Source of the DNA: a bacterium
GTDB taxonomy: Bacteria > Patescibacteriota > Doudnabacteria > UBA920
DNA length: 48,357 bases
Direction of reading: 5' to 3'
Assembly (NCBI GenBank): GCA_021825655.1
Contig: JAKAGU010000001.1
Coordinates: 1-48,357 of the forward strand
Positions 1 through 48,357 of the stretch are shown piece by piece. Below the pieces are notes generated by a model, which saw nothing but the letters and a program-made list of their open reading frames with translations, was not told where the DNA came from and ran no database searches. Both the position numbers and the translations under genes were made by a program. Numbering within the stretch: position 1 is the stretch's first letter; each line of letters begins with the position of its first letter.

Positions 1-258
1 TTTTATTCCCAAAATTTGGTAATACTTCTGCCAAGCGGCCACGTGTTCGGGCAGGCCGCTGCTGGGCGCATAACCCAAAGCCTCGGGCTGGTAATTCCTG
101 ACGGCTTTAAAAAACGCGGGCGGCACCGCGTAGTCCGGATCGCCGCTGCTTAACGCATAAACTTTTACGCCCCGGGCCTGGGCCGCGCGCGCCAAAGGCA
201 AAAACTTGCGGATGGGCGAAGCCGGAGTCAGTTGGGCGCGTTGGGAAAGTTTGGGCAT
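1..258 (-). CDS. PLP-dependent (class I/II, aspartate-type) aminotransferase, N-terminal part; runs off window
   Basis: Hand translation from ATG at 258: MPKLSQRAQLTPASPIRKFLPLARAAQARGVKVYALSSGDPDY...LGYAPSSGLPE; S-P-I-R, GDPD and Y.PS.G.PE motifs are typical of AAT-family N-termini. Confidence 0.85.
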   Translation of the reverse strand, partial: MPKLSQRAQLTPASPIRKFLPLARAAQARGVKVYALSSGDPDYAVPPAFFKAVRNYQPEALGYAPSSGLPEHVAAWQKYYQILGIK

Positions 259-307
259 GAAATTTAAAATTAACATTCCCAGTTTAACAAATCCGCGGGT
301 CTAAATC

Positions 308-341
308 AAAACCCCCGCCTCTTAAACGAGGCGGGGTTTTT
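308..341. terminator. Intrinsic terminator after rpoC
   Basis: ccccgcctc/gaggcgggg stem flanked by A- and T-tracts, 11 nt past the rpoC stop. Confidence 0.85.
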
Positions 342-351
342 AAACCGAAAC

Positions 352-3300
352 TTAAATTTCTTCAGGCTTTTCTTCGGGTTCAGCCGGCGCGGCCACGGCC
401 AACAGTTCGGCTTCGCCGTCCAGTTCGCTCGGGGCCAAAGATCCGCCTTCGCCCAGCTGCAGATTTTCCCGGGCAATATTGGCGTTAAAACCCGTACCGG
501 CCGGAATCAGCTTGCCGATAATCACGTTTTCCTTGAGGCCTCTTAAATAATCGGTTTTGCCGGTCACCGCGGCTTCAATCAGCACGCGGGTGGTTTCCTG
601 GAACGACGCGGCAGCCAGGAAGGAATCCGTATTCAGGGAGACTTTGGTAATCCCCATTAACAGCTGTTCGGCTTTGGCCTGCACCTTGCCGTTCTTGGCC
701 AATTCTTCGTTCATGGCATTAAACTTGGAACGGTCCACAATTTCGCCGGGCACCAGTTCGCTGTCGCCGGATTCCAAGACGCGCATCTTGGAGAACATCT
801 GGCGGACAATCACTTCAATGTGCTTGTCGTGGATGTTTTGCCCCTGGGACACGTAAATGTCCTGGACTTCCTTCACAATGTACTTCTGCGCGTCTTCCGT
901 GCCCTTTAAGGACATAATCAGGTTGGGGTTGAGGTTGCCTTCGGTCAGCGGCTGGCCGGAGGTCACCAGGTCCCCGTCTTTGACAAACAGGGTAAAGCCG
1001 GCCGGAATGGCATACTCTTTAACCTGGTCGCTCTCGTGGATAATGTGAATCTGCCCCTTATCCACGCGCACAAAACCGTTGTTTTTGGCCTTCACGGCTT
1101 TGCCGGCTTCATCGATGTATAAAGTTTCGCCCGCGCTGACCTGGCTGCCATCTTTAATGGCGGAGTGGGCTTTACCCAAATCATAGGTGTCTTTCTCCAC
1201 ATCTGCGCCCTGGATGCGCACCATGACTTCCTTGTTGGAGAGCTTGGAAATGTACGCCTGGCCGTCAATTTCGGAAACAAAGGCCATACCTTTGGGTTCG
1301 CGCGCTTCGAACAGTTCTTCCACGCGGGGCAAACCTTGGGTAATGTCTTTAACCGAAGCGGATCCGCCGGTATGGAAAGTTCTCATGGTCAGCTGCGTAC
1401 CCGGTTCGCCAATGGCCTGGGCGGCCACAATGCCTACGGCCGCACCCAGTTCCACCATACCGTTGAAGCCCAGATCGTAACCGTAGCACAAGCGGCAGAT
1501 GCCGCGGGTCAGTTTGCATTTTAAGACCGAGCGGCACTTAACGGCTTCTGCCCCGGAATCCACAATCCGCTTGGCCATGAAGTCATCAATGCCCTGGTTT
1601 TTAGCTACAATCACTTCGCCGGTCTTATCTTTAATGTCCTCGGCAGCCACGCGGCCGAACAGCCTGCGGTCAAACGGCTTGTTCATGCGCTGGCTTTCCG
1701 CCAGAGTCACAACGTCATAATCTTCGGTGCCGCAGTCTTCGGCATTCACTACCACGTCCTGGGACACGTCCACCAGGCGCCTGGTCAAATAGCCCGCGTC
1801 CGCGGTTCTCAGCGCGGTGTCGGACATACCTTTACGGGAACCGTGAGTCGAGAAGAAGTATTCCAGCACGGCCAAGCCTTCCTTAAAGCTGCCGCGCACG
1901 GGCAATTCAATAACGTCGCCGGCCGGGTTAACCACCAAGCCTTTCATGCCGGACATCTGGGTTACCTGAGAGAAGGAGCCGCGCGCGCCACTGGACACGA
2001 AATAGTTGATGGACCCGTATTCGGGCACAGCCTTGGTCACGCTCTTGGCAATTTTTTCCGAAACGTCCGCCCAGATTTCCACCACGCGGTTTTTGCGCTC
2101 TTCTTCGGTGAGCAGCCCTTCCTGGAACTGCTGGTAGGTATTTTCCACTTCCACGTCCGCGCCTTTGAGCATTTCATATTTTTCCGCAGGCACCACCAGG
2201 TCGTCCATACCCCAGGACAGGCCGGACTTTTTCATGTAGGTAAAGCCGGTACGCTTAATTTCGTCAATCAGTTCGGCGGTGCGCTCGTTGCCCAAAGTGC
2301 GGTGCGCTTCGCGCACCAGCGCCTGGAGCTTTTTCTTGTCAAAATTTTCGTTCCGAAAGCCCATTTCCGGGGGCACAACTTTGTTGAAAATCAAACGGCC
2401 CACGTTGGTTTCGACAAATTCGCCGTTTTCCAGCCGGACTTTAATCTTGGCCTGAATATGCACGAAGTTGTTGTTGTAAGCCATAATGGCTTCTTTGGGG
2501 CTGGAGAAAATTTTGCCTTCGCCCTTCACGCCTTCGCGGATGCGGGTAATGTAGTAGCAGCCCACCACCACGTCCTTGTCCGGAGTCATGACCGGATCGC
2601 CGGACGCGGGCTTTAAGAGGTTGTGCGCGGAGACCATAATCTCGCGGGCTTCTTTCTGGGCCGGCTCAGTCAAAGGCACGTGCACGGCCATTTGGTCGCC
2701 GTCAAAGTCCGCGTTAAAGGCGGCACACACCATGGGATGCAATTGGATAGCCTTGCCTTCAATCAGCACGGGCTGGAAAGCCTGGAAACCCAAACGGTGC
2801 AGGGTCGGGGCGCGGTTTAAGAGCACGTAGTGGTCTTTAGTGACCTCTTCCAGAATATCGTAAACTTCGGTTCTGCCCTGTTCAATCAAGCGGTTGGCGC
2901 TTCTCACGTTGTGCGCATATTCGCGGCCAATCAGCTTGGAAATGACGAACGGCTTGAACAATTCCAAAGCCATTACCTTGGGCAAGCCGCACTGGTGCAG
3001 TTTTAAGTGCGGGCCCACCACAATCACGGAGCGGCCGGAATAGTCCACGCGCTTACCCAGCAGGTTCTGGCGGAACCTCCCCTGTTTGCCTTTCAGCATG
3101 TCCGCCAAAGAGCGGAGCTTGCGCTTCTGGCCCGTGGAAGCGGTAACTTCCTTGCCGTGGCGCACGGAGTTGTCCACCAGCGCGTCTACGGCTTCCTGCA
3201 GCATGCGCTTTTCGTTTCTGGTAATGACTTCCGGGGCTTTAATTTCCAAAAGTTTGCGCAAGCGGTTGTTGCGGTTAATCACCCGGCGGTAAAGGTCGTT

Positions 3301-4308
3301 TAAATCCGAGGCCGCAAACCGGCCGCCGTCGAGCTGCACCATGGGGCGCAGGTCCGGCGGAATAACCGGCAGCACGGTCACCAGCATCCATTCCGGCCGG
3401 AGGCCGGAATTAATTAGGGACTTAATCAAGCGCAAACGCTTGAGCATTTTGCGCTGCGCCTGGCCTTCCAAATTCGGCAGTTGGGTCTGCATGTCGCGGG
3501 CCAGCTCTTCCAGGTTCACTTCTTCCAAGAGGCCCTTTAGGGCTTCGGCGCCAATGCCGGCGGTAAACACCGGTCCGTACTTTAAGGACAAGTCGCGGTA
3601 GGCCAGTTCGGAAATGACCTGCAGTTTCTTAATACCCTTCAGTTCGCTTCTGGCCTGGTCGCGGATAGATTCCAAGGCATCCAGTTCTTTGGCCCAGGCA
3701 TCCTTCAGCCGGGTGACTTCCGTGTCAATTTCCGCCTGGAGCACGTCCGCATCCACTTTGCCAGCCTTGTGCGCCAGCTCGCTCTTGGCTTTGGCCAGCA
3801 AGCTTTCGTATTTTTCTTCAATGGCCTTTTTCTTGGCTTTGAATTCTTTTTCAATCTGCTCCAATGTGGCGACCCGCACCTCTTCGTCCACGCTGGTAAT
3901 AATATAGGAAGCAAAGTACACCACGCGCTCCAGTTCCTGCACGCCCAAATCCAGAATTAACCCTAACCGGCTGGGGACGCCGCGCAAAAACCAAATGTGG
4001 GCTACGGGCACGGCCAGCTTAATGTGGCCCATGCGCTCGCGGCGGACCGAGGACTTGGTAACTTCCACGCCGCACTTGTCGCAGACAATCCCCTTGTAGC
4101 GGATGCGCTTGTATTTGCCGCAATAGCACTCCCAGTCCTTAATCGGTCCGAAAATTTTCTCGTCGAACAAACCATCCTTTTCCGGGCGCTGCGTGCGGTA
4201 GTTGATGGTTTCCGGCTTGGTTACTTCGCCGTGCGACCAGTCCATAATAGTGGTCGGGCTGGCCAGCCTTAGTCTCACACCCTTGAAATTTTCTGTTAGC
4301 GTTGACAT
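352..4308 (-). CDS. rpoC: DNA-directed RNA polymerase subunit beta'
   Basis: NADFDGD catalytic motif, N-terminal Zn ribbon (CYCGKYK...CDKC), GEPGTQLTMRTFH trigger loop. Confidence 0.99.
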   Translation of the reverse strand: MSTLTENFKGVRLRLASPTTIMDWSHGEVTKPETINYRTQRPEKDGLFDEKIFGPIKDWECYCGKYKRIRYKGIVCDKCGVEVTKSSVRRERMGHIKLAVPVAHIWFLRGVPSRLGLILDLGVQELERVVYFASYIITSVDEEVRVATLEQIEKEFKAKKKAIEEKYESLLAKAKSELAHKAGKVDADVLQAEIDTEVTRLKDAWAKELDALESIRDQARSELKGIKKLQVISELAYRDLSLKYGPVFTAGIGAEALKGLLEEVNLEELARDMQTQLPNLEGQAQRKMLKRLRLIKSLINSGLRPEWMLVTVLPVIPPDLRPMVQLDGGRFAASDLNDLYRRVINRNNRLRKLLEIKAPEVITRNEKRMLQEAVDALVDNSVRHGKEVTASTGQKRKLRSLADMLKGKQGRFRQNLLGKRVDYSGRSVIVVGPHLKLHQCGLPKVMALELFKPFVISKLIGREYAHNVRSANRLIEQGRTEVYDILEEVTKDHYVLLNRAPTLHRLGFQAFQPVLIEGKAIQLHPMVCAAFNADFDGDQMAVHVPLTEPAQKEAREIMVSAHNLLKPASGDPVMTPDKDVVVGCYYITRIREGVKGEGKIFSSPKEAIMAYNNNFVHIQAKIKVRLENGEFVETNVGRLIFNKVVPPEMGFRNENFDKKKLQALVREAHRTLGNERTAELIDEIKRTGFTYMKKSGLSWGMDDLVVPAEKYEMLKGADVEVENTYQQFQEGLLTEEERKNRVVEIWADVSEKIAKSVTKAVPEYGSINYFVSSGARGSFSQVTQMSGMKGLVVNPAGDVIELPVRGSFKEGLAVLEYFFSTHGSRKGMSDTALRTADAGYLTRRLVDVSQDVVVNAEDCGTEDYDVVTLAESQRMNKPFDRRLFGRVAAEDIKDKTGEVIVAKNQGIDDFMAKRIVDSGAEAVKCRSVLKCKLTRGICRLCYGYDLGFNGMVELGAAVGIVAAQAIGEPGTQLTMRTFHTGGSASVKDITQGLPRVEELFEAREPKGMAFVSEIDGQAYISKLSNKEVMVRIQGADVEKDTYDLGKAHSAIKDGSQVSAGETLYIDEAGKAVKAKNNGFVRVDKGQIHIIHESDQVKEYAIPAGFTLFVKDGDLVTSGQPLTEGNLNPNLIMSLKGTEDAQKYIVKEVQDIYVSQGQNIHDKHIEVIVRQMFSKMRVLESGDSELVPGEIVDRSKFNAMNEELAKNGKVQAKAEQLLMGITKVSLNTDSFLAAASFQETTRVLIEAAVTGKTDYLRGLKENVIIGKLIPAGTGFNANIARENLQLGEGGSLAPSELDGEAELLAVAAPAEPEEKPEEI

Positions 4309-4355
4309 AAGTTTTGTAAAAGTAAGAAATTAGTAATTAGTTTAAATTTGCCCCA

Positions 4356-7844
<3,489 letters not shown>

Positions 7845-8168
7845 GAAGATTATTTAATAATTTAAGGCTAAACTATAGGGTTTTTATGTGATGTTCGACG
7901 CATCACGAGAATTTTACGCAATAAAAACTTGCCCCTTTTGGCTTATTTAAAAGGGTTTTTACTATTTAATTATTGACCGCGGAAAATTTTACCATTCGAG
8001 GCTTTTGTGCCCTAAAACAAACTGCCCTGGAAACCCCAATTTCCAGGCAAATTGTTTGTTAATTTTCCCGATTTTTACGCCTGAAGCGAGTCAAACCGGG
8101 TGGTACACGTTCATCCCCTAGTCGTGTAATGTGTATAGCTAATATACCAGTTCTTGAGCCTTTGTCAA
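7845..8168 (-). promoter_or_regulatory. rpoBC promoter and ~290-nt structured 5' leader
   Basis: Minus strand TTGACA (8168-8163)-16 nt-TGgTATATT (8146-8141); leader hairpins tacacg/cgtgta, cccggttt/aaatcggg, cctggaaa/tttccagg. Confidence 0.6.
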
Positions 8169-8237
8169 GTGCTTCAAATCTTGTAAATATTTCTTAAAAA
8201 TACTTGCCATGTGGATAACTTTATGATATAATTTAAT

Positions 8238-8302
8238 AAAGGTTCCAACCCCTCGATAAGAGCCCCCGGGCTCTTCCGCAAGGATAGAGGGGTTGGTCGT
8301 TT
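8238..8302 (-). ncRNA. DUF3800-associated structured RNA (three-way junction)
   Basis: Minus strand ccaacccctc/gaggggttgg closes two hairpins (tcc-ttgc-gga; agagcc/ggctct) immediately 3' of the DUF3800 stop; RNA motifs linked to DUF3800 genes are a known class. Confidence 0.7.
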
Positions 8303-8303
8303 T

Positions 8304-9035
8304 TTATTTATACTCATAGTACGTTGTAGTTCCTTTTCTAAATATTTCAAACTCCGTACCATCAACCCTATTTACTATCCTATTTTGGATGACGTTATAA
8401 GGTCTGATTTCGCCTCTTTCCCACTTAACGGCAACGGCCCAGCAACAATAATCAGCGAGTTGACAATTTAAGTCTGAACATGTTTGGTGGCAAAAAATTT
8501 CAAAAGGAATATTTTCAAAGTTGGTTTTTAGATACCTCTTTAAAGTACCTAAAATAACTTTCTTCTTGTCACCCACAAACAAAGAACCCAATACAACCAC
8601 AATCTTTTGCACCCCCGTTCCATTTCCTACAAAAATATATTTGAGCAAAGTTTTGCATAATTGTTGGTACAAACCGATCCCCGTTACCCTCTCGATAAGT
8701 TTGTCTTTTTTATAATAAACCTCTTTATAAAGAGAAGAGTGGGTTTTATTTTTTTGAGCAATAACTGAATAAATTTTGTAGGACTCACCCATTGAGGACA
8801 AAATTGCGTATACTTTGTCTCGAATTTTTTGTGCGTCCTCCGTGGCATGAAAATACTCATGGTCAACTCCTTCGGTCAATAAATCATATCGAAGTTTTAC
8901 TAATTCATCACGTTTAGTTATAGGGTCGTTTGTTACCAAACAAGTCAGTGAAAAAAATTTGGTCCCTTTTGGAGAAAAATCAAAATTTCCTGATTCATCT
9001 ATAAATAAAAATAGGGTTTTTGACTGTTCAGACAT
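8304..9035 (-). CDS. DUF3800 domain protein (RNase H-like fold)
   Basis: N-terminal FIDESG and C-terminal QLADY (QxxD) motifs; ATG at 9035 preferred over TTG at 9050. Confidence 0.85.
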   Translation of the reverse strand: MSEQSKTLFLFIDESGNFDFSPKGTKFFSLTCLVTNDPITKRDELVKLRYDLLTEGVDHEYFHATEDAQKIRDKVYAILSSMGESYKIYSVIAQKNKTHSSLYKEVYYKKDKLIERVTGIGLYQQLCKTLLKYIFVGNGTGVQKIVVVLGSLFVGDKKKVILGTLKRYLKTNFENIPFEIFCHQTCSDLNCQLADYCCWAVAVKWERGEIRPYNVIQNRIVNRVDGTEFEIFRKGTTTYYEYK

Positions 9036-9067
9036 CGAACTTTTGCTCAAAACATTTGAGGCTTTAG

Positions 9068-10165
9068 TTATTTCCCAGACTTCCTTCTATTATCTTCTTT
9101 ACACAACATTTGACAATTTTCGGCGATGGTCTTACCACCCTCATGCCAAGGTTTGATGTGGTCAGCCTCCATCTCTTCTATTTCAAAATGTTTACCACAT
9201 TTTGGACAAATGCCATCTTGCTGCTCATATTTAGCCCTTTTAATATCTTGGCCAAATACCCTTAAACTCAAAGGTTTTTCGTCTCCTGTTAAAATATATT
9301 CGTAAATGCCAGACTTTTTCTGGATTTCTTCATCAGACATCAAATCCTTTACCCGCTTCTCTATTTCTACTGGTTTATATTTATCGTGCTTATGTTCATT
9401 ATAGAATTCACCCCAATTTAAACCATCCATCTCCTTACGATAGACTGTAAATACACTTTTTATCCAATCAATTACATCATTAAAATATTCCCAAAGCTCT
9501 TTAGCATTTTCATCCTTGCGGTGCTGCGCCATATAACCTTGAGCATCACCACTGCTTATCCATTTGAGGGCTGTTGCTAAATAGTCTTGTCGTTCCACTG
9601 AACCATTTACATAATCTTTTCCAACTCCATATGCAGCACAGTTTGGTTTACTGAAATATTTTTTTGCATCTGCAAGCCACTTACCAGTATGGGTTGCATT
9701 TAGTGCTTCTTGTTCGTTAAGATTTTTACCTTTAATATTGATAGTTTTAAACCAGTCCAGTATCTCCCCCTCTGTACCTTCACAAACACATATATCCAAC
9801 TCGTAGTTCCTTATCCTCTCAAGATCATCAGAGAGCATCGTGTCTACATAAATCTTATTTTGGTCTTTGTCAAAAACGTAATATTGATGGTCAAGAAAAC
9901 GACAGATGGATAAAGTTCTTTGTTGACCGTCAAGTAACTCATACTCTCCTTTAGCAATCTGAACCCAATACATAATGTTTAGAGGGTGGCCCTTTAAAAC
10001 AGTCGCTATGACAGCCTGCTCATCCGGTATATCGTAAATAAACTCGCGTTGATAAGCTGGACGAATATCTAGTTTACCACCATAACCAACAACACCGTCC
10101 CAATCTTGATCCTTATAACCATAAAAAAGATCACTAACCTTTATGGTTTTGCGAAGAGTCTTCAT
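9068..10165 (-). CDS. DUF262 (GmrS/ParB-like) plus C-terminal HNH endonuclease; probable restriction partner of the MTase
   Basis: RPAYQREF and LLDGQQRT DUF262 motifs; CPKC...ADHIKPWHEGG..NCQMLC HNH; ATG at 10165 overlaps the MTase 3' end. Confidence 0.88.
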   Translation of the reverse strand: MKTLRKTIKVSDLFYGYKDQDWDGVVGYGGKLDIRPAYQREFIYDIPDEQAVIATVLKGHPLNIMYWVQIAKGEYELLDGQQRTLSICRFLDHQYYVFDKDQNKIYVDTMLSDDLERIRNYELDICVCEGTEGEILDWFKTINIKGKNLNEQEALNATHTGKWLADAKKYFSKPNCAAYGVGKDYVNGSVERQDYLATALKWISSGDAQGYMAQHRKDENAKELWEYFNDVIDWIKSVFTVYRKEMDGLNWGEFYNEHKHDKYKPVEIEKRVKDLMSDEEIQKKSGIYEYILTGDEKPLSLRVFGQDIKRAKYEQQDGICPKCGKHFEIEEMEADHIKPWHEGGKTIAENCQMLCKEDNRRKSGK

Positions 10166-11105
10166 TTTTCCCCTTTCTTTTAATAACAATCCTATCGAAT
10201 TTACGCTCAAATGTTCCATCACCATTAGCAATATAAAACCTCGCACCACCTTGCATATATGTTCCTTTAGGAGCCAGTTCTGACATCGGCCGGGCAAGCT
10301 CAAGACTTATTCCTAAAATTTCAAATTGGTCTGGATTGTATTTATCAAGAAAAGAGATGGGAACGCCCATGGCATCAAAATAATCTGATGGGATTTCTGC
10401 TGTCTTATCAACACTTATTGCATCATAGTTAATATATTTAGGGTATTTTTCTGGTACAAACTTTTCGTACAAAGGTAGTTCTTCATGGCGCTTTTTTACA
10501 TCAAGATTGGTCCACCACTGTACATTCCCAAGCTTCTCAATTTTATTTTGTGGATTAATAAATTCTTTTGGATTTACATACCCACCCCACATCTTATTAT
10601 CCTTAATATAAGGAAAAATTTCCTTATAAGTTATTGCATTTATAGGTCCGATGATTAAAAACTTTTTATTGTGACGCATCAGCTGGGCGATATATTCACG
10701 AAAAAGACTAAATGGCGGATTGGTACAGACAATATCAGATTCTTTCAACAATTCTATGCATTCAGGACTACGGAAATCGCCGTCACCTTTCAGGTCAATC
10801 TTTTGTAAACTATTCCTACCAGTAATTTCTAATCTGTAACCGTACTTTTTTACTGGGTCAAGTTGTCGAAATAAATCGGATTTAGAATAACGGGTACAAA
10901 CAAGCTTCTTAAGCCCAAAATGGTCAAAATTAAGTTTAAAAAATTCAGCAAACGCACTCTCAGCCGGATCATCACAATTACAATACACGACCTTATTTTT
11001 AAATTGTTCTTTGTAATAATTCAGCTCTCTCTGCACATCATCAAAACGAGTATAGAACTCGTCATTTTTAGCAGTTTTTGCAGATTGTAAGCTTCTATTC
11101 GCCAT
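10134..11105 (-). CDS. Adenine-specific DNA methyltransferase, EcoRI family
   Basis: AKTAKNDEFYT, VYCNCDDP, GDGDFRS.EC, TNPPFSLF, MGVPISFLDKYNP motifs. Confidence 0.92.
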   Translation of the reverse strand: MANRSLQSAKTAKNDEFYTRFDDVQRELNYYKEQFKNKVVYCNCDDPAESAFAEFFKLNFDHFGLKKLVCTRYSKSDLFRQLDPVKKYGYRLEITGRNSLQKIDLKGDGDFRSPECIELLKESDIVCTNPPFSLFREYIAQLMRHNKKFLIIGPINAITYKEIFPYIKDNKMWGGYVNPKEFINPQNKIEKLGNVQWWTNLDVKKRHEELPLYEKFVPEKYPKYINYDAISVDKTAEIPSDYFDAMGVPISFLDKYNPDQFEILGISLELARPMSELAPKGTYMQGGARFYIANGDGTFERKFDRIVIKRKGKNEDSSQNHKG

Positions 11106-11108
11106 GGT

Positions 11109-12044
11109 TTATTTCTTTTGATAATTGGATCCAAAAGTATAATCTGTTAATTCCGCCATTGTTTTTGACTTTTTTATATCTACCAACTTGTAATATCGAG
11201 GGCCGAAGAGGGAAAGTTCTGGATTTTCTCCTAGTATTACATGGTTTTCTAGTTCAATAATATTTCCGTCATGATGAATAATATATTTTGAGGGTTTTTC
11301 CGGATAAGGCTCTATTTTAACTACTTTTGCGTAATAGCGAATTGCGCTAACAGGCGCGCCTTCATACAGTCCAACATATTTTATTTTTGAAATATTGTCA
11401 TGACTTATACGTACCGCCCACCATGCACTCTTCTTTTCAAAAGCCATTTCCCGTCCATCGCCAGTTGCCGGACAAATTAGAGTATCAAACTCTCTTGTAT
11501 CTTTTTCCTTTTTTTCTTGTTTAATCTGTTCTGGCTCTGCGTTGTCTTCTCGTAACGGTTCAAAAAGGTTAAAACCAAGGGTTGATATTAATAATTCAAA
11601 GTCTTCAAACAGGTCAATAATTGAAGCTTGTTTAAATTCACCTAGATTATTCTGATTTGGGTTCGTCTTGTTTTGAACTTCGAACCTACCAACTTCAATT
11701 GCTTTATTTATTGCGTAAGATTCCAGGAATTTTACATCTGCCTTGTCCATACCTTCTGCTTGGGCAATACAAATAACAGCCCACTTCCAAAAACTCTTAT
11801 TTACTAAGTGGCCAATAACTCTATTTTTAAAATTTTCACTTTCACCGATATAAACAGTAGACCTCTCGTCATCAAAAAGCATGTACAAAGCCGGGGTAGA
11901 CAAATCCGGCCGTGATTGGATAAAGTCAATCTTATCTCTTGGCACGACATACACACGTGCAAGTGCGTTTAAGAGATTTGCAATCTTAACACCATCAACA
12001 TCCGAATCTTTCAAAAATATTTGTATTGTCCTTGATTTTGCCAT
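11109..12044 (-). CDS. GIY-YIG nuclease (DUF4357-associated type) with extra C-terminal domain
   Basis: ALYML..VYIGESEN..R..H and later LES/N residues; ATG at 12044 directly after the AbrB gene stop. Confidence 0.75.
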   Translation of the reverse strand: MAKSRTIQIFLKDSDVDGVKIANLLNALARVYVVPRDKIDFIQSRPDLSTPALYMLFDDERSTVYIGESENFKNRVIGHLVNKSFWKWAVICIAQAEGMDKADVKFLESYAINKAIEVGRFEVQNKTNPNQNNLGEFKQASIIDLFEDFELLISTLGFNLFEPLREDNAEPEQIKQEKKEKDTREFDTLICPATGDGREMAFEKKSAWWAVRISHDNISKIKYVGLYEGAPVSAIRYYAKVVKIEPYPEKPSKYIIHHDGNIIELENHVILGENPELSLFGPRYYKLVDIKKSKTMAELTDYTFGSNYQKK

Positions 12045-12045
12045 G

Positions 12046-12219
12046 TTATTTCTTCCAATCCTTAACCAACAACCCCCCTCTGACTTTCTTAACAAGAACT
12101 TTTTGCTTTTCGCGCCAGCGCAGCTTTTCCACCAATTCCACGGGCAAAGTCAGGCCCAACGAGGTTTTGCCCATTTTCTGGATTTTCCTAATGTTTTTCT
12201 CAGATTCTTTGCGGTTCAT
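12046..12219 (-). CDS. AbrB/MazE/SpoVT-family DNA-binding protein, 57 aa (not in ORF track)
   Basis: Hand translation MNRKESEKNIRKIQKMGKTSLGLTLPVELVEKLRWREKQKVLVKKVRGGLLVKDWKK; RK.QK.G.S..TLP swapped-hairpin signature. Confidence 0.85.
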   Translation of the reverse strand: MNRKESEKNIRKIQKMGKTSLGLTLPVELVEKLRWREKQKVLVKKVRGGLLVKDWKK

Positions 12220-12221
12220 AT

Positions 12222-12277
12222 ATAAATACGTATTTAAATACTAACTACATATTAATCCTGTTGTAGGCCTTTTGCAA
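12222..12277 (-). promoter_or_regulatory. Defence operon promoter and candidate operator
   Basis: Minus strand TTGCAA-17-TAATAT; palindrome TAAATACGTATTTA just upstream of the AbrB start. Confidence 0.5.
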
Positions 12278-12296
12278 AAACTGGCTCAAAATAGCC

Positions 12297-12320
12297 AAAA
12301 CCCCGCTTTCGCGGGGTTTT
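12297..12320. terminator. Intrinsic terminator
   Basis: aaaaccccgc-tttc-gcggggtttt. Confidence 0.85.
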
Positions 12321-12347
12321 GTGTACTAAGGTAGACCATTCAGCTAC

Positions 12348-12698
12348 TTACTCAAACAGCTTGCGTTTACGTTGACCACCTTCGAATGGAGTCTGCGACT
12401 CTTCAGGTTCGGGTGTTGGCTTAGACTTAGGCTCGACCACAGCCCGTGGCGCCACCGGATTGCTCCCTGTTGAATTTTTTCTCGTATTTGATTCGATCTT
12501 TTTTAATAAACCTATTGCTTCATTTATTTTCCAATACCATAAAACTATTTCACGAAAAACTAAAAAAACAACAACAATTATACACAGTATAAAAATTAAA
12601 GTAACAACTGACAAAGCGGCGGTGGATGATTGGTTTTGTACTGGATAAGAACCCCCTTCGTTAAAGGCTTGGGCAGTCAATATATTTAGATGGATCAT
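12348..12698 (-). CDS. Hypothetical single-pass membrane protein
   Basis: Hydrophobic VVTLIFILCIIVVVFLVF segment followed by REIVLWYWKIN; AT-rich. Confidence 0.7.
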   Translation of the reverse strand: MIHLNILTAQAFNEGGSYPVQNQSSTAALSVVTLIFILCIIVVVFLVFREIVLWYWKINEAIGLLKKIESNTRKNSTGSNPVAPRAVVEPKSKPTPEPEESQTPFEGGQRKRKLFE

Positions 12699-12714
12699 GA
12701 AATTTTTTATTTAA

Positions 12715-13284
12715 TTAATTTAAAATTTCGTTCACTAGATCCATAACCCCAATCCGCTTTTCCGCGGAATACGGCAGCACCTGGTAGTCGCCCACCGCAT
12801 CCTGGATGGCTTTCAGTTTTTTGTGGTATTCGGATTTTTTTAGCTTGTCCACTTTGTTGGCCAATATAACTACATTTTTGTCCGCCTGTTCCAAGCTATG
12901 GAGCATTTGCAGGTCTGTATCCGTAACCCCCACCACGGCATCTACAATCATAACCACTTTTTTCTGGCTGTAAGGCGAGCCCAGGAGGTACCAATAAATG
13001 CGCTGCTGGAGCAGGTTCTGCACGTCTTTGGACGCGCGGGCAAAACCATAACCCGGCAAGTCCACCAAGTAGACTTTGTTGTTTATAAGAAAAATGTTTA
13101 TTTCCTGGGTGTGCCCGGGAAAGGCGCTGGTTTTGGCCAAACCTTTTTTGCCTGTCAGAGAATTGATGACGCTGGACTTGCCCACATTGGACCGCCCAAT
13201 AAAAGCCACCTGGGGCATGCCATCATCCAAAAGCTCGTCTTCTCCTACTATCCCTTTTACAAATTTTGCCGATGTTATATTCAT
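12715..13284 (-). CDS. engB: Ribosome biogenesis GTPase YihA/YsxC
   Basis: GRSNVGKSS, DLPGYG, NKVD G-motifs. Confidence 0.95.
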   Translation of the reverse strand: MNITSAKFVKGIVGEDELLDDGMPQVAFIGRSNVGKSSVINSLTGKKGLAKTSAFPGHTQEINIFLINNKVYLVDLPGYGFARASKDVQNLLQQRIYWYLLGSPYSQKKVVMIVDAVVGVTDTDLQMLHSLEQADKNVVILANKVDKLKKSEYHKKLKAIQDAVGDYQVLPYSAEKRIGVMDLVNEILN

Positions 13285-13361
13285 AGGATTTCCCGTGTAT
13301 ACATATTAGACTTATGCCTCTGCTTTGGCAAAAGCAGTCTTTAAAATGCTATAATTCCCCT

Positions 13362-14303
13362 ATGCCTAAAGTGATTGAAGTCAAAAATCTGGTAAAGACC
13401 TATAAGAAAGGCCGGAAAGGCGGAGAAACCTTCCGGGCCGTGGACAACGTGTCTTTTAGCGTGGAAAAAGGCGAAATTTTCGGGCTCCTGGGCCCGAACG
13501 GCGCGGGCAAGACCACGACTTTGGAAATTATAGAAGGCTTAAAAAAACAGGACAGCGGCAAAGTTACAATTTTGGGCCTCGACAACCTGCAGCACACCAC
13601 GGAAATTAAAAAGCGCATTGGCGTGCAACTCCAGGAGTCCGGCTACTTGCCCAACCTTACCTTAGGCGAGCTCCTCAGCCTGTTTGCCTCCTTTTACCGC
13701 CACGAAACCACGGACATTAAGTGGCTGCTTAAGCTCGTAGATTTGGAAAGCAAGGAGCACGCCTATGTCAAAGACCTTTCGGGCGGTCAGCGCCAGCGCT
13801 TTACCATTGCCACCACCATGGTCAACAGCCCGGAAATTGTGTTTTTGGATGAACCCACCACAGGCCTGGACCCTTCGGCGAGACGCTCCTTGTGGCAGCT
13901 GGTTAAAAACATCAACGGCCAGGGCATTACGGTAATTCTCACCACCCACTACATGGAAGAGGCGGAGTTTTTGTGCCACCGCGTGGGCATTATGGACCAG
14001 GGCAAAATTTTGGAAATTGACGAGCCGGCCAAGCTCATTGACAACCTCTCCCAAACTTCGCAGATTTCTTTTCTGACCGATGCCGCGGTGGACGAGGCCG
14101 TGTTTTACCAGGCGCCCGGCGTAACCAAGGTTTATAACCACGCGCCCAAGACCATTTTGGAAATTGACTCGCTCAACCACATTGGCGAAATTGTGGAAAT
14201 CCTCCGCAGCCACCGCATAAAATTTTCCGGCTTTATGGTAAAAACCGCTTCCTTGGAAGACGTATATTTGGATTTGACGGGAAAGGAGTTCGATAATGAC
14301 TAG
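13362..14303 (+). CDS. ABC-2 exporter ATP-binding protein
   Basis: GPNGAGKTT, LSGGQ, FLDEPT; ATG 13362 lies 6 nt after TGcTATAAT (leaderless). Confidence 0.93.
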   Translation: MPKVIEVKNLVKTYKKGRKGGETFRAVDNVSFSVEKGEIFGLLGPNGAGKTTTLEIIEGLKKQDSGKVTILGLDNLQHTTEIKKRIGVQLQESGYLPNLTLGELLSLFASFYRHETTDIKWLLKLVDLESKEHAYVKDLSGGQRQRFTIATTMVNSPEIVFLDEPTTGLDPSARRSLWQLVKNINGQGITVILTTHYMEEAEFLCHRVGIMDQGKILEIDEPAKLIDNLSQTSQISFLTDAAVDEAVFYQAPGVTKVYNHAPKTILEIDSLNHIGEIVEILRSHRIKFSGFMVKTASLEDVYLDLTGKEFDND

Positions 14304-15039
14304 TTTCAAGCAGCTGTTTTTGGCCAACCTCAAAATTTTCTACCGCGAAAAGTCGGGTTTCTTTTGGACTTTGGCCATGCCCGCGTTCATTTACATTGCC
14401 CTGTCCGTGCTGCCCATTAGCGGGGCTTTCGGCAGGGGCTCCAATTACGCGAACTTTGTGCTGCCCGGCATTATTGCCATGGTCATTATGCAGGGCGGGA
14501 TTTACGGCCTGGCCTACTGGATGACGGACCTAAAGGCCCGCGGGGTGATTAAGCGGCTGAACGCCACGCCCATAGACCCCAAAGAACTGGTGCTCTCCCT
14601 GGTGGCTTCGCGCGTCTTGGTAATTTTCGGACAGGTAATCATTCTCACGCTTTTGGGCGTGGTGTTTTTCCACGCCCAGTTTGCGGGCAACATTTTGTCC
14701 GTAGCCGTCCTGGCCACGCTGGGCGGCGGAATTTTCCTGACTTTGGGCCTGCTTATTTCCACCTTTGCCACTTCCTACGATTCGGCTGCGCCCATTACTT
14801 CGGCAATTGGCCTGCCCATGACTTTTCTGGGCGACATTTTCTACCCGGTTTCCGTGCTGCCGCACGGGCTCCAGGTGTTTGCCAAATGCCTGCCCATTAC
14901 CTATTTGGCGGACGGCATGCGCCTGGCCTACTCCCAGCCTTTTGCCTGGACCACGTTTTGGCCGGATGCTGCCATTTTGCTGGCTTGGCTGCTGGGCATT
15001 TTGCTGCTTGCCTCCCGGGTATTTAAACTCAAAGAATAA
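14296..15039 (+). CDS. ABC-2 type permease
   Basis: Six hydrophobic segments; overlaps the ATPase stop; FYP...LP..LP.TY motif. Confidence 0.9.
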   Translation: MTSFKQLFLANLKIFYREKSGFFWTLAMPAFIYIALSVLPISGAFGRGSNYANFVLPGIIAMVIMQGGIYGLAYWMTDLKARGVIKRLNATPIDPKELVLSLVASRVLVIFGQVIILTLLGVVFFHAQFAGNILSVAVLATLGGGIFLTLGLLISTFATSYDSAAPITSAIGLPMTFLGDIFYPVSVLPHGLQVFAKCLPITYLADGMRLAYSQPFAWTTFWPDAAILLAWLLGILLLASRVFKLKE

Positions 15040-15040
15040 C

Positions 15041-15070
15041 AAAACCGCTCCCTCCAGGGGAGCGGTTTTT
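15041..15070. terminator. Bidirectional terminator
   Basis: aaaaccgctccc/gggagcggtttt between convergent genes. Confidence 0.85.
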
Positions 15071-15369
15071 TATTTGAGCAGCTTTTGCATTTGGGCCCGG
15101 GTTTTGGGCACCACTTTCACGCCCCAGGAAAGGCCTAAAGCCTCTGCCATGACCACGCCCACCCGCACGCCCGTATAACTCCCCGGGCCTTTGTTTACAA
15201 AAATCTTTTGCAAAGCCGGCCGGCGGCCGTGCAAAAATTCTTCCAGCTTGGCCAAAGTTTCATGCGACTTTTGCGCCTCCAGCTTGTAAACTTTTTTTTC
15301 CAGTTTTGCGCCTTCGCCGAGCGCAAAGGTGATTTGGTCAAAATCCGCAGTATCAATGTATAAGTTCAT
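15070..15369 (-). CDS. tsaB: t6A biosynthesis protein TsaB, short N-domain-only form
   Basis: YIDTA start and GPGSYTGVRVG motif; 99 aa. Confidence 0.85.
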   Translation of the reverse strand: MNLYIDTADFDQITFALGEGAKLEKKVYKLEAQKSHETLAKLEEFLHGRRPALQKIFVNKGPGSYTGVRVGVVMAEALGLSWGVKVVPKTRAQMQKLLK

Positions 15370-15374
15370 AGTGC

Positions 15375-16679
15375 CTAGTGCTTAGTGCTTAATAAATCCC
15401 GTACCACCTGCCGGTCGTCCCAGGCAATGCGTTGGTTGCCCGGCAGCACCAAGAACTGTTCGCTGCCCTTGCCCGTAATAACCACAATGTCCCCGGCCCG
15501 GGCCTGACCCAGCGCCTGCTTAATGGCCGCGCGCCGATCCAGGATAATTTCAAAGTCCTTTTGCGGCGCTGCCTGCCTAATGCCGGTTACCACATCGGCC
15601 GCGATTTTTTGCGGGTCGGAGTCGTACACGTCATCATTGGTAACAAAAATTTTGTCCGCGTATTGGGCGGAGATTTTTCCAAACTCAAATCGTTTGCCTA
15701 CGTCCCGATGTCCGCCCGTGGACCCGAACACGTGCAGAATTTTCCCGTGGGGCAAAGCGGCCAGGGCCTGGAGCGCTGTGGCCATGCCCGCAGGCTCCGG
15801 CGCGTAGTCCACAAACACGCGGAAGGCTTGCCCGGCTTTTATTTCTTCCAAGCGCCCGGCCGAGCCGGTAAAGTCCTCTAGGGCCCGGGCAGCGGCAGCC
15901 AGGCTAATGCCCAACGCTTCGGCCGCGGCAGCGGCCAGGCTGGCATTGTAAGCGTTAAACTCCCCGGCTACAGGCAAACTAAAAGCCGTGTGCTCCAAAG
16001 CGAAGGCCAGTTTTTCCCCGGCCTGGATATCGGTCAGCAGCAAAACTTTTTCCAGCTGGTAAAACTTCTTGGCCTGATCCCGGGTAATGCCCAGCTTGTG
16101 CGCAGCCGGAAACTGTAAAAAATACTCGGCCTGCGCATCGTCCAAATTCGCCACAATCGCCGAATTCTTGCCGACCAGCTTGGCAAAAAGCTTGCCTTTG
16201 GCCTGTTTGTACTTTTCAAAACTGCCGTGCGCTTCCACATGCGCGGGGTGAAGGTTGGTAAACAGAGCCAGGCTGAAAGGAATGCCCAGGTGCCGGTTCT
16301 GGGCCAGGCCTTCGGACGTGCATTCCACAATGGCAAACTTACAGCCGTTTTTTTTCATGGCCAAAAGCTGCTTTTGCAAAAGCGGCCCGCCGGGCATGGA
16401 CAGGCCGTGCCGGTTCATGTGTTCCGCCCGGCCGTCATGAAAACTGATGGTGGTAATAAAGCCGCAAGCGCGCTGGCTGCGGTTTAAAATATGCGCCAGC
16501 ATGCGCACCGTGGAAGACTTGCCCGCCGTGCCGGTCACGCCAATGACGGTCATACCCTGCCCCGGCCGGCCGTAATAATAGGAAGCGGCCACGGCCAAAG
16601 CGCCGTGGTAATAGGGCTGTAAAACCTTAAACAGTTTTTTGGGCAGCAAGCTACGGAGCGCCTGTTTGAAAAAGCTCAT
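15375..16679 (-). CDS. murE: Mur ligase, UDP-MurNAc-tripeptide synthetase (MurE-like)
   Basis: GVTGTAGKSST, ECTSEGLAQNR, VDYA, GGHRD, ITGKGSE. Confidence 0.85.
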   Translation of the reverse strand: MSFFKQALRSLLPKKLFKVLQPYYHGALAVAASYYYGRPGQGMTVIGVTGTAGKSSTVRMLAHILNRSQRACGFITTISFHDGRAEHMNRHGLSMPGGPLLQKQLLAMKKNGCKFAIVECTSEGLAQNRHLGIPFSLALFTNLHPAHVEAHGSFEKYKQAKGKLFAKLVGKNSAIVANLDDAQAEYFLQFPAAHKLGITRDQAKKFYQLEKVLLLTDIQAGEKLAFALEHTAFSLPVAGEFNAYNASLAAAAAEALGISLAAAARALEDFTGSAGRLEEIKAGQAFRVFVDYAPEPAGMATALQALAALPHGKILHVFGSTGGHRDVGKRFEFGKISAQYADKIFVTNDDVYDSDPQKIAADVVTGIRQAAPQKDFEIILDRRAAIKQALGQARAGDIVVITGKGSEQFLVLPGNQRIAWDDRQVVRDLLSTKH

Positions 16680-16757
16680 GCAGGCATTATAGCGAAATTG
16701 GCTTAAAAGAAAAAATATCGTATAATAAAGGCGAAGAAAACCTTTTTAAGAAACAAA

Positions 16758-17093
16758 GTGAACAATTTTCCCTTAAACCTCCTGACCCTGCCCGTGTGGT
16801 GGTATACCACGGGCTTGAAATTGGTCTGGCGCTGGTACCGGCGGCGGACCAATTTTTTCCTGCAATCCACGGGCCTGGTGCTGTTTGCCCGCCACATGAA
16901 CGAACCGCTGTACCAGGACTACAGCAAGAGCGGCGTATTCATCAGCTTCTTTTTAAGGATCCTGGTGCTCTTGTATAAAGCCCTGGCCTCGGGCCTGAGC
17001 CTCGTGGTTTACGGCCTGGTGCCCGTGCTTTACGTCTGCCTCCTGCCCGGCGTGCTGGTTATGATTATTTTTCAACTTCTAAACCATGCTTGA
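16758..17093 (+). CDS. Hypothetical membrane protein, translationally coupled to the Clp ATPase
   Basis: WWYT..PLYQDY..hydrophobic C-terminus; stop overlaps the next start. Confidence 0.75.
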   Translation: MNNFPLNLLTLPVWWYTTGLKLVWRWYRRRTNFFLQSTGLVLFARHMNEPLYQDYSKSGVFISFFLRILVLLYKALASGLSLVVYGLVPVLYVCLLPGVLVMIIFQLLNHA

Positions 17094-19764
17094 ACTGGAT
17101 TTGCAAAAAAATTCCGGGCCCGGCTGGCCGCTGGCCGCGCGCGCGGGCAAAGTCACCCTAACTTTTGGCGGCAGCCTGAAAGCCGAACGCATTGGCAAGG
17201 AACGCCTGGGTTTTTTGCTGGAACGGGTGGTGGATGTTGTACTCTGGTCTTTGCTGTTTTTGGGCCTCTTGGCCCTGGCGGCCTCGGCTTATTCGGGCTT
17301 CCAAGCCTGGGGCGGCCGCTACTTGTGGGAAGGCCGCTTTCTGTGGGAAGGTTCGGCTTACAGCTTTGTTTTCTGGCTGTCGGCTTTAACCGACCTGTAC
17401 CTCTGGGCCCGGCGGGCGCAAAAAAATCTGGACAACCAGGATACGGACCTAATGGCCCTGGAAGAACGCACCTGGCAGCCGGTGAGCGAAGAAACCGTGG
17501 ACGTTTACGAGCTGTTTAACCGCGAAGCCAAGCTGGCCTGGAACGGCGCGCTGAAGTTTGCCCAAAAACGGCAAGCCGCGGCGGCGCGGCTGGCTTTGGA
17601 GCCGGACAGCGCTGTCCCTGCTAAAATTACGGCCGCCGACCTCCTGCTCTCGCTCCTGGAAAACCGCAGCGTGGCTTCCCTGTTTTTCCGGATCGGGGTG
17701 AACGTGCACGACATTGCGGAAGTCATAAAAAACTACGCGCTCTTGGCCGGCGAAAAAGCCGAAGGCCTGGAACACTTTGACCAAATCCCCTTTGCCGCCC
17801 TGCAGGAAGCCACCAAGCTGCACAACAAAACCATTGACCCGCTCATGCTGCTCTGCAGCCTGCCCGCCTGTCTGGGCGACGAGCATATTATCCAGGCGGT
17901 GTTTTTAAACATCAACCTCAGCCAGGAAAAGCTGGAAAATATCGCTTCCTGGATTTTCCACTTAAGGCTGCTGAGCGAAGACTTGCGGCTGTTTAAAAAA
18001 CTTTCCAAATTCAAGCCGGACAGCGACATTAACACGGGACTGACTTCCGTGCCCACGATTTACCTGGACCGCTACGGCCAGGACCTTACCCGGCAGGCCA
18101 AGTACGGCCGCCTGCCCGTGGCTTTGGGCCGGGGCACGGATTTGAAGGAAATTTTCAAACTGGCCACCGCGGGCACGGGCAACATTGTGGTAAAAGGCGA
18201 AGTCGGCAGCGGCCGCACCACCCTGGTTAACGAGTTGGCTTACAAAATGGCCAGCGAGCAGGTACCCAGCCTCTACCAGGACAAGCGTTTGGTGCGTTTG
18301 GATATTGCGGGTATTTTGGGCAGCGGCCAGAAAACCGAAAGCCTGTTCGTCCAGACCCTGAAAGAAGCCGTGTTCTCCGGCAACATTATTCTGGTGATTG
18401 AAGATATCCAGGAGCTGGCCCAAACCATGTCCGGCTCGGGCTTAAGCCTGCTGGACATTCTTATAAATTTTTTGCAGAGCCACCGCCTCACGGTTATTGC
18501 CACCACCTCCGTGGAGGGCTACACCGATTACCTGCGCGACGCGGCTAATTTCGAACAGGTCTTTAACCCCTACGAGCTGCGCCATTTGTCGCACAACGAA
18601 ATCCTGCTGGCCTGTTGCATCCGCGCCAGCCTCTTGGAAACCCACAATGACTGCCTCTTTAAATACCAGGCCATTGAACAGGCCGTAGATTTGACCGATG
18701 TGTACATCCACGGGCAGAACCAGCCGCAGAAAGCCATTGCCGTGCTGGTGGAAGCCGCTTCCCGGGCCAAGCACCAGAGTAAAAAAATCGTCAGCGAAAA
18801 TTTGATCCAGCAAATCATCAGCGAAAAAACCCACATCCCCGCGGACACCTTAAAAGAAGATGAAACCGAAAAACTGCTGCACCTAGAAGAGCTTATCGGC
18901 CAGCGCGTGATCGGCCAGCGCTCCGCGGTCACGGCCGTGGCCGAGGGCCTGCGCCGCGCGCGCAGCGGCCTGGCTTCCGGCAGCCGACCGTTGGCTTCTT
19001 TCCTGTTTTTAGGGCCCACAGGCGTGGGCAAAACGGAAATCGCCCGCACTCTGGCGGATATTTATTTCGGCGAAAGCAAATTCCTCCTGCGGCTGGATAT
19101 GTCGGAATTCCGGGGCCCGGACGGCATGGAAAAACTTTTGGGCCGGGCCGACAGCGCGCTGGATACGCCCATTGTCAAACACATCAAGAACTACCCCTTC
19201 TGCCTCCTGCTTTTGGATGAATTTGAAAAGGCCAGCCCGGAAATTACCAACCTCTTCCTGCAGATCTTGGAAGACGGCCGCCTGACTTCAGGCCGGGGCG
19301 AGGTCTTGGACCTCACCCACACGCTGATCATTGCCACTTCCAATGCGGGCAGCGCGGAAATTCAGGACGGCATCCGGCAAAACCTAAGCCTCGACCAGAT
19401 AAAGACCCGGCTGTTCAACCAGACCCTGCACCAATTTTTCCCGCCCGAACTTTTAAACCGCTTTGACGCGGTGGTGGTGTTCTCGCCCTTAAGCCAGGAC
19501 GAGGTGGAGCAGGTCAGCCTGCTGCAGCTGCAGGCCCTGCAGCACGACCTGCTGCAAAAAGGCGTTAAGGCGACTTTCACCCTGAATGTGGCGCGGGATG
19601 TGGCCAAGAACGCTTTCGATCCGTCGCTGGGCGCCCGGCCCATCCGCCGCTACATCCAGGACCATCTGGAAAGCTTTGTGGCCAAGCTGCTGCTGCAGAA
19701 AAAACTCAAGCGCGGCTCCATTGTGACCATTGATTTTGTGGACAACGAATACCGGCTGGTCTAA
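17086..19764 (+). CDS. ClpA/B-family AAA+ ATPase with N-terminal transmembrane segments and degenerate first ATPase domain
   Basis: NBD2 GPTGVGKTE, LLDEFEK, LEDGRLT, GARPIRR; NBD1 GEVGSGRTT / VIEDIQ; two hydrophobic helices in the first ~110 aa. Confidence 0.88.
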   Translation: MLELDLQKNSGPGWPLAARAGKVTLTFGGSLKAERIGKERLGFLLERVVDVVLWSLLFLGLLALAASAYSGFQAWGGRYLWEGRFLWEGSAYSFVFWLSALTDLYLWARRAQKNLDNQDTDLMALEERTWQPVSEETVDVYELFNREAKLAWNGALKFAQKRQAAAARLALEPDSAVPAKITAADLLLSLLENRSVASLFFRIGVNVHDIAEVIKNYALLAGEKAEGLEHFDQIPFAALQEATKLHNKTIDPLMLLCSLPACLGDEHIIQAVFLNINLSQEKLENIASWIFHLRLLSEDLRLFKKLSKFKPDSDINTGLTSVPTIYLDRYGQDLTRQAKYGRLPVALGRGTDLKEIFKLATAGTGNIVVKGEVGSGRTTLVNELAYKMASEQVPSLYQDKRLVRLDIAGILGSGQKTESLFVQTLKEAVFSGNIILVIEDIQELAQTMSGSGLSLLDILINFLQSHRLTVIATTSVEGYTDYLRDAANFEQVFNPYELRHLSHNEILLACCIRASLLETHNDCLFKYQAIEQAVDLTDVYIHGQNQPQKAIAVLVEAASRAKHQSKKIVSENLIQQIISEKTHIPADTLKEDETEKLLHLEELIGQRVIGQRSAVTAVAEGLRRARSGLASGSRPLASFLFLGPTGVGKTEIARTLADIYFGESKFLLRLDMSEFRGPDGMEKLLGRADSALDTPIVKHIKNYPFCLLLLDEFEKASPEITNLFLQILEDGRLTSGRGEVLDLTHTLIIATSNAGSAEIQDGIRQNLSLDQIKTRLFNQTLHQFFPPELLNRFDAVVVFSPLSQDEVEQVSLLQLQALQHDLLQKGVKATFTLNVARDVAKNAFDPSLGARPIRRYIQDHLESFVAKLLLQKKLKRGSIVTIDFVDNEYRLV

Positions 19765-19774
19765 ATAAAAACCT

Positions 19775-19800
19775 AAAACCCCGCCTTAAGGCGGGGTTTT
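19775..19800. terminator. Bidirectional terminator
   Basis: Perfect palindrome aaaaccccgccttaaggcggggtttt between convergent genes. Confidence 0.88.
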
Positions 19801-19812
19801 AAAATGAACAAT

Positions 19813-20838
19813 TTATCTGCCCAAAAAACCGGCAGCCCGCCGCGCCAGCTTATAGAGCTGGTAGCCGGATTTTAATACGGGCAAGTCATAAGCGCCGGCA
19901 TATTCCCGCGTTTGCCCGCCAAAGCCGGACTTAAAACGCGCAAAGCCCGCGGCCTTGCCGGCCGCGGTTTCCAGGCCCCAAAAATCATACGTTTCCAGGC
20001 CCTTGGCTTTGGCATCCATTACTGCCTGCCAGTGCAGGGCATACGGCGCCATCACCTGTTTGTCTTCCTCAGCCGAGCCGCCAAACAAATAAGTGCGGGT
20101 GGGGCCGAAGTCCAGCATAATAGCCGAAGCCAAAAGCCGGCTATGGTACAAAGCTTTGTAGATACTCAAACTGACGCTGTGGGTCGGCGGATTTTTCCGG
20201 GCAAAAAAATCCACCATGTTTTCATAATATTTTTGGCCGTGGCCTTTATAGCCTTGCCTCTTGGCGGTTTCCACAATCAGCCCCACCGCTTCCTTATAAT
20301 ACAAGCCGTGGCCGGGGGTAATAGCCAAATCTTTCTGCACTTCCACGCCGTGCTTGAAAGCCAGCCGGATATTGTAGCGGGTCTTGGGGTGCATGTGCGC
20401 CAAAAGTTCGGCCTCCGTCTGATTAAGGTCCAAAACCAAGGTCTTGCCGGGCTGGATATTTTTAGTCTTACGCCAGGCCAGAGCCTCAGGCTTCCCGCCC
20501 AAGGCTGTTTTTGGTTCTATGCGGACAAACAGCGCCTCGGGATACTGGTTTTTAATTTCCGCCGCAAAGGCCGGCAAATATTCCGGACCGATTACGGGCC
20601 CGTATGGCGCATACCAATAGTGCCGGCCCAAAGGCAGCGGCATCCGGACCAGCTGGACTGCGCCCGCGGGGTTTTCTTTTTCTGTCTGCAAAAAATATCT
20701 GGCCACCTGCCGCCCCAAAGCCTTCTGCCACTCGCCCCAGTCCCAGCTCTGCAAAAAACTGCCGCTTGCGGCCCCGGCCACCAAGCGGTCGTATGCGGTT
20801 TTTTCAGTTGCGGGAATCAAAACTGGCTGCATGTGCAT
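19813..20838 (-). CDS. FemABX-family peptidoglycan peptidyltransferase (lipid II:amino acid)
   Basis: SFLQSWDWG, YAPYGP, KTRYNIR, YDFWG, FKSGFGG. Confidence 0.9.
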   Translation of the reverse strand: MHMQPVLIPATEKTAYDRLVAGAASGSFLQSWDWGEWQKALGRQVARYFLQTEKENPAGAVQLVRMPLPLGRHYWYAPYGPVIGPEYLPAFAAEIKNQYPEALFVRIEPKTALGGKPEALAWRKTKNIQPGKTLVLDLNQTEAELLAHMHPKTRYNIRLAFKHGVEVQKDLAITPGHGLYYKEAVGLIVETAKRQGYKGHGQKYYENMVDFFARKNPPTHSVSLSIYKALYHSRLLASAIMLDFGPTRTYLFGGSAEEDKQVMAPYALHWQAVMDAKAKGLETYDFWGLETAAGKAAGFARFKSGFGGQTREYAGAYDLPVLKSGYQLYKLARRAAGFLGR

Positions 20839-21396
20839 TTATGCCTTACCTAAAAATTTCAGCGCCTGTTTAATCTGCGCGCCGGAAGACAAGGCGGCAT
20901 CCACCTTGCCGATGACTTCCCTGACCTCGCGCTGCGAATAGCCCAGCGCCAAAAGCGCGTCGAACACCTCGCTGGACGACTTGGCGCCGGGAATATCCAG
21001 CGCGCCCACCTTATTTTTCAGCTCCACGATAATCTTTTCCGCGGTCTTGGTGCCTACGCCGGAAATCCGGGTAAAAATACCCGCGTCCTGGTTGGCAATA
21101 GCCTGGCGCACGGCATCCGCGCGCGCCGCGGACAAAATAGCCAAGGCCACTTTGGGCCCCACGCCGGAAACCGTTATCAGCATTTCAAAAAACTGCAGTG
21201 TGGCAAAGTCCGGCAAGCCAAACAAAGCCTGGCCGTCCTCGCTGACTTTCAGGTAGGTGTAAACCGCAACCACATCACCCAGGCGGGCTTCCAGAATTTC
21301 GGGCGTGACAAAAACCTTGTAACCCAGGCCGTTGTTTTCCAAAACCAGATACTGGGGAGCTTTCTCCAAAACTTTTCCCTTTAAATATGCGAGCAT
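20839..21396 (-). CDS. ruvA: Holliday junction branch migration protein RuvA
   Basis: MLAYLKG, VSGVGPKVA, GVGTKTAEKI, ALLALGY. Confidence 0.96.
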   Translation of the reverse strand: MLAYLKGKVLEKAPQYLVLENNGLGYKVFVTPEILEARLGDVVAVYTYLKVSEDGQALFGLPDFATLQFFEMLITVSGVGPKVALAILSAARADAVRQAIANQDAGIFTRISGVGTKTAEKIIVELKNKVGALDIPGAKSSSEVFDALLALGYSQREVREVIGKVDAALSSGAQIKQALKFLGKA

Positions 21397-21417
21397 TTAT
21401 ATGGCTTTATTTCCTTC

Positions 21418-21468
21418 ATCTTACCAATTCTGAAACTGATTGACAAAAGTGCGTGTAAAAAGTACTAT
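21418..21468. promoter_or_regulatory. Overlapping divergent sigma70 promoters (ruvA on -, structured RNA on +)
   Basis: +: TTGACA 21440-21445, 17 nt, TACTAT 21463-21468; -: TTGTCA 21446-21441, 17 nt, TAAGAT 21423-21418. Confidence 0.75.
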
Positions 21469-21474
21469 GCCTGT

Positions 21475-21900
21475 ACTCCAAACCCTGCTCTGGACTTGAA
21501 GTTTGCGGAGCTTTGCTCCGTTTTGCCCACACAGGGGATTAAAGGCTCTTTGCCGATTGGCAAACATTAAAGAGGGTTTCGTTTCCGGGTGGAAACACGC
21601 AGCGCCGTCCGGCGCTGCCAGACAAGCGTAAGGCTTGAGGCCTTTATTGGCTCTCGCTAAAATGCTTGCGTTCCCACCCCCGGGTGGCGTGAGTTGTGTT
21701 GCTCCTTGCACATGCGCGATTAAGTTCGCCTACGCCACCCGTACCCATCTTGGGTGCCACACTCCCAGAGGCCTCCGACTCTGAGACTGCGGCCACGGGG
21801 TCCTTCCCCGCCCAAGCACTTCCCCGCTTGCTCCTCCGGCGACGCGGAAGTGTTTACAGAAGGCCGCGGTCTCCTCCGGATCCGGCCTTCTCTTTTTTTT
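21475..21900 (+). ncRNA. Unassigned ~420-nt highly structured RNA (sRNA or uvrB leader)
   Basis: No credible ORF; about ten helices, with G-U wobbles in at least five of them on the + strand; promoter upstream; terminator agaaggccg/cggccttct plus T8 at the 3' end. Confidence 0.75.
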
Positions 21901-21928
21901 GCCTTTCTTTGGTGTTAAACTTTACTTT

Positions 21929-23950
21929 ATGAACCGTTTTGCTTTAAAAAGCAGCTACCAGCCGGCCGGGGACCAGCCCCGGGCCATCCAGCAGCTCCTC
22001 GCCTCCCTTAAGGCCAAAAACCGCTATACCACGCTTTTGGGCGTGACCGGCAGCGGCAAGACTTTTACTATGGCCAACGTGGTGGAAAAAATTCAAAAAC
22101 CCACGCTGGTTATTTCCCACAACAAGACCCTGGCTGCGCAGCTGGCCGCAGAATTTCAGGAATTTTTTCCGGACAGCGCCGTGCACTATTTCGTTTCCTA
22201 CTATGACTACTACCAGCCCGAAGCCTACATCCCCCGCTCCGACACCTACATTGAAAAAGAAACCCAGATTAACGAGGAAATCGACCGCCTCAGGAATGCG
22301 GCCACCCAGTCGCTCTTAACCCGCAAGGACGTGCTGATCGTGGCTTCCGTGTCCTGTATTTACGGCTTGGGCGACCCGGCCAACTATCTGGACCTTTCGT
22401 TTAAAATCGAATTGGGCCAAAAGCTCAAGCGCGACACCTTCCTCCGCCGCCTCACCGATTTGCAGTACCACCGCAACGACCTGGATTTACAGCGCGCCAC
22501 TTACCGCGTGCAGGGCGACACGATCGAGATTATCCTCTCCTCCGAGGACACCATCATCCGGACGGAAATGTTCGGCGACGAGGTGGAAAAAATCGAACGC
22601 CTGGATGCGGTCAGCGGCCACCGCCTGGAAAGCCTGAAAGAGTTTACCATTTTCCCGGCCAAACATTTTGTGGCGCCCGAAGAAAAAACCAAGCTGGCCA
22701 TTGAATCCATCCGCACGGAACTGGTTGAACGCTTGCGGGAGCTTAAAGCCCAAAACAAGGTTCTGGAAGCCGCCCGCCTGGAGCAGCGCACCAATTTCGA
22801 TTTGGAAATGCTTTCCAACACCGGCTTTGTGGCCGGCATTGAAAACTATTCCCGGCACATGGACGGGCGGCCTCCCGGCCAGGCGCCCTCCACCCTGATT
22901 GACTACTTTCCCGACGACTTCCTGCTGTTTATTGACGAGTCGCACCAAACCATCCCGCAAATCGGGGCCATGTACGAAGGCGACCACTCCCGCAAAGCCA
23001 CACTGATTGACTACGGCTTCAGGCTGCCGTCGGCTTTTGACAACCGGCCTTTGAAATTTACCGAGTTTGAAAAGAAAATCAACCAGGCCGTGTTTGTGTC
23101 CGCCACGCCCGGGCCCTGGGAAATTCAGCACTGCCTCAGCCAGCATAAAGATGCCGCGAAGGCCAAAGCCACCATAGTGGAACAGATTATCCGCCCCACC
23201 GGCCTGATTGACCCCACTATTGAAATTAAGCCCATAAAAAACCAGGTGGACGACCTGGTGGAGAGAATCAAGCAGCGGGTGGCCAAAGGCCAGCGCGTGC
23301 TGGCCGCCACCCTGACCAAGCGCATGGCCGAAGAACTGACCGAATATTTGACGGAAGAAGGGGTAAGGGTCCAGTACATCCACAGCGACGTGGACACGTT
23401 CGAGCGTCTGGAAATTTTGCGCGACCTGCGCTTGGGTGTTTATGACGTGCTGGTGGGTATTAACCTCCTGCGGGAAGGCCTGGATTTGCCCGAAGTCTCT
23501 TTGGTGGCCATCCTGGATGCGGACAAAGAAGGCTTTTTGCGCTCGGAGACTTTTTTCATGCAGATGATGGGCCGGGCGGCCCGCCATTTGGAAGGCCACG
23601 TGGTCATGTACGCGGACCGGATGACCGGCTCAATGCAGCGGGCCATTGAGGAAACCACCCGCCGCCGGGAAATTCAGGCCGCCTACAACCAAAAGCACCA
23701 CATTACGCCCCAGGGGATTATGAAAAAAATCGCGGACACCCGCCTGACCGGGGCAAAGCAGGAAGAAGCGCCGGCACCGGATGACCGGGATGTCACGCAA
23801 ATGGACGCGCAGGAAGTGAAGTACTACGTGGCGGAACTGGAAGAACAAATGGATCTGGCGGCCAAAAACCTGGAATTCGAACTGGCCGCGCGCCTTCGGG
23901 ACAGGATTGAAGAAGTAAAAAAACTCCGGCGCCTCAAAGGCAAAAAATAA
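21929..23950 (+). CDS. uvrB: Excinuclease ABC subunit B
   Basis: GVTGSGKT, YYDYYQPEAY, DESH, GINLLREGLD, C-terminal UVR domain; ATG 21929 follows TGtTAAACT. Confidence 0.97.
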   Translation: MNRFALKSSYQPAGDQPRAIQQLLASLKAKNRYTTLLGVTGSGKTFTMANVVEKIQKPTLVISHNKTLAAQLAAEFQEFFPDSAVHYFVSYYDYYQPEAYIPRSDTYIEKETQINEEIDRLRNAATQSLLTRKDVLIVASVSCIYGLGDPANYLDLSFKIELGQKLKRDTFLRRLTDLQYHRNDLDLQRATYRVQGDTIEIILSSEDTIIRTEMFGDEVEKIERLDAVSGHRLESLKEFTIFPAKHFVAPEEKTKLAIESIRTELVERLRELKAQNKVLEAARLEQRTNFDLEMLSNTGFVAGIENYSRHMDGRPPGQAPSTLIDYFPDDFLLFIDESHQTIPQIGAMYEGDHSRKATLIDYGFRLPSAFDNRPLKFTEFEKKINQAVFVSATPGPWEIQHCLSQHKDAAKAKATIVEQIIRPTGLIDPTIEIKPIKNQVDDLVERIKQRVAKGQRVLAATLTKRMAEELTEYLTEEGVRVQYIHSDVDTFERLEILRDLRLGVYDVLVGINLLREGLDLPEVSLVAILDADKEGFLRSETFFMQMMGRAARHLEGHVVMYADRMTGSMQRAIEETTRRREIQAAYNQKHHITPQGIMKKIADTRLTGAKQEEAPAPDDRDVTQMDAQEVKYYVAELEEQMDLAAKNLEFELAARLRDRIEEVKKLRRLKGKK

Positions 23951-23960
23951 TTCTGTATTT

Positions 23961-23992
23961 AAAAAAGCGCTTCCTTAGGGGAGCGTTTTTTT
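23961..23992. terminator. Bidirectional terminator
   Basis: aaaaaagcgcttcc/gggagcgttttttt between uvrB and the TrmB gene. Confidence 0.75.
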
Positions 23993-24739
23993 AATGGCTT
24001 GTTCATAAGGCAGGGCCGCGGTCCAGGCAAACTCATACAAAGTCTTGAGGGATTTATACACGCCATCGCTGCGAATAAGCACGGCATATAAAAACGGGTC
24101 AAAGGCAAAGAAGGCCACCTGGCCGTCAAACAAACAGTTGTCGGTAAAAAATTCCCCAATCCCCGCGGCAAATCGCTGCTGAAAAGATTCGCTGTGCTTC
24201 ATGGTTCTGGCATAAGCCAGATCGCTTGGGCTTAAAGTCAGCAGTTCCCTCACCCGCACCTGGCCCAACAGCGCCTTTTCATTGAGTCTTTTAGGAAACT
24301 CCGGAAACAAAGAAAGAATGTCGCGGATCGTGGAAAAAAACGCCACGTCTTTGGAATGGTAAATTTTTTCATACAAACCGTAGACCGCCTCGCGGCCTTC
24401 GAAAAACTGAACCTGCGGCTTTTCCTTTTTGGACGCGTCCGCATACAGCGCCTCCAGGTTCGGCAAAAATCTTTTATACAGCTCTTTCTTTTGTTCAATC
24501 TCCCCCAAGAGCTTGCCCGGGTCGCCCGCCACGTACAATTTCCTTTCGCCTTGAGGCACCACAGACACCAGTCCTCTGGCCTGCAGGCTGTCCAGCACCA
24601 CATAGGCAATGGAGCGTTTAATGCCTGCCTGGGGCGCAATGCGATAAGCCGTAGCCGGTCCCAGGGCCAGCATGGCCAAATAAACGACGGCCTCTTTTTC
24701 ACTCAGCCCGATCTTAATCAAAACCTCGGAAAGTTCCAT
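23975..24739 (-). CDS. TrmB-family transcriptional regulator (wHTH plus PLD-like C-domain)
   Basis: GLSEKEAVVYLAMLALG..TAYRIA..GIKRSIAY.VL..L..GLV; KPQVQFFEG. Confidence 0.9.
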   Translation of the reverse strand: MELSEVLIKIGLSEKEAVVYLAMLALGPATAYRIAPQAGIKRSIAYVVLDSLQARGLVSVVPQGERKLYVAGDPGKLLGEIEQKKELYKRFLPNLEALYADASKKEKPQVQFFEGREAVYGLYEKIYHSKDVAFFSTIRDILSLFPEFPKRLNEKALLGQVRVRELLTLSPSDLAYARTMKHSESFQQRFAAGIGEFFTDNCLFDGQVAFFAFDPFLYAVLIRSDGVYKSLKTLYEFAWTAALPYEQAIKKTLP

Positions 24740-24763
24740 ATTTTTGCCTTAATCCTCATTTAT

Positions 24764-24946
24764 AGTTTAGCAGGGTTAAAGAAATTCGTCAATATTTTTG
24801 ACGATTATTTTATATAAACAATTAAACCTTTAAATAAGCCTTATTTCAATAAACTATTAGTCTAAAGCATTGACTATAAGGCGTTTTTAAGGTATATTTA
24901 TTGGTTAAAAACAAATACTCTCAGGTCTTTAAGGAGGACCAAAATC
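24764..24946. promoter_or_regulatory. Divergent promoters with paired operators and SD (TrmB / barrel module 1)
   Basis: -: TTGACG-17-TAAACT; +: TTGACT 24870-17-TATATT 24893; palindromes CGTCAA-N5-TTGACG (24787-24803) and AGTCTA-N5-TTGACT (24859-24875); SD AAGGAGG 24931-24937. Confidence 0.72.
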
Positions 24947-25534
24947 ATGTCGAAACTACTGCCCGCGCTTCTTGTACTCGCAGCCGCTGCCCCGGCTCAA
25001 ACCCTGGTTACCGCAGACACCCTGGGCCAGGGCAAGTTTTCCGGTTTTGCTGCCACAAACGCCCTGCGGGTTAAAGGCTTCACCACTTTGGGCCTGTCTA
25101 TGGCTCAGGTGTGGTACGGCGCCACGGACCGTGCCGATGTCTTTGCCGGAGCCAGCGACACAGTGGCTTTCGGCCAACACCAGGCTGCGCTGATGGCTGG
25201 CGGCAACCTGAACCTGCTGAAAACCAAGCAGGTGTCGGTTTCCACTTTCCACGCGCTGTCCGTCCCCCTTACCCGGCGGGAAGACGCCTGCGGCCTCTCG
25301 TGGTTCGCCGCTGTCGTGGCCAGCCGAAGCTTCGGCAAACTGACCGCCTACACAGGCTACAGCGCCACGATCCCGCTGGGCAATACGGCGGACAAACTGT
25401 TTACCCCGGCTCAAACCGTGCACAATGTGCCCCTGGGCGTCTTTATTCCCAAAGGCAAGTGGGGTTTGTTCGTAGAATATGACTACGGCCCCAGAGTGCA
25501 GGCAGTCGGCGTAGGCATGAGCTTTACCCCATAG
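24947..25534 (+). CDS. Secreted beta-barrel-like protein 1
   Basis: Signal peptide MSKLLPALLVLAAAAPA/Q; alternating amphipathic strands; C-terminal AVGVGMSF resembles a beta-signal; strong SD. Confidence 0.7.
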   Translation: MSKLLPALLVLAAAAPAQTLVTADTLGQGKFSGFAATNALRVKGFTTLGLSMAQVWYGATDRADVFAGASDTVAFGQHQAALMAGGNLNLLKTKQVSVSTFHALSVPLTRREDACGLSWFAAVVASRSFGKLTAYTGYSATIPLGNTADKLFTPAQTVHNVPLGVFIPKGKWGLFVEYDYGPRVQAVGVGMSFTP

Positions 25535-25557
25535 GAGCAATCCTATGGGGTTTTCTT
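25526..25557 (+). terminator. Intrinsic terminator
   Basis: accccatagga-gcaa-tcctatggggt followed by tttctt. Confidence 0.88.
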
Positions 25558-25670
25558 ATAGGGCCTGTGTCAAGCCACAAAGGCCTTGATTTTTGCAGAA
25601 GTTTTTGCTAACTTATACGCTTGGTATCATCCGGATACCGTTTTTGCAATCCCAATCTAAAGGATGGAGA

Positions 25671-26312
25671 ATGAAGAAACTGCTGCTTCTCGTATTTTTG
25701 CCTGCTGTAATCGGTGCTGAGGAAAAAACCAAAGTCCCGAGCCGTACGGAAGGCGAAATCGAAGCTGCCCATGACGGCAGTTATGCTTACATGGGCGCGG
25801 GCGTGGAATTTGAACGCCCGAAACTCAACCTGTTTGCGCGCGGCTACCGCCTGACCGAAGACGGCCGCACCGCACACCAAGTGCACGTGGGTGTTGGCCG
25901 GCTCTTAAGCCTCGCCCAGAGCCGCGTCAGCCTAACGCCCGGCATAGCTTTTGTGGCCGGGGAAGAAAAGCTGAGGGGCATTGCCCTGACCCTGGACGCC
26001 GGAGCCGAATTCAAAGGCCTGATCGTGGAAGCCTCGCTGACACAGACCAACCCGATCAGCGCGGAAGGCCAGACAGCGCTCTGGCTCTACCCGTTGGCTG
26101 TAGAGCGTAAAATCAGCCGTAATTGGGGCGTGGCCGGGGTCTTGGAAACCCTTTGGACGGAGCGCGGCGCGGCCAGTGAATACGGCTTCCGGGTAATCCG
26201 GCACGACCGGTTCGGCCAATGGTACACGGGCTATATGACGGCCTCGGCCGAGCATGGCCGGGACCACCACCTGCGCTTTGGCCGCGTGTTCCTCATCGGA
26301 CGCAACAACTAA
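25671..26312 (+). CDS. Secreted beta-barrel-like protein 2
   Basis: ATG 25671 after AAGGATGGAG; signal peptide MKKLLLLVFLPAVIGA; alternating strands (YMGAGVEF, VHVGVG, LTLDAGAEF); own promoter TTGATT-17-TAACTT at 25586. Confidence 0.65.
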   Translation: MKKLLLLVFLPAVIGAEEKTKVPSRTEGEIEAAHDGSYAYMGAGVEFERPKLNLFARGYRLTEDGRTAHQVHVGVGRLLSLAQSRVSLTPGIAFVAGEEKLRGIALTLDAGAEFKGLIVEASLTQTNPISAEGQTALWLYPLAVERKISRNWGVAGVLETLWTERGAASEYGFRVIRHDRFGQWYTGYMTASAEHGRDHHLRFGRVFLIGRNN

Positions 26313-26326
26313 GCAAGCAGAGCCCT

Positions 26327-26381
26327 TGCAACCCCCGACGTTTTGCCTGAAGCTGGCAGGACACAGGGGGTTGTATTTTTT
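26327..26381 (+). terminator. Long terminator hairpin overlapping the rpsT -35 box
   Basis: tgcaaccccc/gggggttgta plus T6; TTGTAT 26371-17-TAAGCT 26394. Confidence 0.75.
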
Positions 26382-26483
26382 ACCCGAAAATGCTAAGCTA
26401 TTCAAGTCGCACCACATAATTCCTGCGTCGCAGCAGAACGATTGGTGGACGCGAAAAGCTAATTTGTAATTTCCCACTCTCTC

Positions 26484-26747
26484 ATGCCCAATACCAAATC
26501 AGCAGCCAAAGCCATGCGCCAGTCCATCAAGCGCCGCGTCCAGAACTTAACCAAAAAAGAAGCTTTTAAGAAAGCCGTTAAGGAAGTCCGGAAGCTGGTG
26601 GCCGCCGGCAAAAAGACCGAGGCCGCGGACGCCATGAAAAAAGCCATGCAGGCTTTGGACAAGGCCGTCAAAACCCGCGTAATTCACAAAAACACGGCTT
26701 CCCGCAAAAAATCCCGTTTGGCCAAAGCCATCGGCAAAATGAAATAG
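26484..26747 (+). CDS. rpsT: 30S ribosomal protein S20
   Basis: MPNTKSAAKAMRQS...IHKNTASRKKSRL. Confidence 0.97.
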   Translation: MPNTKSAAKAMRQSIKRRVQNLTKKEAFKKAVKEVRKLVAAGKKTEAADAMKKAMQALDKAVKTRVIHKNTASRKKSRLAKAIGKMK

Positions 26748-26758
26748 TTTTGTTTTTT

Positions 26759-26795
26759 AAACTCCCGCGCGTTGCTTAAACGCTCGGGAGTTTTT
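26759..26795. terminator. Terminator between rpsT and the Fic gene
   Basis: aaactcccg..gcgtt/aacgc..cgggagttttt. Confidence 0.8.
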
Positions 26796-26862
26796 ATTTA
26801 AAGAAAAGTTTGGCAATGCTGTGGACCAAAAAAGAAAGGGCAATCTTCAATTTTCGCTTCAT

Positions 26863-27858
26863 CTAGGGTTTGTTAATTAAGTTCACAATTAATTTTACCA
26901 TAACTTCTTTCTGTTCGGGCTTGCTTTCCGCAATGAGCAGGGCCAAGGCCGTCAGGGCCGAATCGTTTATCCTGCGCTCGCCTTTTTTGTTGTTTAACTG
27001 CCCGTTCTGGATTAAGTAGAGCAAAAACAGCAGGGAACCGATCCGTTTATTGCCGTCCGCAAACGGGTGGTCCTTAATGCAAAAATACAGCAAGTGCGCG
27101 GCCTTCTCTTCTAAGCTGGGGTACAGGTCTTTGCCGCCGAAAGTGTGGGAAATACTGCCTAGCACGCCCAAAAACTTCCCGCCCACTTCCTGGCCGAACA
27201 GGTTTCCGGCTTCTTTTTTTGCCACCAGCCGCGCTTTGAACTTATCTATGCTTTTCCTGATGTCTGCATACTCGAAAACTTTCGGTTTTTTCTTGCTAAC
27301 TGTGCCAGTGTCCAGTTTGCCCTTATCGTACTGGCTCAGCACAAACCAGGTATTGGTATAATCGGTGATAATGTTCAACAGGTCTTTTTCGTAACCTTCA
27401 AGCCGCCGGCTCTCCAGCGCTGCCTGGATCAAACGGTTTGCACCTTCCAGCTCTTTCAGTTTTGCTTGCAGGTTGTCCAGGTCTTTCAGCCGCTTTTCGT
27501 TTATGGCGTAGCCTTTGACCAAATAGTCCTTAAGCCTCCCTGTGGCCCATACCCTGAACTGCGTGGCCCGCTTGGAATTGACCCTGTAGCCTACCGAGAG
27601 AATAAACTCCAAATTGTAAAACTTTACCGGCTTATTAGAATTTGCAACGTGCAAAAATTGCACATTGCTTTTTTCGCTTAATTCGGAGGAATTCACGATG
27701 TTCCGGATATGTTTGGTTATGGAACTGCGGTCGGTCTGAAAAAGCGCGGCAATTTGGACTTGGGTCATCCAAACGGTTTCCCCGTCGGTTTGAACCTGCA
27801 AGTCGGTTCCCGAGTCTGCTTTGTATATTATTATTTCTCCCTTTTTTGTTTCTTCCAT
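26863..27858 (-). CDS. RhuM-family / Fic-DOC fusion protein
   Basis: ETVWMTQ..IA.LF and SVGYRVNSKRATQFR.WA (RhuM) plus HPFADGNKRIG (Fic). Confidence 0.9.
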   Translation of the reverse strand: MEETKKGEIIIYKADSGTDLQVQTDGETVWMTQVQIAALFQTDRSSITKHIRNIVNSSELSEKSNVQFLHVANSNKPVKFYNLEFILSVGYRVNSKRATQFRVWATGRLKDYLVKGYAINEKRLKDLDNLQAKLKELEGANRLIQAALESRRLEGYEKDLLNIITDYTNTWFVLSQYDKGKLDTGTVSKKKPKVFEYADIRKSIDKFKARLVAKKEAGNLFGQEVGGKFLGVLGSISHTFGGKDLYPSLEEKAAHLLYFCIKDHPFADGNKRIGSLLFLLYLIQNGQLNNKKGERRINDSALTALALLIAESKPEQKEVMVKLIVNLINKP

Positions 27859-27864
27859 ATGTTT

Positions 27865-28524
27865 TTATATTCCAAAGTTTTTTAAATTGTCCATCTCGGT
27901 CGAAACTTTTTCCTCGGTAATTTCTTCCGGCCGAATTTTGCACTCGCGAAAAAGCTGGGCCTCCACCTGCCGTAAGCCATTTTCAAACTCCAGGCGCGCT
28001 GTCTCGTCCCCGCCCATGAGCCGGTGCTTGTCTTCGTACCTCAGCCTTAAGTCTTCAAACCTTTGCTCCAGGCTAATAACCCCCAAAGGCCCCACGCGCA
28101 TATCGCTGTAGGCGCAGATTTTTTTGCCAAAGTCCGCGCTGTCCGCATTGCTTTGCCCGTGCTGGAAGCCAATGCAGTCGATAAGCTCCAAAATTCTCTG
28201 GCTTAAGCCCATCTCCCTGACAATCGCCAGTGAGGCCTGGTGTTCGTCCTTGCCGTACTTGGCGATAACTTGGTTTTTTACCTCTTGCCACAAAGCCAGG
28301 TCCTGCTTCGAAAATCTGCCCGGCAGCAGCCGGTCGGTTACGGACAAGTCGAACTTAATAATGTTCCCCATGTCATGCAACAAACAGGCGGCCAGGATAT
28401 TTGCCTCGTCGACCTTAACTGTAGAATTATCGCACAGCACCTTGGCCACGCCGGCCACTTTTAACTGATGCTCCATCAGCTGGGGCATGATGCGGTATTT
28501 TTGATAAATCTCCAGTGGCCTCAT
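27865..28524 (-). CDS. HD-domain protein
   Basis: H...VA, LLHDMGN and YSDMR motifs. Confidence 0.82.
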   Translation of the reverse strand: MRPLEIYQKYRIMPQLMEHQLKVAGVAKVLCDNSTVKVDEANILAACLLHDMGNIIKFDLSVTDRLLPGRFSKQDLALWQEVKNQVIAKYGKDEHQASLAIVREMGLSQRILELIDCIGFQHGQSNADSADFGKKICAYSDMRVGPLGVISLEQRFEDLRLRYEDKHRLMGGDETARLEFENGLRQVEAQLFRECKIRPEEITEEKVSTEMDNLKNFGI

Positions 28525-31307
28525 ACTTCCAGTTTCTCCATCTCCCCCCAGTTATCGCCCTGGCGCGCTTCCACGGTCACAGGCACTGACAGCCGGATGG
28601 CGTTTTCCATAACGGGCACCAGTTTTTTCGCCCAAGCCGCCACCGCAGCCTCTTTGACCTCAAAAAGCAGTTCGTCGTGCACCTGCAGCAGCATGCGGCA
28701 CTCATCCGTATCCGCCAGCTCTTTGGCAATATCAATCATGGCCACCTTGATCACGTCCGCGGCCAAAGACTGAATGGGGAAATTCACAGCCGCGCGTTCG
28801 GCTGCGGCGCGGACCTGCCAGCGGGAATCCCTGATTTCCGGAAACCGGCGCAGCCGGCCCAGTTCGTTTTTAACAAACCCCTCTTCGCCCACCTGCAGCT
28901 TGATTTGTTCAATATACTCTTCCACTTTGGGGTAGGCGGCAAAATATTTGGCAATAAACTCCTTAGCCTCGGCGCGGGACATGCCGCCCACGCGGCTGGA
29001 AAGACCGAAGGAAGACACGCCATACAGGATGCCGAAGTTGATGGTTTTGGCGTCCCGGCGCATATCTTTGGTCAACTTTTCCGCCGGCACTCCAAAAATT
29101 TCCATAGCCGTCTTGGCGTGAATGTCTTCGCCGTTTTTGAACACGGCCATCATTTTGGCATCCTTGGCCAAATGAGCCACCACGCGCAGTTCAATCTGGG
29201 AATAGTCTATGGACAAAAATTTACAGCCTCTGGCCGCCACAAACGCCTTGCGGATTTCACTGCCCAGGCCTTCGCCCCGCACGGGAATATTCTGCAAATT
29301 CGGGTCTGTGGAGGAGAGCCGGCCCGTGGCCGCCACGGTCTGGTTATAGCTGGTATGAATCCGCCCGTCCTGTTTGCTGACTAAATCCGGCAAAGCCATG
29401 AGGTAAGTGGACTGCAGTTTCGCCAATTCCCGGTATTCCAAAATTTTAGGGATGGCCGGATGCTGGCCCAACATTTTTTCCAAATTGTCGGCAGAGGTCG
29501 ACAGGCCGGTTTTGGTTTTGCGGTTTTCCACGGGCACCAGGCCTAATTTCTCAAACAGCACTTCTTTCAGCTGCTTGGGCGAGTTAAGGTTGAACTCTTC
29601 GCCTGTCTGCTTGTAAATTTCGTTTTCCAAGTCCTTAATCAGCACCTCTGCTTCGCCGGAAAGCCGGTTTAGGGTTTTTACGTCCAGCCCAATCCCCGCG
29701 GTTTCCATTTTGGCCAGCACTTCCACGAGCGGCATTTCAATTTCTTTAAAAATTTTGGCCAGGCCTTCGGTTTTGAGGCGCGGCTCGAACAGCTGCTTCA
29801 GCCTAAGCGTCACGTCCACGTCTTCGCAGCAATACCAGGAAACTTTGGCCGGCTCCACCCGGTCCATGGTTATCTGGTTCTTGCCCTTGCCAATCAGCTC
29901 TTCAATGGGCTGCATCTGGTAGCCCAGCTCCGAAAAAGCCAGGGCCTCAAGGTTGTGCTGGCGCGTACCCGCATTCAAAAGGTAGGAAGCAATCATGGTA
30001 TCAAAGGCCAAACCGTTTAGGGCATAGCCCGCGGCCGTTAAAACTTCCAAATCGAATTTCAAGTTATGCCCAATTTTCGCCACTTGCTGAGACGCCAAAA
30101 TTTTCTGCAACGTTTCGGCTTGGCTGAAAATTTCCGCGGGGACATAGTAGGCCTGGCCCGCGGCGGCGCATAAGCCCACGCCCACCAGCCGCGAGCTCCG
30201 CGGGTCCAAACCGCTGGTTTCCGTATCCAGCGCTAGGGCGGCCACTGTTCCGAGAAGCTTTTCCAACGCCGCCAGTTTTGCGGGCGTGTCCACTAAGCTA
30301 TACTCCTGCCGGCCAATTTTTTCCTCGTTTTCCTGGCCCGCGGCCGTTGACAGTTCCCCTGCCGCAGAGCCTTCCGGCTCCGCCCCGCCGGTTTTTAGGC
30401 CGCCGTAGCCGGGCAGTTTGGCAAGCAGGCTCCTGAACTCGAGCTCTTTAAATAACTCCAAAGTCTGTTTTTGGTGCAGGCTATCGAAATCGTAAGCCGG
30501 AACCTTAGTGTCCAGCGGCACGCTGCACACAATCTGCGACAGCTGGTAAGACTGCCGCGCCTGGGCTTCCTGCTCGGTTAACAGATTTAAGATGCGGGGC
30601 TTAATTTGGTCCCGAATTTTCTGTTCATGAATTGCCTGATACAGCCCATCCAAAGTCTTAAACTCCTTAATCAGTTCGCTGGCCGTTTTCTCCCCAATAC
30701 CTTTTACTCCCGGAATATTATCGGAAGGGTCGCCGCGCAAAGCCTTGTAGTCCACCATCTGTTCCGGCACCAGGCCATAGCGTTCGCGGACAGCCTTGGC
30801 ATCGTAAATCACGGTGTCCGTAATGCCTTTACGCATCGTATACACCTTAATCTTATGGTTGACCAGCTGCAGCGTATCCAAATCTCCGGTCACAATCAGC
30901 ACTTCCGCTTCGGGGTCAAACTTGTGGATACCCGCAGCCAGGGTGCCCAGACAGTCATCGGCTTCAAAACCCGCCCGCTCAAAAATTGGAATATTCAACG
31001 CCCTGACCACCTCTTTGACGCGAGGAATCTGGTCGTACAGCTCTTGGTCCGCCTTCACCCGCGTAGCCTTGTATTCTTTGTACTGCTCGTGCCGGAAAGT
31101 CGGGCCCGCCAAATCAAACGTACAAGCCACATGGGTGGGCTTAATGTCTTTCATGGCCTTAAGCAAAATCATGGTAAAGCCATAAACCGCATTGGTGTTT
31201 TCGCCGGATTTGGTGGCCAGCGCCGGAATGGCGTGATAACCGCGGTGGATGAGCGCATTGCCGTCCACCAGCATATACCGGCTGGTGTTGTTTTTGGGAG
31301 GAGTCAT
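28521..31307 (-). CDS. polA: DNA polymerase I
   Basis: 5'-3' exonuclease (LVDGNAL, EADD, GDPSDNIPGV), DTET 3'-5' exonuclease, DYSQIELR, LQVHDEL. Confidence 0.98.
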   Translation of the reverse strand: MTPPKNNTSRYMLVDGNALIHRGYHAIPALATKSGENTNAVYGFTMILLKAMKDIKPTHVACTFDLAGPTFRHEQYKEYKATRVKADQELYDQIPRVKEVVRALNIPIFERAGFEADDCLGTLAAGIHKFDPEAEVLIVTGDLDTLQLVNHKIKVYTMRKGITDTVIYDAKAVRERYGLVPEQMVDYKALRGDPSDNIPGVKGIGEKTASELIKEFKTLDGLYQAIHEQKIRDQIKPRILNLLTEQEAQARQSYQLSQIVCSVPLDTKVPAYDFDSLHQKQTLELFKELEFRSLLAKLPGYGGLKTGGAEPEGSAAGELSTAAGQENEEKIGRQEYSLVDTPAKLAALEKLLGTVAALALDTETSGLDPRSSRLVGVGLCAAAGQAYYVPAEIFSQAETLQKILASQQVAKIGHNLKFDLEVLTAAGYALNGLAFDTMIASYLLNAGTRQHNLEALAFSELGYQMQPIEELIGKGKNQITMDRVEPAKVSWYCCEDVDVTLRLKQLFEPRLKTEGLAKIFKEIEMPLVEVLAKMETAGIGLDVKTLNRLSGEAEVLIKDLENEIYKQTGEEFNLNSPKQLKEVLFEKLGLVPVENRKTKTGLSTSADNLEKMLGQHPAIPKILEYRELAKLQSTYLMALPDLVSKQDGRIHTSYNQTVAATGRLSSTDPNLQNIPVRGEGLGSEIRKAFVAARGCKFLSIDYSQIELRVVAHLAKDAKMMAVFKNGEDIHAKTAMEIFGVPAEKLTKDMRRDAKTINFGILYGVSSFGLSSRVGGMSRAEAKEFIAKYFAAYPKVEEYIEQIKLQVGEEGFVKNELGRLRRFPEIRDSRWQVRAAAERAAVNFPIQSLAADVIKVAMIDIAKELADTDECRMLLQVHDELLFEVKEAAVAAWAKKLVPVMENAIRLSVPVTVEARQGDNWGEMEKLEV

Positions 31308-31334
31308 GGGTTTATTATAGTGGATTTAGGGCAT

Positions 31335-31370
31335 AAAAAAAACCGGTCCGCCAGGGGGCGGACCGGTTTT
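31335..31370. terminator. Intrinsic terminator
   Basis: aaaaccggtccgcc/ggcggaccggtttt. Confidence 0.88.
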
Positions 31371-31380
31371 AATAATGTTT

Positions 31381-33261
31381 TTATTTCACCACGTACTCTA
31401 TCCACTTGTCGTCCGTAGCCGGATTTGCGGTTGAGGCTTTTAGGCTGCCGATTGCGGTATAACTTTGCCCGTCGACGCTCCCGGATAATTCATCCACCCT
31501 ATCCGTACTCTGTCCCATGGGCAAAATCCGAATCTTGGAAACTTGCACTGTGGAGCCAAAATCCACCTGCAGCCAAGCCTTGCGCACCGTATAGGCCGCG
31601 CAGCCGTAACCGTAAATACCGTCATTGCGCGTGTGCAAAACGTACCAGCTGCAATTATCCGCGGTTTCGCCCGCGTTCCAAACTAATTGGGTGTCGCCGT
31701 CAATCGCGCCCTTGGCACCCACGGAATAGGAAGGCGCGGTACCGTAATTGCACCAGTCACAGCTAGTGCTGGCACCCGTGGGCTTAAGCTTGCTGCCGTC
31801 GGGGCCGTAAAATTCCATTTCACGAATAGCCACCCAGCCGGATTTCGTAATGCTGTCTTTAATGTATCGCACGCTCACGCTGGGCGCGGTTTGAGTTCCG
31901 GTGTTGGCACTAACATCCGTGCTGGTTGCGGTGCTAGTGCTGGTATTCTGCAAGTCGTCGGAAGCCGCACATTTGAGCACCATGCCGCAGGCGGTTTGCT
32001 CATTGTAATTCGGGCCTTTAATATACTGGCAGCCCGCGGGCGGAGCCGCATAGTCGCAGACGGCCAACGGCTGGCTCTCGGGATACACGAGCCAGGTGTT
32101 GCTCTTTATGTCACCCTTAAATTCATATAATTTAGTATAAGTCGTACCGTCCGAACTGATTAGCAGTTGGTGATCGGCACTGGCCGGATTAGGCGAATTT
32201 TCGGTAAGCAACCGAATTTTGCTTACGTCTTTTACGCTGCCTAAATCTATTTGGATCCATGCCGACTGGTTACCGCTGCCGCAACCCATCCGGTCGGCGG
32301 CGCTGGTGCCGAACCAGTTGCAATTCGGCGCGGTTTCGCCCGCGTTCCAGACCGTGTTGGTATTGCCGTCAATGGCTAATTTCGGGCCGTGATCCTGGCC
32401 GTCCGACGGATAATTCCGCCAGGTGTACTGGGCTGTGGCATTTACAGGGACTAGCTTGTTGCCGCTGGCATCATATATTTCAATTTCGCGCCAAGCCACC
32501 CACGAACGGCTGACTACAGTCTGGACTTTCAAATAGCGGAACGAAACGCCGCTGCCCGAGCTGCCGCCATCCGAGCTCCCGGCCGTTGGACAGGCGCTAA
32601 ATTCACAGTTGGGCCCGGTGGGGCTGACATAAGTCTTGCCGTCCGAACACAGCTTGGCAATGGTGGGACAAGCCACGGGGCCGTCCGGCGCCGGCAGGGT
32701 GGTAAAATATTTTCTGACCAATAAAATGCCTTTTTTGTTCGGCTGGGAATAAAACTCCACCTTGGTTCTGCTTTTTGGCTTAAGCTGAACTTCGGCCTCA
32801 CCCTGCTGCTCAGCGGTCGCAGCTAAAGCGGTTCCGTTGATGTAAATAGAACCTTGGGCGTTCCTCACCCGGCTCCAGGCAATTTGATAATTCCACAAGT
32901 TCACGCCATATCCGATAGGTTGGGCAGTGATGGTGATTACCCGGTTGCCTTTGGTGGTAACCGAAACTTCCGGATAGGCTGACTCGGCCTGCGTCTCCGT
33001 GCCCAGCACGCTGGAAATTGTTGTCTGGTGAGCTCGGGCCACCTGCACTCCCGGATCATAAACGCTTGCTGCAATTTCCTGCTGCGCAGCCAAGCTTAAG
33101 GCGCCGACGCTGCTGGCGGCAAAAATTACCATGGCAAGAGCCACGGCGCTGCTCATTCGGGATGTAAAGGCCGACTTAATCACGCCGGCCGCATCTCCCA
33201 GCCCGACCCTGCGGGCTTTGGAAAGGCTTAAAACCTTCCGCCTATAAACATATGGGTTCAT
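31381..33261 (-). CDS. Surface protein with two discoidin/F5/8 (CBM32-like) domains and Cys-rich modules
   Basis: Twice RY....WVA.RE.E...AIDG...WNAGETA..AW.Q.D.G....KIR; ACPTIAKLCSDG..GPNCEF and CDYAAPPAGC modules; N-terminal TM; promoter TTGCAA-17-TATAAT at 33399-33371. Confidence 0.8.
   Translation of the reverse strand: MNPYVYRRKVLSLSKARRVGLGDAAGVIKSAFTSRMSSAVALAMVIFAASSVGALSLAAQQEIAASVYDPGVQVARAHQTTISSVLGTETQAESAYPEVSVTTKGNRVITITAQPIGYGVNLWNYQIAWSRVRNAQGSIYINGTALAATAEQQGEAEVQLKPKSRTKVEFYSQPNKKGILLVRKYFTTLPAPDGPVACPTIAKLCSDGKTYVSPTGPNCEFSACPTAGSSDGGSSGSGVSFRYLKVQTVVSRSWVAWREIEIYDASGNKLVPVNATAQYTWRNYPSDGQDHGPKLAIDGNTNTVWNAGETAPNCNWFGTSAADRMGCGSGNQSAWIQIDLGSVKDVSKIRLLTENSPNPASADHQLLISSDGTTYTKLYEFKGDIKSNTWLVYPESQPLAVCDYAAPPAGCQYIKGPNYNEQTACGMVLKCAASDDLQNTSTSTATSTDVSANTGTQTAPSVSVRYIKDSITKSGWVAIREMEFYGPDGSKLKPTGASTSCDWCNYGTAPSYSVGAKGAIDGDTQLVWNAGETADNCSWYVLHTRNDGIYGYGCAAYTVRKAWLQVDFGSTVQVSKIRILPMGQSTDRVDELSGSVDGQSYTAIGSLKASTANPATDDKWIEYVVK
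31660..32349. repeat. 21-nt identical direct repeat from the internal domain duplication
   Basis: cgcggtttcgcccgcgttcca at 31660-31680 and 32329-32349 (encodes WNAGETA). Confidence 0.8.
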
Positions 33262-33460
33262 AAGTTCCCCCTCCGCGCAAAATTTTGTGCACGGAAATTA
33301 TTTAATTTTGTTTTTGTTTCAAAGTTTTGGCTAATTTTGGCCGCAACTTTTCTTTTGACCTTGTAAATAAATTATAGCACACTTTTAGAAATTTTGCAAC
33401 TTACCGCCCCTTGCTTTTATAGCTGGCTCCGCTATATAATCCGCGCATGGAGGTTCACCG

Positions 33461-33820
33461 GTGAATCGATGGCGTTGGATAATCGTGATCGTAGTTGCCA
33501 TCTTTGCGGTTCGGGCTGGTTTTTTCCCGGACGAGAGATGGTGGGCAAGTTGGGGCATCCTGCTGGTAGCCGGAGGTGTCTGGCTTCACCGCCATGAACT
33601 GGCGAAAGAGCAGCGCGCGGCAGCGGCAATGGAGGAAGACAATGATTGCGTAGCTTTCTACTCCATGATGATCGGGGCGTTTCTGGCCGGAGGCGGCTGG
33701 GCCCTTTACCACCACCTTCAGTGGTGGTCGATACTCTTCGGGGTTGGAAGCTCCATGGTGGTCTTCTGCATCTTCATTTTTGACATGATGGGGGCAGAAA
33801 GACCGGCGCAACCGGCCTAG
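33461..33820 (+). CDS. Hypothetical 4-TM membrane protein
   Basis: GTG after GGAGG; TATAAT upstream; four hydrophobic segments; followed by a terminator. Confidence 0.7.
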   Translation: MNRWRWIIVIVVAIFAVRAGFFPDERWWASWGILLVAGGVWLHRHELAKEQRAAAAMEEDNDCVAFYSMMIGAFLAGGGWALYHHLQWWSILFGVGSSMVVFCIFIFDMMGAERPAQPA

Positions 33821-33838
33821 GCCGGAAGCAACTCAAAC

Positions 33839-33925
33839 ACCGGCGCGCTCATGCTGTAAGAGCGCGCCGGTTTTTTATTATGCAAAAGAAAGACCGCCGG
33901 AAACCTGTGAAGGTCGCCGGCGGCC
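33839..33925. terminator. Two adjacent terminators for convergent genes
   Basis: accggcgcgctc/gagcgcgccggt plus T-tract (+); ccgccgg/ccggcgg plus T-tract (-). Confidence 0.8.
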
Positions 33926-33968
33926 TAAAAGTCCCATTAAAGGGATCAAGGAGAGAGGAAAACGAGAG

Positions 33969-35027
33969 CTATCGGAGGATCAGTTGGCCGTTGACGCCCA
34001 AGGCATCGGCCCGGGACTGGCTGATGCGGTTACTGTTGGAACGGTCGAACTGGCGGATATTGACGGTATAGTAGCCGTTGGGAAGGTAATACATATTCTC
34101 TCCCAACGACCCCCGGTTGAAGATGAGTATGGTCTGGTTGCCCTGGGGGTAAGCATAGAGCTCTCCCCGGGACTGAGCCAACTCAACCCGGAACTGATTG
34201 CCGCGGAGCAGGACCACAGTGTAGTCTATTGAGGCGCTGTAAGGGGCATCCAGGGTAAACACCAGGTCATTGTTGTCATTCAGCCCCGCACTGACGCCTT
34301 TCCACTCACTCAGCCCCACGCTGGCTCCGTAGCCTTCGGCCACCAGATTGCCGCTCTGTCCGTAAAACTGGACGCGGAAATTGCGGCGGTCGCGGAACGA
34401 CAGCGGGTACAGGGTGTCAGTATTGATCTCAATGCGCTGCCCGTAGCGGATGCCGTCCGGAAAGTAAATGTGGCGGCTGGCGGAGTCCGGCGCGTTCACG
34501 TAAATCGCATCGGCCTGCACCATCACGGGTCCGCTGATGGATACCGGGGAAGTGGCAATGAGGCTGCTGGTCGTGCCTTCCTCACCCTGAGCCATGGACG
34601 CGGTTACGTCCACGTTGGCGGGAAAGTCCATGCGCAGGTTGACGAAGTTGAGCGCCACCTGCTGCAGGCCAAAAACCCCGTTCTGCCAGACCGTGATCAG
34701 CAAGACCTGCGGCTTATCGGACTTAACCGAACATGTGCCAACCTTGAGGTCGCACTTCGTTGTCTGAGCGGTCAGGTCGTGGCCGTCCAAGTCAGACGTA
34801 CCCACGACCACGGGCAGTGCGAAGAGGTTGTTAGTGGTCACGTTGCCAATGCGGGCGCGGAATTGCACAGCGGCAACTTCGCCCACTTGGTAGACAGCCG
34901 CGATCTTCGGGGTAGCGGTAATTTCAATCTGCTGCTGCACGGTCGGCACCGGCGTCGGGTTAGTGGTCTGAGCGCTGGCGCACGCGGCGGCCAGGGAAAA
35001 CGTCATCGCGATAACGGAAAATTTCAC
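33969..35027 (-). CDS. Secreted beta-rich (Ig-like?) hypothetical protein
   Basis: GTG 35027 after GGAG; signal peptide MKFSVIAMTFSLAAACASA/Q; beta-strand-rich; GC-rich. Confidence 0.7.
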   Translation of the reverse strand: MKFSVIAMTFSLAAACASAQTTNPTPVPTVQQQIEITATPKIAAVYQVGEVAAVQFRARIGNVTTNNLFALPVVVGTSDLDGHDLTAQTTKCDLKVGTCSVKSDKPQVLLITVWQNGVFGLQQVALNFVNLRMDFPANVDVTASMAQGEEGTTSSLIATSPVSISGPVMVQADAIYVNAPDSASRHIYFPDGIRYGQRIEINTDTLYPLSFRDRRNFRVQFYGQSGNLVAEGYGASVGLSEWKGVSAGLNDNNDLVFTLDAPYSASIDYTVVLLRGNQFRVELAQSRGELYAYPQGNQTILIFNRGSLGENMYYLPNGYYTVNIRQFDRSNSNRISQSRADALGVNGQLILR

Positions 35028-35210
35028 TTGTCTTCTCCAATCTGGTGTCCCAATAGAACTCTCGAGTTGTTCTCTGGGCGAACTGGGCACGGATACCCAT
35101 GCGCAAATCGCCCAGAAAACCTATTTTCTCCTTGTATTTATCAGTCCTCCTACGGACTCTGATTTAAAAGAACGAAATATAATTATACACCATTTTGACT
35201 ATTTTGTCAA
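35028..35210 (-). promoter_or_regulatory. Consensus promoter and ~150-nt structured leader
   Basis: TTGACA (35210-35205)-17-TATAAT (35187-35182); TTGAC-N6-GTCAA palindrome over the -35; long hairpin ttttctgggcga/tcgcccagagaa. Confidence 0.72.
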
Positions 35211-35218
35211 GAATAATA

Positions 35219-35249
35219 CAAAAAACTCCGCATTTCTATGCGGAGTTTG
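35219..35249 (-). terminator. Terminator after pilB
   Basis: aaactccgcat/atgcggagttt. Confidence 0.82.
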
Positions 35250-35261
35250 ATTATTTAACCC

Positions 35262-36914
35262 TTATTCCCCTGCCACCCTAAACACCTCTTCCACGTCTGT
35301 TATGCCTTCCAAAGCTTTTAAAAGCCCATCCTGGGTCATGGTAATCATGCCTTGGGCTTGGCCGCCCTTTTTGAAATCCGTCATGCTGGCTTCGGAAAAA
35401 ATTAGCTTTTGGATATTGTCGGTGTTTTCCAGGACTTCGTAAATGCCAATCCGGCCCGAATAGCCTAAGTGGTGGCATTCTTCACAGCCTTCGCTGTGGA
35501 AAAACTGCAAGGCTTTGGGCACCACCAGTCCGGAACTTTTCGGAATTTGGCTTAGGATTAATTTCACGTGATCCATGAGGGTGGGCGAAAGCTGGGCCGG
35601 TTTTTTGCATGCCTGGCAGAGCCTTCTCACCAGCCGCTGCGCCAGGATGCAGGACAAAGCGGGCGCCACCACAAAGGGTTTGATCCCCATATTCAACAGG
35701 CGCGGGATGGCGCCGGCTGCGTCATTGGTATGGAGCGTAGACAGCACCATGTGGCCGGTCAGCGCGGCCTGCATGGAAACTTCCGCGGTTTCCTGGTCCC
35801 GGATTTCCCCCACCATCACGATATCCGGATCCTGTCTTAAAATTGCGCGCAGTCCCTGGGCAAAATCAAAATTATGGCTGTGGTCAATGGGGGTTTGGAC
35901 AATGCCTTCCAGCTTGTATTCCACCGGGTCTTCCAGGGTGATAATTTTCACGCCCGGCTCATTGAGTTCGTTTAAAAAAGCATACAAGGAAGTAGTCTTG
36001 CCGCTGCCCGTGGGCCCCGTGGTGATCACCATGCCATTGGGCTTGGCTAAAACGCGGTGCAGGATTTCCTGGTGCTCGGGCCTGAAGCCTAAATCCTTAA
36101 GCTTTAAATTGACTGCGCCCGTGCCCAAAAGCCGCATCACCACTTCTTCGCCATAGGCGGAAGGCAGCACGGAGACGCGCACGTCTATGGGCTTGCCCAA
36201 ATAATAAAAAGTTATGCGCCCGTCCTGGGCTTCGTTTTCTACGTTAAGCTTAAGTTTGGAAATAATTTTCAGGCGGGTGATAAAGGATTTCTGCAAAGTC
36301 TTGCTTAAGTGCAAAATATCCTGCAGCACGCCGTCCACGCGGAACCGCACTTTCACAAAATGCTCTTCCGGTTCAATGTGAATATCAGAAGATTTATAAT
36401 ACAAGCTGGCGCCGAAAATCATTCCCACCAAATCCGTGGCCGTATGTTTTTTTTGTTCCTCTTCCGAAGCCAGTGTTTTAAAAAGCTCGTGGTAGTCTTC
36501 TGTCTTTTCCACCCTAACGACATCGTCGTGCGCGGCCTTGGGCCGCATCACCTTGGCGTAAAACCTTAAAACCTGTTCCAGGCTTTTATGGGAAATTACA
36601 TACACGGTCAGTTTGTTGTGCTGGGAAAACTCTCTAAGTTTTTCCAGCAGCAAGGGGTGGTCCGGGTCAGTGATGCCGATCCGCAAGTCCGTTTGTTCTT
36701 TATAGAACGGCACTGCGCCCATTTCCTTCGCCTCCTCTTCGGTAAACATGCCCAGCACATTCAAATCAATGGGGAAATTGTGCAAGTCAATATAGGGCAG
36801 GCCCAAAGCCCCGGCGCGGGCCTGGGTTTCGCGCTCCTGCATCTGCCGGTTCAGCTCATCCAAGCTTTGTTGCAGGTCCGTTTTGGAACTGGAAAACATG
36901 GTATTTTTAGGCAT
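35262..36914 (-). CDS. pilB: GspE/PilB-family type IV pilus assembly ATPase
   Basis: SDIHIEP, GPTGSGKTT, TLEDPVE, LRQDPD..GEIRD, STLHTN, CQAC/CEEC Zn motif. Confidence 0.9.
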   Translation of the reverse strand: MPKNTMFSSSKTDLQQSLDELNRQMQERETQARAGALGLPYIDLHNFPIDLNVLGMFTEEEAKEMGAVPFYKEQTDLRIGITDPDHPLLLEKLREFSQHNKLTVYVISHKSLEQVLRFYAKVMRPKAAHDDVVRVEKTEDYHELFKTLASEEEQKKHTATDLVGMIFGASLYYKSSDIHIEPEEHFVKVRFRVDGVLQDILHLSKTLQKSFITRLKIISKLKLNVENEAQDGRITFYYLGKPIDVRVSVLPSAYGEEVVMRLLGTGAVNLKLKDLGFRPEHQEILHRVLAKPNGMVITTGPTGSGKTTSLYAFLNELNEPGVKIITLEDPVEYKLEGIVQTPIDHSHNFDFAQGLRAILRQDPDIVMVGEIRDQETAEVSMQAALTGHMVLSTLHTNDAAGAIPRLLNMGIKPFVVAPALSCILAQRLVRRLCQACKKPAQLSPTLMDHVKLILSQIPKSSGLVVPKALQFFHSEGCEECHHLGYSGRIGIYEVLENTDNIQKLIFSEASMTDFKKGGQAQGMITMTQDGLLKALEGITDVEEVFRVAGE

Positions 36915-36982
36915 GGTTTTTGTTTCAAAAAACAGGCGAATCTTCTCGCCTGTATTATACCATAAATTCCCGTTATCGGTTT

Positions 36983-38134
36983 TTACAGCATGAGCACGGA
37001 ATGCAGCAGTTTGTCTTCAACCGCTTCCAAGGAAGCTTCCGCCACCGCAAACTCATAAATATGATAGGGCTCACCCGCAGCTTCCAGCACCTTGAGCGGC
37101 TGGCCAAAATTTTTTTCATAGGGTTCGCTTTTGGCTTCCAGGTGCAGGGCAAAAAACAAACGCGCGGGCGCGCCCAGACGGCTCTGCGCCAGCAGCCCTA
37201 AAACCTGGTACCCCGACACGTTGGCCAAAAGTTCTTTTAGGGCAGGAAGCAGCAAATCTTCGCTTGCCTCGGTTTTTTCAAAATCACCCGCATTAAGTAC
37301 GGAGTAAGCCGCGCGCGCCGTTTCCAAAACTTTCAGCCTGGCCAAAGCCCGGCCCCAAAGCTTGAGCAAAGGCAAAGACTTGGTTTTGTAGACATGCTTA
37401 ATAATCTCCTGCTGCCGGCCGCCTAAGGCCACCAGGCGCGAAGCTTTCATTAAGGCCTGGGGTGTGGTCTGCGCGTGCTGGAAACTGTTGGTCTGGGTAA
37501 TGATTCCGGTTAAAAGACAAGTGGCGATCTGTTCATCAACCAGCTGCTGTTCGTACTGCTCGAATAGCCCGGACAAAACTTCGGCCAGGGAAGTGGCGGT
37601 AACATCCACCAGATTCACCGCGCCGAAATACTCATTGCCGGGCTTATTGTCGACGTTGATTTTCGGAGTCTCGTAAAAAACTTCCGTGTTGTCACGAAAC
37701 AGTCCGCCCAGGTCTTCAAAAGCCTGGCAGCCCAGGACAACCAGCAGGTCCACCGGAAATTTTTCATTCTTGAATTTGACCTCATCGGGCACAAACGGCG
37801 CGCTCTTGGATTTGAGGTAAATTTCCACCCTGTTTTCCAGCACCTGATAGCTTAGCTCATCCAATTTTTTTTGGGCCGTGTCTAATTCCACCACCAGGCT
37901 CTTTACGCTCTGTACGGTGTTTTTTAGTTCTGCGGCTTTGGGCAAAAAAGCAAACTCAGCGCCGGGCTGAGCGCTGGTCACCACCTCGACCTCCTTGCCC
38001 AATTTTTCCAAAAACAGGCGCATGGCCAAACCGGAAGCCAGGGCGTCTGCGTGCAAAACTTCCGGCAAGGCGACCAGGATTTTTTTGGCTTTGCCAATCT
38101 GGTCAAAAACCTGCTGTTCAATTTTTGTATCCAT
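36983..38134 (-). CDS. DHH/NrnA-like phosphoesterase homologue with degenerate catalytic motifs
   Basis: DALASGLA and ATCLLTGII..TNSF; the DHH motif reads VDNK. Confidence 0.75.
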   Translation of the reverse strand: MDTKIEQQVFDQIGKAKKILVALPEVLHADALASGLAMRLFLEKLGKEVEVVTSAQPGAEFAFLPKAAELKNTVQSVKSLVVELDTAQKKLDELSYQVLENRVEIYLKSKSAPFVPDEVKFKNEKFPVDLLVVLGCQAFEDLGGLFRDNTEVFYETPKINVDNKPGNEYFGAVNLVDVTATSLAEVLSGLFEQYEQQLVDEQIATCLLTGIITQTNSFQHAQTTPQALMKASRLVALGGRQQEIIKHVYKTKSLPLLKLWGRALARLKVLETARAAYSVLNAGDFEKTEASEDLLLPALKELLANVSGYQVLGLLAQSRLGAPARLFFALHLEAKSEPYEKNFGQPLKVLEAAGEPYHIYEFAVAEASLEAVEDKLLHSVLML

Positions 38135-38226
38135 AAAAATATAAAGGGTTATCTCCCCGCAACATGCAAAGGATTTTCCATTATAGGCAATTTTACTTAA
38201 AGAGTCAATCCAGGTAAAATACCTTT

Positions 38227-38625
38227 ATGAAAAGCGCTTTTATCGCATCCCTAAACGAGCTGGACAAACTGGCAGACCAGCTGGCCAAAAGCCTGACTGG
38301 CGGGGAAATACTGGCTCTGGTGGGAGATTTAGGCGCCGGCAAAACCACCTTTACCCAAAAGCTTGCCAAGCGCTTAAAAGTAACGGCCCGCGTATCCAGC
38401 CCGACTTTCGTGCTTATGAACTTGTTTAAGGCCCGGCTAAAAAACGGACGTGCTGTTACCCTTTACCACCTAGACCTGTACCGGGCGCAAAATTTTAAAG
38501 AAGTGAAGGCTTTGGGGATTACCGAATTCTGGGAACAAAAAAATTCCATAACCGTCATTGAATGGGCGGACAGGATAAAAAAATATTTGCCGAAACATGC
38601 CCTGCTTATTAAATTCAAAAACTAA
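38227..38625 (+). CDS. tsaE: t6A biosynthesis ATPase TsaE
   Basis: GDLGAGKTT, SSPTF, HLDLYR, IEWA. Confidence 0.95.
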   Translation: MKSAFIASLNELDKLADQLAKSLTGGEILALVGDLGAGKTTFTQKLAKRLKVTARVSSPTFVLMNLFKARLKNGRAVTLYHLDLYRAQNFKEVKALGITEFWEQKNSITVIEWADRIKKYLPKHALLIKFKN

Positions 38626-39841
38626 ATTTAGCTTGCTGCCGGCAACGCTGTTTATGCTGGCGGCTTTTCCGGCTCATGCCGCTACCCCGGGACTGACCTT
38701 GTTTTATCAGGACCAGAAATTCCCCGTGGACACCCAAACCCTGAGCTCCTGGCAGCGGCAGGCCCAGCTGCCCACCAGCAGCAACCTGGTGTTCAGCCAG
38801 CCTAAGCCCCAGCAGCTGGCCGCTGAATTTTTTGAGCAGTCGCCGGAACCAACGCCCCTGCAAAAAACCGCCTACAATTACAGCCCGGCCGCCGTATACG
38901 GCTACATCAGCAGCCTGGCGCAAAAACTCGACACGCCGGCAGTCGAACCGGAACTTACCATTTTAAACCAGCGGGCAATAAAATTTACTCCGCCCCAGGA
39001 CGGACTCTCTACGGACGTATTCGCCAGTACGCAAAACGCTCTTTCTGCCCTGGAAAACAACACCACCTCCACCCGGCTGACCATTAGCGTCGCTCCGCCG
39101 CGGACCAAACTTTCCGACCTGAACGACTTGGGGATTAACGAACTGGTGGCGCGGGGAGAATCCGCTTTTAAAGGCAGCCCCAGCAACCGGCGGCACAATA
39201 TTAAAATCGGGGTGGAAAAAATGTCCGGCATCATCCTGGCGCCGGGCGAAGAGTTCAGCTTCAATAAATTCTTGGGGCCGGTGGAGGCTGAAGAAGGCTT
39301 CTTGCCGGAACTGGTTATTAAAAAAGAAGGCACCATCCCCGAACTGGGCGGCGGCCTCTGTCAGGTGTCTTCCACCACTTTCCGGGCCGCCATGGCGGCG
39401 GGCCTGCCGATTAAAGAGCGGAAAAACCATGCCTACGCAGTCCAGTACTACTCGCCCCAAGGCACGGACGCCACTATATACCCGGGGTCTGTGGACTTAA
39501 AATTTGTGAACGACACGCCGGGCAGCCTGCTTATCTGGCCCTATTTAAAAGACAAAGATCATTTGAACTTTGATTTTTACGGCACCAAAGACAACCGCAC
39601 GGTCACGCTGTCCAAACCCGTCACCTACGACCGAAAGGATGACGGCTCAATGAAAGCCACCTGGGAACGGGAAGTGGTAAAAAACGGCATCACAAAAAAA
39701 GACGTTTTTAAATCCGTCTACCAGTCACCGGCCCTGTTCCATAAAGAAGAAACCTTTGTCAAAGCCTCCTCCACTCCGCCCAGCTCTCCATCCACGCCCG
39801 CCACCACCGGCAACTCAACCCCCCAATCTTCCACCAACTAA
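38597..39841 (+). CDS. VanW-family protein with N-terminal signal/anchor
   Basis: R.HNI, PGEEFSFN, GGGLCQVSSTTF, GTDATIY. Confidence 0.9.
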   Translation: MPCLLNSKTKFSLLPATLFMLAAFPAHAATPGLTLFYQDQKFPVDTQTLSSWQRQAQLPTSSNLVFSQPKPQQLAAEFFEQSPEPTPLQKTAYNYSPAAVYGYISSLAQKLDTPAVEPELTILNQRAIKFTPPQDGLSTDVFASTQNALSALENNTTSTRLTISVAPPRTKLSDLNDLGINELVARGESAFKGSPSNRRHNIKIGVEKMSGIILAPGEEFSFNKFLGPVEAEEGFLPELVIKKEGTIPELGGGLCQVSSTTFRAAMAAGLPIKERKNHAYAVQYYSPQGTDATIYPGSVDLKFVNDTPGSLLIWPYLKDKDHLNFDFYGTKDNRTVTLSKPVTYDRKDDGSMKATWEREVVKNGITKKDVFKSVYQSPALFHKEETFVKASSTPPSSPSTPATTGNSTPQSSTN

Positions 39842-39844
39842 TTT

Positions 39845-40903
39845 ATGATTCAAGCTCAAAAACCAGACAACCAGCCGGAAACGATTACTCCCTTGGATGC
39901 TGCCCAGAATGCGCCCGAGGACGCTTCTTTGGACCAAAATCTGCGCCCCGGCAAACTGGCCGACTACGTGGGGCAAACTGCGGTCAAAAACAACCTCTCC
40001 GTGGTCATGTCTGCAGCCAAACAGCGCAATGAAGTCTTGGAACACGTTTTGCTATACGGGCCTCCTGGCCTGGGCAAGACCACGCTGGCCCACATTATTG
40101 CGCGCGAAATGGGTTCTAACATTAAAATCACTTCCGGTCCGGCCATTGAGCGGGCCGGGGATCTAGCCTCCCTGCTTACCAACCTGGAAAGCGGCGATGT
40201 TTTGTTTGTGGACGAAATCCACCGGCTCAACAAGGCGGTGGAAGAAGTACTGTATCCGGCCATGGAAGACTACGTTTTGGATATTATTTTAGGAAAGGGC
40301 CCGGGTGCCCGCAGCATCCGCATGGAACTGCCCCGCTTTACCTTAATCGGCGCGACCACGCGCATCGGCCTCCTCTCCTCCCCCCTGCGGGACCGTTTTG
40401 GCGCAACCTACCGCCTGGAATATTATGAACAGCCGGAGCTGGAAAGCATTATCCTGCGCAACGCCGGAATCCTTAATGCCAAAATCGATGCCGCGGCCGC
40501 GGGCGAGCTGGCCAAGCGGAGCCGTTTCACCCCGCGCATCGCCAACCGGCTCTTAAAGCGCATCCGGGATTTTGCCCAAGTTTTCGGCCATGATACAATT
40601 ACCATACCAACGGCGCAAAAGGCTCTGGATCTGCTGGAGGTGGATGCTTTGGGCCTGGATAAAAACGACCGCCGCATACTGGATGCGCTGATTAATAAAT
40701 TTTCCGGCCGGCCTGTGGGCTTGAACACCCTGGCCGCGGCCACAGGCGAAGAAGAGGACACCATCACCGATATCCACGAACCCTTCCTCATCCGCCTGGG
40801 CCTGCTGGTAAAAACCCCGAAGGGCCGCCAGGCCACCGAGGCCGCCTACAAACACCTGGGCTTAACGCCGCCCCCCGCTTCAGGACAAACCGCTTTGCTT
40901 TAA
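39845..40903 (+). CDS. ruvB: Holliday junction DNA helicase RuvB
   Basis: [26 protein letters not shown]. Confidence 0.97.
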
Positions 40904-40942
40904 TTTTATTTAAATTACCCCTACGATTTAACCCGCCCTTTT

Positions 40943-41155
40943 ATGAACCTTTCCTCCCCGATTAATCTGCTGATTGCTGGAATATATTTTTTGTTGGTTG
41001 TTGTCCTGAGTTTCTTTTCTGTGTTCGGCGTGTATGTGCTGGTGCGCTACGCCCAGTCGCGCATGGTAGCTTTGGGTGTAAGTTTGCTGTACGGCTTTTT
41101 TTACCTGACTATCCTTTCAGCCTCATATTCTAACCTGCAGCAAATCCTCAAATAA
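40943..41155 (+). CDS. Small 2-TM membrane protein
   Basis: 70 aa with two hydrophobic helices. Confidence 0.7.
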   Translation: MNLSSPINLLIAGIYFLLVVVLSFFSVFGVYVLVRYAQSRMVALGVSLLYGFFYLTILSASYSNLQQILK

Positions 41156-41161
41156 CCTCCT

Positions 41162-41698
41162 ATGCGCCGCCTTTTCCCCAGCCAGCAAGACGAAGAAAAA
41201 ATTTTTTTGGTCATTCACGAACACTGGTTTCATCTTTTTTTAAAAGTTGTGGTTTGGTTTATTTTTGCCGCTGCGCTCCTGGCTTTTAACCGGTACGCGC
41301 CCGAATACCTCCCCATGCTGTTTGAGGACACGGCCGGGTCAGTCACCCGCCTGTTCACCCAGGTTTACACTCTGTTTTTAACCTTAAGTATTTTTATTAT
41401 CTGGCTGTCCTACTACCTTAACCTGCAGGTTATTACAGACCGCCGGATTGTGGACGTGCACCAAGAGGGCTTGTTTTCCCATACTGTATCCGAACTCCAC
41501 ATAGAAAACATCGAGGACGTCACCAGCGACACCAAGGGCCTGTTTGGCACTCTGTTCAACTACGGCATGGTGTACGTGCAGACCGCTGCCAGCATCGAGC
41601 GCTTTGAGTTTGACAACGTGCCCAACCCGGCAGCGATTGAAAAGCTGATTTTGGACCTGTATGAAAAAAATCCCCACGGCGGACTGCACCAGGGGTAA
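41162..41698 (+). CDS. Membrane-flanked bacterial PH-domain protein (bPH_2)
   Basis: Two TMs then VITDRRIVD..QEGLF..IEDVT..FNYG.V.VQTA. Confidence 0.85.
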   Translation: MRRLFPSQQDEEKIFLVIHEHWFHLFLKVVVWFIFAAALLAFNRYAPEYLPMLFEDTAGSVTRLFTQVYTLFLTLSIFIIWLSYYLNLQVITDRRIVDVHQEGLFSHTVSELHIENIEDVTSDTKGLFGTLFNYGMVYVQTAASIERFEFDNVPNPAAIEKLILDLYEKNPHGGLHQG

Positions 41699-41761
41699 GC
41701 CGCTTCATCCCCCGCTTTTTTCCAGGCGGGGTGTTTATTTTTAATCTCCCAAACCACTTTC

Positions 41762-42826
41762 ATGTTTGCACTTCTTATGGCCGGAGGGCAGGGCACGCGC
41801 CTCTGGCCCGTATCCCGCAAAGCCAAACCTAAGCAGCTATTAAAGCTTATTGAGAACAAAACCCTGCTGGAAGCCACCTACCACCGGCTCCTGCACGGCT
41901 TTGCGCCAAAAGAAATTTTTATTGCCACCACGGCGGATTACGAGAGGCACATAAAAAAACAGCTCCCGGAAATCCCAAAAACCAACTACTCCATTGAGCC
42001 GGTATTAAAAGACCGCGGCCCAGCCTTAGGCTTGGCAGCCCTGCTCATGCACCACGCAAATCGGCAAAGCGCCTTTGTCACCTCCTGGAGCGACCACTAC
42101 ATAAAAGACCAGGCCGCGTACTTTAAAACCCTGGATTTGGCGGAACAGGTTTTAAAAACCCACCCTAACAGCTTCATTACCATTGGCGTAAAACCCGCCC
42201 ATGCCCACACCGGCTTGGGCTACATTAAGCTGGCCGGCCAGCTGGGACACAAGGCCTTCAAAGTTTCGGCTTTTAAGGAAAAACCCGACCTGAAAACAGC
42301 GGAAAAATTTGTTAAAAGTAAAAAATACTTATGGAATACCGGCTACTTTATTTGCCGCACTGAACACCTGCTGGAGCTTTATGCCGAACACCTGCCCGAA
42401 ATCTATGCCCTGTTGATGAAAATCAAGCCCTTTATCGGTAGCAAGAAGCAACAGTGGGCCATCGACAAATATTATCCGGCCATGCCAAAACAGGATATTG
42501 AAAAAGGTTTGATTGAAAAACTTAACCAGGTGGCCGTTATTGAAGCGAGTTTTGACTGGGCGGACATCGGCAGCTGGCAAATTATCAAAGACGTGCTTTC
42601 GGAAAAAAACGACAACTTAATCAAGGGCCTGGCCTTGCACCACAAAGCCGAGGGCAGCCTGATTTATAACTTCGAAAACAAGCTGGTGGCCGTAACCGGA
42701 CTCAAGGATATTATTGTGGTCAACACCAAGGATGCCTTGCTGATTGCCCCCAAAAATCAAAGCGAAGCGGTTAAGGAATTGATTGAAAAAATCAAAAGCG
42801 AGCCTAATTTGAAAAAATACCTCTAA
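41762..42826 (+). CDS. manC: Mannose-1-phosphate guanylyltransferase
   Basis: MAGGQGTRLWPVSR..PKQ, SDH, FKEKP, WNTG, WADIGSW. Confidence 0.92.
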   Translation: MFALLMAGGQGTRLWPVSRKAKPKQLLKLIENKTLLEATYHRLLHGFAPKEIFIATTADYERHIKKQLPEIPKTNYSIEPVLKDRGPALGLAALLMHHANRQSAFVTSWSDHYIKDQAAYFKTLDLAEQVLKTHPNSFITIGVKPAHAHTGLGYIKLAGQLGHKAFKVSAFKEKPDLKTAEKFVKSKKYLWNTGYFICRTEHLLELYAEHLPEIYALLMKIKPFIGSKKQQWAIDKYYPAMPKQDIEKGLIEKLNQVAVIEASFDWADIGSWQIIKDVLSEKNDNLIKGLALHHKAEGSLIYNFENKLVAVTGLKDIIVVNTKDALLIAPKNQSEAVKELIEKIKSEPNLKKYL

Positions 42827-42837
42827 ATAATAAAAGC

Positions 42838-42870
42838 AGCCGGTATGGAAAATTCCATACCGGCTTTTTT
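42838..42870. terminator. Bidirectional terminator
   Basis: agccggtatggaa/ttccataccggct followed by tttt. Confidence 0.85.
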
Positions 42871-43444
42871 AGAGCAGCCACCGTAACCCGACCAGCGGCG
42901 TGAGGGAGCCGCTTTTCCAGAGCGGGGCAAACCACAGCTTAAACGGGGTGTGGGGCAGCGCCAGCTCAAGCTTGGGTCCGGTCCCTTTAGCGGCTTCAGT
43001 CAGCGTACCAAGGCCAAGCTTGGCTGTAACCTGGCAGTTGGTTTCCACTTTATACCAGAAACCGCTGCCGCCGTCTTCGAACACCGCGAGACCGGAAACC
43101 CGGCCCTTGCCAACCCACACGTAAGAGCCGATACGGGCCGGATGCTTGTCCTCCTCCAGTCCGCCGCCCAGGGCAAGCTGCACCCAAGGCTGCGGGCTAT
43201 AGGTTGCACCCGCGTATGCCTGGCTATAGCCTTGCTGCACCTGGAACCAGACAAAACTGCCCAAGCTGCCCTTTACCGGCTTGGTGAGCAGGCCGTCAAT
43301 CCGGGGAGTTGCGTTGCCGCCGGAAAAATAAGTGCGCTCTTCCACCCAATTTTGGCCAAATGCCAATCCTGCCAAGAGCAGCGTAAATGCGGCCAGTTCC
43401 CCAACCGTCAACGCCAACCGAGCTTTCAGTGACTGTTTTACCAT
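42869..43444 (-). CDS. Secreted beta-barrel-like protein 3
   Basis: Signal peptide ..FTLLLAGLAFG/Q; alternating strands (YAGATY, VQLALGGG, IGSYVWV, FWYKVE); C-terminal LVGLRW; SD AAGGAGG. Confidence 0.7.
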   Translation of the reverse strand: MVKQSLKARLALTVGELAAFTLLLAGLAFGQNWVEERTYFSGGNATPRIDGLLTKPVKGSLGSFVWFQVQQGYSQAYAGATYSPQPWVQLALGGGLEEDKHPARIGSYVWVGKGRVSGLAVFEDGGSGFWYKVETNCQVTAKLGLGTLTEAAKGTGPKLELALPHTPFKLWFAPLWKSGSLTPLVGLRWLL

Positions 43445-43626
43445 CTTAATCCTCCTTTGCGTTGTGAACCCCGCCAGGTGTTTTTGTTTTGACCAATAAC
43501 AATAACCTAAAATCTACAAATTGTCAATACTTTTATAACAACATATTATAAAAATAGATAAATTTGGCTTTATTTATGAAATAAAATTGTGTTGACAAAA
43601 CTTCAACAACATGCTATCATTTAGGT
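43445..43626. promoter_or_regulatory. Divergent promoters with paired operators (barrel / TrmB module 2)
   Basis: -: TTGACA 43527-17-TATTGT 43504; +: TTGACA 43592-17-TATCAT 43615; TGTCAA-N7-ATAACA (43522-43540) and TGTTGA-N7-TCAACA (43590-43608). Confidence 0.72.
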
Positions 43627-44397
43627 ATGGTAAATGATTTGCTCAGCCAATTAGGTTTTGGCGAAAAAGAAATCAAAGTGTATTTGGCTTTGCTTCAGCA
43701 CGGCAAACTCTCCCCCGCCTCATTGGCCAAGTTAACCAGCCTGAACCGCACCACTATTTACAGCACGGCCAAAGAACTGGCCCAGAAAGGGGTTATTGCC
43801 GAAGACTTGGGAGGGAAAACTTTGTATTTGGTGGCCAAAGACCCGCGTGATTTGGATTACCTGGCCCAAAAAGAAGAAAAACAGCTGCGGGAAAAACGGG
43901 CCATTATAAAAAACGCGGTTATAGAGCTGCAGGCCATTGCCAAACCTACCCAGTACACTATCCCCAAAATTGTCTTCGTGGCTCAAGATGAAGTAGAAAA
44001 CCATTTATATAAAGCCACTCCCCGGTGGGACGCAAGCATTTTAAAGTACGACGGAACTTGGTGGGGCTACCAGGACCACACCTTTGTTGACTCGTATGAA
44101 AAATGGATCGACTGGTACTGGGAAACCGGCTCAAACCCCAAAACCTCGCTCAAACTTTTAAGCAACGAGACGGCCGAGCAGATAAAAAAGAAAAAGTTTG
44201 AACGAAGGCAAATTCAATTTTGGAAAGAAAGCCACAATTTTAAAACTACCACCTGGATACTGGGCGACTATGTGGTAATGATTGTCACGAACCAAAAACC
44301 GCACTACTTGGTGGAAATCCACGACGCAGTGCTCGCCCATGACCAAAGAGAAATATTTAAGGCCATATGGAAATCCCAAATCGAAAAACCTGTCTAA
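43627..44397 (+). CDS. TrmB-family transcriptional regulator
   Basis: GFGEKEIKVYLALL..G...LAK.T.LNRTTIY..KG; leaderless start. Confidence 0.9.
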   Translation: MVNDLLSQLGFGEKEIKVYLALLQHGKLSPASLAKLTSLNRTTIYSTAKELAQKGVIAEDLGGKTLYLVAKDPRDLDYLAQKEEKQLREKRAIIKNAVIELQAIAKPTQYTIPKIVFVAQDEVENHLYKATPRWDASILKYDGTWWGYQDHTFVDSYEKWIDWYWETGSNPKTSLKLLSNETAEQIKKKKFERRQIQFWKESHNFKTTTWILGDYVVMIVTNQKPHYLVEIHDAVLAHDQREIFKAIWKSQIEKPV

Positions 44398-44406
44398 CTT
44401 GGCCCC

Positions 44407-44429
44407 ACCTCCCAATCGGGAGGTTTTTT
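44407..44429 (+). terminator. Intrinsic terminator
   Basis: acctccc-aatc-gggaggt plus T-tract. Confidence 0.82.
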
Positions 44430-44501
44430 GTTGACAGCACGCGCAGATTTTGTAAAATAAATTCCTGTTTAACCCCACTGCCCCCAAAGGAGGATTGTTA
44501 A

Positions 44502-44756
44502 TTGAAAAAGCAGCTCTGTGGCGGAGAAACCTGCCGCAACCCGCAACACCAGGCCATCGGCAACTTGCCTACCAACACGCTCTTTGTGGCCCGTCTGGAT
44601 GGCGATACCGCAACCCGCACTTTTTCCAAGGCCGTCGGCCATCGGATTTTTGCGGTCGGGACTGAAACAACTACGCTCACCAAACAAAAACGGCCAGTTA
44701 TTGAAGGCAGCACCATCAGCATCTGTCGGGTTACGGAGTACTTCCCCGCTGAGTAG
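44502..44756 (+). CDS. Hypothetical 84-aa protein
   Basis: TTG start after AAGGAGG; promoter TTGACA-16-TAAAAT at 44431. Confidence 0.55.
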   Translation: MKKQLCGGETCRNPQHQAIGNLPTNTLFVARLDGDTATRTFSKAVGHRIFAVGTETTTLTKQKRPVIEGSTISICRVTEYFPAE

Positions 44757-44829
44757 CCGCCTTGCTACGGCCTGGACAAAAAATCGGGCCTGTGGTATTT
44801 TTTAGGGTCCGACAAAGAAAGGGGGAAGC

Positions 44830-45003
44830 ATGTCGGAAAACACCCGGCCGGGAAAACCTGGCTTTAGCAAACCCCACTACCAAAAGAAGGAGCGCGCCAG
44901 CCTGAAGGAGTGGCTTGCAATCGCCGCGGGATTCATTGCGGCCTGGGCGCTGATTATTTGGGGTCTTATCTGGGCTTACCACAAATGGCTCAAACAACCC
45001 TGA
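44830..45003 (+). CDS. Small single-TM protein, 57 aa (not in ORF track)
   Basis: MSENTRPGKPGFSKPHYQKKERASLKEWLAIAAGFIAAWALIIWGLIWAYHKWLKQP; AAGGGGG SD. Confidence 0.7.
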   Translation: MSENTRPGKPGFSKPHYQKKERASLKEWLAIAAGFIAAWALIIWGLIWAYHKWLKQP

Positions 45004-45021
45004 AAGGAAGGAGGAAACACC

Positions 45022-45144
45022 ATGCCGCAGAGTTTGTTCGGCGATGACGGCCCCAGACAGACCGGCAAATCGCCGGTAGCCAAGATCGTCATCGGCCTGC
45101 TCATCGTGCTCGTGGTCATCGGCTATTTTCTTCTCAAGAAGTAG
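45022..45144 (+). CDS. Small single-TM protein, 40 aa (not in ORF track)
   Basis: MPQSLFGDDGPRQTGKSPVAKIVIGLLIVLVVIGYFLLKK; AAGGAGG SD. Confidence 0.75.
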   Translation: MPQSLFGDDGPRQTGKSPVAKIVIGLLIVLVVIGYFLLKK

Positions 45145-45169
45145 CCTGCTACCAACCTACAACCAGGCC

Positions 45170-45230
45170 GGCCCCGCCTGGAACCATTCGCAACCGGAGG
45201 TTTGCGCAACATGGTTTAAAGGGGCTTTTT
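45170..45230 (+). terminator. Long terminator hairpin
   Basis: gcccc..aacca..cgcaa / ttgcg..tggtt..ggggc plus T5. Confidence 0.65.
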
Positions 45231-45252
45231 CATTTGCTATAATAGTTTCACT

Positions 45253-45792
45253 ATGACTCAAGCTTTAGAAACTGCATATTTTGGCTCTGGCTGCTTTTGG
45301 TGCACGGAGGCTGTCTTTAAAAATTTAAAAGGTGTCGTTTCGGTCGTCTCCGGCTATGGCGGCGGCAAGGTGGAAAACCCCAGCTACGAAGCTGTCTGTT
45401 CCGGTCAAACGGGCCACGCCGAATGCACCAAGGTTGAATTCGACCCAAAAATCATACCTTACGGAAAATTGGTAGAAGTATTTTTCCTTACCCATGACCC
45501 CACCACCTTAAACCGGCAGGGCAACGACGTGGGCGAACAATACCGGAGCGTTATTTTTTACTTAACCCCCGGGCAAAAATCGCAGGCAGAAAAGGTTAAG
45601 GACGAAATTGAAAAAGAAAATATCTACAAATCCCCGATTGTAACCCAAATTGAACCTTTTAAAAACTTTTTTTCTGCGGAAAACTACCACCAAAACTACT
45701 TTGCCAATAACCCCAACGCGCCTTATTGTCAGGTGGTAATCAACCCCAAGATTGCCAAGTTCAGGCAAAAATTCGCAGCCTACCTGAAATAA
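45253..45792 (+). CDS. msrA: Peptide-methionine (S)-S-oxide reductase
   Basis: GCFWCTE, GHAE, HDPT..RQGND.G.QYRS, AENYHQ. Confidence 0.96.
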   Translation: MTQALETAYFGSGCFWCTEAVFKNLKGVVSVVSGYGGGKVENPSYEAVCSGQTGHAECTKVEFDPKIIPYGKLVEVFFLTHDPTTLNRQGNDVGEQYRSVIFYLTPGQKSQAEKVKDEIEKENIYKSPIVTQIEPFKNFFSAENYHQNYFANNPNAPYCQVVINPKIAKFRQKFAAYLK

Positions 45793-45806
45793 GCACATCA
45801 AACATA

Positions 45807-45829
45807 AAACCGCCCCAAGGGGCGGTTTT
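45807..45829. terminator. Bidirectional terminator
   Basis: aaaaccgcccc/ggggcggtttt. Confidence 0.85.
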
Positions 45830-45832
45830 ATG

Positions 45833-46150
45833 TTACCGGATCTGCCAGCGATACCTCTTCATATCCAGTACAAAACCAGCGCCCATTTCCAACCCGTCCT
45901 TTTCCAAAAACGCACGTTGCTCGATTTTTGTGGCAATCGGGTTGCCTTTAATGGAAAGCTCGCCTTTTTGGTTAACCACGCGCCACCAGGGAACAGGCTG
46001 GTCCTTAGGACCCAGGCTGCGAAGCACCCAGCCCACTTGCCGGGCTGCGCGCGGGCTGCCCAATGCGGCGGCAACCTGACCGTAACTGACCACCCGGCCC
46101 TTGGGGATTTTACTGACTAGTTTTAAAACTTCTTCCTTAAATCCGTTCAT
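45833..46150 (-). CDS. MGMT-family alkyltransferase-like protein (ATL, no catalytic Cys)
   Basis: IPKGRVVSYGQVA..AARQVG..VPWWRVV (PCHR replaced by PWWR). Confidence 0.88.
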   Translation of the reverse strand: MNGFKEEVLKLVSKIPKGRVVSYGQVAAALGSPRAARQVGWVLRSLGPKDQPVPWWRVVNQKGELSIKGNPIATKIEQRAFLEKDGLEMGAGFVLDMKRYRWQIR

Positions 46151-46694
46151 GGTTTTTTAGCTCCTTGCGGCAGATTTTATAATTGGGAATCGCCAAGGAA
46201 ACCAGCGTCCAAAATTTTGCGGAATGGTTAAATTCTTGCAAATGGCAAAGTTCGTGCACCACCAGGTAATCCACCAGGTAATCCGGCAGATAAAGAATTT
46301 GGTAATTAAAATTCAAATTGCGCTTGCGGCTGCAGCTGCCCCAGCGGGTTGATTGGTTTTTAACGCTGACTCGATTATAAAAAAAGTTATACCTCTGATT
46401 CCAGAGTACCACTTTTTGCTTGGCTAAAACCAAAGCTGCAGCTTTCTGGTTCAGGTATTCTTTTCTGGACGCTTTCCGGATGGGGGCCGGGTGGTGGTTT
46501 TTAAAAAAATCCAATTTTTTGATTACCCAAGAAATTTTCTGCTGAAGGAAGTCTTCTATCCGTCCCACTTCAAAACCCAAAGGTGCGGTCACCACCACGT
46601 CTCCGGTGTAATATACCGCCAAACGCAAATTCCGCGCCCGCCGGCTGTGTTTTAATTTATAAGCAACGTTTTGCTTATCGGTCTTAAAAATCAT
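46137..46694 (-). CDS. YgjP/DUF45 (M48-like) metalloprotein
   Basis: RWGSCS, HELCH, NHS.KFW. Confidence 0.88.
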   Translation of the reverse strand: MIFKTDKQNVAYKLKHSRRARNLRLAVYYTGDVVVTAPLGFEVGRIEDFLQQKISWVIKKLDFFKNHHPAPIRKASRKEYLNQKAAALVLAKQKVVLWNQRYNFFYNRVSVKNQSTRWGSCSRKRNLNFNYQILYLPDYLVDYLVVHELCHLQEFNHSAKFWTLVSLAIPNYKICRKELKNHERI

Positions 46695-46696
46695 AC

Positions 46697-47206
46697 CTAA
46701 GTCCTACGGCTGTCATAAGCCCAGTGCAACAATACCTGACGTTGCCGAGGCCGGCAGCTGCAATCCCCGGGCCGGCAGTGCTTCTTTATCTGAGCAAGGT
46801 GACGTTTAATATTCCTCCAACGCTTAATTTGAACTTGGTCGTAATCAGGCATCCGTCGCCCTAGGTAATACCGACAGTACCATTGAAACCACCCGCGGGG
46901 GTCGACCGGATGAACCCAGCCTTTTTTCCGCCAAGCTTTCAGGGACTGGCTAGCATCAACCTTAAAATAATTAAGTTGGATGTCTTTCTTACCCGGCGAC
47001 AATTTGGCCTTCTTAAACCAAACTGCCGGAAACTCTGCCCGACAATCAGTGAGGTACTTGCCGCCAAATACCCCCAGCTCAAGCATTTGTCTGGGGGTGA
47101 GCTGGGGCTTAAAGTCCGGAGAAAACCTTTTGCCCACCGGAGCCACCAGCTGGTACTTGTAATTGTGCTGCAGCTTGTCGTTGACCAAAATAAACCGCGG
47201 GCTCAT
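46697..47206 (-). CDS. Conserved hypothetical protein (PRGWFQWYCRY family)
   Basis: LTP..ML.LGVFGGKY, DPRGWFQWYCRYY.GRR, RQ.LLHWAYD. Confidence 0.8.
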   Translation of the reverse strand: MSPRFILVNDKLQHNYKYQLVAPVGKRFSPDFKPQLTPRQMLELGVFGGKYLTDCRAEFPAVWFKKAKLSPGKKDIQLNYFKVDASQSLKAWRKKGWVHPVDPRGWFQWYCRYYLGRRMPDYDQVQIKRWRNIKRHLAQIKKHCRPGDCSCRPRQRQVLLHWAYDSRRT

Positions 47207-47418
47207 AAGCTTTCCAAAGTGGCTTTACTTAAAATGTTTTGCACCCGGCCCACCTGCCCGTCCTCCAGCCGCACTTTAATGCCGTGGGGATGGAAAGCGG
47301 AACTGGTTAAAAGCTCTGCCACCTTGCCGCGCGTCAGGCGGCCGCTTTTCTGGTCGGCTTTTAACACAACCTCCACCTCAGCGCCAATTTTAATATCTTC
47401 ACGATGTTGTCCGTTCAT
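47203..47418 (-). CDS. YwbE / DUF2196 family protein
   Basis: VLKADQKSG.LT.G...HPHGIKVRL.DGQVGRV. Confidence 0.88.
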   Translation of the reverse strand: MNGQHREDIKIGAEVEVVLKADQKSGRLTRGKVAELLTSSAFHPHGIKVRLEDGQVGRVQNILSKATLESL

Positions 47419-47486
47419 ACCTATATTATACCATCCTTAATTTAAAAGCCGCCTGCCAAAAGGCAGACGGCAAGACAGGGGTTGGA

Positions 47487-47711
47487 TTAAACGTTGTCCG
47501 CAGTTTTCTCCCACACGTCCTCGAACATCTGGTTCCACTTGCTGTTATCCTCTGGCGACATGGTCTTCATCTGCTCAGCCACTTTCATGTGGTCTGGGTC
47601 TGTGGAGGCCATAACGTGCTGAGCCCCCTGGTCCATGACTGATTTCGGCGTACTGCCGGTGAAAGCCATGTCGCAAGGCCCGCCCGTCTGCCTGCATGTG
47701 ATTGTTTTCAT
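47487..47711 (-). CDS. DUF1059-like small metal-binding protein
   Basis: MKTITC..GGPCD...H..DPDH. Confidence 0.75.
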   Translation of the reverse strand: MKTITCRQTGGPCDMAFTGSTPKSVMDQGAQHVMASTDPDHMKVAEQMKTMSPEDNSKWNQMFEDVWEKTADNV

Positions 47712-47772
47712 ATGCTTTGAAGGTTAATAATCAGTACTAAAAGTTTATAAAAGCTTGAACGCAAAGTCAAAA

Positions 47773-47949
47773 CTACCTGTGTGCCATACCTTCCTCTTCG
47801 GCTTTAATTGCTTTCAGTTGTTTTTGGGCAACTGCAACTATGGCTTCAAGTCGATGGTGGTTTTCTTGGGGCGCTTTAAGCACAGCCTCGGCGTCGTACA
47901 CGATAGTTTGTAAAGCTTCTTTTAACCTAAACATGACTTCTTTATCCAT
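47773..47949 (-). CDS. Hypothetical small helical protein
   Basis: MDKEVMFRLKEALQ...; ATG 47949 preferred because the longer ORF overlaps the divergent promoter. Confidence 0.5.
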   Translation of the reverse strand: MDKEVMFRLKEALQTIVYDAEAVLKAPQENHHRLEAIVAVAQKQLKAIKAEEEGMAHR

Positions 47950-48041
47950 AAGTTTGATTTTAGTTAATCTAGCTTGAGTATAACTGAGTTGAACCAAACC
48001 GAACAGGAGCAAGAGAAGTAAAACTGCTTGAGTTTTAAGGG

Positions 48042-48158
48042 TTGACAAAATATAATACTTATGATATAATCTCATTACATTAATAACGACTCGGCACTCA
48101 TTTTTCAGCAATACACTTTCTGACCTTGAGAATTTCGGGTCAGAAATTTTTTTATCTC
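48042..48158 (+). promoter_or_regulatory. Consensus promoter and leader with terminator-like hairpin
   Basis: TTGACA 48042-17-TGaTATAAT 48065; tttctgacc/ggtcagaaa plus T7 at 48117-48153. Confidence 0.7.
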
Positions 48159-48357
48159 ATGCAGACGGACTCTTTTAACGGTTTGGGTATTGCGCCCAAA
48201 CTTTTGGAAATTTTGGATAAGCTGAAATTTACTGTTCCTACCCCGATTCAAAAACAGTCCATCCCCCACGCGCTGTCAGGCAAGGACTTAATGGGGATTG
48301 CCCAGACAGGTACGGGCAAAACCTTGGCTTTTGGCGTACCCATGATCCAGCGCCTGG
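48159..48357 (+). CDS. DEAD-box RNA helicase, N-terminal part; runs off window
   Basis: Hand translation [10 protein letters not shown]...PTPIQ...[18 protein letters not shown] (Q motif and motif I). Confidence 0.93.

Follow-up and report, generated by a model that had tools for sequence, protein, structure and literature searches.

A probable gene for a structured, fast-evolving RNA between ruvA and uvrB in one family of Patescibacteria

The non-coding RNAs (ncRNAs) of Patescibacteria (Candidate Phyla Radiation) are almost unexplored. In genomes smaller than 1 Mb, each retained 400-600 nt of non-coding DNA likely matters. What, then, is kept between ruvA and uvrB in the 0.84-Mb genome GCA_021825655.1 (contig JAKAGU010000001.1; G000 below), where region 21440-21900 contains no supported ORF and the locus order is ruvA, RNA gene, uvrB? 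Coordinates refer to the window, the whole stretch of DNA analysed (positions 1 to 48,357 of the contig, 48,357 nt). An earlier note on this DNA had proposed an independent + strand RNA with six UCC loops, acting as a multivalent anti-SD RNA. From the evidence described below, 21475-21900 (+) is very probably a real structured RNA gene. It is best read as an independent gene whose product is a stable ncRNA with extensive structure, of an undescribed, fast-evolving lineage confined to a subclade of one Patescibacteria family. Among the papers listed by literature searches, none deals with an RNA at this locus or with a comparable Patescibacteria RNA; PMC8321541 and PMC10768705 have no bearing on it.

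Promoter, terminator and known RNA families

The RNA promoter is on the + strand at 21440-21468, with TTGACA at 21440-21445, a 17-nt spacer and TACTAT at 21463-21468, and it matches the consensus at 10 of 12 positions. In 21300-22000, a promoter scan lists three promoter-like sites against 0.1 in shuffled sequences. Among these three is also a divergent ruvA promoter on the - strand (21418-21446; TTGTCA-17-TAAGAT, with TG before the -10), and the -35 boxes of the two promoters overlap each other. A congener, G002, is identical to G000 over 50 nt around both promoters, and the RNA promoter has the same layout in G002 and in 27 family units. At the other end of the region is an intrinsic terminator (21858-21900, +), which consists of an outer stem (21858-21866/21883-21891), an inner helix, the loop UCCUCCG (21872-21878) and a T8 run (21893-21900). 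An RNAfold-based scan scores the 45 nt upstream of the T run at -21.3 kcal/mol; a simple terminator scan missed the site owing to its loop limit of 3-8 nt. Terminator and promoter are both kept in G002, the terminator stem with compensatory changes (three pairs of helix 20 changed on both sides). Both signals are as the earlier note had drawn them, and together they support a + strand unit of its own. The transcript would be about 425 nt long, with unmapped ends deduced from the -10 (21475) and from the T8 run (21900). Among the 17 public sequencing runs that contain DNA of the locus, no RNA run was found; contigs from four of these runs are DNA and differ from G000 only as strain variants do.

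The gene downstream contains UvrB domains, which bears out its identity as uvrB. Outside the RNA, it has its own extended -10, TGTTAAACT (21913-21921, +), 7 nt upstream of the ATG at 21929 and kept in G002. This element after the terminator argues for separate transcription of uvrB. Many genomes of the family, including some without an RNA unit, have TGnTAnnnT or TATAAT near the uvrB ATG.

A protein-coding reading was tried and rejected. ORFs overlapping the region are only 42-96 aa long and all unsupported; in five of them that were searched, no Pfam family scored above the cut-off, and one 14-bit chance match was returned. The G000/G002 alignment contains numerous indels with lengths that are not multiples of three, and the short ORFs that follow an SD-like box (described below) vary in start, frame and length. 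The description of the stretch as ORF-less therefore holds.

No known RNA family accounts for the region. At gathering score, none of the 4227 models of Rfam 15 matches in the window, and a search of 21300-22000 at E up to 10 gives ten chance-level matches, the best with 15.7 bits (E 0.34) against a cut-off of 80. The same library finds five tRNAs and nothing else at the loci of 20 relatives. Model searches also bear out the exclusion of four familiar RNAs. The genome's RNase P RNA (RF00010) is at C13:45088-45418 (129.9 bits), with none at the RNA locus; its tmRNA (RF00023) is at C8:21149-21537 (114.9 bits), and ARAGORN is negative in the window. SRP RNA (RF00169, RF01854) has no match anywhere in G000 at E up to 10, and the best 6S RNA (RF00013) matches in the genome, 13.2 and 9.7 bits against a cut-off of 46.4, are elsewhere, with none at the RNA locus. 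The RNAIII family (RF00503) was likewise rejected, with no Rfam match and no supported ORF such as hld, and so was a CsrB/RsmZ-type sponge: the loops carry UCC, not GGA, and CsrA (PF02599) was not found in G000.

Folding, covariation and positional counterparts

The RNA region has a minimum free energy (MFE) of -187.2 kcal/mol (z -6.26), and none of 100 shuffled sequences is equally stable; the - strand is almost as stable (z -5.89). G002 provides the only sequence homologue, at the same ruvA-X-uvrB site and with 69% identity. The RNAalifold consensus of the two sequences has 106 pairs; 20 of them differ between the species at both bases and 18 at one base. Double changes of this kind number 0-2 in slid controls, and none of 500 shuffles attains the observed value; this covariation, a check that the earlier note had suggested, comes from two sequences, hence one homologue, plus a few strain variants. 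The note had also used G-U pairs to choose the + strand, and the consensus helices agree: they contain 23 G-U cells, and 208 of 208 cells pair on the + strand compared with 185 of 208 when read on the - strand. Two strain variants, 21614 G>A and 21879 G>A, each break a + strand pair.

The predicted RNA (all features on the + strand) begins with a hypervariable 5' domain, 21483-21558, which is unalignable with G002 and which in one metagenome strain is replaced by 75 unlike letters (joint 21482/21559). A multi-stem junction of the two-species consensus follows at 21587-21679. Its closing helix is GGGUGG (21587-21592) with CCACCC (21674-21679), and it encloses hairpins 21599-21618 and 21623-21668 (helices 8-11; six pairs changed on both sides). 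By eye, a similar layout of SD-like box plus junction is seen in G079, G085 and G019; a MAFFT alignment of their junction hairpins gave 13 pairs only, too poor for a cross-genus model. Next, at 21682-21740, an 8-bp helix GGGUGGCG/CGCCACCC, unchanged within the genus, surrounds two hairpins (helices 12-14), the first with the loop UGCUCCUU (21700-21707; GUCCUCCG in G002). The 25-mer CAUCUUGGGUGCCACACUCCCAGAG at 21746-21770 is identical in G002 and, with up to three mismatches allowed, is present in 2 of 95 family genomes, namely these two. A short hairpin at 21766-21785 (helix 16) displays the loop GCCUCCGA (21771-21778), which is ACUCCGA in G002. The hairpin AAGCACUUCC/GGAAGUGUUU at 21814-21855 has CUCCUCC (21831-21837) in its apical loop; G002 retains CUCUCCUC there, and the stem shows compensatory changes in an alignment read by eye. 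Three of the helices first proposed, 21599-21618, about 21682-21689:21733-21740 and 21814-21823:21846-21855, are thus all in the two-species consensus. A fourth, 21783-21794:21862-21873, is found in the single-sequence MFE structure but competes with the terminator and is absent from the consensus.

Sequence searches reach no further than the congener. A blastn-type search of 41 relatives found no match beyond G002; a 20-mer of the RNA has no match in metagenome contigs and one in genome contigs, which is the record of G002; and a promoter 24-mer has none in metagenome contigs. With a two-sequence profile, nhmmer found no further homologue among 30 loci adjoining ruvA. All-against-all blastn of the ruvA-uvrB gaps returned only the flanks (promoter and terminator), tRNAs and a few short internal blocks. 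A covariance model, R1 (123 positions, 28 pairs), was built from G000 and G002; in 88 sources (166,675 nt) it recovered only its training sequences, the next best match scoring 8.8 bits (E 3.1).

Position and layout can be used instead. ruvA is the divergent neighbour in 37 of 81 oriented uvrB-upstream regions, with a gap of at least 450 nt in 32 of these 37 (7 of 86 uvrB-upstream loci were excluded for lack of a tblastn match to a short uvrB piece). Strict promoter-to-terminator, ORF-poor units are found at the site in 27 genomes from 13 genera of the same family, and all 27 point to uvrB, ending 30-100 nt upstream of it. Outside this set are 7 of the 32 long gaps, in which regular expressions found no strict promoter or no strict terminator (G003, G073, G006, G016, G059, G061 and G062); G016 has a near-consensus promoter by eye. 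In other families, ruvA and uvrB are only 73-142 nt apart. Fold z is below -2 in 25 of the 27 units (median -5.1) compared with 3 of 23 adjacent ruvA coding controls (median -0.4), with the proviso that tRNAs inside some units raise their fold scores. The other two units, G068 and G041, fold like shuffles, and each has an SD-led ORF (128 and 54 aa, respectively) that is likely protein-coding.

The bodies of the units are unalignable even within one genus, and their lengths range from 194 to 1023 nt. Homology of the 27 positional units is supported neither by sequence nor by the covariance model. In at least five genomes (G048, G066, G060, G064 and G004), tRNA genes are co-transcribed with the unit. 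Presence or absence of the unit varies within genera; it is missing or short at the site in G075 (uvrB gap 20 nt), G065, G063, G013 and G084. A signature scan for a promoter, a strong terminator and only ORFs shorter than 70 aa was run on the complete genome G087; it gave one unit without an SD-like box and no box-bearing unit with this signature. The RNA is therefore dispensable.

Anti-SD-like loops and an SD-like box

The note's functional proposal named SD-bearing accessory mRNAs of this genome among the possible targets. The genome is SD-poor. In G000, GGAG or GAGG is present at -18..-5 in 8% of 606 long ORFs compared with 7% in a control window, so SD use is near background and SD-bearing mRNAs are a small special set. 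Candidates include the genes at window positions 24947 and 42869, with AAGGAGGA upstream of the ATG; many SD-bearing mRNAs appear to encode exported proteins. The 16S 3' tail, GGAUCACCUCCUUUCUA in three family genomes, contains the canonical CCUCCUUUCUA.

Of the 12 consensus hairpin loops in G000, 7 contain UCC (1.34 on average in shuffles, with none of 1000 reaching 7) and 4 contain CUCC (shuffle mean 0.36; 0 of 1000 as high). In G002, the UCC count of 3 of 12 is not significant (P 0.195), and CUCC is found in 3 of 12 (P 0.005). Loop pyrimidine motifs beyond chance, a mark of C-rich-loop anti-SD sRNAs, are accordingly found in G000 and, for CUCC, in G002. The six loops singled out originally are thus real and enriched in G000, but CUCC persists in G002 in only three of them, at 21700-21707, 21771-21778 and 21831-21837; the motif is lost from the GUCC loop, the loop at 21801 and the terminator loop, which reads GCCUUUA in G002.

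Across the 27 units, CCUCC is seen 40 times against 21.8 expected (z 4.2), and CUCC has a z of 6.0. Within 45 nt upstream of the T run, CCUCC is present in 10 of 27 units compared with 4.1 expected (maximum 9 in 300 shuffles), often within the terminator loop. Sites of CCUCC have a predicted mean unpaired probability of 0.53, compared with 0.39 overall. A wider pyrimidine motif has no strand bias (15 units on the RNA strand, 17 on the complement), and no preferred base after CUCC was found, such as would give CCUCCG to fit CGGAGG-type SDs.

Conservation across genera is highest for an element of the opposite kind to an anti-SD. It is an SD-like purine box with AU-rich flanks, CAUUAAAGAGGGUUU, located at 21565-21579 (+; motif search over the 27 units), with GAGG at 21572-21575. 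The box is found in 20 of 27 units compared with 3.2 expected (shuffle maximum 9) and its reverse complement in 4, a count to be read with the knowledge that the pattern was chosen after the sequences had been inspected. TAA[AG]GAGG is present in 13 of 27 units compared with 0.4 expected, and the anchored consensus of the boxes is cAAuaUUAAaGAGGAuUu. There is usually one copy per RNA, and no start codon or ORF is conserved downstream of it across the units. Its AU-rich part is predicted to be unpaired (0.67) and its GAGG core mostly paired (0.18). About half of the boxes are of the AAAGAGG type, with a predicted pairing to the 16S tail of about -6 kcal/mol, compared with -10 to -12 kcal/mol for AAGGAGG types. 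In G048 the box is directly downstream of two co-transcribed tRNAs.

An internal SD:anti-SD helix was considered as a general feature and rejected: the duplexes that the box can form with the remainder of its RNA do not surpass those with shuffled versions of that remainder (median z 0.08; 1 of 22 below -2). Pairing of the box with the terminator 3' arm plus U tract is among the partners listed for G000, G002, G069 and G078, and judging by eye from the 3' ends, the box of G083 could pair in the same way. A search for genomic targets complementary to the G000 box gave only scattered chance matches.

The signature scan gives six units in G000, of which the RNA gene is the sole one with an SD-like box; Rfam searches on three other ORF-less units of this genome were negative. 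A second ORF-less structured unit of 425 nt in G000 has the 9-mer UUAAAGAGG in common with the RNA gene. Paralogy between the two was rejected, the one 9-mer being all that they share.

Possible functions and related systems

Of the possible functions we favour, tentatively, a trans-acting translation regulator that works by SD/anti-SD-type complementarity. Exposed CUCC/CCUCC loops would mimic the CCUCC core found in the 16S 3' tail of the family. In the few mRNAs with an SD, they would pair with GGAGG-type ribosome-binding sites, and this pairing would block 30S loading there. The conserved SD-like box might then be a self-masking partner or a second interface to the ribosome. Of the multivalent anti-SD RNA first proposed, the RNA gene itself, the loop enrichment in G000 and the covariation stand, but half of the loops are lost in G002 and the wider motif has no strand bias. 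Moreover, the best-kept element is SD-like, and the anti-SD mechanism explains it only secondarily.

The box can be given the leading part if the RNA is taken as an SD mimic or decoy that binds the free 30S anti-SD tail or an SD-recognising protein, as a sponge or a stand-by platform; the structured domains would give stability and block initiation in a lineage with mRNAs mostly without SDs. We consider this doubtful. It accords with the box being the best-conserved element (in 20 of 27 units, compared with 4 for its reverse complement and a shuffle mean of 3.2), with no start codon or ORF kept behind it, with an AU-rich part predicted to be unpaired and no internal complement beyond chance, and with the canonical tail CCUCCUUUCUA in a lineage where SDs are rare, as in G000. 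In G048, processing behind the two tRNAs could leave the box at the 5' end of an RNA, and UUAAAGAGG is also found in the second ORF-less 425-nt unit. However, half of the boxes are AAAGAGG-type and would pair weakly with 16S, the GAGG core is mostly predicted to be paired, CsrA was not found in G000, and the pattern was picked after seeing the sequences. Both motif classes would instead be incidental, or tertiary contacts, if the RNA were a structural or scaffold RNA, either part of an RNP or a large self-assembling RNA. The low fold z in 25 of 27 units, the invariant 25-mer and 8-bp helix within the genus, the strong, constitutive-looking promoter, the tRNAs co-transcribed with the unit in at least five genomes (as is typical of stable RNAs) and the second large structured unit in G000 would all fit. 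Such a role nevertheless seems rather improbable: the bodies are unalignable within one genus and between 194 and 1023 nt long, strains differ by a swapped 76-nt piece, and several species have a shortened unit or none, whereas known scaffold and catalytic RNAs keep a conserved core. There is also no linked gene for a partner protein, the neighbours being ruvA, a FemAB-family gene and uvrB.

The orientation of all 27 units toward uvrB, 30-100 nt upstream of it, and the gap of only 73-142 nt in other families would suit a cis-acting uvrB leader or attenuator, in which the promoter would be the ancestral uvrB promoter and helix 21783-21794:21862-21873 would disable the terminator and allow read-through. 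The MFE structure does favour this 12-bp helix, which sequesters the terminator 5' arm, and 10 of its 12 pairs persist in G002 (alignment by eye). A leader is nonetheless quite unlikely, considering the strong hairpin plus T8, uvrB's own extended -10 (TGTTAAACT) and the -10 near its ATG across the family even without a unit, the tRNA genes inside the unit in several species, and uvrB genes that do without a unit (20-nt gap in G075, and others). The region also has no ligand-type conserved core and no Rfam riboswitch match. A functionless RNA, that is, a fast-turnover spacer or insertion remnant with chance promoter- and terminator-like signals, would explain the extreme sequence turnover, the variable presence within genera, the segment swapped between strains and the fact that none of the 17 sequencing runs containing the locus is RNA. 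It is very unlikely in a compact 0.84-Mb genome: the 106 pairs are kept by compensatory changes at 69% identity, 25 of 27 units have z far below coding controls, consensus promoters with strong terminators recur in 13 genera, and the conserved box is strand-specific. Finally, the RNA could be a very divergent housekeeping RNA of 6S or SRP type missed by Rfam, and these slots are formally empty, no 6S or SRP RNA having been found in G000. This is extremely improbable. No such model matches the 701 nt at E up to 10 apart from Metazoa_SRP, on the - strand with 10.4 bits; the RNA has twice the length of 6S RNA, a rod of about 185 nt with a central bubble; G000 yielded neither an Ffh M domain nor an SRP54-type GTPase, which would leave an SRP RNA without a partner; and the gene is hypervariable and dispensable, whereas housekeeping RNAs are neither.

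An extension of the trans-acting regulator would use both motifs. As an ORF-less 'pseudo-mRNA', the RNA would capture the idle anti-SD tail of the 30S subunit with its SD-like box and the rare SD-bearing mRNAs with its anti-SD-like loops, and it would belong to a group of large, hypervariable and clade-specific Patescibacteria RNAs aimed at the ribosome. The lineage has almost no SDs, and searches of 81 sampled genomes of the phylum found neither SRP proteins (SRP54-type GTPase) nor SRP RNA; the RNA would thus serve as the gate to a special channel of translation. In a variant of this reading, the fast-changing 5' domain would fit the RNA to targets within the bacterium that hosts these episymbionts. 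We regard the pseudo-mRNA as improbable.

The interest of the locus does not depend on which function applies. One chromosomal site is kept in 13 genera while turnover outpaces sequence searches and covariance model R1, and the two recurring motifs are both halves of the SD interaction, in an organism that hardly uses SDs. An action on ribosomes or on the few SD-bearing mRNAs would show how SD-poor bacteria partition translation; with any other role, the RNA remains a new large class for structural study. The second such RNA in G000 and the SRP not found in 81 sampled genomes broaden this interest.

Among known systems, Staphylococcus aureus RNAIII (about 514 nt), RsaE/RoxS and Listeria LhrC use C-rich loops that pair with ribosome-binding sites and block 30S loading. 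The RNA described here resembles them in its own strong promoter and terminator, in pyrimidine motifs in apical loops including the terminator loop, and in rapid sequence turnover outside the motifs, and it resembles RNAIII in being a multi-hairpin RNA of several hundred nucleotides. It differs from the group in having CUCC/CCUCC rather than UCCC, no Rfam match, a host nearly without SD-led genes and a conserved SD-like box in addition; unlike RNAIII, it has no embedded hld-like peptide gene and no adjoining quorum-sensing locus. CsrA is the classic SD-site binder with RNA sponges, and CsrB/RsmZ are likewise structured RNAs with repeated short motifs related to ribosome-binding sites. The box here (AAAGAGGA / AAGGAGGA) contains GGA and is similar to a CsrA site, but the repeated loop motif here is the complement, UCC, and there is usually one purine box per RNA. 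OLE, GOLLD, ROOL and raiA are large bacterial ncRNAs with conserved cores and Rfam models; shared features are a length of several hundred nucleotides, an intricate multi-helix fold, a stand-alone gene and a function not evident from context, whereas the RNA here has no Rfam match and no alignable core between genera. With the abundant, stable 6S RNA, RNase P RNA, tmRNA and SRP RNA it has in common a strong promoter and, as for some of these, co-transcription with tRNAs.

A further parallel concerns the host rather than the RNA. As described in PMC7797042 and PMC13000453, Bacteroidia have SD-blind ribosomes and a single strong SD on rpsU, through which bS21 is autoregulated. They too keep a canonical 16S anti-SD while their genes are mostly without SDs; the SD there is on the rpsU mRNA, whereas the SD-like box here is in an ORF-less RNA. 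In an SD-poor lineage with a canonical anti-SD, a regulatory role is therefore likely for the rare strong SD-like sites.

A separate structured unit under selection for its fold

The stretch between ruvA and uvrB is a separate, structured, non-coding unit, with a predicted + strand transcript of about 425 nt (21475-21900) and under selection for its fold. The genome that carries it (G000), in which the window is C6:1-48357, has 838,113 bases on 23 contigs and a completeness rating of 100%. RuvA (20839-21396, - strand) has RuvA_N, HHH_5 and RuvA_C domains, and UvrB, with its ATG at 21929 on the + strand, has UvrB_inter, UvrB and UVR domains. Downstream of ruvA lies a FemAB-family gene (19813-20838, - strand, 139.6 bits) rather than ruvB. 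Elsewhere in the window, positions 8000-13000 form a low-GC island (0.36-0.41 versus about 0.55) with several - strand ORFs, which may be acquired DNA.

The gene signals proposed in the earlier note are present. The promoter consists of TTGACA (21440-21445), a 17-nt spacer and TACTAT (21463-21468), with a scan score of 10 out of 12; the scan finds three promoter-like sites in 21300-22000 versus 0.1 in shuffles. Its -35 element is overlapped by another of these three, a divergent - strand promoter, TTGTCA-17-TAAGAT, which serves ruvA. The terminator has an outer stem (21858-21866/21883-21891), an inner helix and then T8 (21893-21900); an RNAfold-based scan gives the hairpin -21.3 kcal/mol, whereas a simpler scan, with a limit on loop size, does not detect it. 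The stretch also has no supported ORF, in line with the earlier note: overlapping ORFs span only 42-96 aa, the five tested belong to no Pfam family above cut-off, and the alignment with the congener G002 abounds in indels whose lengths are not divisible by three.

The strong fold was borne out at -187.2 kcal/mol (z -6.26), with none of 100 shuffles equally stable. A fold of similar stability is predicted for the - strand (z -5.89), so fold energy alone cannot give the strand. Here the earlier argument from G-U pairs helps: 23 of the 208 paired cells are G-U, and the + strand pairs all 208 whereas the same helices, if read on the - strand, would keep 185, which together with promoter and terminator fixes the + strand.

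Among 41 related genomes, only G002 has a sequence homologue, in the same ruvA-X-uvrB arrangement; identity is 83% in the promoter part and 69% across positions 130-461. No match was seen in G001 (69% complete), the third member of the genus. Between G000 and G002, the 50 nt that include the two promoters are identical; of the rest, the 3' two thirds give a good alignment but the 5' third cannot be aligned. The stems covary, as the reading in the earlier note requires: the RNAalifold consensus of both sequences has 106 pairs in 20 helices, of which 20 pairs carry changes in both partners and 18 in a single partner. When 3' partners are slid by 1-3 columns, 0-2 both-side changes remain and 38-48% of cells pair, versus 100%, and 0 of 500 column shuffles match the observed pair values; since the structure was derived from the same two sequences, the comparison favours it, but by far less than the wide margin seen.

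The one other database record with the locus is that of G002, and near-identical contigs can be found in four DNA runs from other studies; no RNA run is among the sequencing runs carrying the stretch. Three strain variants fit the + strand fold: 21627 C>T turns C-G into U-G, 21658 T>C turns G-U into G-C, and 21869 G>A turns G-U into A-U. Two others, at 21614 (G>A) and 21879 (G>A), each disrupt a predicted pair, and all the rest fall in unpaired consensus positions. In one metagenome run (X7), 75 unlike letters replace 21483-21558; the 5' domain is thus swapped even between strains.

Known RNA families and other units in the genome

No Rfam family matches the window at gathering score. A permissive search with 701 nt (E up to 10) returned ten hits, all noise, the best scoring 15.7 bits where the cut-off is 80, and ARAGORN predicts neither a tRNA nor a tmRNA anywhere in the window. 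The earlier note had set aside RNase P RNA and tmRNA, and both have their matches elsewhere in G000, at C13:45088-45418 (129.9 bits) and C8:21149-21537 (114.9 bits). Rfam, and the literature as far as it was accessible to the search, contain no family and no description of an RNA at the ruvA-uvrB locus.

Two other stretches of G000 deserve mention. One, C12:83521-83945 (- strand; locus L193), is an ORF-poor, structured unit of 425 nt (MFE -181 kcal/mol) that has a promoter of the type seen at the ruvA-uvrB unit and ends in a strong terminator. G001 retains it at 92% identity and G002 retains part of it at 72%. A search of Rfam up to E 0.1 gave no match, and the only sequence in common with the ruvA-uvrB unit is the 9-mer UUAAAGAGG. 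The other, C7:12364-12599 (- strand; L194 626-793), is an ORF-less 236-nt unit with a sub-threshold AdoCbl riboswitch match (E 0.00019; 37.9 bits where 50 are needed).

The ruvA-uvrB site across the family

RuvA is present in 39 of 41 relatives, with uvrB as divergent neighbour in many; the gap is 73-142 nt in a sister family versus 450-1300 nt in the family of G000. Among 95 family genomes, uvrB could be placed in 90, and 86 upstream regions were retrieved, of which 79 could be oriented; two loci from the genus of G000 bring these to 81. In 37 of the 81, ruvA is the divergent neighbour, with gaps of at least 450 nt in 32 and of 20-278 nt in five (G075, G065, G063, G013 and G084). A unit was defined by TTGAC[AT], 16-18 nt and TAnnnT, followed by a hairpin whose energy is at most -10 kcal/mol and at least five T. 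These strict patterns give 27 units of 194-1023 nt in 13 genera. With the terminator removed, the fold z is below -2 in 25 of the 27 (median -5.1) versus 3 of 23 adjacent ruvA coding controls (median -0.4); of the two units that do not fold in this way, that of G068 has an SD-led ORF of 128 aa and that of G041 one of 54 aa.

In G048, G066, G060, G064 and G004, the promoter is followed first by tRNA genes and then by the remainder of the unit (tRNA calls at L059 937-1100, L138 822-891, L054 1103-1178 and L071 417-492, and in L032); in G048 a Shine-Dalgarno (SD)-like box directly follows tRNA-Lys. Between terminator and uvrB, direct repeats of CTTTATACT-like words occur in L064, L061, L073, L054 and L087 (G068, G080, G081, G060 and G020), a candidate operator for a repair regulator.

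Units occur in the genera in which UvrB ranks closest to that of G000. In g20, g17 and other genera a different gene adjoins uvrB and there is no unit at that site, and a signature scan of the complete g20 genome G087 found none. In the bodies of the other units, nhmmer, blastn and a covariance model of the G000/G002 pair gave no match, not even between species of genus g3. The putative common descent of the 27 units is argued from site, orientation, promoter layout and short shared motifs.

Recurring motifs and a possible action on translation

All six pyrimidine loops named in the earlier note are loops in the two-species consensus. G000 has 12 hairpin loops in this consensus; seven contain UCC (1.34 expected) and four CUCC (0.36 expected), and none of 1000 shuffles is as high. 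Conservation in G002 is partial: CUCC is in 3 of 12 loops (P 0.005), the equal count for UCC is not significant (P 0.195), and of the six loops, those at 21700-21707, 21771-21778 and 21831-21837 have CUCC in both species while the remaining three do not. Across the 27 units, CCUCC is found 40 times against 21.8 expected (z 4.2; CUCC z 6.0), in 10 units lies no more than 45 nt upstream of the T run (4.1 expected) and has a predicted unpaired probability of 0.53 versus 0.39 on average. A wider pyrimidine motif has no strand bias (15 versus 17 units), and GGAGG is enriched as well (z 3.6).

The purine counterpart is an AU-flanked, SD-like box with anchored consensus cAAuaUUAAaGAGGAuUu (CAUUAAAGAGGGUUU in the window, 21565-21579). 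Its pattern occurs in 20 of 27 units, versus 4 when the reverse complement is scanned and a mean of 3.2 and a maximum of 9 in 300 dinucleotide shuffles, and TAA[AG]GAGG in 13 of 27 versus 0.4; the pattern was chosen after viewing the sequences, which makes these counts somewhat flattering. The units have no conserved start codon or ORF behind the box, and no internal complement of it beyond chance. The predicted unpaired probability is 0.67 for its AU part and 0.18 for the mostly paired GAGG core. In G079, G085 and G019 a GGGC...GCCC helix enclosing two hairpins directly follows the box; by eye, 21587-21679 has a similar layout.

SD-led genes are rare in G000: at -18 to -5 of the first start of 606 long ORFs, GGAG/GAGG occurs in 8% versus 7% in a control window, and GGAGG in 3% versus 1%. 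Candidates have AAGGAGG or CGGAGG before ATG, as at 24947 and 42869. These two (24947-25534, + strand; 42869-43444, - strand) have a strong AAGGAGGA, hydrophobic N-termini and no Pfam family, and several SD-bearing candidates appear by eye to be exported or membrane proteins. The 16S gene of G000 is assembled only in part; in three family genomes its 3' end reads GGAUCACCUCCUUUCUA.

Because the recurring motifs are the two halves of an SD/anti-SD pair, the unit most likely acts on translation. Our tentative preference is that its CUCC/CCUCC loops would pair with the rare SD-bearing mRNAs. Somewhat less probable is that the unit mimics an SD through its box, which would bind the 16S tail or a protein specific for SD sites; CsrA was not found in G000. 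We give similar weight to a scaffold whose function depends on the fold. A leader or attenuator of uvrB is unlikely: in the single-sequence fold, helix 21783-21794:21862-21873 competes with the terminator, as such a leader might, but uvrB has its own extended -10, TGTTAAACT (21913-21931 region, + strand). This ends 7 nt before the ATG, so the uvrB mRNA may be leaderless, and a -10 near the uvrB ATG recurs across the family. A spacer without function is very improbable.

That the unit is a divergent 6S or SRP RNA is scarcely credible. The 6S model reaches only 13.2 bits in G000, at another locus, and, in line with the earlier note, which saw no hallmarks of SRP RNA in the unit, a model search found no SRP RNA in the genome. 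G000 has SecY, yet no SRP pathway turned up: searches for an SRP54-type GTPase (PF00448) and an Ffh M domain (PF02978) were negative as well, and open frames of 150-200 aa or more contain neither a P-loop of the Ffh/FtsY type nor a DTAGR or TKxDG motif. PF00448 is found in none of 81 sampled Patescibacteria genomes at E up to 1e-10 versus 14 of 14 control genomes, and the bacterial SRP RNA model is over cut-off in none of 31 relatives.

We file the unit as a putative multi-loop riboregulator, unusual in its size, host phylum, turnover rate and SD-like box. For the preferred reading, pairing of the loops with SD-bearing mRNAs, the known counterparts are RNAIII, RsaE and LhrC, whose C-rich loops pair likewise with SD-bearing mRNAs; the CUCC/CCUCC loops described here would putatively act in the same way.

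Follow-up and report, generated by a model that had tools for sequence, protein, structure and literature searches.

The nearest described counterpart is found in Flavobacterium johnsoniae and other Bacteroidia, where an SD-poor genome keeps an anti-SD that is occluded, and where rpsU is autoregulated via an extended SD (PMC7797042, PMC9976891, PMC13000453). Patescibacteria (CPR), the phylum considered here, are absent from the main text of these three papers. We analysed a 48,357-nt stretch of a tiny Doudnabacteria genome (the window; GCA_021825655.1, contig JAKAGU010000001.1), together with the whole genome (G000), its relatives and a genome from a different genus whose 16S tail is canonical (G004). 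As in Bacteroidia, the canonical anti-SD is kept (here known from relatives), nearly all core genes, including those for r-proteins, lack an SD and have A-rich upstream regions, and rpsU stands out for an extended SD of exceptional strength (-13 to -19 kcal/mol, genome rank 1). In contrast to Bacteroidia, about 60 genes per genome besides rpsU keep strong, conserved SDs and leaderless genes make up about a tenth of the total, while occlusion of the anti-SD is here a candidate feature.

In the GeneMarkS-2 scheme, group C combines leaderless and SD starts (Actinobacteria, Deinococcus) and groups B and X hold non-SD or weak signals, and Bacteroides ovatus has a standard anti-SD that only a few percent of its genes match (PMC6028130). 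Our genome shares with these classes a -10 box close to the start codon of operon-first genes and an A-rich non-SD signal before most other genes, and with B. ovatus a standard anti-SD matched by a few percent of genes. Unlike any single class, leaderless, non-SD and SD modes coexist, and what marks the genes of the SD mode is their composition and evolutionary history, not an operon-internal position. That class recalls the 'atypical genes' whose composition has led them to be taken as horizontally transferred (PMC6028130), in its deviant GC3 and codon use, patchy distribution and variable slots between syntenic core genes; unlike such islands, however, its members are GC-richer rather than GC-poorer than the genome, their deviation and SDs do not decay as divergence grows, and synteny extends across genera. 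We think it probable, at about 0.65, that the organism initiates translation in three modes on its own ribosome and that selection has kept an SD-dependent minority.

Initiation signals in the window

The features discussed below are, in order of position:

352-4308 and 4356-7844, reverse strand: rpoC and rpoB, A/T-rich upstream regions, no SD
14296-15039 (span 14275..15039), forward strand: ABC-2 permease gene, operon-internal, SD AAGGAG
about 24870-24898: promoter-like TTGACT-17-TATATT upstream of the 24947 gene
24947-25534, forward strand: gene for 195 aa, signal peptide, no Pfam family, GC 0.61; SD AAGGAGG at 24931-24937, 9-nt spacer
25526-25551: terminator-like hairpin at the end of that gene
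25671-26312 (span from 25659), forward strand: gene for 213 aa, signal peptide, no Pfam family, GC 0.61; degenerate SD AAAGGATGGAGA
26484-26747, forward strand: rpsT (S20), no SD
28521-31321, reverse strand: polA, leaderless type, TATAAT ending 6 nt before the ATG at 31307
31381-33261, reverse strand: gene for 626 aa, F5/8 type C domain, N-terminal membrane helix; SD GGAGGGGG at 33274-33267
33399-33371, reverse strand: promoter-like TTGCAA-17-TATAAT, about 100 nt upstream of the 33261 gene
33461-33820, forward strand: GTG-start gene for 119 aa, two membrane helices, no Pfam family; SD GGAGGT at 33449-33454, 6-nt spacer
33969-35027, reverse strand: GTG-start gene for 352 aa, signal peptide, no Pfam family, GC 0.60; GGAG at 35038-35035
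35210-35182, reverse strand: consensus promoter TTGACA-17-TATAAT of the 33969-35027 gene
42869-43444, reverse strand: gene for 191 aa, signal peptide, no Pfam family, GC 0.60; SD AAGGAGG at 43457-43451, 6-nt spacer
43527-43499, reverse strand: promoter-like TTGACA-17-TATTGT of the 42869-43444 gene
43627-44397, forward strand: TrmB-like regulator; TTGACA-17-TATCAT at 43592-43620, 6 nt before the ATG
44431-45144, forward strand: small-protein operon of three genes; promoter TTGACA-16-TAAAAT at 44431-44458
44502-44756, forward strand: operon gene, TTG start, 84 aa; SD AAGGAGG at 44487-44493, 8 nt before the start
44830-45003, forward strand: operon gene, 57 aa, C-terminal membrane helix; AAGGGGGAAG as weak SD
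45022-45144, forward strand: operon gene, 40 aa, membrane helix; SD GGAGG at 45010-45014
45253-45792, forward strand: msrA, leaderless type; TTTAAA-17-TATAAT at 45215-45243, 9 nt before the ATG
45833-46150 (span 45833..46175), reverse strand: MGMT DNA-binding-domain protein of known fold; SD AAGGAG, 10-nt spacer

All nine SD sites that the initial annotation had placed before window genes were present in the sequence, three of them weaker (25671, 35027 and 44830); orthologues of the 25671 gene, whose own SD is degenerate, have AAGGAGG in L154 and L155. Own promoters lay 20-150 nt upstream of the SD-led window genes, and the leader of the 35027 gene, about 150 nt long, contains two further SD-like motifs. 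Eight of the nine products have a signal peptide or membrane helix, eight of nine lack a Pfam family, and that of 24947-25534 is a predicted 10-strand beta-barrel. The description of SD-led products as secreted or membrane proteins thus stood in the window but carried over only weakly to the genome, where 20/61 SD-led and 172/807 other genes encode exported products (P = 0.053, or P = 0.30 against a generous upper bound of 215/807).

No SD was found upstream of rpoC, rpoB, rpsT, ruvB, manC or pilB, in agreement with the initial annotation, and at each of the eight genes it called leaderless or nearly so, the ATG follows 6-9 nt after a TANNNT box. The polA orthologue of G004 shows the same leaderless arrangement. 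The TrmB-like regulator, of the leaderless type, is divergent from the SD-led gene 42869-43444, and the SD-led ABC-2 permease gene overlaps a leaderless ABC ATPase gene by 8 nt. The gene names already assigned were confirmed by Pfam, by which 17086-19764 encodes a ClpB-like ATPase.

Start signals across the genome and its relatives

With genes and starts taken from a home-made dicodon caller, not a published one, an SD core of at least 6 nt preceded 41 of 868 starts picked blind to SD, compared with 7 of 795 internal in-frame start codons; a second motif set gave 43/868 and 4/795. On top of the 43/868 came 15 upstream alternative starts with an SD; in another count, which had 17 such starts, about 5 are estimated from the in-frame background rate to be chance. 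A -10 box in leaderless position (at least 5/6 positions of TATAAT) was found at 71/868 starts versus 9-10/795 internal controls, with a TANAAT maximum at -13/-12 (14 + 30 genes), and A was enriched upstream of starts at -4 to -6, -9 and -11. Both signals recurred in G004 (SD, 77/1154 starts versus 6/1043 controls; leaderless, 118/1154 versus 21/1043). Two or three initiation regimes in the genome are supported. SD-less starts are nearly universal, housekeeping genes included, and this pattern holds genome-wide and across the family; among 30 genes of the r-protein/EF clusters, median duplex energy was -2.5 kcal/mol and rpoA alone had an SD, with dnaK and hup also SD-led elsewhere. Operon-internal positions accounted for 27% of SD-led genes versus 40% of others. 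Under a strict pipeline, 5/21 genes were SD-led in the region of the nine sites, compared with 6.7% genome-wide (binomial P = 0.011).

Because the assembly lacks this genome's 16S 3' end, the anti-SD is deduced from those of relatives and from the SD of rpsU. Relatives with that end assembled have GGATCACCTCCTTTCT / CCUCC in 15/15 cases, and CACCUCCUUUCU is likewise present in 15/15. Pairing of the rpsU SD reached -18.5 kcal/mol, ranking first of 868 genes (fifth of 1154 in G004); the extended SD was found in 30/30 genomes of the order, with all 30 loci at -13.3 kcal/mol or lower, and in a sample of the phylum 24/28 rpsU loci reached the -13 kcal/mol threshold versus 3.4% of control windows.

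With three modes on one ribosome, the default would be an SD-less start on short, A/U-rich, weakly folded leaders; a gene for ribosomal protein S1 is present in the genome. About a tenth of genes would be read as leaderless mRNAs, with a -10 box ending 6-7 nt before the ATG. The third mode would serve some 6-7% of genes, transcribed from sigma-70 promoters of their own into leadered mRNAs whose canonical AAGGAGG-type SD pairs with the canonical anti-SD. Selection would retain these SDs because their mRNAs need SD-driven initiation, probably at a high or conditional level.

The same rpsU data could point to a bS21-gated regulon as in Bacteroidia, the boldest of the readings considered, which we judge unlikely. 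Jha et al. (PMC7797042) list pocket residues for bS21, bS18 and bS6. In such a regulon the 16S 3' tail would be withheld from mRNA in mature ribosomes, so that most genes would have evolved without an SD, and ribosomes lacking bS21 would expose the anti-SD and favour rpsU (autoregulation) along with about 60 SD-led accessory genes. Consistent with this, rpsU is the top-ranked r-protein gene and pairs at below -13 kcal/mol, the two criteria of McNutt et al. 2023 (PMC9976891), relatives keep the anti-SD though few genes use one, weak SD-like matches (-4 kcal/mol or lower) number 396 before starts but 458 in a mock region, and upstream regions are enriched in A. However, Flavobacteriales typically have rpsU as their sole strong-SD gene; dozens of conserved strong SDs, as found here, fit a ribosome simply able to use SD, and for the CPR lineages in the phylum sample that do use SD, an extended rpsU SD may be nothing unusual.

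Composition and conservation of the SD-led class

As initially proposed, SD-led genes form a distinct accessory class, supported by their GC3-rich composition, atypical codons, scarcity of Pfam families and rare occurrence in another genus. Among the top 5% of genes by GC, 20/44 in G000 and 18/58 in G004 were SD-led, versus 1-8% and 3-14% in the five lower GC bins, which take in 90% of genes, and internal controls in the top GC bins gave 0 SD matches in both genomes. Codon shares departed from the bulk (TTC 0.66 versus 0.30; ATC 0.55 versus 0.28; CTC 0.27 versus 0.09) and also from r-protein genes, whose codon bias the GC3 surplus tracked loosely (r = 0.30-0.34). Start-proximal GC is not the cause of that surplus. 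A Pfam family was found for 25/61 SD-led genes versus 69/96 in a random sample of other genes, not the whole genome (P = 2e-4), leaving 36/61 and 27/96 without one; reciprocal best hits in G004 existed for 16/58 versus 541/810 (P = 6e-9) and, in the reverse direction, for 18/102 versus 550/1052. With the abundant core proteins bS21, RpoA, HU and DnaK set aside, the SD-led pool is GC3-rich, NNC-preferring and mostly lineage-restricted, comprising surface, exported and small membrane proteins with a few accessory enzymes, in variable slots between core genes.

Conservation of SD and GC surplus was observed directly in two families, as were the pattern itself and its replication in a second genus. 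The 24947 family keeps AAGGAG(G) at 6/8 family loci, including all five at 51% identity or above, and at 51-69% identity combines AAGGAGG with a GC surplus that ranges from +0.09 to +0.18. At least five other genomes, from four genera, have it between uvrB-TrmB and rpsT, and it has diverged in step with the adjacent TrmB gene. In the 42869-43444 family, the SD is kept at 17/22 loci, down to 27% identity, and gene GC exceeds flank GC at 20/22. Across both families, SD and surplus persist over flank GC from 0.37 to 0.57. Retention in sister genomes, which the initial annotation had put forward as a check, held for these window families but not for core genes: of 32 orthologue pairs in which at least one partner has an SD, only 2 had it in both.

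Recent horizontal acquisition from higher-GC, SD-using donors, with SD and codon usage not yet ameliorated, was one origin suggested initially, and we now consider it improbable. Horizontal transfer in Patescibacteria has reportedly been the subject of a published study. In favour of recent acquisition, the atypical codons are joined by a GC above that of neighbouring genes (mean +0.037, P = 3e-8), a patchy spread (8/94 other family genomes for the 24947 family, 20/94 for the 42869-43444 family) and diderm-typical features, namely the predicted outer-membrane-type beta-barrel fold and three PEP-CTERM proteins; the nearest Atlas clusters of an SD-led CMAS enzyme, as a lead only, are mostly from Pseudomonadota or Actinomycetota. 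The idea is only half right, as recency was not supported: in the two families traced, both the SD and the surplus of GC are still there at 27-69% identity, the neighbours of one family are conserved, the 24947 protein has only 25 homologues among 5.8 billion proteins (all at least 54% identical, none named), and the link between SD and GC recurs in G004 at a genome GC eight points lower. The SD-led pattern best reads as old and maintained, not as a sign of recent import or of host translation. On the three-mode reading, the pool probably began as old imports or exchanges within the lineage rather than as recent captures.

Artefact, host translation and the RNA at 21475

It is very improbable that the pattern is a by-product without biology, due to GC-rich genes that by chance have G-rich upstream regions, to misplaced starts or to misbinned contigs. 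Upstream GC is indeed higher in SD-led genes (0.46 versus 0.37), the gene caller is home-made and some SD-led ORFs are short, but the GC-richest genes had no SD match at internal control sites, the motifs lie 4-12 nt before starts that lead into signal peptides, and long contigs carry SD-led genes in among core genes, an arrangement that recurs in other genomes.

A life on hosts is generally ascribed to CPR bacteria, and exported and surface proteins occur in the SD-led set; even so, the further suggestion that these mRNAs are built for the SD-using ribosomes of a host, perhaps partnered by the RNA at 21475, is very unlikely, as the lineage keeps a canonical anti-SD, an SD also leads its rpsU, rpoA, hup and dnaK genes, the SD-led genes have ordinary sigma-70 promoters and their products ordinary Sec-type signal peptides, the CUCCUCC motifs of that RNA are not conserved, and we know of no mechanism for mRNA export. 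The initial annotation had set against its own reading a normal anti-SD together with functionally random SD genes: the former holds in relatives, whereas the functions of the SD genes are not random.

21474-21912, forward strand: intergenic transcript candidate of roughly 430 nt, promoter TTGACA...TACTAT, terminator, strongly stable fold

As an anti-SD partner this RNA fared poorly, with one of its two CUCCUCC motifs lost in the sole detected homologue and both lying in predicted stems. The RNA itself nevertheless looks real.

Initiation signals in the window and across the genome

All nine Shine-Dalgarno (SD) sites claimed for the window by the initial annotation are real when checked against the sequence. 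Six have a core of 5–8 nt placed 6–9 nt from the start (24947, 33261(−), 33461, 43444(−), 44502 and 45022), and weaker SDs precede 25671, 35027(−) and 44830. The complementary claims were borne out as well: no SD precedes rpoB, rpoC, rpsT, ruvB, manC or pilB, where the upstream sequence is A/T-rich, and polA, murE, tsaE, uvrB, msrA, the ABC ATPase gene, the second TrmB gene and the DUF2196 (YwbE) gene carry a TANNNT box ending 6–9 nt before the ATG. The gene names used agree with Pfam, which also identifies 17086–19764 as ClpB-like, and the description of the SD-led genes as nearly all secreted or membrane proteins of unknown function holds in the window, where eight of the nine encode a signal peptide or membrane helix and eight of nine lack a Pfam family. 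The SD-led genes have sigma-70-type promoters of their own, 20–150 nt upstream, including a 12-of-12 consensus promoter at 35210–35182; in the leaderless genes, the −10 box stands directly at the start. Contigs of four DNA runs over 24801–44800 cover the SD-led genes, and in one run 189 of 2382 letters differ in the stretch 32868–35254, with housekeeping stretches differing by ~2–3%. Among sequencing runs, none of RNA was listed as containing the sequence.

The gene at 33969–35027(−) has a leader of ~150 nt (35028–35182) with two additional strong SD-like motifs, AGGAGG and AAGGAG, both well upstream of the start and with no start codon behind either; a standby or regulatory role is conceivable for them. 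A Protein Atlas search with its protein gave no usable match.

Genome-wide, genes of the assembly containing the window (G000; 838 kb, 23 contigs) were called with our own dicodon-based caller, which sets starts by coding potential and start-codon type, ignoring upstream motifs (885 genes). In version 2 of the caller, upstream in-frame starts with an SD were added, and one random internal in-frame start codon per gene served as control.

Initiation signals at gene starts and internal controls (G000)
SD core of at least 6 nt, first motif set: starts 41/868; internal control 7/795
SD core of at least 6 nt, second motif set: starts 43/868, plus 15 upstream alternatives; internal control 4/795
−10 box matching at least 5 of 6, leaderless position: starts 71/868; internal control 9 or 10/795

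Approximately 93% of the 868 starts are without an SD core of at least 6 nt, and among the 30 genes of the ribosomal protein (r-protein) and elongation factor clusters, including the EF-Tu and EF-G operons, only rpoA has an SD. The TANAAT motif forms a sharp peak beginning at −13/−12 (14 and 30 genes), and leaderless-type genes more often have a divergently oriented gene upstream than the rest do (45% vs 18%). Neither signal was found at 714 genes, 285 of them operon-internal. Weak SD-like pairing (≤ −4 kcal/mol) is rarer before starts than in an upstream mock region (396 vs 458), and strong pairing is commoner (77 vs 47 at ≤ −10 kcal/mol; 31 vs 17 at ≤ −12 kcal/mol). Ahead of starts, A is over-represented at positions −4 to −6, −9 and −11, as is T at position −1. 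The genome encodes an S1 protein. The same pipeline applied to the whole of G004, a genome of another genus in the same family (gene GC 0.43; canonical 16S tail), replicated both signals, with SDs at 77/1154 starts vs 6/1043 controls and −10 boxes in the leaderless position at 118/1154 vs 21/1043. In total, 58 genes are SD-led in G000 and 102 in G004. Strong clustering of SD-led genes along the genome was considered and set aside (7 adjacent pairs vs 3.75 expected, P = 0.08).

The best-supported reading of these patterns is initiation in three modes by the organism's own ribosome, with the SD mode serving a maintained, compositionally distinct and mostly accessory pool; SD-dependent initiation would be kept for that pool and a few core genes, rpsU foremost. 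The arrangement resembles group C of GeneMarkS-2 in having a Pribnow box ~10 nt before the first genes of operons (here, 71/868 vs 9–10/795), but differs in that the remaining genes of group C use SD-type sites, whereas here most non-leaderless genes have none.

The 16S tail, rpsU and the likeness to Bacteroidia

In G000, the 16S gene breaks off where a contig ends (model position 641), and no 3′ portion turned up in the genome, primer-site patterns included. This truncated gene (C3:46-633) does not adjoin the 23S (C23:7552-11181), whose match of 3630 bases to a 2925-position model points to an insertion of ~700 bases. Fifteen relatives, seven from the same family and eight from the same order, have an assembled 16S 3′ end; in every one it reads GGATCACCTCCTTTCT, with the canonical anti-SD CCUCC. 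Roughly half of Parcubacteria lack the anti-SD motif according to Tsurumaki et al. (PMC9297842), a loss not seen in the relatives examined.

The gene for bS21, rpsU (C16:26064-26297 in G000), is preceded by an extended SD, GAAAGGAGAGTGAG, with GAAAGAGGTGAT or AAGGGGGTGA at the other loci (L190–L247). By ViennaRNA duplexfold with a 15-nt tail, a different program from that of PMC9976891, its pairing energy is −18.5 kcal/mol in G000 (rank 1 of 868) and −17.2 kcal/mol in G004 (rank 5 of 1154), and at most −13.3 kcal/mol in 30/30 loci of the family and order. In a phylum-wide sample, 24 of 28 rpsU loci have an extended SD, compared with 3.4% of control windows. The initial annotation had suggested that the SD-led mRNAs might be built for the ribosomes of a host; a canonical tail in 15/15 relatives, together with the extended SD of the lineage's own rpsU, makes that idea unnecessary and very unlikely.

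The closest known parallel lies in Bacteroidia. In McNutt et al. (PMC9976891), autoregulation by bS21 is predicted for Bacteroidota where rpsU pairs best among the r-protein genes and with an energy below −13 kcal/mol. Both hold here with duplexfold energies, and, as in Bacteroidia, the SD is absent from the great majority of genes, those for r-proteins included. The two differ in that rpsU is the sole, or nearly sole, strong-SD gene in Flavobacteriales, whereas SD-led genes here number in the tens in G000 and exceed one hundred in G004. In Bacteroidia, a platform pocket of lineage-specific residues in bS21 (Tyr54), bS18 and bS6 holds the 3′ tail (PMC7797042), and purified ribosomes of this type are described as ignoring the SD as long as bS21 is present. 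When the PDB was searched with the G000 bS21, 26 chains were listed, with no Bacteroidia chain singled out. Patescibacteria are absent from the main text of PMC9976891 and of two related papers, and among the matches listed when a literature search combined bS21 or rpsU with Patescibacteria or CPR, none was on the subject.

A bolder possibility, which the evidence permits without proving and which we judge unlikely, is that Patescibacteria have specialised ribosomes much as Bacteroidia do, in which bS21 controls access to the anti-SD and rpsU is autoregulated through its extended SD, and that in this family the control has widened to an SD-led, GC3-rich regulon of ~60 genes. Translation of the ~60 SD-led genes of each genome would then fall mainly to ribosomes free of bS21. 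Many of the products (surface, beta-barrel, PEP-CTERM and small membrane proteins) could serve host contact, and the make-up of the cell surface would follow the state of the ribosome pool. The conserved extended SD of rpsU is itself seen across Patescibacteria, and a second, unrelated phylum is now open to tests of why SD-poor lineages keep an anti-SD. One study has reportedly described a patescibacterial strain that is tractable.

Age, composition and function of the SD-led genes

That the SD-led genes are recent acquisitions was the other proposal of the initial annotation. They share with recently transferred genomic islands a deviant composition and a patchy occurrence. Of the SD-led genes, 16/58 have a reciprocal best hit in G004 vs 541/810 others (P = 6e-9), and of those with GC of at least 0.56, only 2/32; in the reverse direction (G004 to G000), the figures are 18/102 vs 550/1052. 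Of the orthologue pairs, only rpoA and hup carry the SD in both genomes, while 14 pairs have it in G000 alone and 16 in G004 alone; in the core genome, the SD is therefore sporadic and labile. In G004, uvrB and rpsT adjoin each other; in the window they are separated by a TrmB gene and by 24947 and 25671, both SD-led. The polA–pilB gap contains different secreted-protein genes in the window and in G004.

Unlike recently transferred islands, however, the two families traced in relatives show signals without decay. The protein of 24947 has only 25 homologues among 5.8 billion proteins, in a search that gives no taxonomy, and no close one was found beyond its small family. This family is present in 8/94 other family genomes, in five of which the order uvrB, TrmB(−), 24947-family gene, rpsT is kept and the gene has diverged about as far as its TrmB neighbour. 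AAGGAG(G) at 6–8 nt is retained in 6/8 loci, including all five with at least 51% identity, in which gene GC lies 0.09–0.18 above the flanks; the second cassette gene (25671) is also SD-led in relatives. The family of 42869–43444 is present in 20/94 other family genomes, with GGAGG or better, properly spaced before the signal peptide, in 17/22 loci, and an SD at a downstream start in two more (by eye). Gene GC exceeds flank GC in 20/22 loci, and SD and GC surplus hold to 27% identity. Orthologues in both families thus largely keep the SD, and its persistence with the GC surplus to 27–51% identity, with synteny conserved in the 24947 family, argues against a relic of recent import, which would have decayed.

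Each of the TrmB-like regulators at 23975–24739(−) and 43627–44397(+) is divergent from an SD-led secreted-protein gene (24947 and 42869–43444, respectively), a pairing found again in relatives. Homology between the two beta-rich secreted families was rejected (BLASTP E = 0.9). The signal-peptide protein of 24947–25534(+) is predicted to form a 10-strand transmembrane beta-barrel (pLDDT 75.7, pTM 0.72, from a 16-sequence alignment), and all best PDB neighbours of the model are outer-membrane barrels with TM-scores of 0.47–0.57 (KdgM/NanC, OmpG, an invasin beta-domain and a designed 10-strand barrel). CPR bacteria are usually pictured without an outer membrane, and a barrel of outer-membrane type is unexpected there.

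The compositional signature extends genome-wide. In G000, an SD precedes 20/44 of the GC-richest 5% of genes but only 1–8% of those in the five lower bins (90% of genes), with no SD at internal controls in the top bins; in G004, the SD rate likewise rises with relative GC, to 18/58 and 24/58 in the two highest 5% bins. The mean GC surplus of SD-led genes over their neighbours is 0.037 (P = 3e-8). Compensation by the SD for a GC-rich, structured start region was rejected, since the SD tracks whole-gene GC3 rather than GC within the first 45 nt (coefficients 1.23 vs 0.01 in G000 and 0.84 vs 0.29 in G004). Nor is the class explained by plain r-protein codon bias: the correlation is only 0.30–0.34, several codons shift otherwise, and the r-protein bias toward CAG and away from GGG and CGG is absent in the GC-rich SD class.

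Codon use in the GC-rich SD class, the bulk of genes and r-protein genes
TTC: SD class 0.66; bulk 0.30; r-protein genes 0.34
ATC: SD class 0.55; bulk 0.28; r-protein genes 0.34
CTC: SD class 0.27; bulk 0.09; r-protein genes 0.12

The GC3 surplus might be kept up by selection that favours NNC codons where surface proteins are abundant, by biased gene conversion acting on often-exchanged cassettes or by a gene pool common to the lineage.

Functionally, the SD-led set is mixed. It includes the abundant or core proteins DnaK, HU and RpoA, several enzymes (transaldolase, a GlnA-like enzyme, DAHP synthase and a CMAS methyltransferase), a second PilB-like ATPase, Nramp, a GGDEF protein and many small orphans. 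A Pfam family was found for 25/61 SD-led vs 69/96 randomly drawn non-SD genes (P = 2e-4), a deficit that remains after length adjustment (likelihood-ratio statistic 10.0; P ~0.0015 by our conversion with one degree of freedom). Signal-peptide-like N-termini occur in 20/61 SD-led vs 172/807 other genes (P = 0.053, or 0.30 with a generous upper bound for non-SD genes). The accessory, unknown-function character noted in the window therefore generalises to the genome, the exported character weakly. An early export-enrichment test was null (12/41 vs 25%) and biased, because the SD-blind caller had truncated signal peptides in some of the 17 cases with an upstream alternative start. Tools for gene finding or expression design will misplace starts in such genomes if they presume an SD. 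Three G000 proteins of ~200 aa, which combine a signal peptide with a PEP-CTERM-like tail (recognised by Pfam as PEP-CTERM in the C9 protein), have GC of 0.60–0.63 and are all SD-led:

C8:19841-20467, PEP-CTERM-like protein
C9:2257-2865, PEP-CTERM-like protein
C12:41389-42036, PEP-CTERM-like protein

The SD here appears to mark a maintained, compositionally distinct accessory class and not expression level or operon position, and the SD-led set can serve as a shortlist of genes with candidate roles at the surface or in host interaction.

The RNA at 21475 and other features

The initial annotation had also proposed an RNA starting near 21475 as a partner of the SD-led genes:

21474–21912 (+), structured RNA candidate of ~430 nt between ruvA and uvrB, with promoter TTGACA...TACTAT and an intrinsic terminator

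It folds stably (MFE −196.6 kcal/mol, z = −6.8), and its sole detectable homologue, in G002, a genome of the same genus, has 68% identity, retaining promoter, terminator and strongly conserved blocks. We found no evidence for the partnership: one of its two CUCCUCC motifs is lost in G002, and both lie in predicted stems. Rfam gave no match over the whole window at gathering score, and only a chance lncRNA match over 21380–21960 with E-values; a tRNA scan found none.

A low-GC island of defence-type genes (GC 0.34–0.39 vs 0.51) was overlooked by the native-codon gene model:

8000–12700 (−), DUF3800 protein; GmrSD-N plus HNH nuclease; EcoRI-type adenine methyltransferase; 328-aa ORF without a family

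A conserved RhuM plus Fic/DOC domain protein (26863–27858(−)) adjoins rpsT in several relatives. In G004, three genes unrelated to one another have a repeated motif, TTGGAGAGGGGAG, ~17–30 nt ahead of them; one of the three, read from its N-terminus, is probably rpsP:

C1:165038-165445, gene behind the motif
C3:20009-21763, gene behind the motif
C2:118024-118581, gene behind the motif
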